Assembly: GCA_964354805.1 (NCBI GenBank) | Contig: CAYHBD010000009.1 | Coordinates: 116,770-180,769, forward strand | Source: an uncultured archaeon | GTDB lineage: Archaea > Iainarchaeota > Iainarchaeia > Iainarchaeales > GCA-2688035 | Direction: 5' to 3' | Length of the DNA: 64,000 nucleotides | Part shown: in pieces, positions 1-64,000 of the stretch | How positions within the stretch are numbered: the first letter of the stretch is position 1 | How the letters are laid out: every line of letters begins with the position of its first letter | Program-made: the position numbers and the translations under genes | Notes under the pieces: generated by a model | Database searches by the model: none | What the model saw: only the letters and a program-made list of their open reading frames with translations | What the model was told of the DNA's origin: nothing

Positions 1-536
1 ATCCTGCCACTTTGTGCAGCACATGTCAGCGTAGTGCAATCGCTGTCATTTAAGTGGCTGCAGTTACTTGGGCAACATCCATCACCTGAGTTGCAGTTGA
101 TTATCTGACTATGCGAGCACTTTTTTGGGGCACCGCTGCAAACATCACTTGTGCAACTGGCCCCATCATCGCAGTCTGAATTTTTCTGGCACTCATCCAG
201 CGTTACTGGCTTTTTGTAAACGCATAAAACTTCTGTTCCTTTTTCATCAAGCCATGCTTCAAGCTGGTTTTCATTCTTTTTAATCAAAAAATACAAATGG
301 GGTTTCTCTTCGAACTGTCGACCGCATTTCTCCATAATTGTGTTTATTTGTGATTTTACCTGGCTTTTTTCCCAAAGACTGCTTGTAATTGCTGCGTCAG
401 GATTTTCTGCAAGAAATTCCTTCACTCTTGAATCAGCTTTAACTACATTAATTGGATCCTGCGGGCCAACGCACCCGCCCAAAGCAACTGCTACAAAAAA
501 CAAAACAAAAAGCAATATCACGCCTATTCTTTCCAT
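1..536 (-). CDS. Secreted/lipoprotein-like Cys-rich protein (runs off left edge)
   Basis: Read manually from ATG at 536: MERIGVILLFVLFFVAVAFGGCVGPQDP (lipobox-like GGC), then CDDGASCTSDVC and GDGCCPSNC Cys-rich motifs; open to the window edge. Confidence 0.75.
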   Translation of the reverse strand, partial: MERIGVILLFVLFFVAVALGGCVGPQDPINVVKADSRVKEFLAENPDAAITSSLWEKSQVKSQINTIMEKCGRQFEEKPHLYFLIKKNENQLEAWLDEKGTEVLCVYKKPVTLDECQKNSDCDDGASCTSDVCSGAPKKCSHSQIINCNSGDGCCPSNCSHLNDSDCTTLTCAAQSGR

Positions 537-681
537 CAATAAAAAATAGTAAACTTTGAAATATTTAAACAGGCAGGATGCCTGAATTTTGGGATAAAAT
601 TACTTAAACGCAAAAAACCTTCAAAAATCAACTAATGGAATTTGCCTGCGGGAAGAAAAGCGAATAAACCAAGCGATTTTG

Positions 682-1095
682 TTAAAGCATTTTTTCAATT
701 TCTTTTGTTGTTAGAACCTTTATTTCGTTTTGCTGCCTGAAGTGCTTGTCATCTGACCAGATTGGCTTGTTTCCAAGCTCTATTGAAAGGGCTATGAACG
801 GAACATCGTCGGCATCAATTCCCTTCATTATCCCAAGCGCTTTGTTGATTGATTTTTTTGATATTTCATTTTCTGACAAGACAGCTATTTTTGACAGGAG
901 ATGTTTCATTAAAAAGTTGAATTGCTGCTCGTTTATTCCAGCCTTCTTTTTTATCAGCGCTTTGTATTTTCCCACTTCTTTTAGCCCAAATTCCACGGTG
1001 TATAAAGAAAATTTTTTGCTCAGAATTATTCTCCTGCTTACGCTGTCTCTTATGAGCGCGGCGATAATTCTGTTCGTGTCCACAATCAGCTCCAT
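682..1095 (-). CDS. PIN-domain toxin (VapC-like ribonuclease)
   Basis: N-terminal IVDTN, DADDVPFIALS and IWSDDKHF PIN motifs; overlaps the upstream small gene. Confidence 0.85.
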   Translation of the reverse strand: MELIVDTNRIIAALIRDSVSRRIILSKKFSLYTVEFGLKEVGKYKALIKKKAGINEQQFNFLMKHLLSKIAVLSENEISKKSINKALGIMKGIDADDVPFIALSIELGNKPIWSDDKHFRQQNEIKVLTTKEIEKML

Positions 1096-1325
1096 GAGCC
1101 AAACCTTTTCTCAAAACGCCGCCTGATTTCTGCCTTGATACCGTGCCCTATTTCCTCGGCATCAGCCTCTGAAAGAGCGCTGTCCTTCAGGATTTTGTCC
1201 ATAAACTCCAGCTCCCTGACCCTTTCCTCAAATGTTTCCCTCGCAATGCTGCTCCACCTGATTTCATTATGCTTTGACATTCTTTTATGCAATTCATCCG
1301 GAATAGCCAGAGTCATATTAGCCAC
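1086..1325 (-). CDS. Ribbon-helix-helix antitoxin (VapB-like)
   Basis: MANMTLAIPDELHKRM..EIRWSSIARE RHH pattern; directly upstream of and overlapping the PIN gene. Confidence 0.8.
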   Translation of the reverse strand: MANMTLAIPDELHKRMSKHNEIRWSSIARETFEERVRELEFMDKILKDSALSEADAEEIGHGIKAEIRRRFEKRFGSWS

Positions 1326-1557
1326 AAAAAATCACCAAATAGATTATGTGAAAACACATATTTAAACATATGCCCGGCGGCCGGGGCAAAAAGAAATAAA
1401 AAAAGAATTAATGAGGCGGGAAAAATTTATTTAAATTCTTTTTCTTTCCCTTAAAAAGGGGGTTGAATATCTTTCTTTGATTTATAAATTAATTGACAAA
1501 AGAAATATAACTATTTAACACCCTTTTAAATTATAACCAATTTTAACGGTTTTGCAT

Positions 1558-3942
1558 ATGGACCTTGATTTCCACAAAATAGAGCAAAAATGGCAGGCGC
1601 ACTGGGAAAAGAATAAGATATACAAATTCAACCCAAAAAGCAAGCAGCCTGTTTACAGCATAGACTCACCGCCGCCGACTGTTTCTGGGACAATGCACCT
1701 GGGGCACGCATTTGCATTCACCCAGCAGGACTTCATTGCACGCTACAAAAAAATGCGCGGTTTCAACGTTTTCCACCCGTTCGGCTTTGATAACAACGGC
1801 CTGGCAACAGCGCTGATGGTTGAAAAAAAGCTTGGAATAAAACAGAAGAATTTCCAGAGAGACGAATTCATCAAAATCGTTCTGAAGGAAACAGCGGAAG
1901 AAGAGCGCAAGATGCTTGCAGCATTCAAAAGCATTGGATTAAGCGTTGACTGGAGCCTTTTATACAGGACAATTGATGAGCTTGCAAGGAAAACAGCGCA
2001 ATACAGCTTCCTTGATTTGTTCAAGCAGGGCAGGCTTTACCAGAAAGACGCTCCAACAATGTGGTGCCCGAGCTGCGAGACAGCGGTAGCACAGGCAGAG
2101 CTTGAGGACAGGGAAATTGAAAGCACCTTCAACGACATTGTTTTCAAAACAGAGCAGGGAAAAGAGGTAATAATTGCAACAACAAGGCCGGAATTGCTGC
2201 CTGCGTGTGTTGCTGTTTTCGTTCACCCAAGCGATGAAAGATTCAATCACTTGGTTGGAAAAAAATTAAAGGTGCCGTTGTTTGATTTGCTTGTTCCAGT
2301 GCTTGAGGACCAGAGAGCAGACCCTGAAAAAGGGACAGGAATTGTAATGTGCTGCACTTTCGGAGACCAGACAGACATGGAATGGTATCAGGCGCACAAC
2401 CTGCCAATGAGGGTTGCAATAACAAAAGACGGCAGAATGAACGAACTCGCGGGAAAATTCAAAGGCATGACTCTTGTTGAAGCAAGGAAAGCGGTTATTG
2501 AGGATTTGCGCAAAGAAGGTCTGCTTAAAGCACAAAAGCCGATAAAGCACGCTGTGAATGTTCATGAGAGATGCAAAACAGAAATGGAGATTCTGCCAAG
2601 CAAACAGTGGTTTATACACTACCTTGACTTGAAAGACGAGTACATAGTGAAAGCCGATGCATTGCAATGGGTTCCAAAATTCATGAAATCAAGGTATGAC
2701 AACTGGATCAAGGGATTGCAGTGGGACTGGTGCATTTCAAGGCAGCGCTATTATGGTGTGCCGTTCCCGGTATGGTACTGCAAGAAATGCGGAGAGGTAA
2801 TGCTGGCTGAAGAAAAGCAATTGCCTGTTGATCCCCTAAAAGACAATCCCTTAAAGAAATGCAAGTGCGGAAGCGGCGAATTTGTTGGGGAGAAAGACAC
2901 TCTTGACACATGGTTCATTTCATCGCTCACTCCGCAGATCAACTGCAAATGGGCCGAGGATTCCGCTTTCTTCAAAAAAATGTTCCCAATGGATTTGAGG
3001 CCGCAGGGACATGACATTATTGCATTGTGGGCGTTCAACACAATTGTCAAAGCATTGTTCCACCAGCAGCAGCTGCCCTGGAAAACAATTACAATAAACG
3101 GCTGGGCGCTTGATTCCAAAGGAAAAAAGATGTCAAAGAGCCTGGGCAATGTAATAAAGCCAGAGGAAATGATCCAGAAATACTGCGCTGACGCACTGCG
3201 CTACTGGGCAGGCCTGCCTGTATTGGGAGAGGACGTTCCATTCATGGAAAAGGAAATGGTTGCGGGAAAAAAGTTTTTGGTGAAACTGCACAATGCCGCA
3301 ATGTTTGTTGCAAACTCAACAAAAGGCGTGAAAATCGGGAAAATCAATAAAAAGGAATTAATGCCTGAGGACAAAGCGATTTTGAGCAAGCTGAACAGGC
3401 TGATAAAAGAATGCACTGATGCCTGTGAAAGGTTTGAGTTCAGCAAGGCACTGAATCCAGCAAGGAATTTCTTCTGGCTGCAGTTCGCTGACTTTTACAT
3501 TGAGGAAGTTAAAACAAGGGTTTACAACAAAAAAGACAAAAGCGGGAAAATAGCTGCAGCCATATTGCAGGAAGCAATTTGGGATTGCCTGCTTTTGCTT
3601 GCGCCATTTTTGCCGCACACAACGGAGGAAATAGCGCAGACAATGTTCAAGCACAAGCTGAAAGAGGAAAGCATTCATTTGCTACAATGGCCCTCGGCAG
3701 ATGAAAAAATGATTGATGAAAAAGCAGAGCAAACAGGCGAACTGATTAATGAGGTCATTGCAGCAATGAGGAAAGAGAAAAGCAAAGCGCAAAAGCCGAT
3801 GAATGCGGAAGTGCAAAAAGCAATTGTTTCATTGGCTGAACCGGAAAAGCTAAAGGAAGGGCTTGACACTATTAAAAGGACAATGAACCTAAAGGAAATT
3901 GAATTAAAGAAAGGCGAGTTGGCAGTTGAATTGGAATTCTGA
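1558..3942 (+). CDS. valS: Valine--tRNA ligase
   Basis: DSPPPTVSGTMHLGH (HIGH-like), KMSKS, ATTRPELL, DWCISRQR; archaeal-type ValRS length. Confidence 0.95.
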   Translation: MDLDFHKIEQKWQAHWEKNKIYKFNPKSKQPVYSIDSPPPTVSGTMHLGHAFAFTQQDFIARYKKMRGFNVFHPFGFDNNGLATALMVEKKLGIKQKNFQRDEFIKIVLKETAEEERKMLAAFKSIGLSVDWSLLYRTIDELARKTAQYSFLDLFKQGRLYQKDAPTMWCPSCETAVAQAELEDREIESTFNDIVFKTEQGKEVIIATTRPELLPACVAVFVHPSDERFNHLVGKKLKVPLFDLLVPVLEDQRADPEKGTGIVMCCTFGDQTDMEWYQAHNLPMRVAITKDGRMNELAGKFKGMTLVEARKAVIEDLRKEGLLKAQKPIKHAVNVHERCKTEMEILPSKQWFIHYLDLKDEYIVKADALQWVPKFMKSRYDNWIKGLQWDWCISRQRYYGVPFPVWYCKKCGEVMLAEEKQLPVDPLKDNPLKKCKCGSGEFVGEKDTLDTWFISSLTPQINCKWAEDSAFFKKMFPMDLRPQGHDIIALWAFNTIVKALFHQQQLPWKTITINGWALDSKGKKMSKSLGNVIKPEEMIQKYCADALRYWAGLPVLGEDVPFMEKEMVAGKKFLVKLHNAAMFVANSTKGVKIGKINKKELMPEDKAILSKLNRLIKECTDACERFEFSKALNPARNFFWLQFADFYIEEVKTRVYNKKDKSGKIAAAILQEAIWDCLLLLAPFLPHTTEEIAQTMFKHKLKEESIHLLQWPSADEKMIDEKAEQTGELINEVIAAMRKEKSKAQKPMNAEVQKAIVSLAEPEKLKEGLDTIKRTMNLKEIELKKGELAVELEF

Positions 3943-3944
3943 AA

Positions 3945-3992
3945 AAAATTGAAGAAAGAAAAGGCGAGCTTGCGGTTGAAATGCAATTCTGA
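3945..3992 (+). repeat. Degenerate copy of the valS 3' end
   Basis: Encodes KIEERKGELAVEMQF* immediately after the real EIELKKGELAVELEF*. Confidence 0.85.
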
Positions 3993-4085
3993 GGGATAGT
4001 GGCAAAAAAATCAAAAATACCACTTATTTAAAGGTTTCTACTTTTATCGAAACATTTATATATAAATTGTGCAGCATATTGTATT

Positions 4086-4676
4086 ATGCGGAAGGCAGAG
4101 TTTGTTTTCAGGGAATTGCTTTTTCAGGTGCTTGAAAAAAGGGCGTATTCCTTTACCCAAAAGGATTTAAGCAGCAGGCTGAATATCAGCCTGAGCAATG
4201 TAAACCATGCCTTGCTCAGGCTGAGGGCAATGAACGCAGTCAAAGTAAAGCCAATGGGCTGCTCTGTTGTGAATGCAAAGAAGATCCTGTTCCACTGGGC
4301 TTGCAGCAGGAACCTGCAAAAGGACATTGTGTACAGCACAAGGGCTGAAATGCCTGTCAGGGAGATTGAGAAAAACATGCCTGCTGATGCAATTTTCACT
4401 GCTTACAGCGGATTCAAATTCAAATTCAATGATGCGCCTGCTGACTACAGCGAGGTGTATGTTTACGCTGCTGACTTGGATGAAATGCGCAAAAGGTTTC
4501 CGCATTCGGCGAAGCAGCCAAACCTTTTCGTATTGCAGTGCGATGCAATAATGCAAAGGCATGGAAACATTGCCCCAACAGGACAGTTATTCGCTGACTT
4601 GTGGAATTTGCCTGAATGGTATGCGCGAGACTTCCTTAAAGCGCTGGAGGCGAAAATCGATGCCCTACTGGAATGA
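4086..4676 (+). CDS. Winged-HTH protein, probable type IV TA (AbiEi-like) antitoxin
   Basis: N-terminal HTH (FTQKDLSSRLNISLSNVNHAL), C-terminal QLFADLWNL; overlaps a nucleotidyltransferase gene. Confidence 0.65.
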   Translation: MRKAEFVFRELLFQVLEKRAYSFTQKDLSSRLNISLSNVNHALLRLRAMNAVKVKPMGCSVVNAKKILFHWACSRNLQKDIVYSTRAEMPVREIEKNMPADAIFTAYSGFKFKFNDAPADYSEVYVYAADLDEMRKRFPHSAKQPNLFVLQCDAIMQRHGNIAPTGQLFADLWNLPEWYARDFLKALEAKIDALLE

Positions 4677-5280
4677 ACTGGTAACTGAAAAAAGCTGGCG
4701 AAAACTGGCGGAACTGCGCCAGCAAAAAATACGGTTTGTTTTAATCGGAGGCTGGGCGGCATGGCTTTACACAAAATCGCTAAAAAGCAAAGACATTGAC
4801 ATAATTGTGGGCTTTTCTGAATTAAGCAAGCTGCGCCAATTGTTTGATTTGACCAAAAATGATAGGCTGAAAAAATACCAGTTCGTTTTGGACGAAATTG
4901 ACGTTGACGTTTATGTTGAACACTTTTCACTACTGGCAATTCCAGTGGAAGAGGCCATGAAAGAAATAACACAAATAGAGGGCTTTACAGTAGTAAAGCC
5001 AGAAATGCTGTTGATTCTGAAGCAGGGCGCGGAAGAAGCAAGGCAAAAAAGCGAAAAGGGCCTGAAGGACAGAATCGACATAATTGAACTGCTGCTGAAA
5101 GCAGGCATAAACTTTTCAGAATACAACAAAACACTGCAAAGGCACGGCATTGAACACTTCAGGCAGAGGCTGATTGAAATACTGCAAAACTTCAGTGAAA
5201 CAAAATACCTGAACCTCAACCCAAGGGAATTCAAAAAAAAGAAGCAACAACTGCTGCGTGAAATAAAAGAAACCAAATAA
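4660..5280 (+). CDS. Nucleotidyltransferase, AbiEii-like toxin
   Basis: FVLIGGWAAWLY..SKDIDII motif; likely start ATG 4660 (MPYWNE) overlapping the upstream gene. Confidence 0.7.
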   Translation: MPYWNELVTEKSWRKLAELRQQKIRFVLIGGWAAWLYTKSLKSKDIDIIVGFSELSKLRQLFDLTKNDRLKKYQFVLDEIDVDVYVEHFSLLAIPVEEAMKEITQIEGFTVVKPEMLLILKQGAEEARQKSEKGLKDRIDIIELLLKAGINFSEYNKTLQRHGIEHFRQRLIEILQNFSETKYLNLNPREFKKKKQQLLREIKETK

Positions 5281-5405
5281 TTGCAGGACAGCTGGGTCAA
5301 ATTTTTTAACGGCAGTAAAGCCCAAACAGAAAAAAACAAATTCAGGCTCAAATTTAAAACAATTAAATTTTTATTAAAGAAAGCGCTTTATTTAACTGGA
5401 TAAAA

Positions 5406-7136
5406 ATGAGACGCAATCCCGCATTTTTTGTAATTGCTTTTCTTGCAGCATTTTTGCTAGTGAGCAATGGCTGCTATGCCCAAGCCTTTGAGCATTCGCT
5501 CCATTTTTTTCAAATCAGGTATGGTGACAGTATGGGGGAGCCTCTTCCAGCCGGCAAAGTTGAGTTCACAATCGGGCCTAATGCATATGACGGCTTGCTG
5601 CAGTATGCGTATGTATCGTTTATGACAATTACCCCCCAGGAAAATGTTAGTAGGGGAGATGCTCCGGGTTATGTTGTTTCACTTGACCCGAGTGAAATAG
5701 ACACTGTATACAGCCAAAAAGGATACTGGCGGGGCAACGTATATCGGGTAGATAAAAATGAGCTGCAAATAGCGGATATTCAAAAAATACACAAAGAATT
5801 AAATCCAAGCGATCCGGCATTATATTTTGGCGCTGAGTTGGATGCCAGCGAGAAACCAGCCAAGCCCGCTGGCTTAACAGATGCGGATTATCAGAATGGC
5901 AAAACAATTGTTGTTCCAGCAAGATATAATAATGATGTACCGTTCCAGAGAAGGTTTTTTTTTAATTTAAATGCCGAGGCAGTGAGAGAATACATGATCC
6001 TGTACGCGTTAAAGCAAGCTGGGTCAAAAAACATTTTTGTTGATGGTGCTTTTGTTAGTAACTGCCAGATTTGTGTTAATTGCGGTTTTTATTCAGGTGG
6101 GGAATGTCCTAAAGGAGAATTAGGAGAATCAAAAGAATTGCATTATATTTCCAACGAGAGCGCTTCTAGTCAAATAATTACTTACACCTCGCAAATAAAT
6201 GGCATCCTCAACAAAATAAAGGGCAGCCGACAGATTATACTTAATGGCTTTAGTTTAAGCCAATCCCACCCATCTACCGCAGAAGTGCTTCGTTGGCTGT
6301 TGGATCATGGTTCCACTAATTTTGATGGAATAATGCTGGAAAACGGATTTTGGGGAGATGATCAGTTTTATGCCACTGATTTTTCTGCCAACGGGGGGCA
6401 TGGCAATAACTGCATTGAGCCCTGGAAGTATCAAGGATTGGGCTACAGGGATCATATATGCACTGATATCGAATATTATAGGAAGTATATATTGGAGTTA
6501 AAGAACACGAACAAGAAATTTTTGTTTGTAGCTGGAAGTGATGTTGAAGGCCACCCAGATTATTTAAAATTTGCTATAGGCAACCCTTTGATTGAAGATA
6601 TATGGCTGTGGTTTCACCTTATTGCAAGCCAAAACACCTATTTCTATATCACGCAGACTACCCAAGAGCCAATGCTAAATTACCCAGTCTACGATTCTCC
6701 TTTGGGGGTGCCCTTAGAAGAAGAGGGGCCCAGCAAAGATGGCAATACCTGGTCCAGAGAATACGAAAGAGGCACAGTTGTTTTTGACACAACAAAAGGC
6801 TGCATAAGTGAAATCAAATTCATTGAAAAAGAAATATGCGACGGCAAAGACAACGACGGCGATACCCTTATCGATGAAGACAATGTCTGCTGCAACAACG
6901 GGCAATGCGATGCTGGCGAAACAGTTACAACATGCCCGCAAGACTGCAAGTGTGGCAATACCCTATGCGATGCAGGCGAAACATTTGAAACCTGCCCAGA
7001 GGATTGCCAAGAATGCGTTGATAACGAAAAACTAGTAGGCGACTACATCCCCAAATGGAAAAGGGGAGAAATAACCATGCTTGTGCTGATGCAGAAAATC
7101 GCGGCACGAAACGCAGGAACAGGATGCCCGCAATAA
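5406..7136 (+). CDS. Secreted protein, putative glycoside-hydrolase-like passenger + Cys repeats + WKRGEI tail (family member 1)
   Basis: Signal peptide; FDGIMLEN and LGVPLE..WSREYERGTVVFD resemble GHL15-type proteins; CGNxxCDAGETxxxCPxDC repeats; shared C-terminal module. Confidence 0.7.
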   Translation: MRRNPAFFVIAFLAAFLLVSNGCYAQAFEHSLHFFQIRYGDSMGEPLPAGKVEFTIGPNAYDGLLQYAYVSFMTITPQENVSRGDAPGYVVSLDPSEIDTVYSQKGYWRGNVYRVDKNELQIADIQKIHKELNPSDPALYFGAELDASEKPAKPAGLTDADYQNGKTIVVPARYNNDVPFQRRFFFNLNAEAVREYMILYALKQAGSKNIFVDGAFVSNCQICVNCGFYSGGECPKGELGESKELHYISNESASSQIITYTSQINGILNKIKGSRQIILNGFSLSQSHPSTAEVLRWLLDHGSTNFDGIMLENGFWGDDQFYATDFSANGGHGNNCIEPWKYQGLGYRDHICTDIEYYRKYILELKNTNKKFLFVAGSDVEGHPDYLKFAIGNPLIEDIWLWFHLIASQNTYFYITQTTQEPMLNYPVYDSPLGVPLEEEGPSKDGNTWSREYERGTVVFDTTKGCISEIKFIEKEICDGKDNDGDTLIDEDNVCCNNGQCDAGETVTTCPQDCKCGNTLCDAGETFETCPEDCQECVDNEKLVGDYIPKWKRGEITMLVLMQKIAARNAGTGCPQ

Positions 7137-7295
7137 AAAAAGTGGCGAAAGAAGAGTTAAACAATATTATTAAAGACTTTTTAAACGCAATTAATTGAAA
7201 GGGGCAAAAGAAAAGGGGCAATTGCAATGCAACTCATCAGGCAGAAGCCTTTTTTGCTGATGCAAAAAAGCCTTGGGAAAGAAAGGTGCCAATAA

Positions 7296-7898
7296 ATGCG
7301 GCTGGTAAGGCAGGGAGCAGAGGCAAAGCTGTTCAGAACAGAATTTGAGGGAAAGCCCGCGCTCTTGAAGCAGCGTTTGCCAAAAGATTACAGGTGCAAT
7401 GAGTTGGATGAAAGGCTGAGGAAGGAAAGAACAACAGTGGAGGGAAATCTGCTGAGGGCCGCAAGGCAGCTTGGCATCAACACACCGCTCGTTTTCTCAG
7501 TTGAAAAGGGGAAGAGCGAAATATTAATGCAATTCATTTCCGGGCCCAGGGTAAAAGACGTTTTAAGCAAAAAGAACCTGAAAATCTGTAGTGACATTGG
7601 CAAAGCAATTGCACTAATGCACGAAAGCAATCTGATTCACGGCGACCTGACCACTTCAAATATTCTGCTTGACGGAAAAAAGTTGTTCTTTATTGATTTT
7701 GGATTGGGCTACCGCAGCAGCAAGCTGGAGGACAAGGCAGTTGATTTGCTTGTTTTCAAAAAAACATTTGAGGCAACCCACTGCAAGCTGATGCCAAAAG
7801 GCTGGGAGAAAATAATTGGGGGCTATCTGCAGGCAGGCGGCTCAGATGGCATTGTAAAACAGATGCAGAAAGTGGAGCAAAGAGTGAGGTACCATTAG
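7296..7898 (+). CDS. bud32: KEOPS complex kinase Bud32
   Basis: QGAEAKL, KxRxPKxYR, IHGDLTTSNI, FIDFGLG, EDKAVDL, C-terminal RVRYH. Confidence 0.92.
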   Translation: MRLVRQGAEAKLFRTEFEGKPALLKQRLPKDYRCNELDERLRKERTTVEGNLLRAARQLGINTPLVFSVEKGKSEILMQFISGPRVKDVLSKKNLKICSDIGKAIALMHESNLIHGDLTTSNILLDGKKLFFIDFGLGYRSSKLEDKAVDLLVFKKTFEATHCKLMPKGWEKIIGGYLQAGGSDGIVKQMQKVEQRVRYH

Positions 7899-8112
7899 GC
7901 AGCAAAAAGGCTTTGCCGAAGGCAGTTTTCCCAAGGCTTTTTCCAGGGGGAAAAAGGCTTTTTAAATGTTTTGAAAGCAAAGGTATTTACAATTTTTAGT
8001 TTTTTCTTTCCCGTTTCAGTAAGAGCGGGAAGGTAGCTGCTGAAAAGCGGTGATTCTTGGCAAAAAATGAAAATGGCTGGCAAGGTAAACCCAATCGTTT
8101 TTGGTGATTTTA

Positions 8113-8811
8113 TTGGCAAAAAAGAAGGAAGAGCAAAAAGAGGGCAGGGAAGCCAAGCGGGAAAAGGCTAGCGATAAGAAGGCTGCGAAAGAAAAGGAAG
8201 AAGAGAAACAGAAAGCTGCCGAAAAAAAGCCCAGGCAGCACAAGCCGAGGGTAACGGAATTGGAGCACAAGCTGGCTGAGGCACAGGAAAAGCTTAGGCA
8301 GAAAAAGGAGAAAGAGGCCAAAGAGGAGGGCAAAGCAGCTGAAAAAGCCACTGCTGAAAAGCCGCTGCATGCAAAGGAAGGTCTGCCTGAAAGACTGCAC
8401 AGGGAGCGGAAGCCGGGAGTTCCTGCATGGGTTGAATTAAAGCCAGCTGAGGCAGTTGAGGCAATGGTTAATCTGGCTAACGCAGGGCACAGCAGCAGCG
8501 AGATTGGAATGCTTTTGAGGGACCAGTACGGGGTTCCAAACATTAAGGCATTGTGCGGCAAGAGCATTGAAGAGATTCTTGCAGAGCACAAATTGCTGCC
8601 TGAGATTCCATCAGACCTGATGAATTTGATTAAGAGAAGCGTTAATTTAAACAAGCACCTTGCGAAAAACAGGAAGGATTTCACTGCAAAAAGGGGCCTG
8701 CAGCTCAGTGTCGCAAAAATCAGGAACCTTGTAACTTACTACAAGAGAAAGGGCAAGCTGCCAATGGACTGGCATTACAGCGAGGAAACAGCAGCATTGC
8801 TGGTGAAGTGA
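8113..8811 (+). CDS. rps15: 30S ribosomal protein S15 (uS15) with long Lys/Glu-rich N-terminal extension
   Basis: SEIGMLLRDQYGVP, PEIPSDLMNLIKR, KDFTAKRGLQL, YYKRKGKLPMDWHY; GGTGA SD before TTG 8113. Confidence 0.92.
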   Translation: MAKKKEEQKEGREAKREKASDKKAAKEKEEEKQKAAEKKPRQHKPRVTELEHKLAEAQEKLRQKKEKEAKEEGKAAEKATAEKPLHAKEGLPERLHRERKPGVPAWVELKPAEAVEAMVNLANAGHSSSEIGMLLRDQYGVPNIKALCGKSIEEILAEHKLLPEIPSDLMNLIKRSVNLNKHLAKNRKDFTAKRGLQLSVAKIRNLVTYYKRKGKLPMDWHYSEETAALLVK

Positions 8812-9001
8812 TATTAAAAAAGTGAATTAAATGGATTGTGGTTTTGTTTTGAAAAAGCAGGGCAAAGTGATTGCAAAACAGAAAGGGATTGCTGACTTGC
8901 AGCAAATGCTTTGTGCAATTGACGCAGTAATCACGAAAGAGCAGGGCAACTGAAAATGGATGCTGAAAAAGGAAAAAATGGTGGAACAAAGGTGACTGAG
9001 A

Positions 9002-9610
9002 ATGGCTGCTGAGAAAGAGAAGAAGGCAAGGGTTGTTGACAAGTGGAAGAAAAAGCAGTGGTTTGAACTGGTTGCGCCGAAAGAGTTTGATGAAAAGGTC
9101 ATTGGCGAAACAATTGCTGAAAAAGAGAAAAACCTTTTGAACAGGGTTGTGAGCGTTAATCTGGGCGACCTGAGCGGCCAGAGGCAGAGAAGGCACATAA
9201 GCATCTTGTTCAAGGTAGTGCAGGTTGAAGGAAAGAGGGCGAAAACAATTGCAATTGGCCACAGCATAAGCGGGGGCTTTGTGAACAGAATGATCAGGCG
9301 GAGAATGAGCAAGCTTGAGGTAACCCAGCAGATTGACATTGCTGAAGGAAAAAAACTGAAGGTCAAAACCATTGTTCTTTCTGTTAAAAAGCTGAGCAGC
9401 AAGCAGGAAACTGCCCTGCGAAACCAGCTGGCTGAAAGGATTGAAAAAATGTACAGGAAAAAGACAGAGCTGCAGACAATGCAGGAATTGTTTTTCGGAG
9501 TCACGGCATCCAAGCTTTTCAAGCCACTTTTAAAGATCGCGCCACTGAAGAAAATCGAAGTGATTGAAAGCAGGCTGATTGGACAAGGGGCAATTGAACA
9601 AAAGGCTTAA
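9002..9610 (+). CDS. rps3ae: 30S ribosomal protein S3Ae (eS1)
   Basis: VDKWKKKQWFELVAPKEF, IGET, RMIRRRMSK, KIAPLKKIEVIES; conserved position after uS15. Confidence 0.92.
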   Translation: MAAEKEKKARVVDKWKKKQWFELVAPKEFDEKVIGETIAEKEKNLLNRVVSVNLGDLSGQRQRRHISILFKVVQVEGKRAKTIAIGHSISGGFVNRMIRRRMSKLEVTQQIDIAEGKKLKVKTIVLSVKKLSSKQETALRNQLAERIEKMYRKKTELQTMQELFFGVTASKLFKPLLKIAPLKKIEVIESRLIGQGAIEQKA

Positions 9611-9685
9611 AGAAAAATTGAATGACTGAATTAAATTTAAATAAGTTAACGCAGGCTGATTGGATAGAACTGTCGAAGGGAAAGT

Positions 9686-10369
9686 ATGACTGAACTGCTG
9701 CATGCGGCAATAGTTCTGGCTGTTTTGTGCATTTTCTCAATTGTGAGCTATAAAAAAAAGCTGCTTGACTTTGAAGGCATTCTTGTTGCAAACATCGTTG
9801 GCTTATTCATTTTTTTGCTTGGGAACATTGTAAATTTTCTTTTCATCGTTTTCTTTTTCATAATAGCCGAAGCCAGCACTATTTTTGCAAGGAAAAACAG
9901 TAGAACAAAACATGAAGTGAGGACAACCGGAAACATTTTGGGCAACAGCGGAGCAGCTGTTCTTTCCCTCATATTCAATTTTCCTTTCGGTTTCTTTGCT
10001 GCATTGTCAGCTGCTTTGGCTGACACGCTGAGCAGCGAAATAGGCCTGCTTTCAAAAAGAAAACCTGTCCTGATAACAACACTGGAAAAAGTGCCGCACG
10101 GCACTGATGGTGGGGTTACACCGCTCGGAATGTACGCTGCGCTGGCAGGCGCTGCAGCGATTGCCTCAATCCACTTTTATTTGCAGCAAAACCTTTTGCT
10201 TTTTCTTGTTTTGATTGCAAGCGGTTTTATCGGCAGCACTGTTGACAGCTTCTTCGGCGCAGTATTCGAAAGAAAAAAAATGCTGAACAACGCCGAAGTA
10301 AACTTTTTGGGCAGCTGCGGCGGGGTTGCAGCAGGGCTTCTTTTAATCAGGCTGGCTGCAATCTTGTAA
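9686..10369 (+). CDS. DUF92/TMEM19 family membrane protein
   Basis: RTTGNILGNS, AALADTLSSEIG, LITTLEKVPHGTDGGVT, VDSFFGA, NNAEVNFL. Confidence 0.88.
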   Translation: MTELLHAAIVLAVLCIFSIVSYKKKLLDFEGILVANIVGLFIFLLGNIVNFLFIVFFFIIAEASTIFARKNSRTKHEVRTTGNILGNSGAAVLSLIFNFPFGFFAALSAALADTLSSEIGLLSKRKPVLITTLEKVPHGTDGGVTPLGMYAALAGAAAIASIHFYLQQNLLLFLVLIASGFIGSTVDSFFGAVFERKKMLNNAEVNFLGSCGGVAAGLLLIRLAAIL

Positions 10370-10436
10370 GTTTTGCCAAAGTGCCACAATCAGCTTTCAA
10401 AAGCCAGTTTGTCTGAAACCCGCCAATTTTTGCAGG

Positions 10437-11357
10437 CTATGACTGTATGCTCGGCTGCTGGCTTTCAAACATGCCCTGCTTCATCCCAAAGCCGAAGCTG
10501 TAGCCTGCGCTGCCTAATAAGTCGAGCAAGCTCGCTTCCTTTTTTCCAAAATCAACTGTTTCAGGGGACTCAATGCCTGCAAACTGGGCTGCCTTTGCTA
10601 TTGCATCCTGCTTTGTGCCAAGCCCGTCAATCAGGCCTGCTGCAAGCGCCTGCTCTCCGCTCAAAATCCTGCCGTCGCTCAAGCGCTCAAACTCGGCTCT
10701 ATTCAGCCTTTCGCCCCTGAATTTGATTATATCTCCCTTGAAGTGCTTGAATGCGCTGGACAAAATTTCCTGCATTATTTCAAGCTGCTCTGCATCCATT
10801 TCTTCGAACATGCTGCCCATTGCCTTGTTCTCGCCTTCCTTCAGAACCCGCACTTTCACGCCGTATTTTTTCAGCAGTTCCTCAATGTTTGCAACAATGC
10901 TTATCACCCCAATGCTGCCGGTCAGGCTATCCGCATCGGCAACAACGTAGTCGCTGGCTGCCGCAACATAGTATGCGCCGCTTGCTCCAAGGTCTCCAAT
11001 CCATGCAACAACCTTTTTGCTCTTCTTTGCTTCCTGCACTGCAGCAACTATTTGCTTTGTTGCAACAATGCTGCCGCCAGGGCTGTCAATGTCAAGTAAT
11101 ATTGCTGCAATGCTGGGGTCATCAGCTGCCTGCTGGACTTTCTCGGCTATTTCACTGCTGCTTAATTCCGTTACAAAAGAGGACTTTTCGGCTTCAATGC
11201 TGCCCTTTACAGGGATTACGGCGATTTTGCCTGAAAAAAGGCTGAATGAAGGAGAGAGAACAAGCAATGCGCTGAACAAAAAAGCCAGGCCGATCAAGGC
11301 AACCAAGCCAAGCACTACGGCAATTAGAATCTTGTTCATCCCAAAAAACCCGGACAT
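10437..11357 (-). CDS. sppA: Signal peptide peptidase SppA (S49)
   Basis: IDSPGGS, GASGAYYVA, TGSIGVI, DGRILSGEQA. Confidence 0.92.
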   Translation of the reverse strand: MSGFFGMNKILIAVVLGLVALIGLAFLFSALLVLSPSFSLFSGKIAVIPVKGSIEAEKSSFVTELSSSEIAEKVQQAADDPSIAAILLDIDSPGGSIVATKQIVAAVQEAKKSKKVVAWIGDLGASGAYYVAAASDYVVADADSLTGSIGVISIVANIEELLKKYGVKVRVLKEGENKAMGSMFEEMDAEQLEIMQEILSSAFKHFKGDIIKFRGERLNRAEFERLSDGRILSGEQALAAGLIDGLGTKQDAIAKAAQFAGIESPETVDFGKKEASLLDLLGSAGYSFGFGMKQGMFESQQPSIQS

Positions 11358-11500
11358 TATAACACCAATTGCCCTGCAACAGTATAAAAATTTAATTGCC
11401 CCTCTTACCTTATAAATTTAATAACCATCCACCCGTTAAACAAAAAACCTGAATTAAAAAATTAAAATCTTAGAATTAAACAAAAAAAAGTGGTTTTTCG

Positions 11501-12025
11501 GTGAGCCCAGATTTCATTCTCTTCGTTGCAAGAGCAAGCCTGATGGCGATTCCGCTCTACTTATGCAACAGCATGGCCCTGGTTTTCGGAGGCAAAAAGC
11601 CAATCGATTTTGGAAAAAAATTCACGGATGGAAAGCGACTGCTTGGAGACGGCAAAACAATCAGGGGAACAATTGCAGGAATCGCAATCAGCTCGGCAGC
11701 AGCGCTTGCCCTGAGCGCAATATTCCCTGAAACTACGATTTTTTTGAACGCAAACTACGCTCTTTACGGCACACTGCTCGCAATCGGGGCGGTTGCAGGT
11801 GACTTTGCAGGCAGCTTCGCGAAAAGGCGCAGGGGCATTGAAAGGGGCGGAAGCGTTTTCCTGCTTGACCAGCTCGGCTTCGTTATTGCAGGGCTTGCGT
11901 TCGGCTGCCTGCTTGCCCAGCCGACAGCGCTTGAATTTTTTTTCCTGCTTGCATTCACAATGCTGGCGCACGTCATCGGCAACAGGATTGCCTTTCTGGC
12001 GAAAATAAAAAAAGTCCCATGGTAA
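11501..12025 (+). CDS. carS: CDP-archaeol synthase (DUF46)
   Basis: PIDFGKKFTDGKRLLGDGKTIRG, GDFAGSFAKRRRG, LDQLGF, KKVPW. Confidence 0.9.
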   Translation: MSPDFILFVARASLMAIPLYLCNSMALVFGGKKPIDFGKKFTDGKRLLGDGKTIRGTIAGIAISSAAALALSAIFPETTIFLNANYALYGTLLAIGAVAGDFAGSFAKRRRGIERGGSVFLLDQLGFVIAGLAFGCLLAQPTALEFFFLLAFTMLAHVIGNRIAFLAKIKKVPW

Positions 12026-12076
12026 GCGAATGCCAAAAAAATAGAAAAAGTAAAAAAAATTTCCAAGGGTAATAAA

Positions 12077-12613
12077 ATGAAAAAAACCAAAAAGGAAAAG
12101 AAAAGCCATAGCGCAAAAGCAGCAAAAAAGGGTTTTGGTAAAAAAGCGGTTATTTTTCTAATCAAATTTTTTGCAATCTACGCAATAGCACAGGCGGCAA
12201 TTTTAATCGCACCGCTCGGTCCGCTGAAAGAATGGATTGCATTAATTGAAGCAAGCGCGCTTGGGCTGCAGGCGCAGGGCAACAATATTTTGTTCAACGC
12301 GCATTCTTTTGAAATCACGGCGCAGTGCACTGGCTTGATGAGCGCAAGCGTTCTTGCGGCAATCGCACTTAGCTTGAAAAAGCCCGGCCAGCGGAAAAAA
12401 ATCGTGTTAATTGCTGCAGGCGCTGTGCTGCTCTTCTTCATAAACCTGTTTCGCGTTTATCTTGTCCTGCTTGCAGCAATCGCATTCAATCCTGATGCAG
12501 CAGGAACCCTGCACGAAATAACATGGTTCGCAATGGCTGCGCTAATTATTGTAATATGGTATTATTTGACTAAAAGGATTGCCGGCGCAAAGGCGTTTGC
12601 GGAAATGCTGTAA
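12077..12613 (+). CDS. Exosortase/archaeosortase family protein
   Basis: Cys-Arg-His catalytic pattern: FEITAQCTG, INLFRVY, LHEITW; multi-TM. Confidence 0.8.
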   Translation: MKKTKKEKKSHSAKAAKKGFGKKAVIFLIKFFAIYAIAQAAILIAPLGPLKEWIALIEASALGLQAQGNNILFNAHSFEITAQCTGLMSASVLAAIALSLKKPGQRKKIVLIAAGAVLLFFINLFRVYLVLLAAIAFNPDAAGTLHEITWFAMAALIIVIWYYLTKRIAGAKAFAEML

Positions 12614-12614
12614 A

Positions 12615-12752
12615 AGATCCACGCCTAAAGGTGTGGGCTTTGTTAAGCACAATGACAACGCAGAACACGGCTGTGCTATTGGAGCAGGATTCATCCAACA
12701 GCCTTTAACAAAGGCTGGCGAAATTTTAATGCACTTTTTGCTAAAAAGTGCA
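12615..12752. other. Cluster of hairpins between convergent genes; the first resembles an IS200/IS605 terminal hairpin
   Basis: CCACGCCT-AA-AGGTGTGG (12619-12636), CAGCCTTT-AAC-AAAGGCTG (12699-12717), TGCACTTTTT-GCT-AAAAAGTGCA (12730-12752). Confidence 0.5.
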
Positions 12753-12797
12753 ATCGTTAAAGCAAATGACTTTTTCCTGCACAGGCGTAAAGCAACG

Positions 12798-14408
12798 CTA
12801 TTTCTTCTCAAGTATTGCTTTTGCGACTTCTCCGAAGGCTGGCCTTGTGATAAACACTCCGACCAGGACTCCGATTGTGGTTGTGATTGCAAACCCGACC
12901 AGCCTGCCCAGACCGAAGCCGAGCAAAATCAGTGGCATCATTGTTGCAACGCTGACTGATGCAGCAGCCACCACAATAAAGAAAGCCCTCTTTGCCCTAG
13001 CCAAGAGGCTGCCGCTTTCTGCATCTATTTCGCCTTTTCGCAGCTCGTCCGTTATAATAATCTGGTCGTCAACGCCTGTTCCAACAGCCGCAACCAGGCC
13101 TGCAATGCTGCCCAAGTCAAATTTGCTTATTAAGGAAGTGAAAGCAGCAGCCATTACTACCTCGCTAACGCTCCAGAAAATCATGGGCAGAGTCAGCTTC
13201 AGTAACCTGTATCTTATGAACAAAATAATGGCAACAACAATTATTGCAAGCAGCCCCATCAAAAACGCATTCTGCAGGAAGTTCTCTCCAAGCAGCGGGC
13301 TGATTGTTTCCTTGCTAATGCTTTTAACTCTCTGGCTCAGGCTGCCTGATTGCAGGATTATCTCCAAATCGCTTCTCCTCTGCTGCGCTGTTTCAGCTGT
13401 AGCGCCGCTGCCGAAAATCTGCAGTTTGTCCATTGCCTTTGCGTCCTCAAGCCTTGCGACATCCATCTGGGCAACGCTCTCGCTCAGGCTGATAATGCTA
13501 CGCATGCCCAGTGCATCGAAAATAAACGGCTTTTGCTCCGGCACTGGAAACGGCTTTAGCTCAAAGCCCATTGCTGCGAGCTGCTGCTGCAGTTCATTGC
13601 CAAAATCGGATGGAATTATTGCATTCTTTTTCTGCGCAACAAGCGCCTGCAATTGCTGCAATTGCTCTTGGCTGAAATTGTTTCCGTCAACGATAAAATA
13701 GGGCAGTGCCCCGTTCGCCAAAACCTCTTTCATTTTTGTGCCCTCGGGAATGCCTTCAGCCTGCAGCCCCTGCAATAAAATCTGCTCGTCGTTGTAGTAA
13801 ATTTTTTTAGGCAGAATCAAAACAGCGTTTTTCGGCCTGTCTATGAAGAAATAGGTTTTATCGCACTCGTATTCCCTTCCTGCAGTTGGGTCAAAGGAAA
13901 CAAGCTGGCACCTGTGGAATGTCATTTCCTTAAAGCGGTTTGCTGCATTTATCCTTAAAATAAAGGGCAGTACCCACCTGAAGCCGTCGCCCTCCTTGTA
14001 TAGGCCATAGCCCATTGTAGGGTCTTTCTCTATGCTGATTTCTTCGCCTGTAAAGAGAACGTTGCCGTCGATTGTTGCCTCGAAAACGCCCTGCTTTTTC
14101 AGCAGGCTCTCAATCCTTTCAATCGCGGCAGGATCTGTTTCGGCAATCTGGGCAATGACAAAGCTGTCGCCAAAAAAGTTCACGCTTGTGTCCCTCAAGC
14201 CTGTCCAGTCAAGCCTCTGCTGGACTGTTGTTATCATTCTTGCCCTTTCAACAGGGTCTGTTATCGGCTCCTCCAACTGAACCTGGAAAAGGGTGCCTCC
14301 GCTGAAATCGATTCCAAACTGCATGCCTCTTAATCCAAGAATCAAAAGAGCAATGCACAGAAAGAAAATCATCAAGAGTATTCTCCAGTTTTTCAACAAA
14401 GAAGCCAT
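12798..14408 (-). CDS. secD: Protein translocase subunit SecD
   Basis: FGIDFSGGT, LQSGSL, ISPLLGENF, VGTGVDDQIII; GGTGA SD before ATG 14408. Confidence 0.9.
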   Translation of the reverse strand: MASLLKNWRILLMIFFLCIALLILGLRGMQFGIDFSGGTLFQVQLEEPITDPVERARMITTVQQRLDWTGLRDTSVNFFGDSFVIAQIAETDPAAIERIESLLKKQGVFEATIDGNVLFTGEEISIEKDPTMGYGLYKEGDGFRWVLPFILRINAANRFKEMTFHRCQLVSFDPTAGREYECDKTYFFIDRPKNAVLILPKKIYYNDEQILLQGLQAEGIPEGTKMKEVLANGALPYFIVDGNNFSQEQLQQLQALVAQKKNAIIPSDFGNELQQQLAAMGFELKPFPVPEQKPFIFDALGMRSIISLSESVAQMDVARLEDAKAMDKLQIFGSGATAETAQQRRSDLEIILQSGSLSQRVKSISKETISPLLGENFLQNAFLMGLLAIIVVAIILFIRYRLLKLTLPMIFWSVSEVVMAAAFTSLISKFDLGSIAGLVAAVGTGVDDQIIITDELRKGEIDAESGSLLARAKRAFFIVVAAASVSVATMMPLILLGFGLGRLVGFAITTTIGVLVGVFITRPAFGEVAKAILEKK

Positions 14409-14419
14409 ATTGTCACCAA

Positions 14420-14612
14420 AAACAATTTTTAGTTTTCTCTCCAAATTCCAAAAAATCTCCTAAAAAAATTTTAGTTTTCTTTCCAATTTCCCAAAAATCA
14501 CCCAAAAAAAATTTTGATTCCACCTAATTTCCCAAAAATGCCAACCTCAAATTACCCCAAAAAAAAATTTTAATTTCCACCCACTTCCAAAAAACCTTTT
14601 TCCCAAATCACC
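14420..14612 (-). repeat. Degenerate tandem repeats (about 4-5 copies of ~38-50 bp) between secF and secD
   Basis: Recurring aattttagttttctYtccaaWttccMaaaaatcWcc units, each containing an SD-like GGTGA/GGAGA on the minus strand. Confidence 0.7.
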
Positions 14613-15691
14613 TAAAATATTGTCTTTTTCTTTGCCCTCTCAACATACCACAGCAGCAGCGGGGCGTTCATCAGCCATGTTCCAATTATGTCTCCAACAA
14701 GGCCAAACAGCAGCACTGCTGAGATTTCAAAAATTATGCTGATCTGGTTGAAGTAAGAGACTACCAACATCACCAGAAGCGCGCCTATTGTTGTGCCAGT
14801 CATTGTAAGGCCGGTGTTGAGGCTGCCGTAAGCCCTTTCAACAGGGCTTTTCTCCTTCCTCTGCAGCATTCTCGAGGTGAGCATTACATCAGTGTCAATG
14901 CTGTAACCCAACAGCATCAGCAGTGTTGGAATGCTGCTCAGGGACAAAGGTATTGAGAATACAGCCATCATTGCAACAGCGCACCCCACATCAAAGATTC
15001 CGCACACTATGACTGCAAAGCTGGGAATGATTTTCCTGAAGAAAATGAAAATCACTATGGTTACGAGAATAACCGCGAATATTGCAACATTAAGCCCTGT
15101 CTGCCAGAAAGAAGCGCTCAGGGTAGGCGATATCTCCCTTCTCTGGAAAGCACTGCTTTCGGATAATGAAAAGCGCTGCTTGATCAAATCCTGCATTTGC
15201 TGGCTGGCATTCTTGCCTGCCTCAATCAAGGCTAATTCAGCCTTGTTTACCGCCTCTTCAGGCTCACTTGGCAGGGTTGTGTCAGTGAGGTAACGCTTTA
15301 CGCTTTCCACTGCATCCCTCGCAAGCTGCAGCGCGGCATCAGGATTATCAGGGTTTGTTTCAAGCGCTGCCCTGGCTGCCTCTACAGATGCTTTTCCTGA
15401 TTCCAGGGCAGTGTCTGCCGCAAACTGGATGTTCACGCCGTATCCAGCAGGGCCTGAAACACTGCTTACTTTTAATTCTGTTAGTTCAAAGTTTTGTGAG
15501 AGCAGACTGCTCAGTTCTGTTGCATCAATGGGCTTGTCTGCCCTGATTATCACCATGGTTCCGCCCTTGAAGTCAATTCCCATAGGCACTTTGGGCCATA
15601 CGAAAATGAGGATAAAGAAGACTATGTATAGGGCAATCGGAATTGCGAGCAGCATTTTGTAGTTTTTACCGTAGAAGTTTGGCAGCTGCAA
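14612..15691 (-). CDS. secF: Protein translocase subunit SecF
   Basis: MGIDFKGGT, ISPTLS, LMLLGYSIDTDVML, TGLTMTGTT. Confidence 0.9.
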   Translation of the reverse strand: MQLPNFYGKNYKMLLAIPIALYIVFFILIFVWPKVPMGIDFKGGTMVIIRADKPIDATELSSLLSQNFELTELKVSSVSGPAGYGVNIQFAADTALESGKASVEAARAALETNPDNPDAALQLARDAVESVKRYLTDTTLPSEPEEAVNKAELALIEAGKNASQQMQDLIKQRFSLSESSAFQRREISPTLSASFWQTGLNVAIFAVILVTIVIFIFFRKIIPSFAVIVCGIFDVGCAVAMMAVFSIPLSLSSIPTLLMLLGYSIDTDVMLTSRMLQRKEKSPVERAYGSLNTGLTMTGTTIGALLVMLVVSYFNQISIIFEISAVLLFGLVGDIIGTWLMNAPLLLWYVERAKKKTIF

Positions 15692-15854
15692 TCAAAAAAC
15701 CCCTTTTTAGCAAAAAAACCATTTTTTCAGCAAAAAAACCCTTTTTTTAAAGGCTTAAAAAAAGCTTATAACAATAAATTAACTAAAGAATTATTTAAAA
15801 AGGTTGGGAAAGAATGAGGCTGCAATCGATTGGAACAAAAGGGGGTGAAAAGCA

Positions 15855-16928
15855 ATGAGGCTGCAATTGGCATTTCTTCCGCCGCAAAAGGAATTGCTTG
15901 AGATAGCTTTCAGCAGGGCAAGAAAGCAGGCGGAAAAAATTGGCGGGCAAGGGACCAAGCTGCAGAAATCAAAGCAAAAAGCAACCCAAAAAATCATCAC
16001 AAGCGCGGCTTACTTCACCGAAAAGCTGCAGCAGGCTGTCCAAGGATTCCCCTCAATGCAAAAACAGCACCCTTTCTACAGGGAGCTAATTGAGGCAACT
16101 GTTGATTTGGATGCAATGCTCAGGGCCCTTGGCCAAATGAGCGCTGCCAGGAGAATAACCGACAGGCTGAAAGGGCAGTACATCGGAAAAATCAGGTCCC
16201 TTGGAAAGGGAGAGGAAAAAAAAGCGGCTGACCTTGTAAGCGGATTCTACGGCAGGCTTGCATCGCTTGCAAAAACCATGGACAAAGGGATTACAGCATA
16301 CAACGAGAACGCGAAAAAAATGCTGGAGCTGCCAAACATAAGATTTGATTTGCCGACGGCAATAATCGCAGGCTATCCGAACACAGGCAAAACAACAATC
16401 CTAAGCAGGCTCACAAAAAGCAAGCCAAAAATAGCTGCATACCCATTCACAACACAGTATCTGCAAATAGGATACCTTGTGCAAAACTATCTGGAATTCC
16501 AGCTGATTGACACCCCTGGCTTGCTTGACAGGCCTCTTGAGAAAAGAAACAAAATTGAAAGGAAAGCGATTGCTGCCCTGCGGCACCTTGCAAATGCCAT
16601 AATTTTCGTTGTTGACCCGACAACAAGGTGCGGATTTGAACTTGAAAAACAAGCGAATTTGTTCAAAGAGATTGCAGAAGAATTCAAGGAAACAAAAATT
16701 TTGATTGTCTTAAACAAAGCTGACATCGCAAGCAAAGAGGAAATGCATGCTGCGAAAGAAGCATTCGGCAAAGCTACAATAGTGGAAGGGCAAGGCATCC
16801 ACTCCAAACTGCGGGAAAAAATCGCAGAAGCGCTGAAGGAAAGAACCGAACCAACGCAGCAGGAAAAGGAGGCGGAATCAACGGAAGAAAAGAATACAAG
16901 CGAGAGCCAAGGCAAGGCAATTGGTTAA
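15855..16928 (+). CDS. NOG1-family GTP-binding protein
   Basis: HPFYRELI, GYPNTGKTT, IAAYPFTT, DTPGLLDRP, NKAD. Confidence 0.9.
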   Translation: MRLQLAFLPPQKELLEIAFSRARKQAEKIGGQGTKLQKSKQKATQKIITSAAYFTEKLQQAVQGFPSMQKQHPFYRELIEATVDLDAMLRALGQMSAARRITDRLKGQYIGKIRSLGKGEEKKAADLVSGFYGRLASLAKTMDKGITAYNENAKKMLELPNIRFDLPTAIIAGYPNTGKTTILSRLTKSKPKIAAYPFTTQYLQIGYLVQNYLEFQLIDTPGLLDRPLEKRNKIERKAIAALRHLANAIIFVVDPTTRCGFELEKQANLFKEIAEEFKETKILIVLNKADIASKEEMHAAKEAFGKATIVEGQGIHSKLREKIAEALKERTEPTQQEKEAESTEEKNTSESQGKAIG

Positions 16929-16967
16929 ATTTTTATTCAAGAAAGCGCTTATTCTAAAGGATTAAAG

Positions 16968-19121
16968 ATGAAACCCAACAGGGCGGTTTTTGCGATTGCC
17001 TTTGCAGCAGCATTCCTGCTCGCAAGCACAAATTGCTACAGCGTGCAACCTGAAAAAGTGTCTTTGGAGGGGGAAGATTTCATTTTCACTTTTTGGCCGA
17101 TTTACATAAGCGGATGCACACAGCAAAAACTGGACGACCCTAACAGTATCGCGAGCAAAAGAATGCAGGGAATTGACACAATGATGGACCCTAGTATAGG
17201 AATGACCCATGCAGGCATACATTTCGTGGCCCTTCCCACTGATGAAAATCCATGTTTAACGAATCTTAAGAATATTAAAAAATACAAGCTGGCTTTAGAA
17301 ATTAGCGCAGGGCATGGTAGATTAAATGAGGGGCGTACAGAATTAGCTGACATTAAGTGGCCAGCCGAGTATTTAAACACGGACAAGGGAAAGCAGTTTC
17401 TCAAGGCGCCCTGCCTGTGCAATAATTGCACTATCACTGAAGAGATTGCAAACAATTGGTCTGATTACGTTGACAAAGAAAGGTGCGGGGATTGGAACAA
17501 CAATCGTGCACTAGACCCTTCATATACCGGCATATTATGGCAGAATACTTTGAATAATACAAAGGATGTTGTAGCAAAGGCTCAGCCTGAAATTGTTTTA
17601 TTTGACACTGAACTATGGCTTAGGCCAGGAGCCATAGACACGGATTTTTATGGGGATACTGATTGCCAGTGCATGCTTCTTCAAAAGGCCTTTGGATATG
17701 ATGGATGCGGAACACAACCACCTTGCAACAGGTATGATTATTACCAAAAGAACCCGCTATGCTGCCAATATGACCGCTATATTTCTGCCTGGAGGCAGCG
17801 CGGGCTTGAGCTGAAAGCGGCAGTTCAATCAGTTTCTTCAGCAAAAGTTTCTTTTTACGACGAAATTCCAGCAAATGGAAGAAGATATGTTCAGACCTAT
17901 ACCGGGGCGTACTGGGATAATTATGACACAATTGGAGCAATGCCAAGCGGCGTTAGCGACTACCCATCGCCTTATTTGTACATTGTTCCAAATTTAGAGG
18001 TTTTTGAAAAAAACACGCCCTATCTTTCTGGCACAGTCCCCTGGGTCAGCTATACTCACATGATGGGGTACAGCAATTTCAATGAGCAAAAAGCAGATGT
18101 GTACTTTGATCCAAGCGTGAGCAGGGAAGCCGGGCGAATGCTAAGGGAAGCTGGGGCAAAAGGGTTCATAGTTTACCCAAACGGCCAAAACATGGAGGAA
18201 AGGACTGCTGGAGAGAAGTATTGGCAACACTATGGGAAACAGGGCTATGATTATTGGCTGGCGCATGCCAAGGAAATGATTGCAGGATTCAACGAAGAAC
18301 CAACATATGTTGAGAAAAACAAGATTAGGAACAGTGATTTTGAGGCATTCAGGGCAGTAACTAAAGAATATAAAAAGGGGGCGGGAATGTCCCATACTAG
18401 CAGCCAATTGGTTGGGCAAACACAGTTTGCGCCTGTTTTTTGGTTTTGGCAGGATTCAAGCCCAAATTACAACGACATTAATAATGCGGCATTTAGCAAT
18501 TTGGTTTATGATGACTCGCTGCAAGAATACCTTAAAGTCCCTGATGCTCAACCGTACAAGAATTTTGTTTTCGCCGATGTTAAGAGCGGAAGCGTTGCCT
18601 GGAAGCATTCAAGGAACGGCGAGCCAGGCAGCAGAACCATTTTGTCAAAAACATTCTCAATTGGGGCTGCTGAGGAAGGAAAGTATAAGTTTTCCATTTG
18701 GACAAAAGCAAGCCTTGATTCTGCTAACGGCAAAATTGAATTCTTTTTAGTGAACACAAGCACTTTGGCAGAGCAAAAACTCGGCGAAACAGGCTTTGAA
18801 ACAAGCTGGAAAGAATTCAAAAAATATGCAAACATGGCAGTTGGAGACTACAACGTAAAAATACTAATAAATGACCAAACAGGGCAAGCAATTGACATAT
18901 TTCTTGACAAAGCATCGCTGGAAAAAGCGGGGGAAGAATGCGGAAACACAATATGCGAAGCAGGCGAAACTGTCTCATGCCCGCAGGATTGCCAAGAATG
19001 CATTGATACGCCGAAATTAATAGGCTACATTAGCCAGTGGAAAAGGGGAGAAATAAGCATGCTCACGCTGATGCAAAAAATGAAGCAATATAAAGCAGGA
19101 ACAGGATGTCCGACGCAGTAA
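16968..19121 (+). CDS. Secreted protein, putative glycan-active domain + CBM-like domain + WKRGEI tail (member 2)
   Basis: Signal peptide; NKIRNSDFE CBM4/9-like start; shared Cys repeat and tail. Confidence 0.7.
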   Translation: MKPNRAVFAIAFAAAFLLASTNCYSVQPEKVSLEGEDFIFTFWPIYISGCTQQKLDDPNSIASKRMQGIDTMMDPSIGMTHAGIHFVALPTDENPCLTNLKNIKKYKLALEISAGHGRLNEGRTELADIKWPAEYLNTDKGKQFLKAPCLCNNCTITEEIANNWSDYVDKERCGDWNNNRALDPSYTGILWQNTLNNTKDVVAKAQPEIVLFDTELWLRPGAIDTDFYGDTDCQCMLLQKAFGYDGCGTQPPCNRYDYYQKNPLCCQYDRYISAWRQRGLELKAAVQSVSSAKVSFYDEIPANGRRYVQTYTGAYWDNYDTIGAMPSGVSDYPSPYLYIVPNLEVFEKNTPYLSGTVPWVSYTHMMGYSNFNEQKADVYFDPSVSREAGRMLREAGAKGFIVYPNGQNMEERTAGEKYWQHYGKQGYDYWLAHAKEMIAGFNEEPTYVEKNKIRNSDFEAFRAVTKEYKKGAGMSHTSSQLVGQTQFAPVFWFWQDSSPNYNDINNAAFSNLVYDDSLQEYLKVPDAQPYKNFVFADVKSGSVAWKHSRNGEPGSRTILSKTFSIGAAEEGKYKFSIWTKASLDSANGKIEFFLVNTSTLAEQKLGETGFETSWKEFKKYANMAVGDYNVKILINDQTGQAIDIFLDKASLEKAGEECGNTICEAGETVSCPQDCQECIDTPKLIGYISQWKRGEISMLTLMQKMKQYKAGTGCPTQ

Positions 19122-19187
19122 TAGCATCGCAGCATTTCAATCAATTAAATTTTTATTAAAGAAAGCACTTATTCTAATTGATTAAAA

Positions 19188-20639
19188 ATGAAAAAAACAA
19201 TCAGGGCAATTGCCATCTTTGCATTACTTTTGCTTGCAAGCACAAATGGCAGCAGCGCAAAAAATAATATTTACGGTAGCGGCATAGATACAAATGGCTT
19301 GATGCCAATCAATGTTGATGACACCAATGTTAGCTATCGTTTCAGGGCAGAGCATTCAGGGTTGCTTGAAAGCGTTGCATTTTACCTTGTAATCAACAAG
19401 CCGTTGTACACTCAGGGCGATGGCGGGCATTTGCTGGTTGAATTACGAACTGATGATGGCACTGGAAATCATTTTCCGTCCAACGAAGTTTTAGCATCAC
19501 ACTATATTGATAAACCAATGGATGGGCGCAGTTATCCCGGTTCTTTTGTTCCTTTACCAGGCAACCCTTCACCCTGCACTGGCAGCTCGTGCGGCGCTGC
19601 TTTCCCAAAAATTCCTTTAAATGCACAAATTGAAGAAGGAAAGCTTTACCACATTGTTTTTTCCAATACGCACGCAGACAGCAGGAATAATTGGATGTCC
19701 CTGAATCTGCTTTGGGCTGACAGCACACCAATGCAGCCCATGTTTGATGACCTTGATTTTGCACTCCTTTTTTACGACAACTTCCACAAAACATGGACAA
19801 CCAATAGCGAAACTCTTAGGACCCCAATATTAAGCGTAGATTACGTTGGTGGCAATTCGCAAGGGCAAGGCTACATAGAAGCGTGGACAAATGGCTCTGT
19901 TGCTATTGCAGGCGATAACAAAGTAAGGGAAAGATTTACTGTAAGCGGCAAGGACAGGCAGATATCAAAGGCATTTGTCAAGGTGCAAAAACCAGCTGGA
20001 ACAAATCCAGGGGATTTAACATTCAAACTACAAAAAGATGACGGCACCATTATTGAAGAAGGCAATGTTGCCTCAGCCAGCATTAGTGAAGGAAGAATGC
20101 AATGGGCAAGCTATAGCTTCCGAGAGAAACACACATTAAAAGCAGGGGAAACATATGCCCTTGTTCTTGAAGCCCCACCCGGTGACTCATATAGTACTTT
20201 TGCAATTAGGGAAGGGGGAGATGTTGGATTGAACGGGGGTTTATTCAAAGACGGCAATGCATACTATAGTGATGACGGTGGACAGAGCTGGAAGGTGATT
20301 AGATACAGCGGATTTGATTTACAATTCTATTTTGAATTATCCTGCCCAAACGGAAACTGTGAGGAAGGGGAAAATTGTTTAACTTGCCCGCAGGATTGCC
20401 CCATATGCCAGCCCCAATGCGGCAACGGCACAGCGGACACTGGGGAAAACTGCTCAAGCTGCCCTGCAGACGTGCAGTGCGAAACAGGACAAGAGTGCAT
20501 AGAAGGAACATGCACAGCAACGGAATGCATTAGGGAACCAGAGCTGCTCGGCTACATCAGCCAGTGGAAAAGGGGCGAAATAAGCATGCTCACGCTAATG
20601 CAAAAAATGAAACTATGGAGCACCGGAACAGGATGCTAA
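19188..20639 (+). CDS. Secreted beta-sandwich protein + Cys repeats + WKRGEI tail (member 3)
   Basis: Signal peptide; two beta-rich domains (LKAGETYALVL, AYYSDDGGQSW); shared tail. Confidence 0.7.
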   Translation: MKKTIRAIAIFALLLLASTNGSSAKNNIYGSGIDTNGLMPINVDDTNVSYRFRAEHSGLLESVAFYLVINKPLYTQGDGGHLLVELRTDDGTGNHFPSNEVLASHYIDKPMDGRSYPGSFVPLPGNPSPCTGSSCGAAFPKIPLNAQIEEGKLYHIVFSNTHADSRNNWMSLNLLWADSTPMQPMFDDLDFALLFYDNFHKTWTTNSETLRTPILSVDYVGGNSQGQGYIEAWTNGSVAIAGDNKVRERFTVSGKDRQISKAFVKVQKPAGTNPGDLTFKLQKDDGTIIEEGNVASASISEGRMQWASYSFREKHTLKAGETYALVLEAPPGDSYSTFAIREGGDVGLNGGLFKDGNAYYSDDGGQSWKVIRYSGFDLQFYFELSCPNGNCEEGENCLTCPQDCPICQPQCGNGTADTGENCSSCPADVQCETGQECIEGTCTATECIREPELLGYISQWKRGEISMLTLMQKMKLWSTGTGC

Positions 20640-20840
20640 CGCCAGCATAGCGCAGGCAATGAAAAGCAGGTGAAGGCTGCCCAATATAAAAATGGCTGCA
20701 AGGGGAAAAAGAATTGCAAAAACTGGGGCATTAAATTTTTATTCAAGAAAGACCTACTCTAATTGATTAAATTGAAATCCTGCATTAAAATTCCTGCAAT
20801 CGCATTCCTTGCAATGCTGTTGATCGGGGCAGCATCAGCC
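20561..20840 (+). repeat. Junction repeat copy A (tail + intergenic + promoter + signal peptide)
   Basis: Highly similar to 22706-22987; 58 bp identical (20641-20698 = 22784-22841). Confidence 0.9.
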
Positions 20841-22793
20841 CAAAAAATGAGGCATAAAGAGAAAAAGTTAATACAAGCGAATTTAGTGCTAGCAATTGGT
20901 ATAGTTTCTTTACTGATTTTTTTTAGTTTGGGAAGTATTAGAGAGCCAGTTAAAGAAGGTTTAACGAGCTTTGCCGTATCAAGTTTTGATGAAGTTGTTC
21001 CCAATTGTGGCAATAATCTTTGCGAGAGTGGAGAAATTGCTGAAAGTTGTCCTGATGATTGCGATATATGTTCTGAAGAAAAATGTGATGTGTATGCCCC
21101 TATTCAGCATAAGAAATATTTTAAGGCTGAAAAGGAAGTTTATGGTTATGACCCGCCTTTCCAACCAGCTCGAGTAACCTTTGACGCTAATAATAGGCCA
21201 TATATCAGAAAGAATGACTGTAACACTACAAATGACTTCGCGTTTCGATGTTTTACAAATCAGCTAATTATTCAAACCCTTAACAGCAGTGGAGAGTGGG
21301 AGTATTGGGATTTATCTAATATAGTAAAAACATACAAAGACCAAATGTTTAGATCCAGCACTCAAACAGATGAAAGAGTAATTATTGATTCTGACGGAGA
21401 TATGTATCTTGCAGTTGAATACAATCTTGAACCTTCTCTGCTACTTTTATATTCAAATGATGAGGGTAAAAACTGGCAGAGTTATCCTATCCAAGGGGTG
21501 TCTATGAAGTTTGAACCATGGCCAGGGCGAAATACTCCATCAATTTTAATCACAAATCGTGATAATAAGGAATTATATTTTATTATACCCCAAAAATTAT
21601 CAAATGGCACCTTAGATCTCTCCCATAAAATAAAATTATCAGATAATGCCTGGGAACCACTAAATCCTGGAGGGTATATGAGTTATTCTTTTAGTTATGG
21701 TGATCTAACTTTTTTTGTTTGGGCAGAATCAATTAGTTCTACTCCTAATGAAAACGGAACTCCATCTTACATTGCCGTGTATAATAGGACAAGCAGATTG
21801 TTAAGTCAACCATATCATATTGGAAATGGTGGAACTTATAATGGGGGGACAGGACTCACTGAGCCCCATAATCAACCAACCTTATGTTTGGATTCCAAAG
21901 GGTATATTCATGTTATCCTAGGAGGCCATAATGAGCAATTTAAATATTACAAATCAAAATATCCTTTAAATATCACAAAGTGGGAAGCACCCGTCTATCT
22001 TGGGGATCCAAATATTGATAATGTACAGAATAAACTAACTTATCCTGCACTACTTTGCGGAAAGGATGATACTTTACATCTTGCTATGCGTTCAATAATT
22101 CCTACTTATAGTTTCACTTTATCTTATACAAGAAAAAAAACAGGTCAGGGTTGGGAAAAAATTAAGCCGCTTGTTTTACCATTCAGAGCCTATTATGGAC
22201 ACTGGTATCATCAACTGAACATGGATAATAATGGCGTATTGTACTTAAATTATTGGTATCTTGCAAATAATTTATTTGATGATGAGCTTGAGGCTTATCA
22301 ACAAAAGTGGCCAGACGAAGACATTAATCTTAGCGGAGCATACAAACCAACAAACAACACATATTGGTGGAATCTCTATCCACTATACCACAGTCCAGCG
22401 ATGCTTGTTTCCTACGATAACGGAGATTCTTGGAAGCTCGCTGTTACAAGTGATTTTATAAAAGGAATGAACAAAGAAATCTGCGGAAACCAGCAATGCG
22501 AAGCAGGCGAAACCTTTGAAAGCTGCCCAACAGACTGCAAATGCGGCAATAGCGCCTGCGAAGTAGGCGAAACTTTCACAACATGCCCGGCAGACTGCAA
22601 ATGCGGCAATGCAACATGCGACGCAGGCGAAACATTCGAAACCTGCCCACGAGACTGCCCTCAAGAATGCGTTGACAACGAAAAACTGGTAGGCTACTAT
22701 ATCCCCCAGTGGAAAAGGGGGGAAATAACCATGCTGACACTAATGCAGAAAATGAGGCAATGGAAAGCTGGAACAGGATGCCAGCCAGCATAG
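20763..22793 (+). CDS. Secreted BNR-4/Asp-box beta-propeller protein + Cys repeats + WKRGEI tail (member 4)
   Basis: YSNDEGKNW and VSYDNGDSW Asp-boxes; EPHNQPTLCLDSKGYIHVILGGHN BNR_4-like motif; start possibly TTG 20772. Confidence 0.75.
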   Translation: MIKLKSCIKIPAIAFLAMLLIGAASAQKMRHKEKKLIQANLVLAIGIVSLLIFFSLGSIREPVKEGLTSFAVSSFDEVVPNCGNNLCESGEIAESCPDDCDICSEEKCDVYAPIQHKKYFKAEKEVYGYDPPFQPARVTFDANNRPYIRKNDCNTTNDFAFRCFTNQLIIQTLNSSGEWEYWDLSNIVKTYKDQMFRSSTQTDERVIIDSDGDMYLAVEYNLEPSLLLLYSNDEGKNWQSYPIQGVSMKFEPWPGRNTPSILITNRDNKELYFIIPQKLSNGTLDLSHKIKLSDNAWEPLNPGGYMSYSFSYGDLTFFVWAESISSTPNENGTPSYIAVYNRTSRLLSQPYHIGNGGTYNGGTGLTEPHNQPTLCLDSKGYIHVILGGHNEQFKYYKSKYPLNITKWEAPVYLGDPNIDNVQNKLTYPALLCGKDDTLHLAMRSIIPTYSFTLSYTRKKTGQGWEKIKPLVLPFRAYYGHWYHQLNMDNNGVLYLNYWYLANNLFDDELEAYQQKWPDEDINLSGAYKPTNNTYWWNLYPLYHSPAMLVSYDNGDSWKLAVTSDFIKGMNKEICGNQQCEAGETFESCPTDCKCGNSACEVGETFTTCPADCKCGNATCDAGETFETCPRDCPQECVDNEKLVGYYIPQWKRGEITMLTLMQKMRQWKAGTGCQPA

Positions 22794-22987
22794 CGCAGGC
22801 AATGAAAAGCAGGTGAAGGCTGCCCAATATAAAAATGGCTGTAAAGGAGAAAAAGAATTGCAAAAATGGGAGCAGTAGATTTTTATTCGAAAAAGACATA
22901 CTCTAATTGATTAAATTGAAATCCTGCGCTAAAATTCTCGCAATCGCATTACTTGCAATGCTTTTGGCTGGAACAGCGGCGGCTGCC
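22706..22987 (+). repeat. Junction repeat copy B
   Basis: See 20561-20840. Confidence 0.9.
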
Positions 22988-25078
22988 AACTGCATAGGCA
23001 ACAAGTCTGGGAATCTTATAGTTAACGGAGACCTGGAGGCAGTCACCGCAGGCATTCCTGACTGCTGGTATAAAGAGGGCTGGGAAAAAGATGGGGTGGC
23101 GCTGCCAGGAAGGGATTTGAATTGGGTTAAGGACCCTATTACAGGCGGAGACCATGGAATGGTTTTGAAAACGCAGAACACAAGCAATGGATCAGGCACA
23201 GGGCTTGCATGGCAAAATCCAGTTGCCCCTGAGCTTGTAGAGCCAAACACCTGGTATGAGCTTTCCTTCTCTTATGCCACTGAAGGCATTGAACCACTGC
23301 TTGACACAGACGGCAACATGCTACAGGACAGCGTTTGGATTGGGGCAGGCGCTATAATATGGGACGGAAACTGGAATAAGATAGATAAAGTGGATTCGTT
23401 AATTTGGGCTCAGGACCTTGAATTGGACAAGTGGGATGACAGCGCATGGGTTTACAGGACATACAAAAAAACAGGGCTTAAGCCATGGAAAGACGTAAAA
23501 AAATATTTTAAGACCCCTGCTGTGGTTGGACATATATACATATTAACATACAATTATCCAAAAGGAACAGCATATTTTGATAATTTCTCACTCAGGAAAA
23601 TAGGTTACAATCCTAATGATGTTCCATTTAAAAAATCCGGGACACTGCGCTTCCTCCAGTTTAAGGATGAGGATTTTTTCCCAATATTCCTGCACTCGTT
23701 TCCACAAAGAGGAGGGACAGATATTGGATTAAATGAGGTTAAAGAAAACGGATTCAACACAACAAACAGCTGGAACAAAACAAAAATCGAGGAGTTGGAT
23801 CTGGCAAGCGCAATAGACCTGCCTGAAATCCACAAAGGCTCTCCTGATAATCTCTCATGGTACAATGACCCTGGCCCTGGGAATTCAATTGCATACACTG
23901 GAAAGGCAGAAATTAAAACCAGAGTTTCCGAATGGAAAGATTTTGACAACCTTTTATTTTTTATAACCAGGAATGAAATTGAGTGCCACCCTGTCAGAGA
24001 CGAGTCATTTGTGCCTGATTTAGAAACATACAAAAAAATCAGCGAATATGTCAGAGGCAATGGGGCAAAAATATTCTACGGGTTCTGCGGAAGCTATTAC
24101 AATACCCCGGAAGCATATACTGGAAGCTATGATGACTTTGTAAATTATTACCATCCGCTTGCGGATATTATAAGCCATACCGCAAACCTGCCGCCGGCAT
24201 ACCCAAGCGCATACAACGAACCTCAATTAGACAAGGTCGGCATATGGACAAGGACAGACCTTTCCAGGAGCCCCGAAAAATATTTTATTGCAAGAGGCTT
24301 CAGCAGAATGGACTGGGCAAACTGGGACAGGGCAAGGGAAGCAGATGGGAGTGTTCGCAGGTACGACATATATGTACCGTTCAACCTGCAAAGGTTCCTT
24401 GTGTGGACCCAGATAATAAACGGCGCCACAGGGGCTGATTTTCTGTATACAAGCGCGATAAACCTAACTGACAAAGACTATGCCAAATACTATGCCCACA
24501 GCTGGAAGCAGATAACCGCAATATCAAAAGAGCTCTCGGAATTATACCCTGTTCTTGTTGAACCCCAGTTCCTTGACGAGTGGCAGGTTTCCGATCCAAG
24601 AGTGGAGATAATGATGAAAAAGCATGATGAAAAGATTTACCTTTTTGCAGCAAGCACGCATTATGAGGATTTGCTCAAGGAAACAATAACACTTGACAGC
24701 AAATACAACATAGCAAAAATAACGGCACTGAACGAAGTAATAAACGGGGATGTGGACAATCCCCCAACTGACAGAAGCATTGAGCTAGCTTCACCAAACA
24801 GCTTTGTTGACGACTTTGTTGGAGACGACGGCTCGCACGCATCTGCAGCAAGCCCTGGATATGCTGTGCACATTTACGAGATTGAATTAAGCGCCTGCGG
24901 CAATGGCACATGCGATTCAGGCGAAACTGTCTCATGCCCGCAGGATTGCCAAGAATGCGTTGACACGCCGACATTAATGAACCAGTACATTCCCCAGTGG
25001 AAAAGAGGAGAAATAAGCATGCTAACACTAATGCAGAAAATAAGGCAACGGAACACAGGGGAAGGATGCCCGCAATAA
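22907..25078 (+). CDS. Secreted CBM-like + putative glycoside hydrolase TIM-barrel protein + WKRGEI tail (member 5)
   Basis: GNLIVNGDLE..AYFDNFSL CBM4/9-like domain; FFPIFL..GFNT, QIINGATGADF pattern; shared tail; start possibly TTG 22916. Confidence 0.7.
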   Translation: MIKLKSCAKILAIALLAMLLAGTAAAANCIGNKSGNLIVNGDLEAVTAGIPDCWYKEGWEKDGVALPGRDLNWVKDPITGGDHGMVLKTQNTSNGSGTGLAWQNPVAPELVEPNTWYELSFSYATEGIEPLLDTDGNMLQDSVWIGAGAIIWDGNWNKIDKVDSLIWAQDLELDKWDDSAWVYRTYKKTGLKPWKDVKKYFKTPAVVGHIYILTYNYPKGTAYFDNFSLRKIGYNPNDVPFKKSGTLRFLQFKDEDFFPIFLHSFPQRGGTDIGLNEVKENGFNTTNSWNKTKIEELDLASAIDLPEIHKGSPDNLSWYNDPGPGNSIAYTGKAEIKTRVSEWKDFDNLLFFITRNEIECHPVRDESFVPDLETYKKISEYVRGNGAKIFYGFCGSYYNTPEAYTGSYDDFVNYYHPLADIISHTANLPPAYPSAYNEPQLDKVGIWTRTDLSRSPEKYFIARGFSRMDWANWDRAREADGSVRRYDIYVPFNLQRFLVWTQIINGATGADFLYTSAINLTDKDYAKYYAHSWKQITAISKELSELYPVLVEPQFLDEWQVSDPRVEIMMKKHDEKIYLFAASTHYEDLLKETITLDSKYNIAKITALNEVINGDVDNPPTDRSIELASPNSFVDDFVGDDGSHASAASPGYAVHIYEIELSACGNGTCDSGETVSCPQDCQECVDTPTLMNQYIPQWKRGEISMLTLMQKIRQRNTGEGCPQ

Positions 25079-25285
25079 AAAAAGAAATGGCTGCAAGGGA
25101 GAAAAGAAACAGCCCCCCACATGGGAAGGGGGGAGTGGCGGCAATTCCTGCAAAAGGGGCAATTGGGCTTTTGGGAAAAAAAGCGGTGTATTTAAATTTT
25201 TTGTCCCAGGTATGTTTTATTAGGTATTTTTGGCAAGTCAAGTGGATCTTAATTTAGCTTTCCATTTGGCGCTGATTTTAGGTGA

Positions 25286-25573
25286 TTGGGCATGGATGCT
25301 GCTGTTAAGAAGGAAATGCAGGAGTTGCTTGATTTGATGCGGTCAATCCTGAACGACAGGCTTGTTCCGAGAAACATCAGGGCTGTTGTGGAGGAAGCAA
25401 TGCAGAAAATAGGGGTGAAAAAGCCCAAGGTTGAGGACTTCAGCACCGCAATTTACCTGCTTGACGACATAAGCGCTGACATCAACATGCCAACGCACAC
25501 AAGAACCGATATCTGGGAAGCAATCAGCAAAATGGAAGCTATTAAAGAGAAAATAAAGGAGCTTCCGGTTTGA
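25286..25573 (+). CDS. UPF0147 family protein
   Basis: DRLVPRNIR, LLDDISADINMPTHTRTDIW. Confidence 0.88.
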   Translation: MGMDAAVKKEMQELLDLMRSILNDRLVPRNIRAVVEEAMQKIGVKKPKVEDFSTAIYLLDDISADINMPTHTRTDIWEAISKMEAIKEKIKELPV

Positions 25574-27076
25574 ATGCAGTTGGCTGAAGTAAAGGAAAAG
25601 GAAATAGTTGAATACGCTGGCAGCAAAGAAGCGCTAATTGATGAACAGGCGGTTAAGCTGCTTAGCGAAAGGCCTGATTTCAGGGAAATAATTGACAGTC
25701 TGCTCAGTGAGGGAACGTTCATCATTGACAGGAAAGCGGTTGAGAAAAAAATCCTGAAGCCGAAAACAGGTATTGCAGCAAAAGAAGAAGCGGTTGTAGA
25801 AAAAAGCAGGTTCAAGCCGCATGCGAAAGAAATAACCGCGAATTTCAAAATCCTGCCCCAGCTTGACATAACAGGACAGAGCAAAACGTATGGTACGGCA
25901 AAGGATTTCCTGCACTATTTCCAGAGAAAATTCGAATTGCTTTCAGAAATGCTGAAAAAAAGGCACACGCTCAGCCCAAAGCCGCTCAACAGGCTGAAAG
26001 CAGTTCCCAAAGGCAGCGCTGTTGACGTAATAGGCATGGTTTTCAAAAAGTGGGTTACAAAAAACGGGCATGTTGCACTGCAGCTGGAGGATTTGGAAGC
26101 AAAATGCATTGCCCTTGTGCTAAAGGATGAGCTTGCCTTGACAGCTGCAGTAGAGCACATAATCATTGACGACGTGATTGCAGTAAAGGCAGTGAAATGG
26201 CAGGAGGGAATGCTGATTATAAAGGAAATAATCAGGCCTGATTTGCCAGTGAGGGAGAACAGGAAAGCAGAGCAGAATGTTTCAATTGCGAGCATAAGCG
26301 ACATGCATGTTGGAAGCAAGCTTTTTCTGGAAAAGCCTTTCCAGAATTTCCTGGAATGGCTGAATGGAAGGGCTGAAAACAAAAAAGAGCAGGAAAAGGT
26401 AAGCAAAATAAAGTATTTGATTGTAACAGGAGACAATGTTGATGGGTGTGGCGTTTACCCAAACCAATTCAGCGAACTGAACATAAAGGACATCTACCAG
26501 CAATACAAGGAATTCAGCAAATTCATTATGCAGGTACCGGAATACATTGAAGTATTCATTATTCCGGGGCAGCACGATGCAGTAAGATGGGCTGACCCAC
26601 AGCCTGCAATCCCGAAAGAATTTGCCCCTGAACTGCATGCCCTGCCCAATGTCCATTTCCTCGGCAGCCCAAGCTGGGTTTCAATCGAAGGAATGCTCAC
26701 AATGCTTTACCACGGGGGGGCATTGCACGAATTGATTGCTTCACTCAGCTTCCTAAACAGCGAACACCCGGAAGAAGCAATGATTGAAGTTCTAAGAAGA
26801 AGGGACCTTATGACAGGATATGGCCACAAGCAGCCTTATGTTCCGGAAAAAGAGGACCTGCTTGTAATAAGGGAGCCCCCGGACCTGATTTACATTGGAG
26901 ACATGCACCACAACGCTTACGGAAACTACAGGGGAACAACAATAATAAACAGCGGGACATGGCAGGCAAGAACAAGCTACCAGGTAAAGCTTGGTCACAT
27001 CCCAACGCCGTGCATTGCGCCGGTGCTGAATCTCGCAACAGGAAAAATAACGGAAAATCACTTCATGCAGCAGTAG
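25574..27076 (+). CDS. polB: DNA polymerase D small subunit DP1
   Basis: OB fold plus phosphoesterase motifs SDMHVGS, GDNVDGCGVYPNQ, PGQHD, YHG, NSGTWQ. Confidence 0.93.
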   Translation: MQLAEVKEKEIVEYAGSKEALIDEQAVKLLSERPDFREIIDSLLSEGTFIIDRKAVEKKILKPKTGIAAKEEAVVEKSRFKPHAKEITANFKILPQLDITGQSKTYGTAKDFLHYFQRKFELLSEMLKKRHTLSPKPLNRLKAVPKGSAVDVIGMVFKKWVTKNGHVALQLEDLEAKCIALVLKDELALTAAVEHIIIDDVIAVKAVKWQEGMLIIKEIIRPDLPVRENRKAEQNVSIASISDMHVGSKLFLEKPFQNFLEWLNGRAENKKEQEKVSKIKYLIVTGDNVDGCGVYPNQFSELNIKDIYQQYKEFSKFIMQVPEYIEVFIIPGQHDAVRWADPQPAIPKEFAPELHALPNVHFLGSPSWVSIEGMLTMLYHGGALHELIASLSFLNSEHPEEAMIEVLRRRDLMTGYGHKQPYVPEKEDLLVIREPPDLIYIGDMHHNAYGNYRGTTIINSGTWQARTSYQVKLGHIPTPCIAPVLNLATGKITENHFMQQ

Positions 27077-27085
27077 AGGGAACAG

Positions 27086-27200
27086 ATGCCAATAAAATTG
27101 GATTTGACAAATTGAAAAATAAAATGAAAAAAAATTTAAAAGTGAAAAAAACATGCCGATAAAATTGGATTCACTGACAGGCGAGAAAAAAAGTAAGTGA
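27086..27200 (+). repeat. Two degenerate copies of the DP2 start
   Basis: ATG 27086 MPIKLDLTN*, ATG 27153 MPIKLDSLTGEKKSK*, real start 27206 MPIKIDID. Confidence 0.85.
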
Positions 27201-27205
27201 TAATT

Positions 27206-30200
27206 ATGCCGATAAAAATTGACATTGATGCAAGTAGTGCGGTTAAGAGCTACTATGATTCAGTTGCAGCTGAAGTGGAAAAACAGCTTTCCGTTGCAGC
27301 AGAGGCAAAGTCAAGGGGCTTTGATGTAAGCACTGCAATCGAAACAAAGCCTGTGGCAGACCTTGCCGACAGGACTGAAACAATTATCGGGCCGCCGGGA
27401 ATTGCAAAAAGGTACAGGGAAGTGTTTGAGGAAAAGAATGGAAACAGGATGGATGCAATATTCCAAATATTCAAGGAAATAATCGACCAGCAGTGGTGCA
27501 AGATTGTGGACGACCAGAAAAGGATTGAACAGGCAATCAAAACATGCCTTGTTTTGAATACCGAGGGCGTTGTTGTTGCACCGCTTGACGGGGTGCCTGA
27601 AATAAAAATAAGCAGAAACCCTGATGGAAGCAAATACATCGATGTTTACTACGCAGGCCCGATAAGGGCAGCAGGCGGAACATCAGCAGTATTGCCGCTT
27701 ATTTTAGGGGATTACGCAAAGCAGTTGCTCGGTCTGGACAGGTTCAAGCCGACAGAGGATGAAGTGGAGAGATATGTTGAAGAATGCCAGATTTATGAAG
27801 AGATTGTAAGCAGGCAGTACAGGCTGAGCGAGGCTGAAGTGAAAAAAATAATTAGGGGCTGCACTGTGTGCATCAACGGCGAACCAACGGAAGAAAGGGA
27901 AGTGGCAGTGCACAGGAACCTGCCGAGAATTGAAAGCAACAGGATAAGGGGCGGAATGTGCCTTGTGATAAGCGAAGGCGTTGCACTAAAAGCGCCGAAG
28001 ATTCTGCAGTTTTCGAAACAGCTTGGATTGGACTGGAGCTGGCTTGAAGGAATAATAAAGGTGGGAAAAAGCGAAAGCGGCGAGAGAAAAATTGAGCCGA
28101 ACGAAAAGTTTTTGGAGGGCACAGCAGCTGGAAGGCCGATCTTCTGCTATCCTGAGCGAATCGGGGGCTTCAGGCTGCGCTACGGCAAAGCAAGAAACAC
28201 CGGGATAATGGGGAAAGGGATTCACCCTGCAACAATGTTTCTGCTGGATGAATTTGTTGCTGTTGCAACACAGCTGAAAGTGGAAAGGCCTGGAAAAGCA
28301 GCAGGAATTTTCCCGGTTGATTCTATTGAAGGGCCGATAGTAAAGCTGCTGAACGGCTACGTTGTGAAAGTAAACAGCCTGCAGCAGGCAATTGAATTGA
28401 AACAGAAAATTGCCCAGATTCTTTTCTTGGGTGACATTCTTGTAAGCGTTGGCGATTTTCGGCACAGCGCCCATCCATTGGTGCCAGCCGGCTATTGTAG
28501 TGAATGGTGGGCAAAGGAACTGCAAAGGCAGCTGCGAAAAATCCCTGTGGAAAAAGAGCAGTTCGAGGAAATAATTGCAAAGCCGGAAAATGTAAGCATT
28601 GAACAGGCAATTGAATTGAGCGAAAAATTCAATGCGCCGCTGCACCCGAACGCGCTGTATTACTATGACGCTTTGAACAAAAATGAATTAATTCAATTAA
28701 TTAGTTTCTTGCAGAAAGCTGAAACAACCAAAGAAGGCAAAAAAATTTCCGCGATTGAATTGCCAAAACAAGGAGCGGAAAAACAACTGCTTGAAAAAAT
28801 TGGTTTGCCACACAAGGTTGAGGGCGACAAAATAATAATTGACGCAGATAATGCCCTTGCTTTAACCAAAACACTTGCCTTGCAGAAAAGCAGCCCTGAA
28901 ATTGCAGGCATAATAGAAAAATCCGCTGATGTAATTGACGCATTGAACAATTTAAGCGGCCTTGTGATTAGAGACCTTTGCGGAACATTTGTCGGAAGCA
29001 GGATGGGCAGGCCTGAGGCAAGCAGGCCGAGGAAAATGATCGGAAACCCAAACGTGCTTTTCCCAATAGGCTTGCACGGTGGCAACATCAGGAGCGTCAA
29101 CAAGGCAATGGCAAGTGAAACAGAGGGCAGCCCAGGCAAAATACTGGTTGAAATAGCTTTATTCAAATGCCCGGAATGCAGGCAGGTAAGGGAGCAGCCA
29201 TTCTGCCCTGCATGCGGCAAAAGAGCTGAAAAAATAAACCAGTGCCCGAACTGCGGCAGCATTTCTGCAACGGAAAAATGCGCAAAATGCGGCAAGATGA
29301 CATCGCCTTTCTCAAAAAGGGAGATTGACCTAGGCCTTACAATGCAACAGGCAGCACAGAACCTTGGCATAAAAGTGCCTGAACTTGTAAAAGGAGTAAA
29401 AGGGACAATAAACAAGGACAGAGTAACCGAACCCCTGGAAAAAGGACTGCTGAGAGCAAAGCACGACATGCATGTTTTCAGGGACGCGACAATAAGGTAT
29501 GAGCTGATAAATGCGCCCTTAACGCACTTCACTGCAGCAGAGATTGGAATAAGCATTGCCAAGCTGCGCGAATTAGGCTACAGTAAGGACAGTGAAGGAA
29601 AGGAATTGGAAAAGAACGGGCAATTGGTCGAATTAATGCCCCAGGACATAATAATCCACGAGCAGGCAGGCGAATTCTTTGCAAAAGAAACAAAATTCAT
29701 AGACGAACTGCTGCAGCGCTTCTACAAAATACAGCCATACTTCAACGTAAACAAAAAAGAAGATTTGGTGGGGCAACTGCTGCTTGGGCTAGCACCCCAC
29801 ACAAGCGCGGCAATAGTCGGCAGGGTGATTGGCTTCACAAAAGCAAGATGCTGCTTTGCCCACCCATTCTTCCACCAGACAAAGAGGCGAAACATAGACG
29901 GAGACCAGGATTCACTGCTTCTGCTTATGGATGCCCTGCTGAATTTCTCGCATTCGTATCTGCCGAGCAGCAGGGGAGGCAGAATGGATGCACCGCTCGT
30001 TTTCACCATTGCCTTGAAACCAACAGAAATAGATGATGAGTGCTATCAAATGGAGAAATGCAGCAGCTATCCGCTTGAATTGTATGAAATGGCCCAGAAA
30101 ATAATGCCGGCTGATGTAAGCGGCATTGAAAGAGTGAAAGACAGCCTTGGCAAGCAAAGCCAGTATGACGGATTCGAGTGCACGCATTCAACAAGCCAGT

Positions 30201-30643
30201 TTGATGCCGGTCCTACAACAAGCAGATATGTTACGCTTGGCACAATGGAGGAAAAGCTGAGGGCGCAGGCAAAACTGCAGTTCAAAATCGCGGCATGCGA
30301 AGGAAAAGACGCCATGGAAAGAGTGATGGTATCGCACCTTTTGCCTGACATAATCGGAAACACCAGGGCATTCAGCAGGCAGCAGTTTCGCTGCACTGCA
30401 TGCAACGCAAAAATGAGGAGGATTCCGCTTGACGGAAAATGCATTCAGTGCGGAAAACCCAGCGTCATTCTGACAATAGCGCAGGGCAGCGTGCGAAAAT
30501 ACCTGCTGATAGCGAAAGCGCTTGCGGAAGAATACCAGCTAAGCGATTACCTGAAGCAGAGGCTTGAATTAGCCGGCAGGGAAATAGACAGCATATTCCA
30601 AAACGAGCAAAAAGAGCAAAAAAAGCTGGCGGAATTTGTTTAA
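27206..30643 (+). CDS. polC: DNA polymerase D large subunit DP2
   Basis: YYAGPIRAAGGT, GGFRLRYG, RMGRPE, KRRNIDGDQD, GGRMDAPL, zinc fingers; no intein evident. Confidence 0.96.
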   Translation: MPIKIDIDASSAVKSYYDSVAAEVEKQLSVAAEAKSRGFDVSTAIETKPVADLADRTETIIGPPGIAKRYREVFEEKNGNRMDAIFQIFKEIIDQQWCKIVDDQKRIEQAIKTCLVLNTEGVVVAPLDGVPEIKISRNPDGSKYIDVYYAGPIRAAGGTSAVLPLILGDYAKQLLGLDRFKPTEDEVERYVEECQIYEEIVSRQYRLSEAEVKKIIRGCTVCINGEPTEEREVAVHRNLPRIESNRIRGGMCLVISEGVALKAPKILQFSKQLGLDWSWLEGIIKVGKSESGERKIEPNEKFLEGTAAGRPIFCYPERIGGFRLRYGKARNTGIMGKGIHPATMFLLDEFVAVATQLKVERPGKAAGIFPVDSIEGPIVKLLNGYVVKVNSLQQAIELKQKIAQILFLGDILVSVGDFRHSAHPLVPAGYCSEWWAKELQRQLRKIPVEKEQFEEIIAKPENVSIEQAIELSEKFNAPLHPNALYYYDALNKNELIQLISFLQKAETTKEGKKISAIELPKQGAEKQLLEKIGLPHKVEGDKIIIDADNALALTKTLALQKSSPEIAGIIEKSADVIDALNNLSGLVIRDLCGTFVGSRMGRPEASRPRKMIGNPNVLFPIGLHGGNIRSVNKAMASETEGSPGKILVEIALFKCPECRQVREQPFCPACGKRAEKINQCPNCGSISATEKCAKCGKMTSPFSKREIDLGLTMQQAAQNLGIKVPELVKGVKGTINKDRVTEPLEKGLLRAKHDMHVFRDATIRYELINAPLTHFTAAEIGISIAKLRELGYSKDSEGKELEKNGQLVELMPQDIIIHEQAGEFFAKETKFIDELLQRFYKIQPYFNVNKKEDLVGQLLLGLAPHTSAAIVGRVIGFTKARCCFAHPFFHQTKRRNIDGDQDSLLLLMDALLNFSHSYLPSSRGGRMDAPLVFTIALKPTEIDDECYQMEKCSSYPLELYEMAQKIMPADVSGIERVKDSLGKQSQYDGFECTHSTSQFDAGPTTSRYVTLGTMEEKLRAQAKLQFKIAACEGKDAMERVMVSHLLPDIIGNTRAFSRQQFRCTACNAKMRRIPLDGKCIQCGKPSVILTIAQGSVRKYLLIAKALAEEYQLSDYLKQRLELAGREIDSIFQNEQKEQKKLAEFV

Positions 30644-30723
30644 GTGGAAGGGCAGACCCGAAACAATGTTTTTTAAAATAAACCTGAAAATCTTATTTAT
30701 ATAAACTGCTAAAGGGAAAAAGT

Positions 30724-31005
30724 ATGGCTGCGAATAAACCTGCATTTCACGGGATTACAAAATCAAGTATGCACAATGTTGGTGGCGGCAGGCGCAGAGG
30801 AGGCACCAGAGGAGTCAGCGTTTACAAAAACGTGGTCATACTAAAGCCAGGGCAGAGAATAGTTTACAGATCAAGCTGCCCGCATAGCATTGTGGACGCA
30901 AAAGGGAGAACAATTAGACTTTTCAAGGAGTGGGCATTAACAGCAAGGAAAAAGATAAGCAGGCAAGGGGGTAATAAACCCACGTCGATGAGTGAAGAGG
31001 TATAA
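30724..31005 (+). CDS. Small basic hypothetical protein
   Basis: 93-aa ORF preceded by a TTTATATA box; no recognised motif. Confidence 0.5.
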   Translation: MAANKPAFHGITKSSMHNVGGGRRRGGTRGVSVYKNVVILKPGQRIVYRSSCPHSIVDAKGRTIRLFKEWALTARKKISRQGGNKPTSMSEEV

Positions 31006-31018
31006 AAGGGCCAAAAAA

Positions 31019-31072
31019 TTATTCTCCCATCAATTCCTTTTCCAAAACAGCCCTGAGTTTTTTTGTGCCGAA
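31019..31072 (-). repeat. Synonymously diverged copy of the cdc6 3' end
   Basis: Encodes FGTKKLRAVLEKELMGE* vs real FDAKKLRAVLEKELMGE*. Confidence 0.92.
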
Positions 31073-31076
31073 GGTT

Positions 31077-32402
31077 TTATTCTCCCATCAGCTCTTTTTC
31101 CAGCACAGCTCTTAATTTTTTCGCATCGAACCCGAGCTTTATGAGCGTGGTTGCTCCCCTTACTCCTTTTCCGCTTGCTGTTGTCAAAAGCAGCCCGTAT
31201 GTGTCCAATTCATTGATGTATTCCCTGAACCATCTGCTGCTTACAACGCTTTCGTTCAGGGAGAGAGCAATGCGCTTGTATTCGTTGTAGATGTCACCGC
31301 TGCAGAAAACGCCTTCCTCGCTTTGGCCTGAACCTGTTATTCTCTGCATTCCTTTTCCCTGTGTTGTGAGCAGGGAAATCGCGTACAACACCAGCTGCTG
31401 CTGCTTTGGCAGGGTTGCAACCATGTTAAGGATGATTTCCTGTTCAACGCTTGTCTTTGCCTTTCTTACCATGACATCAGTTACCTCGCTGAATTGCATT
31501 TTGTCCGCCTCTTCTCCGGCTCTAAGAAGCAGCATTATTGCTGTTCTTGCATCCCCTGTTTCCTGCGCTGCGATTGCGGATGCGAGGTTGATTGCGCTGC
31601 TGCTTACAGCGCCGGGCCTGAATGCCTTTGCAATCCTTTCCTGTAGGATTGCCTTGAGCTCTTCAGCGTTGTAAGGCGGGAAAACCATTTCTTTTTCCAA
31701 GAGTGCGCTTTTTGTTCTTGCATCAAGGCGCTCTTTGAAGAAAAGGTTGTTGCTTATTCCAAGGATGCTGATGCTACCGAATGGCAGCTCGTCGTTTGCC
31801 CTTGTAAGCGAGTAAACCAGTTCGTCCAAATCCTTGGCTTTGTCTATTTCATCCAGCACAATGATGAGGTTCTTTCCTTTTTCAGATGCCGCCTGCAGCA
31901 GTTTTTCGAACACAAAGGAAGCGCTGTATCCAATGAAGTCCTCTTTTGGATGGAATTTCTGCATTGCCTTGAGCAGAACCTTATATTTGCTGTTGTGGTT
32001 TCTGCAGTTAACGAAAGCGAAGTCAACTGGCGAATTGCTTTGCTCAATGAATTGCTGCAATTGCTGCAATACGTGCTTTACAGTGACTGTTTTTCCTGTT
32101 CCGACTTTTCCGTAAATGAAAACATTGTCTGCTTTTTTCCCCTGCAGAGTTGCAGCAAGCGCTGTGCTGATTTGCTCGATCTGCTTTTGCCTGAATGGCA
32201 GGGCATCAGGGACATAGTGCGGGGAAATAATGTTTTTATCCAGAAAAACAGTGTGCTTTGTGATAAACTGCTGGAAAATGTTCTGCTGCGGAAATGTTTC
32301 GTCCTGTAGTGAAACAATTTTTTTCTGCTGCAGCAATGTTTCGTTCTGCGCTGAAACAATTTTCTGCCCCAGTCCCACCAATGTCTGCTGTGCCACACCC
32401 AT
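31077..32402 (-). CDS. cdc6: Orc1/Cdc6 replication initiator
   Basis: YVPDALPFR, Walker A GKVGTGKT, Walker B IVLDEID, FPPYNAEEL, GDAR, C-terminal wH. Confidence 0.93.
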   Translation of the reverse strand: MGVAQQTLVGLGQKIVSAQNETLLQQKKIVSLQDETFPQQNIFQQFITKHTVFLDKNIISPHYVPDALPFRQKQIEQISTALAATLQGKKADNVFIYGKVGTGKTVTVKHVLQQLQQFIEQSNSPVDFAFVNCRNHNSKYKVLLKAMQKFHPKEDFIGYSASFVFEKLLQAASEKGKNLIIVLDEIDKAKDLDELVYSLTRANDELPFGSISILGISNNLFFKERLDARTKSALLEKEMVFPPYNAEELKAILQERIAKAFRPGAVSSSAINLASAIAAQETGDARTAIMLLLRAGEEADKMQFSEVTDVMVRKAKTSVEQEIILNMVATLPKQQQLVLYAISLLTTQGKGMQRITGSGQSEEGVFCSGDIYNEYKRIALSLNESVVSSRWFREYINELDTYGLLLTTASGKGVRGATTLIKLGFDAKKLRAVLEKELMGE

Positions 32403-32748
32403 TTGAACCCCGCCTGATTGTTGATTTGTTCAAAAAACAATTGAACCAAAAAAATCCCTTAAATTTTTTCCTTTTAAAAGGTTTAATTCAATTGAAAAAA
32501 TCGCTTTTTATTTTTTAAATGAATTTAAGAAATTGGGAGCATAATATTATTGGCTGTTGTTTTAAAAAAAGGGAGGGCTTTCAAAAGCAAACCATCCTGC
32601 TGCCAAAAATTTGCTTTCCTTACCGAAAAAAATTATTTTTCCGCAGCAAATTGTTATGTAGGATTGCAGAATACTATTTAAAAAAGTGTTTGTAAGGGAA
32701 ATACTATAACTAAAATTATTTAAAAAAAACCGGGGGTGTAGTAATTTT

Positions 32749-33108
32749 ATGGCTCTTTTGGAAAAAGTCCTAAAAAAATCAGACGCGCTTGACATGGAGG
32801 ACTTCCTGAACAACTTGGACAAGGAAGACGAAACAATGTACGAGGACGCCGACGCTTTTGTTAAGCCATTCACTCTTGCGGCAGACGCCGACGCGGACAT
32901 TGTCATAAACGAGGCAAAAGCCGGAAACATTGTCCTGCTGAATATCGGCGATTTAAGCAAGAGAAACGCGATAAAACTGAAGGAAATGGTTTCAAAAATA
33001 AGAGACGGCGTATACTCAATGAACGGAGACATAGCAAGAATAAGCCAAGACAGGGTCCTGATAACGCCAACCAGAGTAAAAATAGTTAAAAAGAGAGGGG
33101 CCCAGTAA
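32749..33108 (+). CDS. sepF: Cell division protein SepF
   Basis: EAKAGNIVLLNI, NGDIARISQDRVLITPTRVKI. Confidence 0.88.
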   Translation: MALLEKVLKKSDALDMEDFLNNLDKEDETMYEDADAFVKPFTLAADADADIVINEAKAGNIVLLNIGDLSKRNAIKLKEMVSKIRDGVYSMNGDIARISQDRVLITPTRVKIVKKRGAQ

Positions 33109-33158
33109 AGGGTTAGGGGAAACATTTTTTATTCCCTCAACTCCAAATATTTTTATAT

Positions 33159-33470
33159 ATGGTACTGCAAACCCCCTCATTTTCTATTTCAGAAAAAGCA
33201 CCTGAGCCTACGGCAGAATCGCCCGAGAGAAAAAAAGGCAGCATTGAAATAATAAAAGAAACACTGCAAGAGCTCAAACAGCCAAGCGCCTGGCTGCGCT
33301 ACACAAAAGAAATCGCCGCAGGCGTGGCAGGCAAAGCTGTTGCGCAAGGAAAAAAAGGCAGCAAGGGAGAAAAAAAGCACTTCTGGCAACTGCTGCAAAA
33401 ACCCAGCTTCTGGATAACAATTGCGCTGCTGATTATTCTGGCAATAGTGCTTGCATGGATTTATTTATAA
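33159..33470 (+). CDS. Hypothetical protein with C-terminal TM helix
   Basis: 103-aa ORF ending FWITIALLIILAIVLAWIYL. Confidence 0.55.
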   Translation: MVLQTPSFSISEKAPEPTAESPERKKGSIEIIKETLQELKQPSAWLRYTKEIAAGVAGKAVAQGKKGSKGEKKHFWQLLQKPSFWITIALLIILAIVLAWIYL

Positions 33471-34251
33471 CCAGCCTGTCAATCCCCTTCAGCAGCAATT
33501 CTTTTTCCTTCGGCAATTTGTTGTTTTGGAAAAAAATCGCATTGCCGAACAAATAAAGCTGCGTTGGAAAGAAAGAATTGGTTAATTTGAACTGGTAAAG
33601 CCTGCACTCTTTATTGCAAGGGAAAACGCCGATTTTGCCGTGAAAAGAAATTTTATCACAGTTTGCAGCAAGACACAAACGAGTTGCTGAAACAAAGCAA
33701 AAAGGAAAGTAAAGGGAGCAGCGCAGCCTGCTCTTGCCCAAATTGGTGGCAATGCCCTGCGCCAAGTTATCCAACTCAACCCTGGCAACACCATTCTGCT
33801 GCAAAAACTTTTGGAAATGACTATTTGCAGCATGGCTCTGCATTAAGTGTGCGTAGAATTCCTTTGGAACTTTGGCTTTGAATGACGAAATCCTTGGGTC
33901 CCTGTACTGCCTGTTCAGCAGCCTGCCTGCAATCAGGGTTGCCTTGCTTTCTTTTGCAGCGTGCAGCAAGCCGTAATCGTTTACAACCAGCTCATCGCGC
34001 TCTGAAAGCATCTCTGCAAGAGGCAGAACAGAGCGCATTCCTGCATTTGTCAAAAAAGGCGTTACAAAAGAAAAACCGATTTCGTTCGCAGCACAAAAAT
34101 TTTTAACAAAAAGGAAATCCTTTTTGGTTGGCAACAATCGTTCACAAAATTCAGCGCCGAAATAAATTCTATTAAATGATTTATCCCACTGGCGCAATTG
34201 CACCTTATTTTCTACAAACAAAGCTTTCTCAATGCCCTTCATATTTTCCAC
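33433..34251 (-). CDS. U32-family-like protein (second component of a UbiU/UbiV-like pair)
   Basis: RIYFGAEFCERLLP, LVVNDYG, GRLL, RVELDN, RLC..C..C..C; overlaps the upstream U32 gene. Confidence 0.7.
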   Translation of the reverse strand: MENMKGIEKALFVENKVQLRQWDKSFNRIYFGAEFCERLLPTKKDFLFVKNFCAANEIGFSFVTPFLTNAGMRSVLPLAEMLSERDELVVNDYGLLHAAKESKATLIAGRLLNRQYRDPRISSFKAKVPKEFYAHLMQSHAANSHFQKFLQQNGVARVELDNLAQGIATNLGKSRLRCSLYFPFCFVSATRLCLAANCDKISFHGKIGVFPCNKECRLYQFKLTNSFFPTQLYLFGNAIFFQNNKLPKEKELLLKGIDRLVINKSMQALLPE

Positions 34252-35258
34252 TTCCCTGCGCTCGGGTAATAGCAGTTATTGCACTCGCAGGCCCTGTGAT
34301 ACAAATCAAAGTAAAGCCTGCCTGCCTCTTCCGCGAATTTTTTTGCAGGCAACTTTTTTGCATGCGAAGCGTTTTTTCGCAAGCCTTTTGTTAAAAGGCT
34401 TAAAGCAATCCCCTCTTTCACGGCAGCAATGTCCGCAATCTTTTTCTGCAGGCTGTTTGCCCTGCCTGCAATCTTCACTGAATCAACGCCGGCTTTGAGA
34501 AAAAAGGGCAAAGCGCACAAGCCGCAGTCATTATAGACAGTGTTGCACCAGACCTTTGCGTGCGCTGCAGCAATCTCCTTCTTGCAGGGAGCAGCGTTTC
34601 CCAGAACGCTTACAGAATAATTCATCCTGCACGCGAGAGGTTGCATTGGCAATTGCTGGCTTGGCTCAACAATGTGCTGGAAAGAGCACAAGCCGTCAAT
34701 GAAAGGGCAGATTGCATTCAAAACAAAGCACTCTGTTTCCAAGCCAAACCTTTTCGCCTGCCTTGAAAGCTGCACTGCTTCATTAACAGCCAAATGCCTT
34801 GGAAGAACAATTCGCTGAACGCCGAGCTGCTTGAAGAAATGCAGGGAATTGCTGTTGAAGCAGGGCTGCCCTGTGCTCAAAGAAATTTTTGCACCAGGAA
34901 ACTTTTCCCGAGCCAACTGAATTAGAACAGGGTCTGCAATTATCAGCCCAGCTGCTCCGGCAGCAAGAGCTTGCTTAACATAGCGCAAAACAATTGGCAT
35001 CTGTTCCTGGCTGTAAAAATGCGCGTTGAATGCAGCAAAAACTGGCACATTGCGCTTTTCAGCTGTTCTCACCGCGAGGCGCAATTCATTGAAAGAGGAA
35101 AGGTTCGCTGCCTTGTCATGCCTCAGGTTTATGCTCCCAACGAAAGTGAAGCGCTTTGCCCAATCAGGGGTCATAACGCCACAGTATAATTCGTTTGCCC
35201 CTGCTTCAATCAGGGGCAGCACTTCTGCACTGCTTGCAAAGGGAGAAAGTATTTGCAT
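34239..35258 (-). CDS. Peptidase U32 family (Fe-S hydroxylase-like) protein
   Basis: AGANELYCG, LIIADP, RIVLPRHL, CPFIDGLC, CGLC, SVKIAGR. Confidence 0.85.
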   Translation of the reverse strand: MQILSPFASSAEVLPLIEAGANELYCGVMTPDWAKRFTFVGSINLRHDKAANLSSFNELRLAVRTAEKRNVPVFAAFNAHFYSQEQMPIVLRYVKQALAAGAAGLIIADPVLIQLAREKFPGAKISLSTGQPCFNSNSLHFFKQLGVQRIVLPRHLAVNEAVQLSRQAKRFGLETECFVLNAICPFIDGLCSFQHIVEPSQQLPMQPLACRMNYSVSVLGNAAPCKKEIAAAHAKVWCNTVYNDCGLCALPFFLKAGVDSVKIAGRANSLQKKIADIAAVKEGIALSLLTKGLRKNASHAKKLPAKKFAEEAGRLYFDLYHRACECNNCYYPSAGKWKI

Positions 35259-35315
35259 AATACAAATTAATTGATAGAAATCACTTATAATCCTTTTTGG
35301 AAAAGAAATAATACT

Positions 35316-36641
35316 ATGGTTATTGATATTTCAGCGCAGGAATTGCTTGAACTGCGCAAAGCAGGCATTGAAAAAAATCCCAGGGACCACGACTTTGTTT
35401 ACAGGTATCCGCCGAGCGACAAAATGCCTTTCATTGATTTGAAGCGATTTATCGGCAATTTGGAGGGGGCAGATTTTGCCAAAGAGGAAATTGCTTTTTA
35501 TTTGCACCTGCCATTCTGCACAAAAATCTGCTCATACTGCCACTACAGCAAGCAGCTGGCAGTGAGCAAAGAAATCGAATTATACGCGGAAGCGGTAAAA
35601 AAAGAAATGTCCGGTTACAGGGAATTAATCAAGGGAGAAATTAAACTGAACAGCGTTTTCTTCGGGGGTGGAACCCCGACAGTGTTGAAAGCAGAGCAGC
35701 TAAGCGAGTTATTGCAATCACTTTCAACAACATTTGACTTGAATCTGGAAAAAAAAGAAATTTCGATTGAATCAAGCCCGGAAACACTTGGAGAAGAGAA
35801 ACTTTTTGCGTTAAGGGAAGCGGGATTCAACAGGCTCAGCATCGGAGCGCAGGATTTCGATGATGCTGTGTTAAAGCAGTGCAACAGAAATCACGGCACT
35901 AAGCAGGCGCTGCAGGCATTTGATTCGGCGAGAAGCGCAGGCTTCCAAAACATTAACATCGATTTGTTGTACGGGCTGCCAGGGCAGACAATTGAATCAT
36001 GGGAGCAGACAATGCAGCAAATCAGCGAACTAAAACCTGAAAGCGTTACTGCATCTGATTTGCGCATTCTGCCAGGCGCAAAATTCTACAGCACAGATGA
36101 AATTTTTCCAAGCACTGGGCAAATGGTTGAAATGTATTCTTTGTTTGCTGAAAAAATGCTGTCAATGCATTACATCCAGCAGTTCCCATACCAGTTCGTC
36201 AAGCCGGGCAGGGAAATGGCTTTCCTCGAACAACAGTGGAGCAATGGCAGCTTTCTTGGAATAGGGCAAAGCAGCTGCTCTTTCATAGCGAAATGGGACT
36301 ACAACAATGCTTTCCCGCTGAAAAAATACTGTGAAGCAATTACTGACAACAAAATTTCCGCTGCAATGGGAAAAAAGCTGAGCAAAAAAGAGGAAATGAT
36401 TAGGTTTGCTGCGCTCGGGCTGAAAAAGTGCGGCATTAACAGGGAGCAAAGCGGGATAAACAAGGCTACATTTAAGAAAAAATTCGGCATTGAAATCGAA
36501 GGGGCATTCAAAGAACAAATTGAAAAACTGCTGGCATTGGGATTAATTGAAAACAAAGGTGATTGGCTGCGCCTGAGCGGGAAAGGCCTGTTCTTCCACG
36601 ATGAAATTGGGAAGCGGTTTTTTGAATTTTCCAAAAACTAG
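35316..36641 (+). CDS. HemN/HemW-like (class C) radical SAM protein
   Basis: YLHLPFCTKICSYC, FFGGGTPT, NRLSIGAQDF, NIDLLYGLPGQT. Confidence 0.88.
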   Translation: MVIDISAQELLELRKAGIEKNPRDHDFVYRYPPSDKMPFIDLKRFIGNLEGADFAKEEIAFYLHLPFCTKICSYCHYSKQLAVSKEIELYAEAVKKEMSGYRELIKGEIKLNSVFFGGGTPTVLKAEQLSELLQSLSTTFDLNLEKKEISIESSPETLGEEKLFALREAGFNRLSIGAQDFDDAVLKQCNRNHGTKQALQAFDSARSAGFQNINIDLLYGLPGQTIESWEQTMQQISELKPESVTASDLRILPGAKFYSTDEIFPSTGQMVEMYSLFAEKMLSMHYIQQFPYQFVKPGREMAFLEQQWSNGSFLGIGQSSCSFIAKWDYNNAFPLKKYCEAITDNKISAAMGKKLSKKEEMIRFAALGLKKCGINREQSGINKATFKKKFGIEIEGAFKEQIEKLLALGLIENKGDWLRLSGKGLFFHDEIGKRFFEFSKN

Positions 36642-46700: not shown

Positions 46701-49700
46701 GAAATAATAAGCGACGTACCGGACTGCACTGCGCTTGCATTAAAGGTTTGCTGCCTTGTTACCTGCTGCGGAACTGCCAAAGGCGGAAGCCCATAGCGCA
46801 GGCTGAAAACCTCTTCGCTTGCAGCATGCACATTCAGTTTTCGCATTGAGGGAAGCAACAGGTCTTCAATAAATGCAAAGCAGCCATTGTAAATCCTGCC
46901 GCTGGCAGTGCCAGCTGAAATATCATAGGTTGATTTCATTTTGGTTGGGTCATCTGGGTAGTCTGGGTCAGCCAGCCTGAAGCAAAGCCCTGAGCTGCTG
47001 TCAGTAACAATCACCCTCAGCCTCTGCAATGGCCCTTTTCTCCCGCCCCTGTCAGATTCAAACTGCGCAAACAAGTCAACAAAGTATTCGCCAATTCCAA
47101 CGCCTGGCTCTACGCTTGGCAGCTTTAGCTGCGGTTTTACATCCAATGGCATTGTACCACCAGGCGATAGAGTAAATGTGTTATCGGACAAAACCAGCTC
47201 TGATTCGAGAGTTATGTCAACATTTTCAGTGCACTCGCTTGCGCTAACTGAAAAAGTGTCGCCTTGGTCTGGACTGCCCCTGTTTACTGCAACTGTTCCT
47301 GTTTCTGGGTCTGGGTCAAAAGAAATGCAGTTGTATTCAGCGCTTGGAGTAACCTCCTGGTGCCCGACCGGGACAACAATTGTGTAAGTATTATAGCCTG
47401 CTTTTGTGACTACAAGCGTTACTTCTGTTACGCCGATTAAACTCACTGCTGGCAAAGTGAAGCTTCCATCTGCCTCGCTTGTTGTATCAACCACGCCATC
47501 ATTAGATGTGGTTAATTTAACATGCGCCCCATTGATTTTGATTGCCTGTTTTGTTGCGTCAACAACAATTCCGCTTAATGACAGGCTATCAGCTAGGTCT
47601 GAAATCATTTCAGGCAGGCCTAGTACCAGCAGCTCTTTTCCGCTCATTACAGTGAAGGCAAGTGTTGCTGAGTTTCCCCTGGCAGGCTGCCCTACATTCA
47701 GGTTAAAATCTATTTTTGTTGGCACAGGTGTCTGCCTTCTTGGGTAAATTTTCAGGTCCGAGCTCAGATCAGTGTCATTCGGGAAATCAAATGCTGGCAC
47801 TGTGAAAGCGTTTATAGGGCCAAAGTCGTCAGCAGTTTCACTGAAAGATAGCAGCCGCAGTGGCGGAACATTTGTTGCACTCAGGGAGGCAGCAGTAAAA
47901 TCGTGCCCGCTACAGTTGTAAATCCAGTAGCTCAAGGTATGCTCTGCGTTTACTGTTAACTGGAAAGATTGCTTTGGGTCAAGGGAGAGAGATGCAGTTG
48001 AACCGTTTGAATCAGTTAGTTTGAAGCCCCATGCAAAGTCAACATCCTTGCAGCTAACATCGCCTATTTTGAAAATGTGGACTTTTTCTGGTGTTGCAAC
48101 GCTGTTTCCATCCATGTTTGCCTTTGCTTTAAAATAGAAACGCAGCTCTGTTTTGTCAGCCAAACCGCCTTGGATTGCGAACTTTACAGTAATCGGCAGG
48201 ACCAAAGCGCCCCTTTTGAGATTGTAGTAAATGTTTGCCTGCTTTGCATCAAATTCTGCAGCGCAGCCGGATGGCTCTTCAAATGGGTTTGCTGAATTAC
48301 CGTTCCAGCAATTGCTCAAAACAGCTGCTCTTGCGGCAGGCGCTCTTACGCCCATTATTTTAATTCCAAAATTTGCCGGCAGTGTTCTGTCATTGTCCAA
48401 TCCAGCCCTGATATGCTGGGCAATGTCGCTGTAATCAGCATTCTCTGACAAAATCAATTCAAATCTGCCGAAATATGTTTTTTCACCTGTTTCAGCTGAT
48501 TCAATTCTTGTTGCTTCACTTTTGCAGTACCAGTCATTGCAGAATTTAATGAAGCGTGAATCAATATCTGCAATCGGCTCAATAGTGCTCCCATGCATTA
48601 ATCCAATCTCAATTGTTGTCTTGCCTTTTACAATGTCGATTTCCCTATCCCCAATTGCGCTTGCAAAGCCCTGCTTGCTTGCCCTAACAATAACAAATTT
48701 GTCTGCTTTTATCTTACTGCTCTCGCACTTTCCTGCAGCATCTGTTGTGCAGCTTGACACATTGGCATCAATAGTATTGATGAACTCAACCAACGCGCCC
48801 TGGATTTTTTCCTTTGATGCACTCTCAGCATCATATACTGTTGCTTCAACAGTGCCTTCCGCAATTACAACTGTTATATTCAAAACAATTGCCTGGCCTA
48901 TTGCAACTGCTTTCCTCTCGCTCTCGCCTGTTGCCTTAGTATCCGGGTCTTCAGCTCTTGCGAAATATGTTGCTGCGCCCAAATTGCCAAATGTACAAGC
49001 ACCGTCCTTATTCGAATCGCAGGCAATGTAATTCAAAGGGATGATTGGATACCTGTTGTCATATATCCAAACGCTTGCGCCAACCACTTTCTTTGAGTCT
49101 TCATCCAATACAACTGCAATTGCGCTTGCGCTGTTTGTTGCTGTTGCCTTTGTCAAGGCGATCTTTGTCGGCTCTGAATCAGCTGCTTCCTTTAGAGGCA
49201 GGTTTGGCTGAATCAAAGTAATGTAATCAGGGTGAACTATTACAGCAAGGTAAGCTACATTTGTATCGCTTACAGGCATTTCAACTATTCCTAGGGCATT
49301 GCTTGTCTTTGAATCAATTGGAACATTATTTTTGTAAAAGAAAACAGTTGCATCAGAAACCTTGCTTTCAGTGCCGCTTTCAACCAACTGCAGCAGAATC
49401 TTCTTTCCAGCCACAAGCTTCGGCAGTGTAAGTGAAACTGTTTCTGTTCCGCCTGCTGTTACAACAACATTTGTTTGCTGGGCTGTCCTTCCGTCAGCCG
49501 CTGTCGCGCTGACAGTATAAGTGTCCGGCTCTACCTCCGAAAAGGCTGCGCTGCCTGCTTCCAATGTTGAGCTTGAGTCAACAACAGCGTTTGTTGTGCT
49601 ATTAATCAATCTGACGGTTATATCAGGCGCATAAGTGCCATCATTGTTTTTGACAATGACATTCACAGTGCCTGTTGTGTCCGCTGTTGCGGGATAGAGT

Positions 49701-50416
49701 GTAATGTAGTTGATTTGGGCCGCAATTGTCTTGCTCTTTGTTTCATATCCATCAGCTGAAGCGGTTGCGGTTAAAACAAGGCAGTTTGTGGGCTGCATTA
49801 CCCTGAATTCAGCAGGTTCGCCGCTTTCGTTCTGCTGTGTTAAGGGGGCTGTTGCGCCGCCGCTGCAGCTGTAAGTTATTGTAACTTTCTTCTTTAGCAA
49901 ATCGCTGGTGCTTCCGTCAACCACTTTTATTGTTCTCTCAAGGGGCTGGAATACGGCTGTTATGCCTTTTAAGGTAACTTTAGTTTTTTCGCCGGCTGAA
50001 AGGGAAATTTTTTTTGCTTCATCCTCAAAGCCCTCTTTTGAAAAGGAAGCTGTTGCGCTAACTGTTTTGCCCGCTATGGCAATGTTTGCGTCTCCCCAGC
50101 TGTCGGTTGAAAGGTTTTTGTTTGCATCGCCCAAAAGCAAATTAATTGAAACGCCTTCAATTGGGTTGCTGGATTCGTCAACAACGTTTATTATTGTGCT
50201 GAAAGCAGCTGCAGGCCAGGTAAGAAGAGCGAAGAAAATAACCAAGCAAGCAATCAGGGCAATGAATAGAATAAAGGAAGGGAATGCCTTGTCAATCGGG
50301 TCAATTATTTTGTAAATCGGGACAAAGCGGTTGATTTTGTCCAGAACAGCGTAGTATCTGTCCTCCGCTGCATAATAGCCCCGCTTGAAAGAATCAATAA
50401 TGTTCAAGACAATCAA
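43751..50416 (-). CDS. Giant (2221 aa) membrane-anchored surface protein with Ig/carboxypeptidase-regulatory-like repeats
   Basis: N-terminal TM; repeated PIEGVSI/VVGASV..T..G beta-sandwich motifs; scattered Cys pairs. Confidence 0.75.
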   Translation of the reverse strand: MIVLNIIDSFKRGYYAAEDRYYAVLDKINRFVPIYKIIDPIDKAFPSFILFIALIACLVIFFALLTWPAAAFSTIINVVDESSNPIEGVSINLLLGDANKNLSTDSWGDANIAIAGKTVSATASFSKEGFEDEAKKISLSAGEKTKVTLKGITAVFQPLERTIKVVDGSTSDLLKKKVTITYSCSGGATAPLTQQNESGEPAEFRVMQPTNCLVLTATASADGYETKSKTIAAQINYITLYPATADTTGTVNVIVKNNDGTYAPDITVRLINSTTNAVVDSSSTLEAGSAAFSEVEPDTYTVSATAADGRTAQQTNVVVTAGGTETVSLTLPKLVAGKKILLQLVESGTESKVSDATVFFYKNNVPIDSKTSNALGIVEMPVSDTNVAYLAVIVHPDYITLIQPNLPLKEAADSEPTKIALTKATATNSASAIAVVLDEDSKKVVGASVWIYDNRYPIIPLNYIACDSNKDGACTFGNLGAATYFARAEDPDTKATGESERKAVAIGQAIVLNITVVIAEGTVEATVYDAESASKEKIQGALVEFINTIDANVSSCTTDAAGKCESSKIKADKFVIVRASKQGFASAIGDREIDIVKGKTTIEIGLMHGSTIEPIADIDSRFIKFCNDWYCKSEATRIESAETGEKTYFGRFELILSENADYSDIAQHIRAGLDNDRTLPANFGIKIMGVRAPAARAAVLSNCWNGNSANPFEEPSGCAAEFDAKQANIYYNLKRGALVLPITVKFAIQGGLADKTELRFYFKAKANMDGNSVATPEKVHIFKIGDVSCKDVDFAWGFKLTDSNGSTASLSLDPKQSFQLTVNAEHTLSYWIYNCSGHDFTAASLSATNVPPLRLLSFSETADDFGPINAFTVPAFDFPNDTDLSSDLKIYPRRQTPVPTKIDFNLNVGQPARGNSATLAFTVMSGKELLVLGLPEMISDLADSLSLSGIVVDATKQAIKINGAHVKLTTSNDGVVDTTSEADGSFTLPAVSLIGVTEVTLVVTKAGYNTYTIVVPVGHQEVTPSAEYNCISFDPDPETGTVAVNRGSPDQGDTFSVSASECTENVDITLESELVLSDNTFTLSPGGTMPLDVKPQLKLPSVEPGVGIGEYFVDLFAQFESDRGGRKGPLQRLRVIVTDSSSGLCFRLADPDYPDDPTKMKSTYDISAGTASGRIYNGCFAFIEDLLLPSMRKLNVHAASEEVFSLRYGLPPLAVPQQVTRQQTFNASAVQSGTSLIISVTDGGGFVTLNWVDVFMTDEKHLGDTRHRLWAHFFKGANDWLNITGMLPYEAAGAAGASKAKLKPVYPLESPFPVIDNEGWVDTDTYHPVGALYDTQVTKDPMWQAQHNVCNRNIKDVQGALGTCRVGDYFGGKAVQPYAVGSMADKIKLEVDGDNTKITQIKWHYTNTDPNHADPSNPSVGIIDFDVINNSLVGETYALVEVEDSVIGSGVASQQLDFNWRLTQTKYNEGTKTITQLSGVEQLPAAEMLAVSVNENATKKFRHYLNPDANLGNALNDLGSAEVRLGVIRIKISAPQDTTISVKFYSGNDWYNVEGLAGGDQISVDSGEKEYVLQLPAAPTVKLVAIINGGSSVGISVDEIKFEINYKDQVGLPDSSQSGMSRIEAGETSHSFEIIPSIIASPPAFNLVEYRIEDDREGVATYFNDTKTPTTERRAGDTALLEVIAMASSLGVNEVTGKELFHIRLKGAEQRGCVGYNGLSGQTGYIAKPRVLLSWDWNAIAIDSCDANNLNYIYCDPTQFSISLVKRLEAIKQLAALDQIANADAINRLRWFNAYLIEDNFSPDFRNDFNIYYSKKAFGGPLQGLHRLGSCWDEYFTSADQMHFKRIMPDGSEIEGAPIEAGLYEVFLEFAFDGDQFDFFFDSQDCPITADITVKFRKLQAPAIYSPFYYLPFNGNLGEETNATTGQTRYDRVGYGLRFNNTGQPLLLTSDLSEDAVLTESTSGARPAMPIKTEKITDLNSINFSGKGMILEIATDLSEIKFAPSIATPLLAALLPEQDGKVEAYYYLTRWPSGETIASPVQSFMNLWTGSGSSMRDSSATCKDYSNSSLPFMAADNKAPRGSCAAVAEKENSYGYSFTGAQPGQLYYESVFFVPFGEAINLHSACENKKSVFYSPVDSTIGGSPVSISKIDAAKAISSVQDVINLVNDEYVCVTTASDSIKFWWNPQKVLGELDSRKGAIATALNKTWENDLACTVSVGR

Positions 50417-50612
50417 CTCATCTAATATTATATATGCAATATTATAAATTCAGTTAATAGAATGCTTTTTTCTATTAATAAATTTTTGTATAACCCCCCT
50501 GTTTGCTGCCTAACCCCTAACCAGCTGTTATATTCTTCCCGCTGCCGAGTTTGCTGCTTAAGCAGCCTCTCAACCATACTTTTATATTGTACTTCTGCTT
50601 TTTCTTAATTTA

Positions 50613-52088
50613 ATGGTATTCGAAGTCATTCCCCTGACAACAATCGGCGTAATAATAGTGATTGCGCTGGGCATTAGCATATTCGTAAAAAAGCTCGGGC
50701 AGAATGAAGTGATTGGCTTCATTTTGGCAGGATTCCTGCTCGGCCCTTTCTGGCTTGGGTTTTTGCGCCCAACTGATGCGCTTGTAAGCGGTTTCGCTGA
50801 ATTGGGCTTATTTATTTTATTGTTTTATTTGGGAATAGAGCTGTCATGGAAAGAGTTTCTGGCAGCAGGCTCAACAGTATTCGGCTTGGCAATAATCGAC
50901 ATGCTGCTGATAACCGGCGTTGGCACGGCAATACTGCTGCTGCTTGGCTACAGCCTGTTTTTTTCAATAGTTGTTGCTGCAATGCTGTCAAACACAAGCA
51001 CTGCCCTTGTGGCAAAATTCATAATCGACAAAAACCTGTTGAAAAACAATGCGGCAAAAGTGGCTTTGTCAATAAACGTATTGCAGGACTTTTTGGGAAT
51101 CCTTTTGCTTGTTTTCCTCACAAGCATGGCAGGCAGCGGCAAGACAAATCCTTTAAGCATTGCGCTGATTGCGCTTGTGTTTGCCACAAGCGCTTTTTAC
51201 GCAGTGCACAGGCTGACAAGAATAGTGGAAGCGTGGATGAAAAAAAACAATTTTGGGCACGCCCAGATAACGCTTTATGCATTGGGCATTGGCCTTATTG
51301 TTTCAACCATGGGAAGCGCGCTCGGCCTCTCAACAGCAATCGGGGCATACTTTGCGGGATTTGCATTGAGCGAAACAAGCTCAGGGAAAAAAATAAAGCG
51401 GGATGTCATTTTCCTTGTGGACTTCTTCCTGGTTTTCTTCTTCGTTGGATTTGGCACAACGATTTTCTTCGACACAACAATAAACAGCATTGTATTGCCC
51501 TCGCTCGGGGAATTTTCTTGGATAGCGGCATTGGCCATTGGATTAAGTTTGCTTGTGGTATTAGCGCACTCGTTTTCAACAAGAATTTTCGGGACATTAT
51601 TCGGATTGAACGCCGAAGATGCCAGCCTTTCGGCAATACTGCTGTTCCCGCTTGGGGAATTCCTGATAGTTATTTCAACCGTTGCAAAAGGCATTGTGCC
51701 TGCAGCTGAAGCCAAAATGGTGGGCGCGCTGGCGTTCCTCCTGATAATAATAACACTGCTTGTATTCCAGCCGGTGTATGAATTCAGGCGCTTGCACCAG
51801 AGGCTGTTCAGCGTAATCCCAAGATTTCCTGCGCCAAAGCAAACAACAATAAAGCAGCATACGCCTTACACAATCAGGCAGGCGAAAAAAATCGCGCTAA
51901 ACCTGTTCATAGTGCTTTGCCTTGCAGCAATCACTGTACAATTATACAAAACCCTGCCAAACATCGGTATTCCGGTAATTTACAGCAGGCAGTTCACGGC
52001 AGTCATTGTTTTCGCTTTTTTTGCAGCAACCCCATTTTTCACTGCACTGAGGGCATTTAAAAGAATAGTAAAACAATCAACGCACTAA
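50613..52088 (+). CDS. Cation:proton antiporter (CPA2/KefB-like)
   Basis: GFILAGFLLGP, AELGLFILLFYLGIE, QDFLGI, GAYFAG, GEF. Confidence 0.88.
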   Translation: MVFEVIPLTTIGVIIVIALGISIFVKKLGQNEVIGFILAGFLLGPFWLGFLRPTDALVSGFAELGLFILLFYLGIELSWKEFLAAGSTVFGLAIIDMLLITGVGTAILLLLGYSLFFSIVVAAMLSNTSTALVAKFIIDKNLLKNNAAKVALSINVLQDFLGILLLVFLTSMAGSGKTNPLSIALIALVFATSAFYAVHRLTRIVEAWMKKNNFGHAQITLYALGIGLIVSTMGSALGLSTAIGAYFAGFALSETSSGKKIKRDVIFLVDFFLVFFFVGFGTTIFFDTTINSIVLPSLGEFSWIAALAIGLSLLVVLAHSFSTRIFGTLFGLNAEDASLSAILLFPLGEFLIVISTVAKGIVPAAEAKMVGALAFLLIIITLLVFQPVYEFRRLHQRLFSVIPRFPAPKQTTIKQHTPYTIRQAKKIALNLFIVLCLAAITVQLYKTLPNIGIPVIYSRQFTAVIVFAFFAATPFFTALRAFKRIVKQSTH

Positions 52089-52094
52089 ACAAAA

Positions 52095-54218
52095 TCAATC
52101 CCCTGCTTTTTGCCCCTTGCGCTGACCGATTTCTGCTTTCACTTTTGCTGCAACTGCCTCGCCCAGAATTCTGCCCAAATCCCTTTCATCCACTTTGCGC
52201 AAATCGGCAATTGTCCTGATGTTGCTTCTCCACAAGCGCCTTGCCCTAACCCTTCCAATATGGCGCACCTCGGTTAAGAAAACCAGTTCCTCTTTCACGC
52301 CGTGCTTTAACCTCTTCCTCAGCTTTGACAAGGGAGCAAAATGCTGCTCTAACCCAAGCAGTTTCGCTAACTCAAGCGCGCTGTAGCCAATCCAATCGCA
52401 CTGCAGCAGCTTGCTGTGCAGGATTCCGGGCTGGGTGTTGAATTCATCCATTATCTGCTGCTCCCTTGCCTCCTCAATCCATTGCTCAAACAACAGGGCG
52501 GTATTGAATTTTGCAGCCAAATTCAAGTCAAGAAACATTTCCCTTTCAACATCAACAGGGATTTCCCTCTTCCTCAGCTGCAGCTGCTCCCACAATTCAA
52601 CTTCCTTGCTTTTAGCAACGCTCAGCCAGGGCATCATTTCACTGCAATTGCTGAAAATAAACAAATAGGAAAAAGGGCTGAATTTTTTCTCTGTTTTCAG
52701 CGCATTAATCAAATCAAAAGCACTCAAAGGATCGATATACAATTCGCTCACCCTCACGCCGAGCCGTGTTGCGCTGATTCGCTTTGCATCAGCAACAATG
52801 AATCCTATTTCCTGCAGTTCTTTCAGAATATTCTGCACTTTCTCGAATAATTCCTGCAGATCCCCAAACTGCAAAGCGTAAAAAGTCTTTTTGAAAAACT
52901 GCTCCATGCTCGGCAAATCAAAAACAAAGTTGCTTGCAATCAAGCCAAGCAAATGCATTCTCAGAATTGGCTCAATTCCAAGCATTGATTCAACTGGCTC
53001 AATTTCTCCATTAATGAAATGCTGCATTAATTCCTCTGCCTCTGATTCGCTCCTCGCAATAACAATGCCCCTGCCCTCGGTGTCATATTTTGGCCTTCCA
53101 GCCCTGCCAATCTGCTGCTTGAATTCGCCGACACTTATTCTCTGCATTCCAAGCTCAGTGTACCTGTAAAGCGAGGGAATGACTACCGTGTGGGAAGGCA
53201 GATTTACTCCAGCTGCCAGAGTTGGCGTGGCACTAATCACCTTCAGCTTGTTCTCCCTGAAAGAATCCTCTACAATTGAGCGCTGCTTTTGCATCAGCCC
53301 TGCATGGTGGAATGCAACGCCCTTTGCAATCAAATCGGAAAGGCGCCTGCACTGCTCTGTGGGAATCTCCAGGGCATTCAGTGCCTTTTCGCTTTCCTTT
53401 TGCAGCACCTTTTTTTCGTTTTCACTCAAATTTTTTTCAACAAATGCCGCTAATTCCTTTGCAATGCCCTCTGCCCTCTTTCTCGTGTTTGCAAAAACCA
53501 TTGCCTGCTTTTTCTTTTCAAACAAAGTGTCCTTAATCAATGCACTTAAAGCGCTTTCCCCCTCAATATGCTCCTTTTCTCCGCCCTTATACTCAACCTC
53601 TTCATTAAAATAAACCCCTTCGCGCAATGGAATTGGCCTGAAATCGCTTTCAATTAATTCAGCATTCAGCCATTCTGCAATCTCTTTTGCATTTGGAATT
53701 GTTGCACTCAAGGCAAGCAACTGCATTTTTGGATTCAATTGCAGGAGCTTGGTTGCGCCGACCTCAAGCGTTGGCCCTCTATTGCTGCCCAGAATATGCA
53801 CTTCGTCTATCACAAGCAATCCAACCGAGCTCAGCCAGTCTGCCCTGTGCCTCAGCAGGGAATCGCATTTTTCATATGTCACGAAAATTAAGTCATAGTT
53901 CTGCAGGTATTTGCTGCTGCTGTCCAAATCTCCTGTGCTCAAGGCAACCCTAATGCCCAATTCCCTTGAATATTTCCGCTTAAATTCGCCGAAATGCTCT
54001 GCAGCAAGCGCCCTGAGGGGGCAGGTGTAAACAACCTTTCTTTTCTTGTTAACAATGCAGTTCAATGCAGCAATCTCTGCAATCAGTGTTTTTCCGCTTG
54101 CAGTTGGGGCACTGATTACCAGGTTCTTTTCAGGCCAATTCTTTTTCAATGCAGCCAACTGCATTTCATTGAACTGGCTGAACCCGCTCAACTGCAAAAC
54201 CCTTTTTTCCACATCCAT
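52095..54218 (-). CDS. hel308: Ski2-like DNA helicase Hel308/Hjm
   Basis: APTASGKT, DEVH, LSAT, FHHAGL, TPTLAAGVNLP, QIGRAGRP, IGRVRARRL; likely start ATG 54218 (MDVEK). Confidence 0.92.
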   Translation of the reverse strand: MDVEKRVLQLSGFSQFNEMQLAALKKNWPEKNLVISAPTASGKTLIAEIAALNCIVNKKRKVVYTCPLRALAAEHFGEFKRKYSRELGIRVALSTGDLDSSSKYLQNYDLIFVTYEKCDSLLRHRADWLSSVGLLVIDEVHILGSNRGPTLEVGATKLLQLNPKMQLLALSATIPNAKEIAEWLNAELIESDFRPIPLREGVYFNEEVEYKGGEKEHIEGESALSALIKDTLFEKKKQAMVFANTRKRAEGIAKELAAFVEKNLSENEKKVLQKESEKALNALEIPTEQCRRLSDLIAKGVAFHHAGLMQKQRSIVEDSFRENKLKVISATPTLAAGVNLPSHTVVIPSLYRYTELGMQRISVGEFKQQIGRAGRPKYDTEGRGIVIARSESEAEELMQHFINGEIEPVESMLGIEPILRMHLLGLIASNFVFDLPSMEQFFKKTFYALQFGDLQELFEKVQNILKELQEIGFIVADAKRISATRLGVRVSELYIDPLSAFDLINALKTEKKFSPFSYLFIFSNCSEMMPWLSVAKSKEVELWEQLQLRKREIPVDVEREMFLDLNLAAKFNTALLFEQWIEEAREQQIMDEFNTQPGILHSKLLQCDWIGYSALELAKLLGLEQHFAPLSKLRKRLKHGVKEELVFLTEVRHIGRVRARRLWRSNIRTIADLRKVDERDLGRILGEAVAAKVKAEIGQRKGQKAGD

Positions 54219-54429
54219 AATACTAAATTGATTGAAAAACAAGCTATAAAAAGAATTGGAAAGAGCGGGGTGCCGCTGAAAAGCCTTTTCTTTAAGCCTT
54301 TCTTTAGAAAAGAAAAGCCTTGACACAATATCAAGCAATGAAAGAAAAGGAAATATTTTGATGCTTGATATTGTGTGTGAAAAGAAAAATAGAATCACGG
54401 CAAAAAAATAATTGCAAGAAAAGGGCAAT

Positions 54430-56796
54430 TCAATGCCTTTTCCTTTCAAACAAAACAATTGCAAGCACAACGCAGGCAACCAAAGGCAGCAGAAATTCGC
54501 TCAACTCAGGGGTTGGAATGGGCCTGATGATGGAAAAAGGCAAAGATTCGCTGTCATCAGCCTGTGTACCAGGAGGAACTGGAATGCCTTGATAAACAGA
54601 AGCAACCAGCTTATAGTCGCCAACAGGCAAAGAAGCAGAATCCAAATCGCTGACAAAATCTAAAGGGCAAGTGCCACCGGCAGCTAAATCTGAACAATTT
54701 TTTTCAACAACAGAAAACCCTGCAATTGGGGAATTGCTAAGCGAATCCAAAACCTGCAACAGAACAGTTGCATCAACAGGGGCAGAGCCAATGTTCTGCA
54801 CAGAAACAGAAAGCATGCTGAAATCAGTGCCTGAAACCAGCAGCAAAGGCTCCGTCCCCCCAGCTACAACACAACGCGCACTATTGCAAGCAGTAAAATC
54901 AACAATTCGCAAAAGTGGGGTTGGGGGTGGCGGGGCAGCGTTAACAGTTACACTTGCTGGTTGACAGGAGATACTGCCAGCTGCTGCACTTATTGAATAT
55001 GTGATTTGGGTTGCAACAGCACCATATAAACAATCGAAGGACGCAACACCCGAACTGATTGTACTGTTCCCAGTAGCTCCATTACCGCAATCAAAATCAA
55101 CCGATAACCTATCTGCATTCTCAAATTCTGCTGTGAGCTTGGAAGTAAACGGTCCAAAGCTAGCGCTTGGAGCAGCAGTCAAAGAAGTGCAGCTTGAAAC
55201 TGGGACTGCGCTCACTGTAACTTGAACAGTGTCAAAAGCAGGCCCCCCTGAAATGTCTGTAACCTCCAATTTGAAAATGTAAACCTCTCCAACTGCGCCG
55301 GCTGTAAAGGTAGCTGTTTTTCCCTTGCTTTGACCAACGCCAATTAATGTCAGAGTTGGACAGGAAGCAGGTGAAAAGGTATCACAACTCCAGTCATAGC
55401 TTAAACAGCCATCACCATCTCCAGCCGGGCAAACTTCTGGGTCATAAGAAGGCAAATTGTCAGCATCAGTCCCATCAACATTTGAAGTCAAGGTAACAAA
55501 AGCAGTAAGTAGAACAGTTTGGTCATTGCCAGCGTCAGCAACAGGCAAGTCATTAACAGCGATTGCTTGCTTGGCTTCACCTTTTTGCCTAATACTGTCA
55601 ATAGCTGTTAAGACAGCTTCAAAAGGGCCTGCTGCATATAAATGAATTATTCCACTAGTGAAATTTACTGCTGAACTTCCATCGCCGAAATCAATCTCAC
55701 AACTCTGCAAGTCAGCCATTGGATTATCAGCGCAGCCTCCAGTAAAAGTAACTCTCAAAGGAGCATTACCACTTGTTATATCAGCAGTTAATTGCGCAAC
55801 AGGAACCGGATTCGGCGGAACATTAACACTGATAAGTTCGCTGTCATCATCAGTCAAGCTAACATTGTCAGTAGCAGTTAAAACAGCAAGATAACTGCCA
55901 TTATTATTATACTGATGGGTGATTCCATTGGTAAAATTTGCAGGAGTGCTTCCATCGCCGAAATCAATTATACAGCTTGTTAATTTATTTTCAGGGTCAG
56001 CGCAACCGCCGCTAAAAGTGACATCCAAAGGCGCATTGCTGCTTGTTGGATTAGCATTGAGGGTTGCACTTGGTGGGCAATTGCACGCTACAGAGGGAGC
56101 GCAAATGCAGCCTGCACCGCAATCTTGGATAAGCATTTCTTGAGTTTGGGCAATGGTATCAAAGCACTGGTCAGCAGAGCAGCCCCTGTCATGATAGTCC
56201 CTGCTGTGATAAATGTCATTATTTTTGCAATAGTTTGCACTCCAATTGCCCCAATCATCATCGCCGCAATCTTGCCTTATGCCTTCCTTTACATTGCAAC
56301 TGTTATACCACCACCTGTCATCTTGGTAGCATTGCGAATAGGCATTAGAAGTGCACACGCAGTTAGCTTGGTTTGAGCGCGACGTGCGATCATACCCGCT
56401 ATACCAGTTTATTGTGTTTCCATTTAAAGAAAGATTCGAAATAGTATAGCCTGGTCCGTAGGCTTCCAGCCAATTTAAATTGTTGCTGTTTGCACAAACC
56501 TTAGCAAGCCCGTATCTAGGAGACGCTGTCCCAGGGTCTTGTACAATAATGAATGCAGCGTATTGGTTTGCTTCGTTGCACTGGAAATCAGGAAAAGTAA
56601 ACGGGGCATCAGCTAAATCTTCAGTTACGTAGGAAGAGCAGCCAACGCTACATCTGATTCGCAGCTGGTGAAGCTGGGAGCCACCCGGGTCAAATACGCT
56701 GTAGGTCCAAGTGTGACTGCCGCATGTTTTTGTAGCAGCAGCTGCAAACTGCGCAAACAACAGCACGGCAAATGCAAGCAATAGTATTTTCTTCAT
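54430..56796 (-). CDS. PKD-domain surface protein with PEF-CTERM-like tail
   Basis: Signal peptide; APLDVTF..DFGDG PKD repeats; tail PIPTPELSEFLLPLVACVVLAIVLFERKRH. Confidence 0.82.
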   Translation of the reverse strand: MKKILLLAFAVLLFAQFAAAATKTCGSHTWTYSVFDPGGSQLHQLRIRCSVGCSSYVTEDLADAPFTFPDFQCNEANQYAAFIIVQDPGTASPRYGLAKVCANSNNLNWLEAYGPGYTISNLSLNGNTINWYSGYDRTSRSNQANCVCTSNAYSQCYQDDRWWYNSCNVKEGIRQDCGDDDWGNWSANYCKNNDIYHSRDYHDRGCSADQCFDTIAQTQEMLIQDCGAGCICAPSVACNCPPSATLNANPTSSNAPLDVTFSGGCADPENKLTSCIIDFGDGSTPANFTNGITHQYNNNGSYLAVLTATDNVSLTDDDSELISVNVPPNPVPVAQLTADITSGNAPLRVTFTGGCADNPMADLQSCEIDFGDGSSAVNFTSGIIHLYAAGPFEAVLTAIDSIRQKGEAKQAIAVNDLPVADAGNDQTVLLTAFVTLTSNVDGTDADNLPSYDPEVCPAGDGDGCLSYDWSCDTFSPASCPTLTLIGVGQSKGKTATFTAGAVGEVYIFKLEVTDISGGPAFDTVQVTVSAVPVSSCTSLTAAPSASFGPFTSKLTAEFENADRLSVDFDCGNGATGNSTISSGVASFDCLYGAVATQITYSISAAAGSISCQPASVTVNAAPPPPTPLLRIVDFTACNSARCVVAGGTEPLLLVSGTDFSMLSVSVQNIGSAPVDATVLLQVLDSLSNSPIAGFSVVEKNCSDLAAGGTCPLDFVSDLDSASLPVGDYKLVASVYQGIPVPPGTQADDSESLPFSIIRPIPTPELSEFLLPLVACVVLAIVLFERKRH

Positions 56797-56884
56797 TTTA
56801 TTAAAGAAGGGCTTTTGTCATATTTAAAGCTAATTATAAGGCTCTTGCCAAGTTGTTTTGAAAAAAAAACGGGTTTTTTTAATT

Positions 56885-56974
56885 ATATCAAAAGACATTA
56901 ATCAGGGTATTTTTTGAATGTCTTTTGATATTTATCAAAGGACAAAAATAATTGTATAAAATTGTCCTTTGATA
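56885..56974. promoter_or_regulatory. Four alternating copies of TATCAAARGACA (tandem inverted repeats)
   Basis: 15-bp arms 56885-56899/56917-56931 and 13-bp arms 56933-56945/56962-56974. Confidence 0.6.
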
Positions 56975-57002
56975 TTAAAGAGAAACAGCAAAAGCAGGTT
57001 TT

Positions 57003-64000: not shown

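What the first reader, a model, noticed from the sequence alone, without database searches (positions are those of the whole stretch)
5360..25165. Constant-head / variable-passenger / constant-tail secreted protein system (five 'WKRGEI' genes)
Seen: five genes (5406, 16968, 19188, 20763, 22907) share an upstream motif (TTAAATTTTTATTMAAGAAAG..., containing a TATA-like box) and related signal peptides. They also share CGNxxCxxGETxxxCPxDC repeats and a ~40-aa tail C[VI]xxxxLxxYIxQWKRGEI[ST]MLxLMQKxxxxxxGxGC. The 350-620 aa between head and tail look mutually unrelated: GHL15-like, CBM+TIM barrel, beta-sandwich, BNR-4 propeller. Four genes are tandem. Inference: this is a modular surface-display platform into which different glycan-binding or degrading domains are swapped, perhaps for host or substrate recognition in a small-genome archaeon. 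I know of no named system with this tail.
Basis: partly seen in the sequence, partly recalled or inferred. Interest (0 to 1): 0.88.

Follow-up and report, generated by a model that had tools for sequence, protein, structure and literature searches.

The report
Swappable secreted enzymes with shared tail
A tiny uncultured archaeon carries at least 16 secreted sugar-degrading or sugar-binding proteins that share one private promoter, export signal and 40-residue tail around unrelated middles, and comparison with relatives shows the middles are inserted, lost and replaced between these constant ends.

Summary
The genome is a 1.38 Mb Iainarchaeales (DPANN) MAG. It holds 16 complete genes with the WKRGEI tail, five of them in the window. 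The 21-nt promoter motif occurs 11 times in the genome, each time in front of such a gene.

Passengers have several different folds (GHL15-like, BNR_4 propeller, choice-of-anchor R, CBM plus TIM-barrel-like). The tail matches no Pfam or NCBIfam model. It is found in 132 protein clusters out of 1.84 billion, mostly in one archaeal family. It consists of two about 18-residue helix repeats closed by two conserved cysteines. Distant members keep an EF-hand/dockerin-like calcium loop.

Tails keep synonymous sites (0.67 identical codons against 0.43 expected) while the passengers are saturated. A close relative has a different passenger in the same genomic slot and three extra cassettes in a syntenic array.

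Homologues of one passenger elsewhere carry a C-terminal membrane anchor where this family has the tail. The tail is therefore most likely a non-covalent surface-docking module. This is inferred, and no partner was found. The class is a new variant of a known kind: dockerin-like or choice-of-anchor enzyme display combined with concerted evolution.

The scan had first-reader notes on this same stretch, but none on other DNA.

The parts
5363..5405 (+). Family-specific promoter (BRE/TATA-like TTAAATTTTTATT) and short conserved 5'UTR of g1
   Evidence: Exact motif match. Genome-wide, all 11 matches with <=3 mismatches lie upstream of tail genes.
5406..7136 (+). g1: signal peptide, GHL15-like passenger, MopE-like CDGxDNDxDG motif, 2 Cys modules (6888-7007), tail (7011-7133)
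   Evidence: Paralog C16_108650 passes the GHL15 cut-off (36.9 bits). Ortholog P0012 is 71% identical.
16925..16967 (+). Promoter and 5'UTR of g2
   Evidence: repeat D6.
16968..19121 (+). g2: signal peptide, passenger of no known family, 1 Cys module (18939-18992), tail (18996-19118)
   Evidence: Homologues elsewhere carry the tail, a C-terminal TM anchor, or nothing.
19145..19187 (+). Promoter and 5'UTR of g3
19188..20639 (+). g3: signal peptide, choice-of-anchor R beta-sandwich passenger, variant Cys stalk, tail (20523-20636)
   Evidence: NF041539, 33.2 bits over a cut-off of 30. The same unusual stalk is attached to a g2-type passenger in P0156.
20641..20833 (+). Junction unit, copy 1: relic tail end (20656-20689, reads Q*KAGEGCPI*), spacer, promoter (20731-20751), start of signal peptide
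   Evidence: 85-87% identical to 22784-22977 (D2 and D4).
20772..22793 (+). g4: family signal peptide, then a second hydrophobic segment (possible original N-terminus, 20847-20936), N-terminal Cys module, BNR_4 propeller passenger, 3 Cys modules (22482-22658), tail (22665-22790)
   Evidence: Tail-less stand-alone homologues end exactly where the Cys modules begin.
22784..22977 (+). Junction unit, copy 2: relic tail end (22799-22832), spacer, degenerate promoter (~22875-22895), start of signal peptide
22916..25078 (+). g5: signal peptide, CBM-like beta-sandwich, (beta/alpha)-barrel-like region, beta-sandwich passenger (group A, 3 paralogs), 1 Cys module (24896-24949), tail (24953-25075)

Best explanation
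The five genes belong to a lineage-specific family of at least 16 secreted carbohydrate-active proteins in an Iainarchaeales (DPANN) archaeon.

Each gene has the same layout. A private promoter and short 5'UTR come first, then a Sec-type signal peptide. Next is a passenger: an enzyme or lectin-like domain of independent origin. Then come 0-4 four-cysteine mini-modules that act as a stalk. Last is a ~40-residue terminal module.

That module consists of two tandem ~18-residue amphipathic helices (LxxYIxxWKxG twice). They probably fold into a hairpin stapled by the two conserved cysteines. The module appears to descend from an EF-hand/dockerin-type loop-helix repeat that has lost its calcium loop.

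Its most likely job is non-covalent retention. It would dock the exported enzymes onto the cell envelope or a common scaffold, taking the place of a membrane anchor. The cell would then display a mixed set of glycan-degrading and glycan-binding activities.

The conserved head and tail also act as stretches of DNA homology. Recombination and gene conversion between family members keep them alike. The same processes insert, delete and replace whole passengers, including genes that exist elsewhere as stand-alone enzymes.

Shown: the architecture, the family-specific promoter, the unrelated passengers, DNA-level homogenisation, and cassette differences between relatives. Inferred: the disulfide, the docking function, co-regulation, and the mechanism of exchange.
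For: Family size and specificity:
- 16 full tails in the 1.38 Mb genome.
- All 11 promoter-motif matches lie upstream of tail genes, and 14 of 16 genes share ~45 nt of promoter and 5'UTR.

Passengers:
- No mutual BLAST similarity except three small groups.
- Pfam/NCBIfam hits: GHL15, BNR_4, GH20b plus CBM4_9, NosD/beta-helix, Pec_lyase, choice-of-anchor R.

Tail:
- 132 clusters among 1.84e9 representatives; 130 C-terminal and 10 N-terminal directly after the signal peptide.
- Present in 8 of 22 genomes of the family and 11 of 196 of the order.
- AF2 model has pLDDT 82 with two helices.
- The internal duplication is obvious in P0120/P0130.
- Distant members have ADTxxDGxIxxxEL loops, with EF-hand Pfam hits at E 1e-4 to 1e-3 and hhalign against Iainarchaeales dockerins at Prob 77%, E 2e-5.

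Anchor logic:
- g2-type passengers elsewhere end in a Cys-rich stalk plus TM helix plus basic residues, or in nothing.
- The g3 passenger is a choice-of-anchor family.
- BNR_4 homologues stop exactly where the stalk starts.

Exchange:
- Identical-codon fraction is 0.67 in tails against 0.43 expected, versus 0.44-0.52 in paralogous passengers.
- Tail and head identities cut across passenger groups, for example a 92% tail between a group-A and a Pec_lyase gene.
- Duplicated junction units contain a relic tail end.
- The four-gene array is an 8.6 kb insertion between NOG1 and PolD-DP1, which are 0.4-1.7 kb apart in five relatives.
- A syntenic relative (75-93% nt) has a different passenger in one slot and three extra cassettes in another array.
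- P0156 joins a g2-type passenger to the g3-type stalk.
Against: - No receptor or scaffold was identified. No Pfam Cohesin or Dockerin_1 match exists in this genome, which is 88.5% complete.
- The full tail profile shows no significant similarity to dockerins (hhalign Prob 1.5%). The EF-hand link rests on sub-threshold hits in the most divergent members, and such loops can arise convergently.
- A two-helix hairpin gives no informative structural match.
- Synonymous conservation in the tail could partly reflect selection on the mRNA rather than gene conversion.
- All sequences come from metagenome assemblies, and repeats can cause mis-joins. Against that, the copies are 58-92% identical rather than collapsed, and the relative's contig is 216 kb.
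- Nothing shows that these genes are expressed or that the proteins stay on the cell.
Confidence: 0.6

Rival explanations
1. The tail is an export or sorting signal, analogous to the T9SS C-terminal domain or to archaeosortase signals. A dedicated machine would recognise it and perhaps cleave it off, so it would not be a docking module.
For: The tail is at the extreme C-terminus in 130 of 140 cases. An exosortase/archaeosortase-family gene lies inside the finding's span at 12077-12613 (TIGR04178, 49.7 bits).
Against: The tail has no transmembrane helix or basic cluster. Ten proteins carry it N-terminally, right after the signal peptide. The archaeosortase homologue is in 20 of 22 family genomes, against 8 of 22 for the tail, and belongs to a conserved housekeeping neighbourhood. 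All members already have Sec-type signal peptides.
Confidence: 0.12
2. The tail is itself a ligand-binding or oligomerising module. It could be a mini-lectin for substrate or host-cell glycans, or a self-association domain that bundles the enzymes. It would not attach them to the producer's own surface.
For: Two conserved Trp-Lys-x-Gly motifs and a net positive charge. The passengers are glycan-directed. The organism is a DPANN archaeon that may depend on other cells.
Against: Homologous passengers elsewhere use a membrane anchor at this position, which points to retention on the producer.
Confidence: 0.2
3. This is an ordinary paralogous gene family. Head and tail are conserved only by purifying selection on the promoter, signal peptide and a structural domain, with no ongoing exchange of passengers.
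For: In three other genera examined, the tail genes lack this head and look like whole-gene paralogs, and most tail-bearing proteins overall fall in one beta-helix group. Three passenger groups in this genome are true paralogs.
Against: Synonymous sites are conserved in the tails but saturated in paralogous passengers. Head, tail and passenger similarities are incongruent. A passenger is replaced in a syntenic slot, and cassettes differ in presence between relatives. Relic tail ends sit in duplicated junctions. Passengers are unrelated, and some have stand-alone homologues.
Confidence: 0.06

Closest known systems
Dockerin-bearing enzymes of cellulosomes (cohesin-dockerin system), including non-cellulosomal dockerins of archaea
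   Same: Many different carbohydrate-active enzymes in one genome carry the same short terminal module. That module is made of two duplicated loop-helix segments, is usually C-terminal and occasionally N-terminal. Distant members of the tail family retain a dockerin/EF-hand-like calcium loop. Canonical dockerins occur in 31 of 196 genomes of this order.
   Different: The module is about 40 residues instead of 60-70. The window's tails have no calcium ligands and have two conserved cysteines instead. There is no Dockerin_1 match and no cohesin in the genome, and the full profile is not significantly similar to dockerins. The partner is unknown.
'Choice-of-anchor' surface proteins and C-terminal sorting domains (PGF-CTERM/archaeosortase, PEP-CTERM/exosortase, LPXTG, T9SS CTD)
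   Same: The same passenger family occurs with alternative C-terminal retention devices. g2-type passengers occur with the tail, with a TM anchor, or bare. The g3 passenger is NCBIfam choice-of-anchor R. Many cargoes share one tail.
   Different: The tail has no TM segment or sortase-type tripartite signal. It is helical and only 40 residues long, and it can sit at the N-terminus. Its distribution does not follow the local archaeosortase homologue.
Multigene families under concerted evolution with conserved ends and variable middles (contingency or cassette families of surface proteins)
   Same: Constant 5' and 3' ends are homogenised at the DNA level. There are tandem arrays, relic junction fragments, and gain, loss and replacement of the middle between close relatives.
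   Different: The variable parts are not allelic variants of one protein. They are unrelated enzyme folds of independent origin. No silent-cassette archive, invertase or integrase was seen, though none was searched for systematically. The organism is a DPANN archaeon.

Membership tests
Dockerin (Pfam PF00404) / cohesin-dockerin system | Match to the Dockerin_1 model | tested here: not met
   No hit in the five proteins or anywhere in the genome. Only one distant family member (P0139) reaches E 0.098.
Dockerin (Pfam PF00404) / cohesin-dockerin system | Two calcium-binding F-hand loops (DxNxDGxIxxxD) | tested here: not met
   The window tails have C-V-D-x-x-x-L in place of loop 1 and WKRGEISM in place of loop 2, so the ligands are absent. 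A canonical loop 1 survives only in divergent members.
Dockerin (Pfam PF00404) / cohesin-dockerin system | Cohesin-bearing partner encoded in the genome | tested here: not met
   PF00963 gives no match at E<=1 in the 88.5%-complete genome.
Dockerin (Pfam PF00404) / cohesin-dockerin system | Borne terminally by many different carbohydrate-active enzymes of one organism | tested here: met
   16 genes with at least 11 passenger groups.
EF-hand superfamily | Canonical 12-residue loop followed by a helix, above the Pfam threshold | tested here: inconclusive
   Seven of 136 members hit EF-hand models, with best E values of 1.2e-4 to 4.8e-4, all below the gathering scores. hhalign of the loop-bearing subset against dockerins gives Prob 77%.
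Archaeosortase/exosortase C-terminal sorting signals (PGF-CTERM and relatives) | Signature motif followed by a transmembrane helix and a basic cluster at the extreme C-terminus | tested here: not met
   The tail is an amphipathic helix pair ending in G-x-G-C plus 0-4 residues, with no hydrophobic span. It is N-terminal in 10 proteins.
Archaeosortase/exosortase C-terminal sorting signals (PGF-CTERM and relatives) | Co-distribution with a dedicated sortase | tested here: not met
   The sortase-family gene at 12077-12613 has homologues in 20 of 22 family genomes, against 8 of 22 for the tail.
T9SS C-terminal domain cargo | An ~80-100 residue beta-sandwich CTD in a diderm bacterium with T9SS | tested here: not met
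   The model has two helices. The organism is archaeal (PolD, NOG1-type GTPase).
NCBIfam choice-of-anchor R (NF041539), g3 passenger | Score above the curated cut-off | tested here: met
   33.2 bits against a cut-off of 30, residues 238-380.
Pfam BNR_4 (PF15892), g4 passenger | Score above the gathering threshold | tested here: met
   48.4 bits against 27.3. All database homologues carry PF15892.
Pfam GHL15 (PF14885), g1 passenger | Score above the gathering threshold | tested here: inconclusive
   g1 scores 25.9 bits against 27. Its 32%-identical paralog scores 36.9 bits.
Gene family under concerted evolution / gene conversion | Conserved segments younger at silent sites than the rest of the genes, and trees of segments incongruent | tested here: met
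Integron-like gene-cassette system | Site-specific integrase plus attC-type recombination sites flanking promoterless cassettes | not tested
   No integrase was searched for. Each cassette here has its own promoter, and the junctions are ~190-300 nt of ordinary homology.

The most novel reading that the evidence does not exclude
The conserved head (promoter, 5'UTR, signal peptide) and the stalk-plus-tail form a recombination-driven gene-capture platform in an archaeon. Any enzyme gene that lands between them, including stand-alone genes of foreign origin, is at once transcribed, exported and docked on the cell. Cassettes are shuffled between loci and strains without a dedicated recombinase. 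The tail would bind an as yet unknown receptor, giving a new archaeal counterpart of the cohesin-dockerin pair.
Probability: 0.3. Interest if true: 0.85.

Novelty: new variant of a known kind. Interest (0 to 1): 0.68.

Why it matters
DPANN archaea are uncultured, and how they obtain food and interact with their surroundings is largely guesswork. Here more than 2% of a 1.4 Mb genome (16 genes of about 2 kb each) encodes one family of exported glycan-directed proteins. These share a domain that no database describes.

If the tail is a docking module, it defines a new and very small (40-residue, disulfide-stapled) protein-attachment tag and implies an unknown receptor on the archaeal envelope. 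Both would be useful handles for enrichment, for imaging, and for engineering enzyme display.

The DNA-level evidence also shows how a reduced genome can diversify its extracellular toolkit quickly. It reuses one promoter, signal and anchor frame for unrelated enzymes. This makes testable predictions for strain-level variation in metagenomes.

Tried and rejected
- Foldseek of the 47-residue tail model against PDB gave only generic helical hairpins with E>1.
- The profile of the whole tail family against PDB sequences gave only a chance CdvA helix at E 0.37.
- hhalign of the whole tail family against 26 Iainarchaeales dockerins was not significant, Prob 1.5%.
- A back-translated pattern scan of 185,579 species genomes found no tail. 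The genome search later found tails in relatives, so that scan was insensitive.
- phmmer of the g1, g2 and g5 passengers against PDB found nothing.
- The AF2 model of g5 from a 7-sequence alignment reached only pLDDT 54. It is usable for gross domain types only.
- Complex prediction with two copies of the tail gave no verdict, score 0.02. This is no evidence either way.
- Association of the tail with the archaeosortase-family gene in the window was rejected on distribution.
- A search for extra, non-tail genes behind the family promoter found none. One further head-bearing gene is cut off by a contig end.
- Literature searches for Iainarchaeota/Diapherotrites with dockerin, cohesin or glycoside hydrolase, and for choice-of-anchor, returned no description of this tail.

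Full report
**What is there**

The window lies on contig C9 (116,770-180,769) of a 1.38 Mb, 49-contig, 88.5%-complete genome. The PolD large subunit is 63-76% identical to proteins of MAGs titled 'Candidatus Iainarchaeum archaeon'. The neighbouring genes are archaeal housekeeping genes: ValRS-type synthetase, RIO kinase, S15, S3ae, CarS, SecD/SecF, NOG1-type GTPase and PolD DP1/DP2.

For g4 and g5 the start that aligns with the other heads is the second TTG, at 20772 and 22916. Each protein is built in the same order:
- a Sec-type signal peptide;
- a long middle (the passenger);
- one to four CGNxxCxxGETxxxCPxDC modules;
- the tail EC[VI]D...L..YI.QWKRGEI[ST]ML.LMQK....G.GC.

**More than chance, and bigger than the window**

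The 21-nt upstream motif has four exact matches in the window against 0.01 expected. In the whole genome it occurs 11 times with at most three mismatches, and every match is in front of a tail gene. Fourteen of 16 tail genes share about 45 nt running from a BRE/TATA-like box to the start codon. No other gene uses this combination. One further head-bearing gene is cut off by a contig end.

A tail HMM finds 16 complete tails: six on C9, eight on C16, one on C31 and one on C40.

**Passengers**

All-against-all BLASTP of the 16 middles gives three small paralog groups:
- group A, three genes at 44-51% identity, including g5;
- a GHL15-like pair at 32%, including g1;
- group C, three genes at 28-33%.

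The other eight are singletons. The five window passengers do not hit each other.

Pfam and NCBIfam assign different families and folds: GHL15, BNR_4 propeller, choice-of-anchor R beta-sandwich, GH20b plus CBM4_9, NosD/beta-helix and Pec_lyase. g5 was modelled only at pLDDT 54, but every top Foldseek hit is a CBM-bearing TIM-barrel glycosidase or an isolated CBM4/16/22. g2 has no family and no PDB relative.

**The tail as a domain**

No Pfam, NCBIfam or PDB sequence match exists.

An exhaustive profile search of 1.84 billion representative proteins finds 132 clusters. Forty have E<=1e-10. The domain is C-terminal in 130 proteins and N-terminal, directly after a signal peptide, in 10.

Across 196 genomes of the order it occurs in 11. 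Nine of these, counting this genome, are in the window's own family (8 of its 22 other genomes), with up to 14 and 9 copies in two other genera.

The broad alignment shows two tandem repeats, L..YI..WK.G and L...I..WK.G, between two conserved cysteines. P0120 and P0130 make the duplication obvious. AlphaFold2 predicts two helices with pLDDT 82. A hairpin places the two cysteines next to each other, so a staple disulfide is inferred.

The most divergent members begin with ADTxxDG[CK]IxxxEL, a canonical EF-hand/dockerin loop in which the conserved tail cysteine sits at loop position 7. Pfam EF-hand models hit seven members at E 1e-4 to 1e-3, which is sub-threshold, and Dockerin_1 hits one at 0.098. 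hhalign of this subset against 26 dockerins taken from Iainarchaeales genomes gives Prob 77%, E 2e-5 over 23 columns. The full family gives only 1.5%. I read the tail as probably derived from an F-hand repeat, but it is not a member of the dockerin family. The genome has neither Dockerin_1 nor Cohesin matches.

**What the tail replaces**

Homologues of the g2 passenger fall into three classes:
- Close relatives carry Cys modules plus the tail.
- More distant ones (P0159-P0163) carry a Cys-rich stalk followed by a hydrophobic helix and a basic cluster, that is, a C-terminal membrane anchor.
- Two (P0164, P0165) end bare.

The g4 BNR_4 passenger has stand-alone homologues at 26-36% identity. They stop at ...GGDSWRLAVTSDFVKGM, exactly where g4 continues into its Cys modules. 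The g3 passenger belongs to a family named for occurring with alternative anchors.

By this choice-of-anchor logic the tail is a retention device equivalent to a membrane anchor. It has no hydrophobic span and can sit at either end, so a non-covalent docking module fits better than a sortase-type signal.

**Head and tail behave as exchangeable DNA**

1. At residues identical between two tails, excluding Met and Trp, 67% of codons are identical over 120 pairs. Family codon usage predicts 43%. In the paralogous passengers the figure is 0.44-0.52 against 0.41-0.44 expected. The tails are therefore younger than the genes they sit on.
2. Similarities are incongruent. The tail of a group-A gene is 92% identical to that of the Pec_lyase-like gene but 76% to that of its own passenger paralog. 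The g2 signal-peptide DNA is 86% identical to that of a group-C gene. The g4 and g5 upstream regions are 87% identical although their passengers are unrelated.
3. The g3|g4 and g4|g5 junctions are 85-91% identical duplicates of about 190 nt. Each contains a relic tail end reading Q*KAGEGCPI*, of the g5 tail type, ahead of the promoter.
4. NOG1 and PolD-DP1 are 0.4-1.7 kb apart in five relatives but 8.6 kb apart here, so the four-gene array is an insertion.
5. A 216 kb metagenomic contig (JGI 3300035659) is syntenic with C16:121.9-139.6 kb at 75-93% nucleotide identity.
   - Between RFC and PheRS-beta it has a 543-residue GHL15-like tail gene where this genome has a 762-residue Pec_lyase-like one. 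Only the flanks, the promoter plus the first ~45 nt of the CDS, and 95 nt of tail (91.6%) align.
   - After PheRS-alpha it has five cassettes (group A, GH123-like, group A, beta-helix, GHL15-like). This genome has only the two group-A genes there.
   - Two genes with unrelated passengers on that contig (beta-helix, GHL15-like) have identical promoter-5'UTR sequence, and the GH123-like gene shares their MRLLVAIAFLA signal peptide.
6. P0156 joins a g2-type passenger to the unusual stalk otherwise seen on g3.

**Evolutionary frame**

Across all tail-bearing proteins there are 24 BLAST-level passenger groups. One right-handed beta-helix group holds 61 of 122. In three other genera examined, the tail genes lack the head motif of this genome, and several are whole-gene paralogs with shared N-termini.

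The one beta-helix member of this genome (C9:53,944-55,818) has its own promoter and the most divergent tail, and it has an ortholog in another genus. The simplest history is that the tail began on beta-helix enzymes. In this lineage it then spread, together with a new head, onto at least ten further passenger types.

**Rivals**

- A sortase-type or secretion signal is unlikely. There is no TM segment, N-terminal copies exist, and the archaeosortase-family gene at 12077-12613 is in 20 of 22 family genomes as part of conserved synteny.
- A direct glycan-binding or oligomerising role cannot be excluded. The homodimer co-fold gave no verdict (listed under Tried and rejected only).
- 'Ordinary paralogs' is contradicted by points 1-6 above.

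**Known or new**

I found no paper describing the tail. The principle is known from dockerins, T9SS CTDs and choice-of-anchor proteins: diverse enzymes share a terminal retention module. Concerted evolution of multigene families is also known.

Four things are new:
- the domain itself;
- its occurrence in DPANN archaea;
- the private promoter and signal head;
- direct evidence that unrelated enzyme genes are swapped between constant ends.

I class it as a new variant of a known kind, with interest 0.68.

First-reader notes e1-5623711, e1-5623720 and e1-1069355 cover this same stretch. The junction-repeat lead in e1-5623720 was followed up and confirmed here.

Noticed in passing
window 12077-12613 (+): This 178-residue ORF is an exosortase/archaeosortase-family protein (TIGR04178, 49.7 bits) that reaches no subtype cut-off (ArtD/ArtE/pacearchaeosortase-like short form). 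It sits next to CDP-archaeol synthase. Homologues occur in 20 of 22 genomes of the family. Its cognate sorting signal in this genome was not looked for.
   Followed up: partly
window 20847-20936 (within g4): After the family signal peptide, g4 continues with MRHKEKKLIQ plus a 19-residue hydrophobic stretch. This looks like a complete second N-terminal signal or anchor with its own ATG. It may be the passenger's original start, left behind when the head was grafted on, or it may be the true start.
   Followed up: partly
window 20656-20689 and 22799-22832: These are two identical 34-nt relics of a tail end (TGG changed to TGA, reading Q*KAGEGCPI*). They lie in the intergenic junctions, downstream of the functional tails of g3 and g4.
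   Followed up: yes
G000:C40:8334-8712 (own genome, outside the window): A further gene with the family promoter and a signal peptide (LKHAPAIMATVFAFAILITY...) starts right after tail gene C40:6956-8266 and is cut by the contig end. Small contigs C31 and C40 end close to family genes, so more copies may be unassembled.
   Followed up: no
Genomes of the same family: Within the family, canonical Dockerin_1 domains (4 of 22 genomes) and the tail (8 of 22) almost never co-occur; only G077 has both. Numbers are small and the genomes are related, so this is only a hint that one module may substitute for the other.
   Followed up: no
window 36638-38608, 43751-50416, 54430-56796, 59698-62415, 62510-64000 (all -): The right half of the window encodes several other large predicted surface proteins: NHL propeller, a 2221-residue protein with CarboxypepD_reg domains, PKD, VWA, and PKD/Ig. 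A prepilin-type peptidase gene lies at 42665-43735. None carries the tail.
   Followed up: partly
window 19090-19170, 16918-16973 and equivalents: The conserved segment between the TATA-like box and the start codon contains an imperfect palindrome, TAATTGATTA. This could be an operator for a shared regulator. It is not strictly conserved in g1 and g2.
   Followed up: no

What the first reader, a model, noticed from the sequence alone, without database searches (positions are those of the whole stretch)
20763..22475. Captured gene caught in the act: two signal peptides in tandem in member 4
Seen: after the family leader (..AFLAMLLIGAASAQK) the frame continues with MRHKEKKLIQANLVLAIGIVSLLIFFSLGS..EGLTSFAV. 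This is a complete second N-terminus with its own Met, basic stretch, hydrophobic helix and its own CGNNLCESGE repeat. The DNA becomes visibly AT-richer with T/A-ending codons from ~20848 to ~22470, then reverts at the tail. Inference: a whole foreign gene was inserted in frame between the constant head and tail.
Basis: partly seen in the sequence, partly recalled or inferred. Interest (0 to 1): 0.75.

Follow-up and report, generated by a model that had tools for sequence, protein, structure and literature searches.

The report
Foreign gene fused into secreted-protein scaffold
In a tiny uncultured archaeon, one member of a family of secreted proteins carries a complete gene of foreign origin, with its own start codon and membrane anchor, joined in frame between the family's signal peptide and its shared tail, which shows how such modular surface proteins gain new working parts.

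Summary
The ORF 20763/20772-22793 has the family signal peptide (20772-20846). It is followed directly by a second N-terminus: ATG at 20847, a Lys/Arg-rich stretch and a 20-residue hydrophobic helix. It is the only one of 14 tail-bearing paralogs with two hydrophobic segments.

GC3 falls from 0.44 (head) to 0.27 (20847-22475; z = -3.6, lowest 0.5% of 637 long ORFs), then rises to 0.51 in the tail. No permutation out of 200 reached this break.

The low-GC block is a whole ORF. It has a Met, a membrane anchor, one Cys-rich CGN module and a seven-bladed BNR_4 propeller, and it ends where stand-alone homologs end.

The tail is native: 16 copies here, and copies in 8 of 22 genomes of the same family. 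The core was found in none of 214 other genomes of the phylum. Its relatives (42% identity or less) are in Planctomycetota, Lentisphaerota, a CPR-like contig and Nanoarchaeota. Some of these are stand-alone anchor-plus-propeller genes.

A second, independent assembly has the same fusion at 99.9% identity, which argues against misassembly.

The donor is unidentified, and whether both hydrophobic segments are translated and how they insert is inferred only. I rate this a new variant of a known kind, of moderate interest. First readers of this scan had already noted the family and this junction.

The parts
20733..20743 (+). Family TATA-like box (AAATTTTTATT). It places the transcript start at about 20764-20768, so the message is leaderless or nearly so.
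   Evidence: Conserved upstream block in most paralogs. There is a genome-wide TATA-like peak about 30-32 nt before starts.
20772..20846 (+). Native head: TTG start plus 25 codons of the family Sec-type signal peptide (n MKSCIK, hydrophobic core, ASA then Q at +1).
   Evidence: 85-87% DNA identity to the head of the next gene. The TTG aligns with the paralogs' ATG, and 5 of 14 members use TTG. GC3 is 0.44.
20847..20936 (+). Second N-terminus, the start of the captured ORF: ATG, RHKEKK, and a 20-residue hydrophobic signal anchor.
   Evidence: AlphaFold2 predicts a helix at residues 31-56. No SD-like motif lies in the 17 nt before the ATG.
21006..21071 (+). The insert's own Cys-rich CGN module (C-x4-C-x8-C-x3-C), written in AT-rich codons (TGT for Cys).
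   Evidence: An anchor followed by a CGN module is also seen in a genome of the same order (L018).
21084..22472 (+). BNR_4 (PF15892) seven-bladed beta-propeller, probably an extracellular glycan-binding or glycan-cleaving domain.
   Evidence: Pfam 48.4 bits against a cut-off of 27.3. 648 homologs match only this part. pLDDT is mostly above 85. Fold matches: PL25 ulvan lyase, GH145 BT3686, PL42 lyase and propeller lectins.
20847..22472 (+). The whole low-GC3 block: 542 codons, a complete ORF without its stop codon.
   Evidence: GC3 0.27, z -3.6. Break test. Junctions.
22473..22793 (+). Native tail: KEI, three 60-nt CGN modules, and the roughly 42-residue WKRGEI..GTGC terminal module with its stop codon.
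   Evidence: Repeat families D1 and D3. DNA alignment with four paralog tails. 16 copies in the genome and copies in 8 of 22 genomes of the same family. GC3 is 0.51.
22797..22833 (+). Relic of a further tail end (TGG changed to TGA) at the start of the spacer. The same relic lies at 20654-20690 after the previous gene.
   Evidence: Alignment A6.

Best explanation
Member 4 is a chimeric gene. Its promoter, near-leaderless TTG start, signal peptide and Cys-rich WKRGEI tail are native. They belong to a family with at least 14-16 genes in this small DPANN archaeon. Earlier notes of this scan call it Iainarchaeota, which I did not test. The passenger between head and tail (20847-22472) is a complete ORF acquired from an AT-richer lineage. 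It comprises a start codon, a Lys/Arg-rich signal anchor, one CGN module and a BNR_4 seven-bladed propeller. It was joined in frame at both ORF boundaries, most likely by replacing the core of a duplicated neighbour through recombination at or next to the head and tail (inferred). Expression most likely starts at the family TTG, so the product carries two hydrophobic segments 12 residues apart. The loop between them carries about +4 net charge and should stay cytoplasmic (positive-inside rule, established knowledge). I therefore infer that the head helix inserts N-out, or stays peripheral and uncleaved, and that the captured anchor inserts N-in/C-out. That would keep the propeller and tail outside the cell, as in the donor. 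This topology is inference and is not shown.
For: Composition break at the homology boundaries: with boundaries. Cys codon switch. Unique double hydrophobic N-terminus among 14 paralogs. Tail native to the family. Head and promoter shared by the paralogs. Core found in 0 of 40 relatives and 0 of 214 other genomes of the phylum. The Pfam-level hits there are unrelated proteins. Homologs occur in Planctomycetota, Lentisphaerota and Nanoarchaeota. In the tree the core sits on a long branch among bacterial-type sequences. Stand-alone anchor-plus-propeller genes end 1-5 residues after the DF.KG(M/I) motif. The same fusion, with 2 SNPs in head plus core, occurs on an independent JGI contig. TTG starts serve 5 of 14 family members, and there is no SD before the internal ATG. 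Tail-end relics in the spacers show earlier recombination in this array.
Against: No close donor was found. The nearest homolog is 42% identical, and nothing else shares the MRHK-anchor-CGN module. The tree placement (sister to P0025, SH-aLRT 94) carries a long-branch warning. The codon-usage likelihood is less extreme than GC3 (5.5th percentile). An in-frame junction has a 1 in 3 chance by itself. The two strains are too similar to test selection on the head. The end of the propeller is also a domain boundary: L021 is fused there to another tail. An end at that point therefore does not prove capture up to the stop codon.
Confidence: 0.7

Rival explanations
1. The chimeric origin is the same, but translation starts at the internal ATG 20847. 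The family head is then only a vestigial, in-frame 5' leader, and the protein has a single N-terminal anchor and no tandem signals.
For: ATG is a stronger start than TTG. The captured ORF keeps an intact start codon and anchor. An in-frame head has a 1 in 3 chance.
Against: No SD-like motif and no TATA-like box precede 20847. The only recognisable promoter puts the transcript start a few nt before TTG 20772. Four other family members depend on a TTG at this aligned position for their signal peptide. The gene caller chose the TTG on the independent contig.
Confidence: 0.2
2. There was no transfer. This is an old native paralog whose core drifted to low GC, and the second hydrophobic stretch is simply part of the passenger.
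For: Two other paralogs also have rather low core GC3 (z -2.5 and -2.6). The CGN module type is native to this order.
Against: The core was not found in 214 other genomes of the phylum. The breaks are sharp and lie at the homology boundaries. Cys codon preference is reversed. There is a Met plus basic plus hydrophobic N-terminus exactly at the break.
Confidence: 0.07
3. Assembly artefact: a metagenome assembler joined a gene of a different, AT-richer organism into this contig through the repeated head and tail sequences.
For: Heads and tails are repeated at 77-87% identity, and the genome is a 49-contig MAG.
Against: A separate assembly from another sample (L019) has both junctions and both neighbouring genes. 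It differs by SNPs and by one tail repeat. This head is only 85% identical to any other head, which is too diverged to collapse in assembly.
Confidence: 0.03

Closest known systems
Families of secreted proteins with an N-terminal signal peptide, a variable passenger and a shared C-terminal sorting or docking module (T9SS CTD, PEP-CTERM, PGF-CTERM, LPXTG, dockerin-bearing enzymes). Comparison from my own knowledge.
   Same: A common head and tail with unrelated enzymatic passengers. There are many copies per genome, and the tail is restricted to one lineage.
   Different: The tail matches no Pfam or NCBIfam model and has no transmembrane segment. The promoter and signal peptide are conserved at the DNA level. 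Here one passenger still carries its own start codon and anchor.
Cassette replacement by recombination at conserved flanks (Rhs/CDI C-terminal displacement, mycoplasma variable surface lipoprotein loci). Comparison from my own knowledge.
   Same: Conserved flanks, a swapped variable part, and leftover fragments next to the active gene. The tail-end relics correspond to such fragments.
   Different: Both ends are constant and the middle is swapped. The swapped piece is a whole foreign ORF, not a family variant.
Extended two-part signal sequences of autotransporters and two-partner secretion proteins (N1-H1-N2-H2-C; PMC2805444).
   Same: Two charged-plus-hydrophobic units in tandem at the N-terminus of a Sec substrate. 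This shows that such an arrangement can be tolerated.
   Different: There is no sequence relationship and no Pfam hit. The organism is archaeal. The arrangement arose here by fusion of two separate targeting signals, and the second is an anchor.
BNR_4 propeller enzymes: PL25 ulvan lyase (5UAM), GH145 BT3686, PL42 L-Rha-alpha-1,4-GlcA lyase (7ESL). BNR_4 is linked to ulvan lyases in PMC13193363.
   Same: Pfam BNR_4 domain and a seven-bladed propeller fold.
   Different: Only weak and partial sequence similarity: E 1e-4 over 69 residues, and 23.5 bits against a 700-bit cut-off. Catalytic residues were not examined.

Membership tests
Pfam BNR_4 (PF15892) | HMM score above the gathering cut-off | tested here: met
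   48.4 bits against 27.3, E 1.1e-12. The genome-level search gave 49.3 bits.
Pfam BNR_4 (PF15892) | Seven-bladed beta-propeller fold | tested here: met
   AlphaFold2 core pLDDT is mostly above 85. Foldseek hits to 5uam, 5muk and 7esl, E 1e-7 to 2e-8.
PL25 ulvan lyase / GH145 rhamnosidase (enzyme families) | Family-level sequence match and conserved catalytic residues | tested here: not met
   NCBIfam BT3686 equivalog scored 23.5 bits against a cut-off of 700. PDB 5uam matched at E 1e-4 over 69 residues only. Catalytic residues were not examined.
Sec-type cleavable signal peptide (head) | Basic n-region, hydrophobic h-region, and small residues at -3 and -1 | tested here: met
   MKSCIK, a hydrophobic maximum of 2.44, and A-S-A before Q. 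Cleavage itself is not testable here, and no SignalP was available.
Horizontally acquired gene | Atypical composition bounded by sharp breaks | tested here: met
   GC3 z -3.6; 0 of 200 shuffles reach the observed break.
Horizontally acquired gene | Not found in relatives, present in distant lineages | tested here: met
   0 of 214 other genomes of the phylum. Hits in Planctomycetota, Lentisphaerota and Nanoarchaeota.
Horizontally acquired gene | Nested within an identified donor clade | tested here: inconclusive
   Long branch of 1.01, sister to P0025 with a long-branch warning, and no starred clade holds it.
Known C-terminal sorting or docking domains (PGF-CTERM, PEP-CTERM, T9SS CTD, dockerin) | Match to the family model, or a C-terminal transmembrane helix | tested here: not met
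   No Pfam or NCBIfam hit on the tail in four members. No hydrophobic segment at the C-terminus.
ESPR-type extended signal peptide | Match to the ESPR model | tested here: not met
   No such Pfam hit at E <= 0.01. This is an analogy of layout only.

The most novel reading that the evidence does not exclude
The family head (promoter plus signal peptide) and tail act as a standing display scaffold. Whole foreign ORFs are repeatedly recombined into it, precisely at their start and stop codons. Member 4 would be the freshest capture. The tail-end relics in the spacers would be traces of earlier rounds, as would the low-GC3 cores behind normal tails in relatives (L041, L049, L050). That would be an in-frame gene-capture process in DPANN archaea with no described counterpart.
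Probability: 0.15. Interest if true: 0.7.

Novelty: new variant of a known kind. Interest (0 to 1): 0.45.

Why it matters
DPANN archaea depend on their cell surface to interact with hosts and with the environment, and they are thought to gain much of that repertoire by gene transfer. This locus is a clear intermediate. A transferred enzyme gene has been placed under a native promoter, signal peptide and surface tail, and it still carries its own start codon and anchor. It shows one route by which modular surface proteins gain new passengers. It also gives a natural test case for how the archaeal Sec machinery handles two targeting signals in tandem.

Tried and rejected
A 15-sequence alignment was too diverse for the genome-contig scan. 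A 6-sequence alignment worked. A word-based search with only the insert's first 82 residues found nothing but the strain variant. The tree with the mixture model did not finish on one CPU, so LG+G4 was used. Earlier notes on this genome describe mobile hairpin repeats, so I looked for hairpins at both junctions. Only a 10-nt A/T-rich pair was present, and I rejected that idea. The Pfam BNR_4 hits in three other genomes of the phylum are a 319-residue cytoplasmic propeller and repeat proteins. They are not relatives of this core. About half of the loci fetched from relatives missed the intended ORF because of my coordinate guesses. Literature searches found no description of this family. The kinship of the two Nanoarchaeota genomes to this genome is not given by the tool.

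Full report
**Setting.** The window is contig C9:116770-180769 of a 1.38-Mb genome with 49 contigs, 44% GC and 88.5% completeness. Its relatives have genomes of 0.5-1.4 Mb, and its phylum holds only 215 species genomes. Earlier notes of this scan call it Iainarchaeota (DPANN). I did not test that name.

**The gene family.** At least 14 stop-to-stop frames in the genome end in the same tail, and a protein search gives 16 places.
- The tail consists of CGN-type Cys modules followed by a module of about 42 residues built around WKRGEI and ending in GTGC.
- Most members also share an upstream block with a TATA-like box about 30 nt before the start, and a signal peptide.
- Five of the 14 have TTG where the others have ATG.
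- Four members lie in tandem at 16968-25078, and one more lies at 5406-7136.
- Their cores are unrelated: no Pfam family in two, a weak choice-of-anchor R match in a third, and BNR_4 in member 4.

**The observation.**
- The frame of member 4 is open from 20763 to 22793. The start that aligns with the paralogs' ATG is the TTG at 20772.
- Twenty-five head codons give a typical n-h-c signal peptide ending A-S-A, followed by Q. A Gln at +1 also occurs in five other members.
- One Lys codon later comes the ATG at 20847. It is followed by RHKEKK and a 20-residue hydrophobic stretch that is more hydrophobic than the head (2.83 against 2.44).
- None of the other 13 paralogs has a second segment.
- The insert then has one CGN module of its own at 21006-21071, written with TGT Cys codons. 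The tail uses only TGC.

**Composition.**
- GC3 is 0.44 in the head and 0.51 in the tail.
- GC3 is 0.271 across 20847-22475, which is z = -3.6. Only 0.47% of 637 long ORFs are lower.
- A two-breakpoint fit puts the breaks at 20868 and 22305 with LLR 15.4. No shuffle out of 200 reached this value. It is the largest value among the 14 paralogs, which otherwise score 3.8-9.2.
- DNA homology to the next gene's head stops at about 20840. Homology to the paralog tails resumes at about 22473-22482.
- A synonymous-codon likelihood is less extreme, at the 5.5th percentile.

**What the block is.**
- Residues 108-570 are a BNR_4 (PF15892) domain.
- An exhaustive HMMER search found 648 relatives at E <= 0.001. 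Apart from the strain variant P0002, all the listed matches begin near the start of the propeller and none extends over the anchor.
- AlphaFold2 gives a confident seven-bladed propeller.
- Foldseek matches propeller lectins, PL25 ulvan lyase, GH145 BT3686 and a PL42 lyase.
- Direct sequence links to those enzymes are weak. I therefore call it a BNR_4-clan glycan-binding or glycan-cleaving propeller and nothing more specific.

**Native or foreign.**
- The tail occurs in 8 of 22 genomes of the same family and hardly at all outside it.
- The core was not found in 40 relatives, nor in any of 214 other genomes of the phylum at E <= 1e-8.
- The Pfam model picks up three other genomes in the phylum. 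Two were inspected: one is a 319-residue cytoplasmic propeller and the other a repeat protein.
- In species-representative genomes the relatives are in Phycisphaeraceae, other Planctomycetota, Victivallis and two Nanoarchaeota MAGs.
- In an LG+G4 tree the core sits on a long branch next to P0025. P0025 is an anchored protein from a short contig that also carries a bacterial sugar transferase.
- The core does not fall inside the Nanoarchaeota clade, so the donor is unresolved.

**Is it a whole ORF?**
- The 5' join lies within 3 nt of the ATG.
- At the 3' end the propeller stops at DFIKGM-N. The next 12 nt (AAAGAAATCTGC) match member 1 just before its Cys modules at 11 of 12 positions. This is suggestive only.
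- Stand-alone homologs end 1-5 residues after the same motif (P0004, P0032, P0037, P0047, L020).
- L020 and P0047 are stand-alone genes with a Lys-rich anchor followed by the propeller, the same layout as the insert.
- L018, from the same order, shows an anchor followed by a CGN module.
- One caution: in L021 the propeller is fused at this same boundary to a different Cys repeat and a different family tail. The point is therefore also an ordinary domain boundary.

**Independent copy.**
- A 3.3-kb JGI contig (L019) carries the same end of member 3, the same spacer, head, MRHK core and tail, and the start of member 5.
- From 20316 to about 22552 there are 4 mismatches, 2 of them in head plus core. 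The tail has two CGN modules instead of three. Member 5 is only 94-95% identical.
- This rules out a simple assembly chimera. The two copies are too similar to test selection on the head.

**How it likely works.**
- The only promoter-like element is the family box at 20733-20743. It predicts a transcript that starts a few nt before TTG 20772.
- No SD-like motif or TATA-like box precedes 20847.
- The next gene has the same TTG head and needs it for its signal peptide.
- I therefore expect translation from the TTG (about 0.75 against 0.2 for the internal ATG).
- The 12-residue loop between the two helices carries K, R, K, K, K against one E. By the positive-inside rule it should remain cytoplasmic.
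- The more positive flank of the head helix is then its C-terminal side. That favours N-out insertion or no insertion, with the ASA site out of reach of signal peptidase.
- The captured anchor would then insert N-in/C-out and export the propeller and tail.
- The alternative is that the head is cleaved and the second helix acts as a stop-transfer signal. That would strand a Cys-rich extracellular-type domain in the cytoplasm.
- All of this is inference.

**Traces of earlier recombination.** Each spacer after members 3 and 4 begins with a relic of about 37 nt of another tail end, in which TGG has become TGA. The block of tail, spacer and head is duplicated at 87% identity. No hairpin element lies at the junctions.

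**Verdict.** This is a clear example of a known kind of event, chimeric gene formation after transfer within a family of secreted proteins that share a sorting-type tail. It is unusual in keeping two N-terminal targeting elements. First readers of this scan had already noted the family, the junction block and this second N-terminus. I re-derived each point here.

Noticed in passing
window 20654-20690 and 22797-22833: Each spacer after members 3 and 4 starts with a relic of about 37 nt of the last 12 tail codons, with TGG changed to TGA. It looks like a scar of an earlier join inside the tail.
   Followed up: partly
L019 compared with window 20316-23685: Between the two assemblies, the end of member 3 plus member 4 is about 99.8% identical, while member 5 is only 94-95% identical from about 22860 onward. 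This means either a recent sweep or introgression of the member-4 block, or fast divergence of member 5.
   Followed up: partly
window 22482-22661; L019: The number of 60-nt CGN modules in the tail differs between strains, three here and two in L019.
   Followed up: no
L041 (G004), L049 and L050 (G013): Tail-bearing genes in relatives also show low-GC3 cores (0.28-0.29) behind tails of 0.46-0.49. A homologous paralog, L042, has 0.55 and 0.54. The genome baselines were not measured.
   Followed up: no
L021:47-6003: In a Nanoarchaeota MAG, two adjacent genes share a different Cys-rich repeat and a different C-terminal tail. One of them is a BNR_4 propeller fused at the same boundary as in member 4. 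The passenger-plus-tail design is therefore parallel in another DPANN phylum.
   Followed up: no
G000 family members (for example window 20772 and 22916): Five of the 14 family genes use TTG at the position where the others have ATG, on what appear to be leaderless messages.
   Followed up: partly
G000 C27:28-1647, C23:1185-2072, C35:69825-71663: Three other long ORFs have even lower GC3 (0.24-0.26). They are possibly further acquired genes.
   Followed up: no

Follow-up and report, generated by a model that had tools for sequence, protein, structure and literature searches.

When the last codons of a gene recur beyond its own stop codon, and the two copies differ only at silent positions, must both have been coding DNA? 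The question is raised by cdc6 in a 64,000-nucleotide stretch of DNA, here called the window, from an archaeal MAG of 1.38 Mb in 49 contigs. The relatives nearest to the window are labelled Candidatus Iainarchaeum or Diapherotrites, i.e. DPANN archaea. We call the copy that ends the protein the live copy, and the copy beyond the stop codon the echo. An earlier note on this DNA held that both had evolved as coding DNA, and that one was the displaced end of another allele, as in the restoration of a gene end during DNA integration.

The live gene (cdc6/orc1, 441 amino acids) was located using the ORF list, its translation, Pfam matches and orthologues. It runs from 31077 to 32402 on the minus strand and carries the duplicated tail. 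The product has Pfam Cdc6_lid, Cdc6_C and AAA domains and is an Orc1/Cdc6 protein with AAA+, lid and winged-helix regions. Orthologues were present in 40 of the 40 relatives searched. Convergent with cdc6, on the plus strand, lies the gene for the large subunit of DNA polymerase D (27197–30643).

The cdc6 gene end and its echo differ only at silent positions

The live end (31121–31077, minus strand) reads AAA AAA TTA AGA GCT GTG CTG GAA AAA GAG CTG ATG GGA GAA TAA. The echo (31063–31019, minus strand) reads AAA AAA CTC AGG GCT GTT TTG GAA AAG GAA TTG ATG GGA GAA TAA. The live end and the echo core both translate as KKLRAVLEKELMGE*. Eight bases differ, in seven codons, and every difference is silent (codon positions 1, 3, 3, 3, 1, 3, 3 and 1). 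The silent-only pattern over 14 codons, which the earlier note had described, is thus confirmed. Single changes are silent in only 19% of cases and, in simulation, eight random substitutions were all silent with a probability of ~5e-6. Hence, the argument that neutral decay would not preserve the protein sequence holds for decay of both copies, and the differences must date from DNA that was selected for coding. It falls short in one respect; only one copy need be coding.

Our repeat search recovered the echo and live tail as a 54-nt direct repeat of 78% identity (family D3). The longest identical run is 14 nt (TGATGGGAGAATAA). The local-alignment score of the tail against downstream DNA was 25, and all of 1285 mismatched-gene controls scored below 16. 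Chance likeness was rejected on this basis. The genome has a second cdc6-like gene (34% identity, ending ...PKSRLEPSTTNK*). This paralogue was rejected as the source of the echo; it has no similarity to it.

The echo is offset from the live end by 58 nt and so is out of frame with cdc6, as had been claimed. However, it is longer than previously noted, and starts at an ATAA that overlaps the live stop codon (31080). There is no usable start codon, and in-frame stops lie just upstream, so we rejected the echo as a separate small ORF. Antisense ORFs at 30992–31144 and 31063–31290 were considered spurious by-products of the repeat.

Two contiguous units are bounded by short arms

An in-register alignment divides the region into two units. 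Unit 1 (31081–31142, minus strand, 62 nt) is the live tail, from an ATAA in the codons for I-K to the base before the ATAA that holds the stop codon. Unit 2 (31023–31080, minus strand, 58 nt) is the echo. Its first 17 nt are decayed and the core (31063–31023) is intact. The head is a decayed copy of the codons for K-L-G-F-D-A. Relative to the live gene of G001, a relative with a single-copy gene end, it has two 1-nt insertions, one 6-nt deletion and one substitution, and the unit length follows (58 = 62 + 2 − 6). The 13 nt from the live stop to the echo core, AACCTTCGGCACA, align with AAA CTT GGC TTT GAT GCA of the G001 gene. We considered AACCTTCGGC as a spacer between the copies and rejected this; it aligns with the codons AAA CTT GGC of the same gene. 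The units are therefore contiguous and head to tail, with 0 nt of unrelated DNA in between.

The same microhomology arm occurs three times on the minus strand. The first ATAA (31139–31142) lies in the codons ATA AAG. The second (31077–31080) consists of the last base of GAA and the live stop TAA, and forms the unit junction. The third (31019–31022) is the end of the echo and includes its relic stop TAA. The arm is 4 nt long, or can be read as ATAAA in the window. In G001 and G012 (another genus) the segment is single-copy and both ATAA arms are present, 62 nt apart. The echo was absent from 28 of 28 other-genus loci with downstream sequence. Counts in the unit comparison were taken from a gapped unit alignment, since MAFFT misplaced a 1-nt deletion in the echo of the sister species described below.

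These observations speak against gene-end restoration during DNA integration. The copies are contiguous, and they join at an ATAA that has its 62-nt spacing in single-copy relatives. A Pfam scan limited to the six ORFs between 27197 and 35258 found no integrase domain. The six are the polymerase D large subunit, cdc6, a peptidase U32 and three without a family (93, 187 and 272 amino acids); NCBIfam had no match for the 93- and 187-amino-acid ORFs. The features of an att duplication are likewise missing: there is no DNA between the copies, the six ORFs have no integrase domain, and the longest identical run is only 14 nt.

A sister species carries the orthologous echo

The JGI metagenome contig Ga0315276_10082459, here L040 (protein P0124), is from the same genus. 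Its Cdc6 protein is 91% identical to that of the window and the DNA is 88–92% identical over 3.2 kb. L040 holds an orthologous echo at the matching place. Unit 1 spans positions 2202–2263 (62 nt) and unit 2 spans 2264–2326 (63 nt). The arms read ATCA (mutated), ATAG and ATAA, with the third at 2327–2330. The echo occupies all 64 nt from one stop codon to the other. It reads GFDAKKLRAVFEKELTG and then has a 1-nt deletion that destroys the frame; there are two missense changes, L>F and M>T. An orthologous echo with such lesions argues that the echo is genuine, that it is old and that coding selection does not act on it. Its presence in both genomes indicates that the echo predates the split of at least two species, that of the window and that of L040. 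Comparing the two echo cores, we counted 4 substitutions and 1 indel in 45 nt, with 5.4 changes expected at the intergenic rate of the pair (P(<=5) = 0.55).

The only lineage-specific DNA near the echo is a 372-nt insert with a 93-codon gene (30644–31015), on the far side of the echo from cdc6. The insert is missing from L040 and from a contig of sequencing run X3, and the echo is kept in both. In the X3 contig the end of the polymerase gene is joined to 31016, immediately ahead of the echo, an arrangement also seen in L040. From run X1, a 153-nt Logan contig extends over 30993–31145 and includes both copies; it is a contig and not a single read. The structure is thus present in more than one independent assembly. 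For a relative in run X4, a loose contig end reads GAATAA and then TTTTTT. The loose end past the live stop in X4, TTTTTTCGTGTGTTTTTTCTTATTTCGGCA, has TTCGGCA in common with the echo head of the window. An X4 contig also joins the polymerase end to 31078, with an indefinite number of letters between. All run evidence is from contigs; joints were accepted at 80% likeness and derive from relatives, the best-matching run contained at most 43% of the sampled words, and some runs left parts of the region uncovered. L040 is the one same-genus cdc6 that was read base by base; P0002, P0122 and P0123 (MDP2973664.1) are three other same-genus proteins. The contig scan found no further same-genus sequence, and the genome search no other species of the genus.

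Outgroups place most of the differences on the live copy

The direction of the eight differences was judged with L040 and the nearest outgroups as reference; a family-wide set of 16 relatives was too noisy for this use. Seven changes fall on the live copy, one is ambiguous and none points to the echo. At four sites (GTG/GTT, AAA/AAG, GAG/GAA and the last CTG/TTG) the echo has the state of the L040 live gene, the L040 echo and G001. At three further sites (two in TTA/CTC and one in AGA/AGG) the echo has the state of the outgroups. Here, the live state is found only in the L040 live gene, except that TTA is also in the L040 echo. The ambiguous site is the first CTG/TTG, where outgroups are split.

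Overall likeness follows the same direction. The echo core matches the G001 live tail at 42 of 45 bases and its own live tail at 37 of 45. For the entire echo unit, the values are 51 and 45 of 62 columns respectively. The core has no change at the differing sites. Zero change in the 45 nt of the core is unexceptional at the intergenic rate (2.7 expected, P = 0.07). A reconstructed ancestral live tail was compatible with the echo at 7 of the 8 sites, although the live tails are too diverged for a firm reconstruction. Read in this way, the echo appears to be a fossil of the ancestral tail that keeps ancestral codons.

The direction of change explains the silent-only pattern. All differences are silent because the live copy changed, under purifying selection on a conserved tail. 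Conversely, indels in the window echo head, and the lesions in the L040 echo, argue that the echo was not evolving as coding DNA. Thus, the claim that both copies evolved as coding DNA does not survive. The comparison with cdc6 of related genomes, which the earlier note had proposed, was informative in another way: the echo carries the ancestral codons and the live copy did the changing. More generally, silent-only differences between a piece of a gene and a neighbouring copy are no proof that both copies coded. One selected copy and one little-changed fossil give the same picture, and a sister genome with outgroups can reveal which copy changed.

The live tail lies in an island of divergence

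Compared with L040, the differences are concentrated next to the echo core. We counted 8, 5, 10 and 13 differences in 30-nt bins starting at 31163, 31133, 31103 and 31076. Most other bins had 0–6, and the only other high counts were in indel-rich regions close to the 5' end of the gene and at the outer edge of the alignment. The island (31064–31163, minus strand) comprises the last 26 live codons, the unit junction and the decayed echo head. Bins in the echo core had 3 and 0 differences. Silent changes between the window and L040 affect 17 of 26 codons in the live tail against 69 of 380 elsewhere (Fisher p = 5e-7, for a segment chosen post hoc). The live tails differ by 0.54–0.73 silent differences per codon, compared with 0.19 in the gene body and 0.5–0.6 between genera. 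Hence, the echo exposes an unusually fast silent turnover in the live tail, ~3–4 times that seen elsewhere in the gene. In the window and in L040 the live tail is about equally derived; a single import into one lineage is therefore not obviously enough.

Strain variation indicates that short patches of the tail move. Within an 18-nt part of the live tail (31098–31115), the X1 contig departs from the window by 8 silent changes, and elsewhere by at most 2 differences. The patch looks like an import; it reads CTC AGG GCA GTT TTA GAG and is nearly the tail type of a co-occurring relative. This relative, X2, has a 27-nt loose end that includes CTC AGG GCA GTT TTA GAA AAG GAA. Because of the island and the moving X1 patch, we propose that recombination among tail alleles probably adds to ordinary drift in the live tail. 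A chimeric L040 contig, or a locally raised rate of change, may instead account for the island. The suggestion that one copy came from another allele accordingly finds some support for the live tail, from the island and the 18-nt patch, and none for the echo. Should further genomes confirm the fast turnover of the tail, this would suggest that gene ends often receive short recombination imports in these uncultured DPANN archaea.

Gene-end echoes occur throughout the genome

The cdc6 echo is one of dozens of gene-end echoes in the genome. We scanned 1285 testable genes of the MAG for a copy of the last codons at most 200 nt downstream (a 3' echo) or of the first codons upstream (a 5' echo). There were 43 genes with a 3' echo and 28 with a 5' echo. 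Mid-gene segments gave 5, and controls 0–2. Periods are mostly 43–66 nt and identities range from 100% to ~75%. Several echoes have clean arms, with homology running beyond the stop codon, and one has clean TGA arms. The identical scan found 3' echoes at 1.6% and 5' echoes at 0.9% of genes in a genome of the same family, and at 0.5% and 0.2% in a genome of the same order. The equivalent values here are 3.3% and 2.2%. Such a density suggests that tandem duplications of ~50–60 nt arise at a raised rate in this lineage, or are poorly removed.

Summed over 3' echoes, 64 changed codons are silent and 80 non-silent, a share near the ~42% silent that we estimate for selection on the live copy only. 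Against this background cdc6 is an outlier: all 7 of its changed codons are silent and none is non-silent (~0.44^7 = 0.003 per echo). Nearly silent-only echoes are also found at a few other genes.

Origin of the echo

Our preferred reading, with a probability of roughly 0.65, is an old microhomology-mediated tandem duplication (MTD) whose downstream unit survives as the echo. The ancestral segment would have been 62 nt long. It would have run from the ATAA within the codons for I-K, 20 codons before the stop, to the ATAA at GA-ATAA. A head-to-tail copy would have been made as replication slipped, or switched template, from one ATAA arm to the other. The downstream arm contains the stop codon. 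Because of this, the protein was left untouched; the upstream unit would still have ended it normally and at no cost. The downstream unit would have become untranslated DNA between cdc6 and the convergent polymerase D gene. The event would predate the split between the species of the window and that of L040. Since the duplication, the live tail would have accepted only silent changes, under purifying selection, and some of these probably arrived by short recombination patches. In this genome the 45-nt echo core would have stayed static at the differing sites; the echo head decayed by indels. The slippage mechanism and the date of the event are inferences, as is the view that recombination supplied the extra silent changes of the live tail.

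Two observations speak against this reading. Changes in 17 of 26 live-tail codons relative to L040 would not be expected from plain vertical descent following a single duplication; they call for extra events (imports, or a locally raised rate) or a chimeric L040 contig. Relative to 4-fold sites, the echo core has changed too little (P(0) = 0.001; echo against echo, P(<=5) = 0.01), and some nucleotide-level constraint may act on it. Furthermore, the junction would look no different if two alleles had undergone unequal exchange at the same ATAA arms. Hence, the junction alone is no proof that the units were identical at birth.

The last point leads to a reading that we consider doubtful, in which the echo was displaced by an incoming allele. 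Related DNA would have recombined within cdc6, and its far end would have been joined at the ATAA upstream of the resident tail. The live tail would then have come from outside and pushed the resident tail aside; the latter would be the echo, silently different from birth. Such events may have occurred separately in the lineages of the window and L040. The ancestral or resident codons of the echo fit this, as do the match of its core to G001 (42 of 45), the similar X2 loose end and the few other nearly silent-only echoes of the genome. Moreover, the live tails of the window and L040 have diverged about as far as between genera (0.54 against 0.5–0.6 silent differences per codon), their decayed echo heads have no common derived change, and tail patches do move, as seen in X1 (8 silent changes in 18 nt). 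However, displacement has to invoke two parallel events at the same site, or else a single event and later imports, and so is no more economical than MTD with imports. The two live tails also have derived states in common (GCG ... TTA AGA), and genome echoes with 27–31 identical bases exist, which makes a local, in-genome process certainly active. The implied foreign tract would be only ~85–110 nt, and no donor was found. Displacement predicts in-clade genomes with a single, echo-type live tail followed by TAATTTTTT. A wider version of the idea, which we also think rather unlikely, is that tails beside echoes are overwritten again and again with those of congeneric species, either through short homologous patches or through a join that is homologous on one side and uses microhomology on the other. 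Echoes would then be displaced resident ends, and silent-only echoes would record recurrent gene-end swapping over ordinary tandem duplication. In that event, the echo core may take over a terminator role from the coding tail.

A terminator is also central to the improbable case that selection keeps the echo core as a nucleotide element, perhaps a two-way oligo-T terminator or a 3' UTR, whose role moved out of the coding tail and freed the silent sites there. The core is bounded by two candidate signals, recognised from sequence. A T6 run (31013–31018, minus strand) directly follows the relic stop of the echo; it is the first run of at least five T past the live stop on the cdc6 sense strand and is likely the original cdc6 terminator. 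A T7 run (31058–31064, plus strand), the complement of the echo KK codons, is a possible terminator for the convergent plus-strand genes and is also in the L040 echo, which fills the 64-nt inter-stop gap. The core evolves slower than 4-fold sites (P = 0.01), and the adjacent echo head and live tail are fast. Yet core divergence equals that of ordinary intergenic DNA in the species pair, and in the L040 copy there are a substitution and a deletion, as well as a new T5 run. Dozens of other echoes in the genome decay normally, and G012 and G001 differ freely in the tail (14 of 62), which argues against a pre-existing nucleotide constraint. A structured RNA was rejected. No standout structure was seen (z = +0.45 to +0.56, folds being no better than shuffles) and no Rfam family reached its gathering score; the only hit, RT-17, had 23.4 bits against a gathering score of 40.4 and lay elsewhere in the gene. 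That the assembler set two strain variants of the gene end in series is highly improbable. In its favour, the MAG has 49 contigs, comes from a sample with related strains and is supported by contigs in place of raw reads. Conversely, the independent JGI assembly has a diverged orthologous echo, the X1 contig spans both copies (30993–31145), the X3 contig joins the polymerase end to 31016, and an identical run of 14 nt is too short to mislead a k-mer assembler. Scarcely credible, finally, is translation of the echo by a +1 shift at the live stop, which would add a second copy of the C-terminal helix. The echo is in the +1 frame, at an offset of 58 nt in the window and of 64 nt in L040, but a common frame has a one-in-three chance and no shift-prone motif was identified. 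The frameshift and two missense changes of the L040 echo, and the indels in the window echo head, leave neither downstream copy with the open, conserved frame of programmed recoding.

Comparison with known systems

Integrative elements that insert at the 3' end of a tRNA or protein gene carry a replacement for the end that they displace. The cdc6 locus resembles such gene-end restoration in having a gene end and a displaced near-copy, in direct orientation, with the protein intact. It differs in that no element lies between or beside the copies, there is no long identical core, and the 372-nt insert is outside the pair.

Homology-facilitated illegitimate recombination, known from naturally transformable bacteria, uses one homologous anchor and one microhomology join. 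Its product would be a foreign gene end with the resident one behind it, the two meeting at microhomology and already silently different. However, no donor and no anchor boundary beyond the ~100-nt island was recognised, and MTD within the genome gives the same junction. Short-patch gene conversion, or import between related strains, is brought to mind by the clusters of silent change (8 in 18 nt in X1, and the island between the window and L040). Such events would explain the state of the live tail only, and not the origin of the echo.

By comparison, the echo seems to be an ordinary mutation scar, left by a known kind of event. In annotation, it should not be taken for an attachment site or a recoding signal, nor for a pseudogene of a second cdc6. 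MTDs with arms longer than 3 nt are documented across bacteria and archaea, and are depleted from coding DNA by selection (PMC13167724). The cdc6 locus shares with them two head-to-tail units, a short arm that occurs three times, and single-copy relatives with both arms. Selection purges coding duplications, so survivors straddle gene borders, as here. Unlike those events, the cdc6 duplication is old and fixed across at least two species, with one unit frozen and the other drifting under selection. The density of gene-end survivors also sets this genome apart, being (at 3.3% for 3' ends and 2.2% for 5' ends) several times that of the two relatives scanned alike.

Sequence changes at both ends of cdc6

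The duplicated tail, or echo, of cdc6 (31077-32402, minus strand) lies directly behind the live stop codon. We compared this interval with a contig of a 93% identical relative from sequencing run X4. In the relative, TTTTTTCGTGTGTTTTTTCTTAT separates the live stop (window position 31077) from TTCGGCA, the motif that forms the head of the window's echo. Because TTTTTTCGTGTGTTTTTTCTTAT is found there, the short interval from the live stop to the echo core (31063-31019) is an indel hotspot among relatives.

Within cdc6, an in-frame tandem repeat of 42 nt, with 85% identity, is found at 32281-32363. It covers codons ~14-41, in the N-terminal extension of Cdc6. The five same-genus proteins (434, 441 and 448 aa) vary in how many repeats of 14 or 7 residues they carry. 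The N-terminal repeats are polymorphic tandem duplications tolerated within the gene. Upstream of cdc6 is an AT-rich gap (32403-32561). Along with several short inverted repeats, this contains a 31-nt direct repeat, whose copies lie 46 nt apart (32439-32469 and 32485-32515). The gap, a candidate origin or promoter region, includes a 30-nt bin that is an indel hotspot, with 14 differences from L040, a same-genus metagenome contig with an orthologous cdc6 and echo.

An insert between the polymerase D gene and the echo

The exact interval from the stop codon of the convergent polymerase D large subunit gene (27197-30643, plus strand) to the echo is filled by a 372-nt stretch (30644-31015). This stretch is missing from L040 and from a relative's contig in run X3 (joint 30641>31016). 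It contains a basic open reading frame of 93 codons (30724-31005, plus strand) with its own AT-rich region upstream. The reading frame had no family match in Pfam or NCBIfam, and a search of 22 same-family genomes yielded a single homologue, from G006 (57% identity). Divergence from L040 is also elevated in the last 10 codons of the polymerase gene (30614-30643), with 6 differences; elsewhere in the 900-nt alignment there are 0-5 per 30 nt, mostly 1-3.

Gene-end echoes across genomes

A second nearly silent-only echo is present outside the window in the same genome, G000 (C9:108355-108909, minus strand). Here, the tail AKEIDEEFGIKIDE and its stop are followed, at a period of 53, by AKEIDEEFGIKIEE and a stop. 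All 6 mismatches in the 49-nt best local alignment are at third codon positions; 5 of the changed codons are silent and 1 is non-silent. Across the whole 45-nt tail the two copies differ at 8 positions, one of them in the stop codon (TGA>TAA), and the clean arms are TGA/TGA/TAA.

We applied an identical scan for gene-end echoes to G000, a same-family genome (G038; L072-L091) and a same-order genome (G004; L092-L111). Echoes were found at 3.3% (3′) and 2.2% (5′) of G000 genes; the corresponding values are 1.6% and 0.9% for G038, and 0.5% and 0.2% for G004. Echo density drops with distance from G000 (whole genome against two relatives), which suggests a lineage-specific increase in short tandem duplication or its retention.
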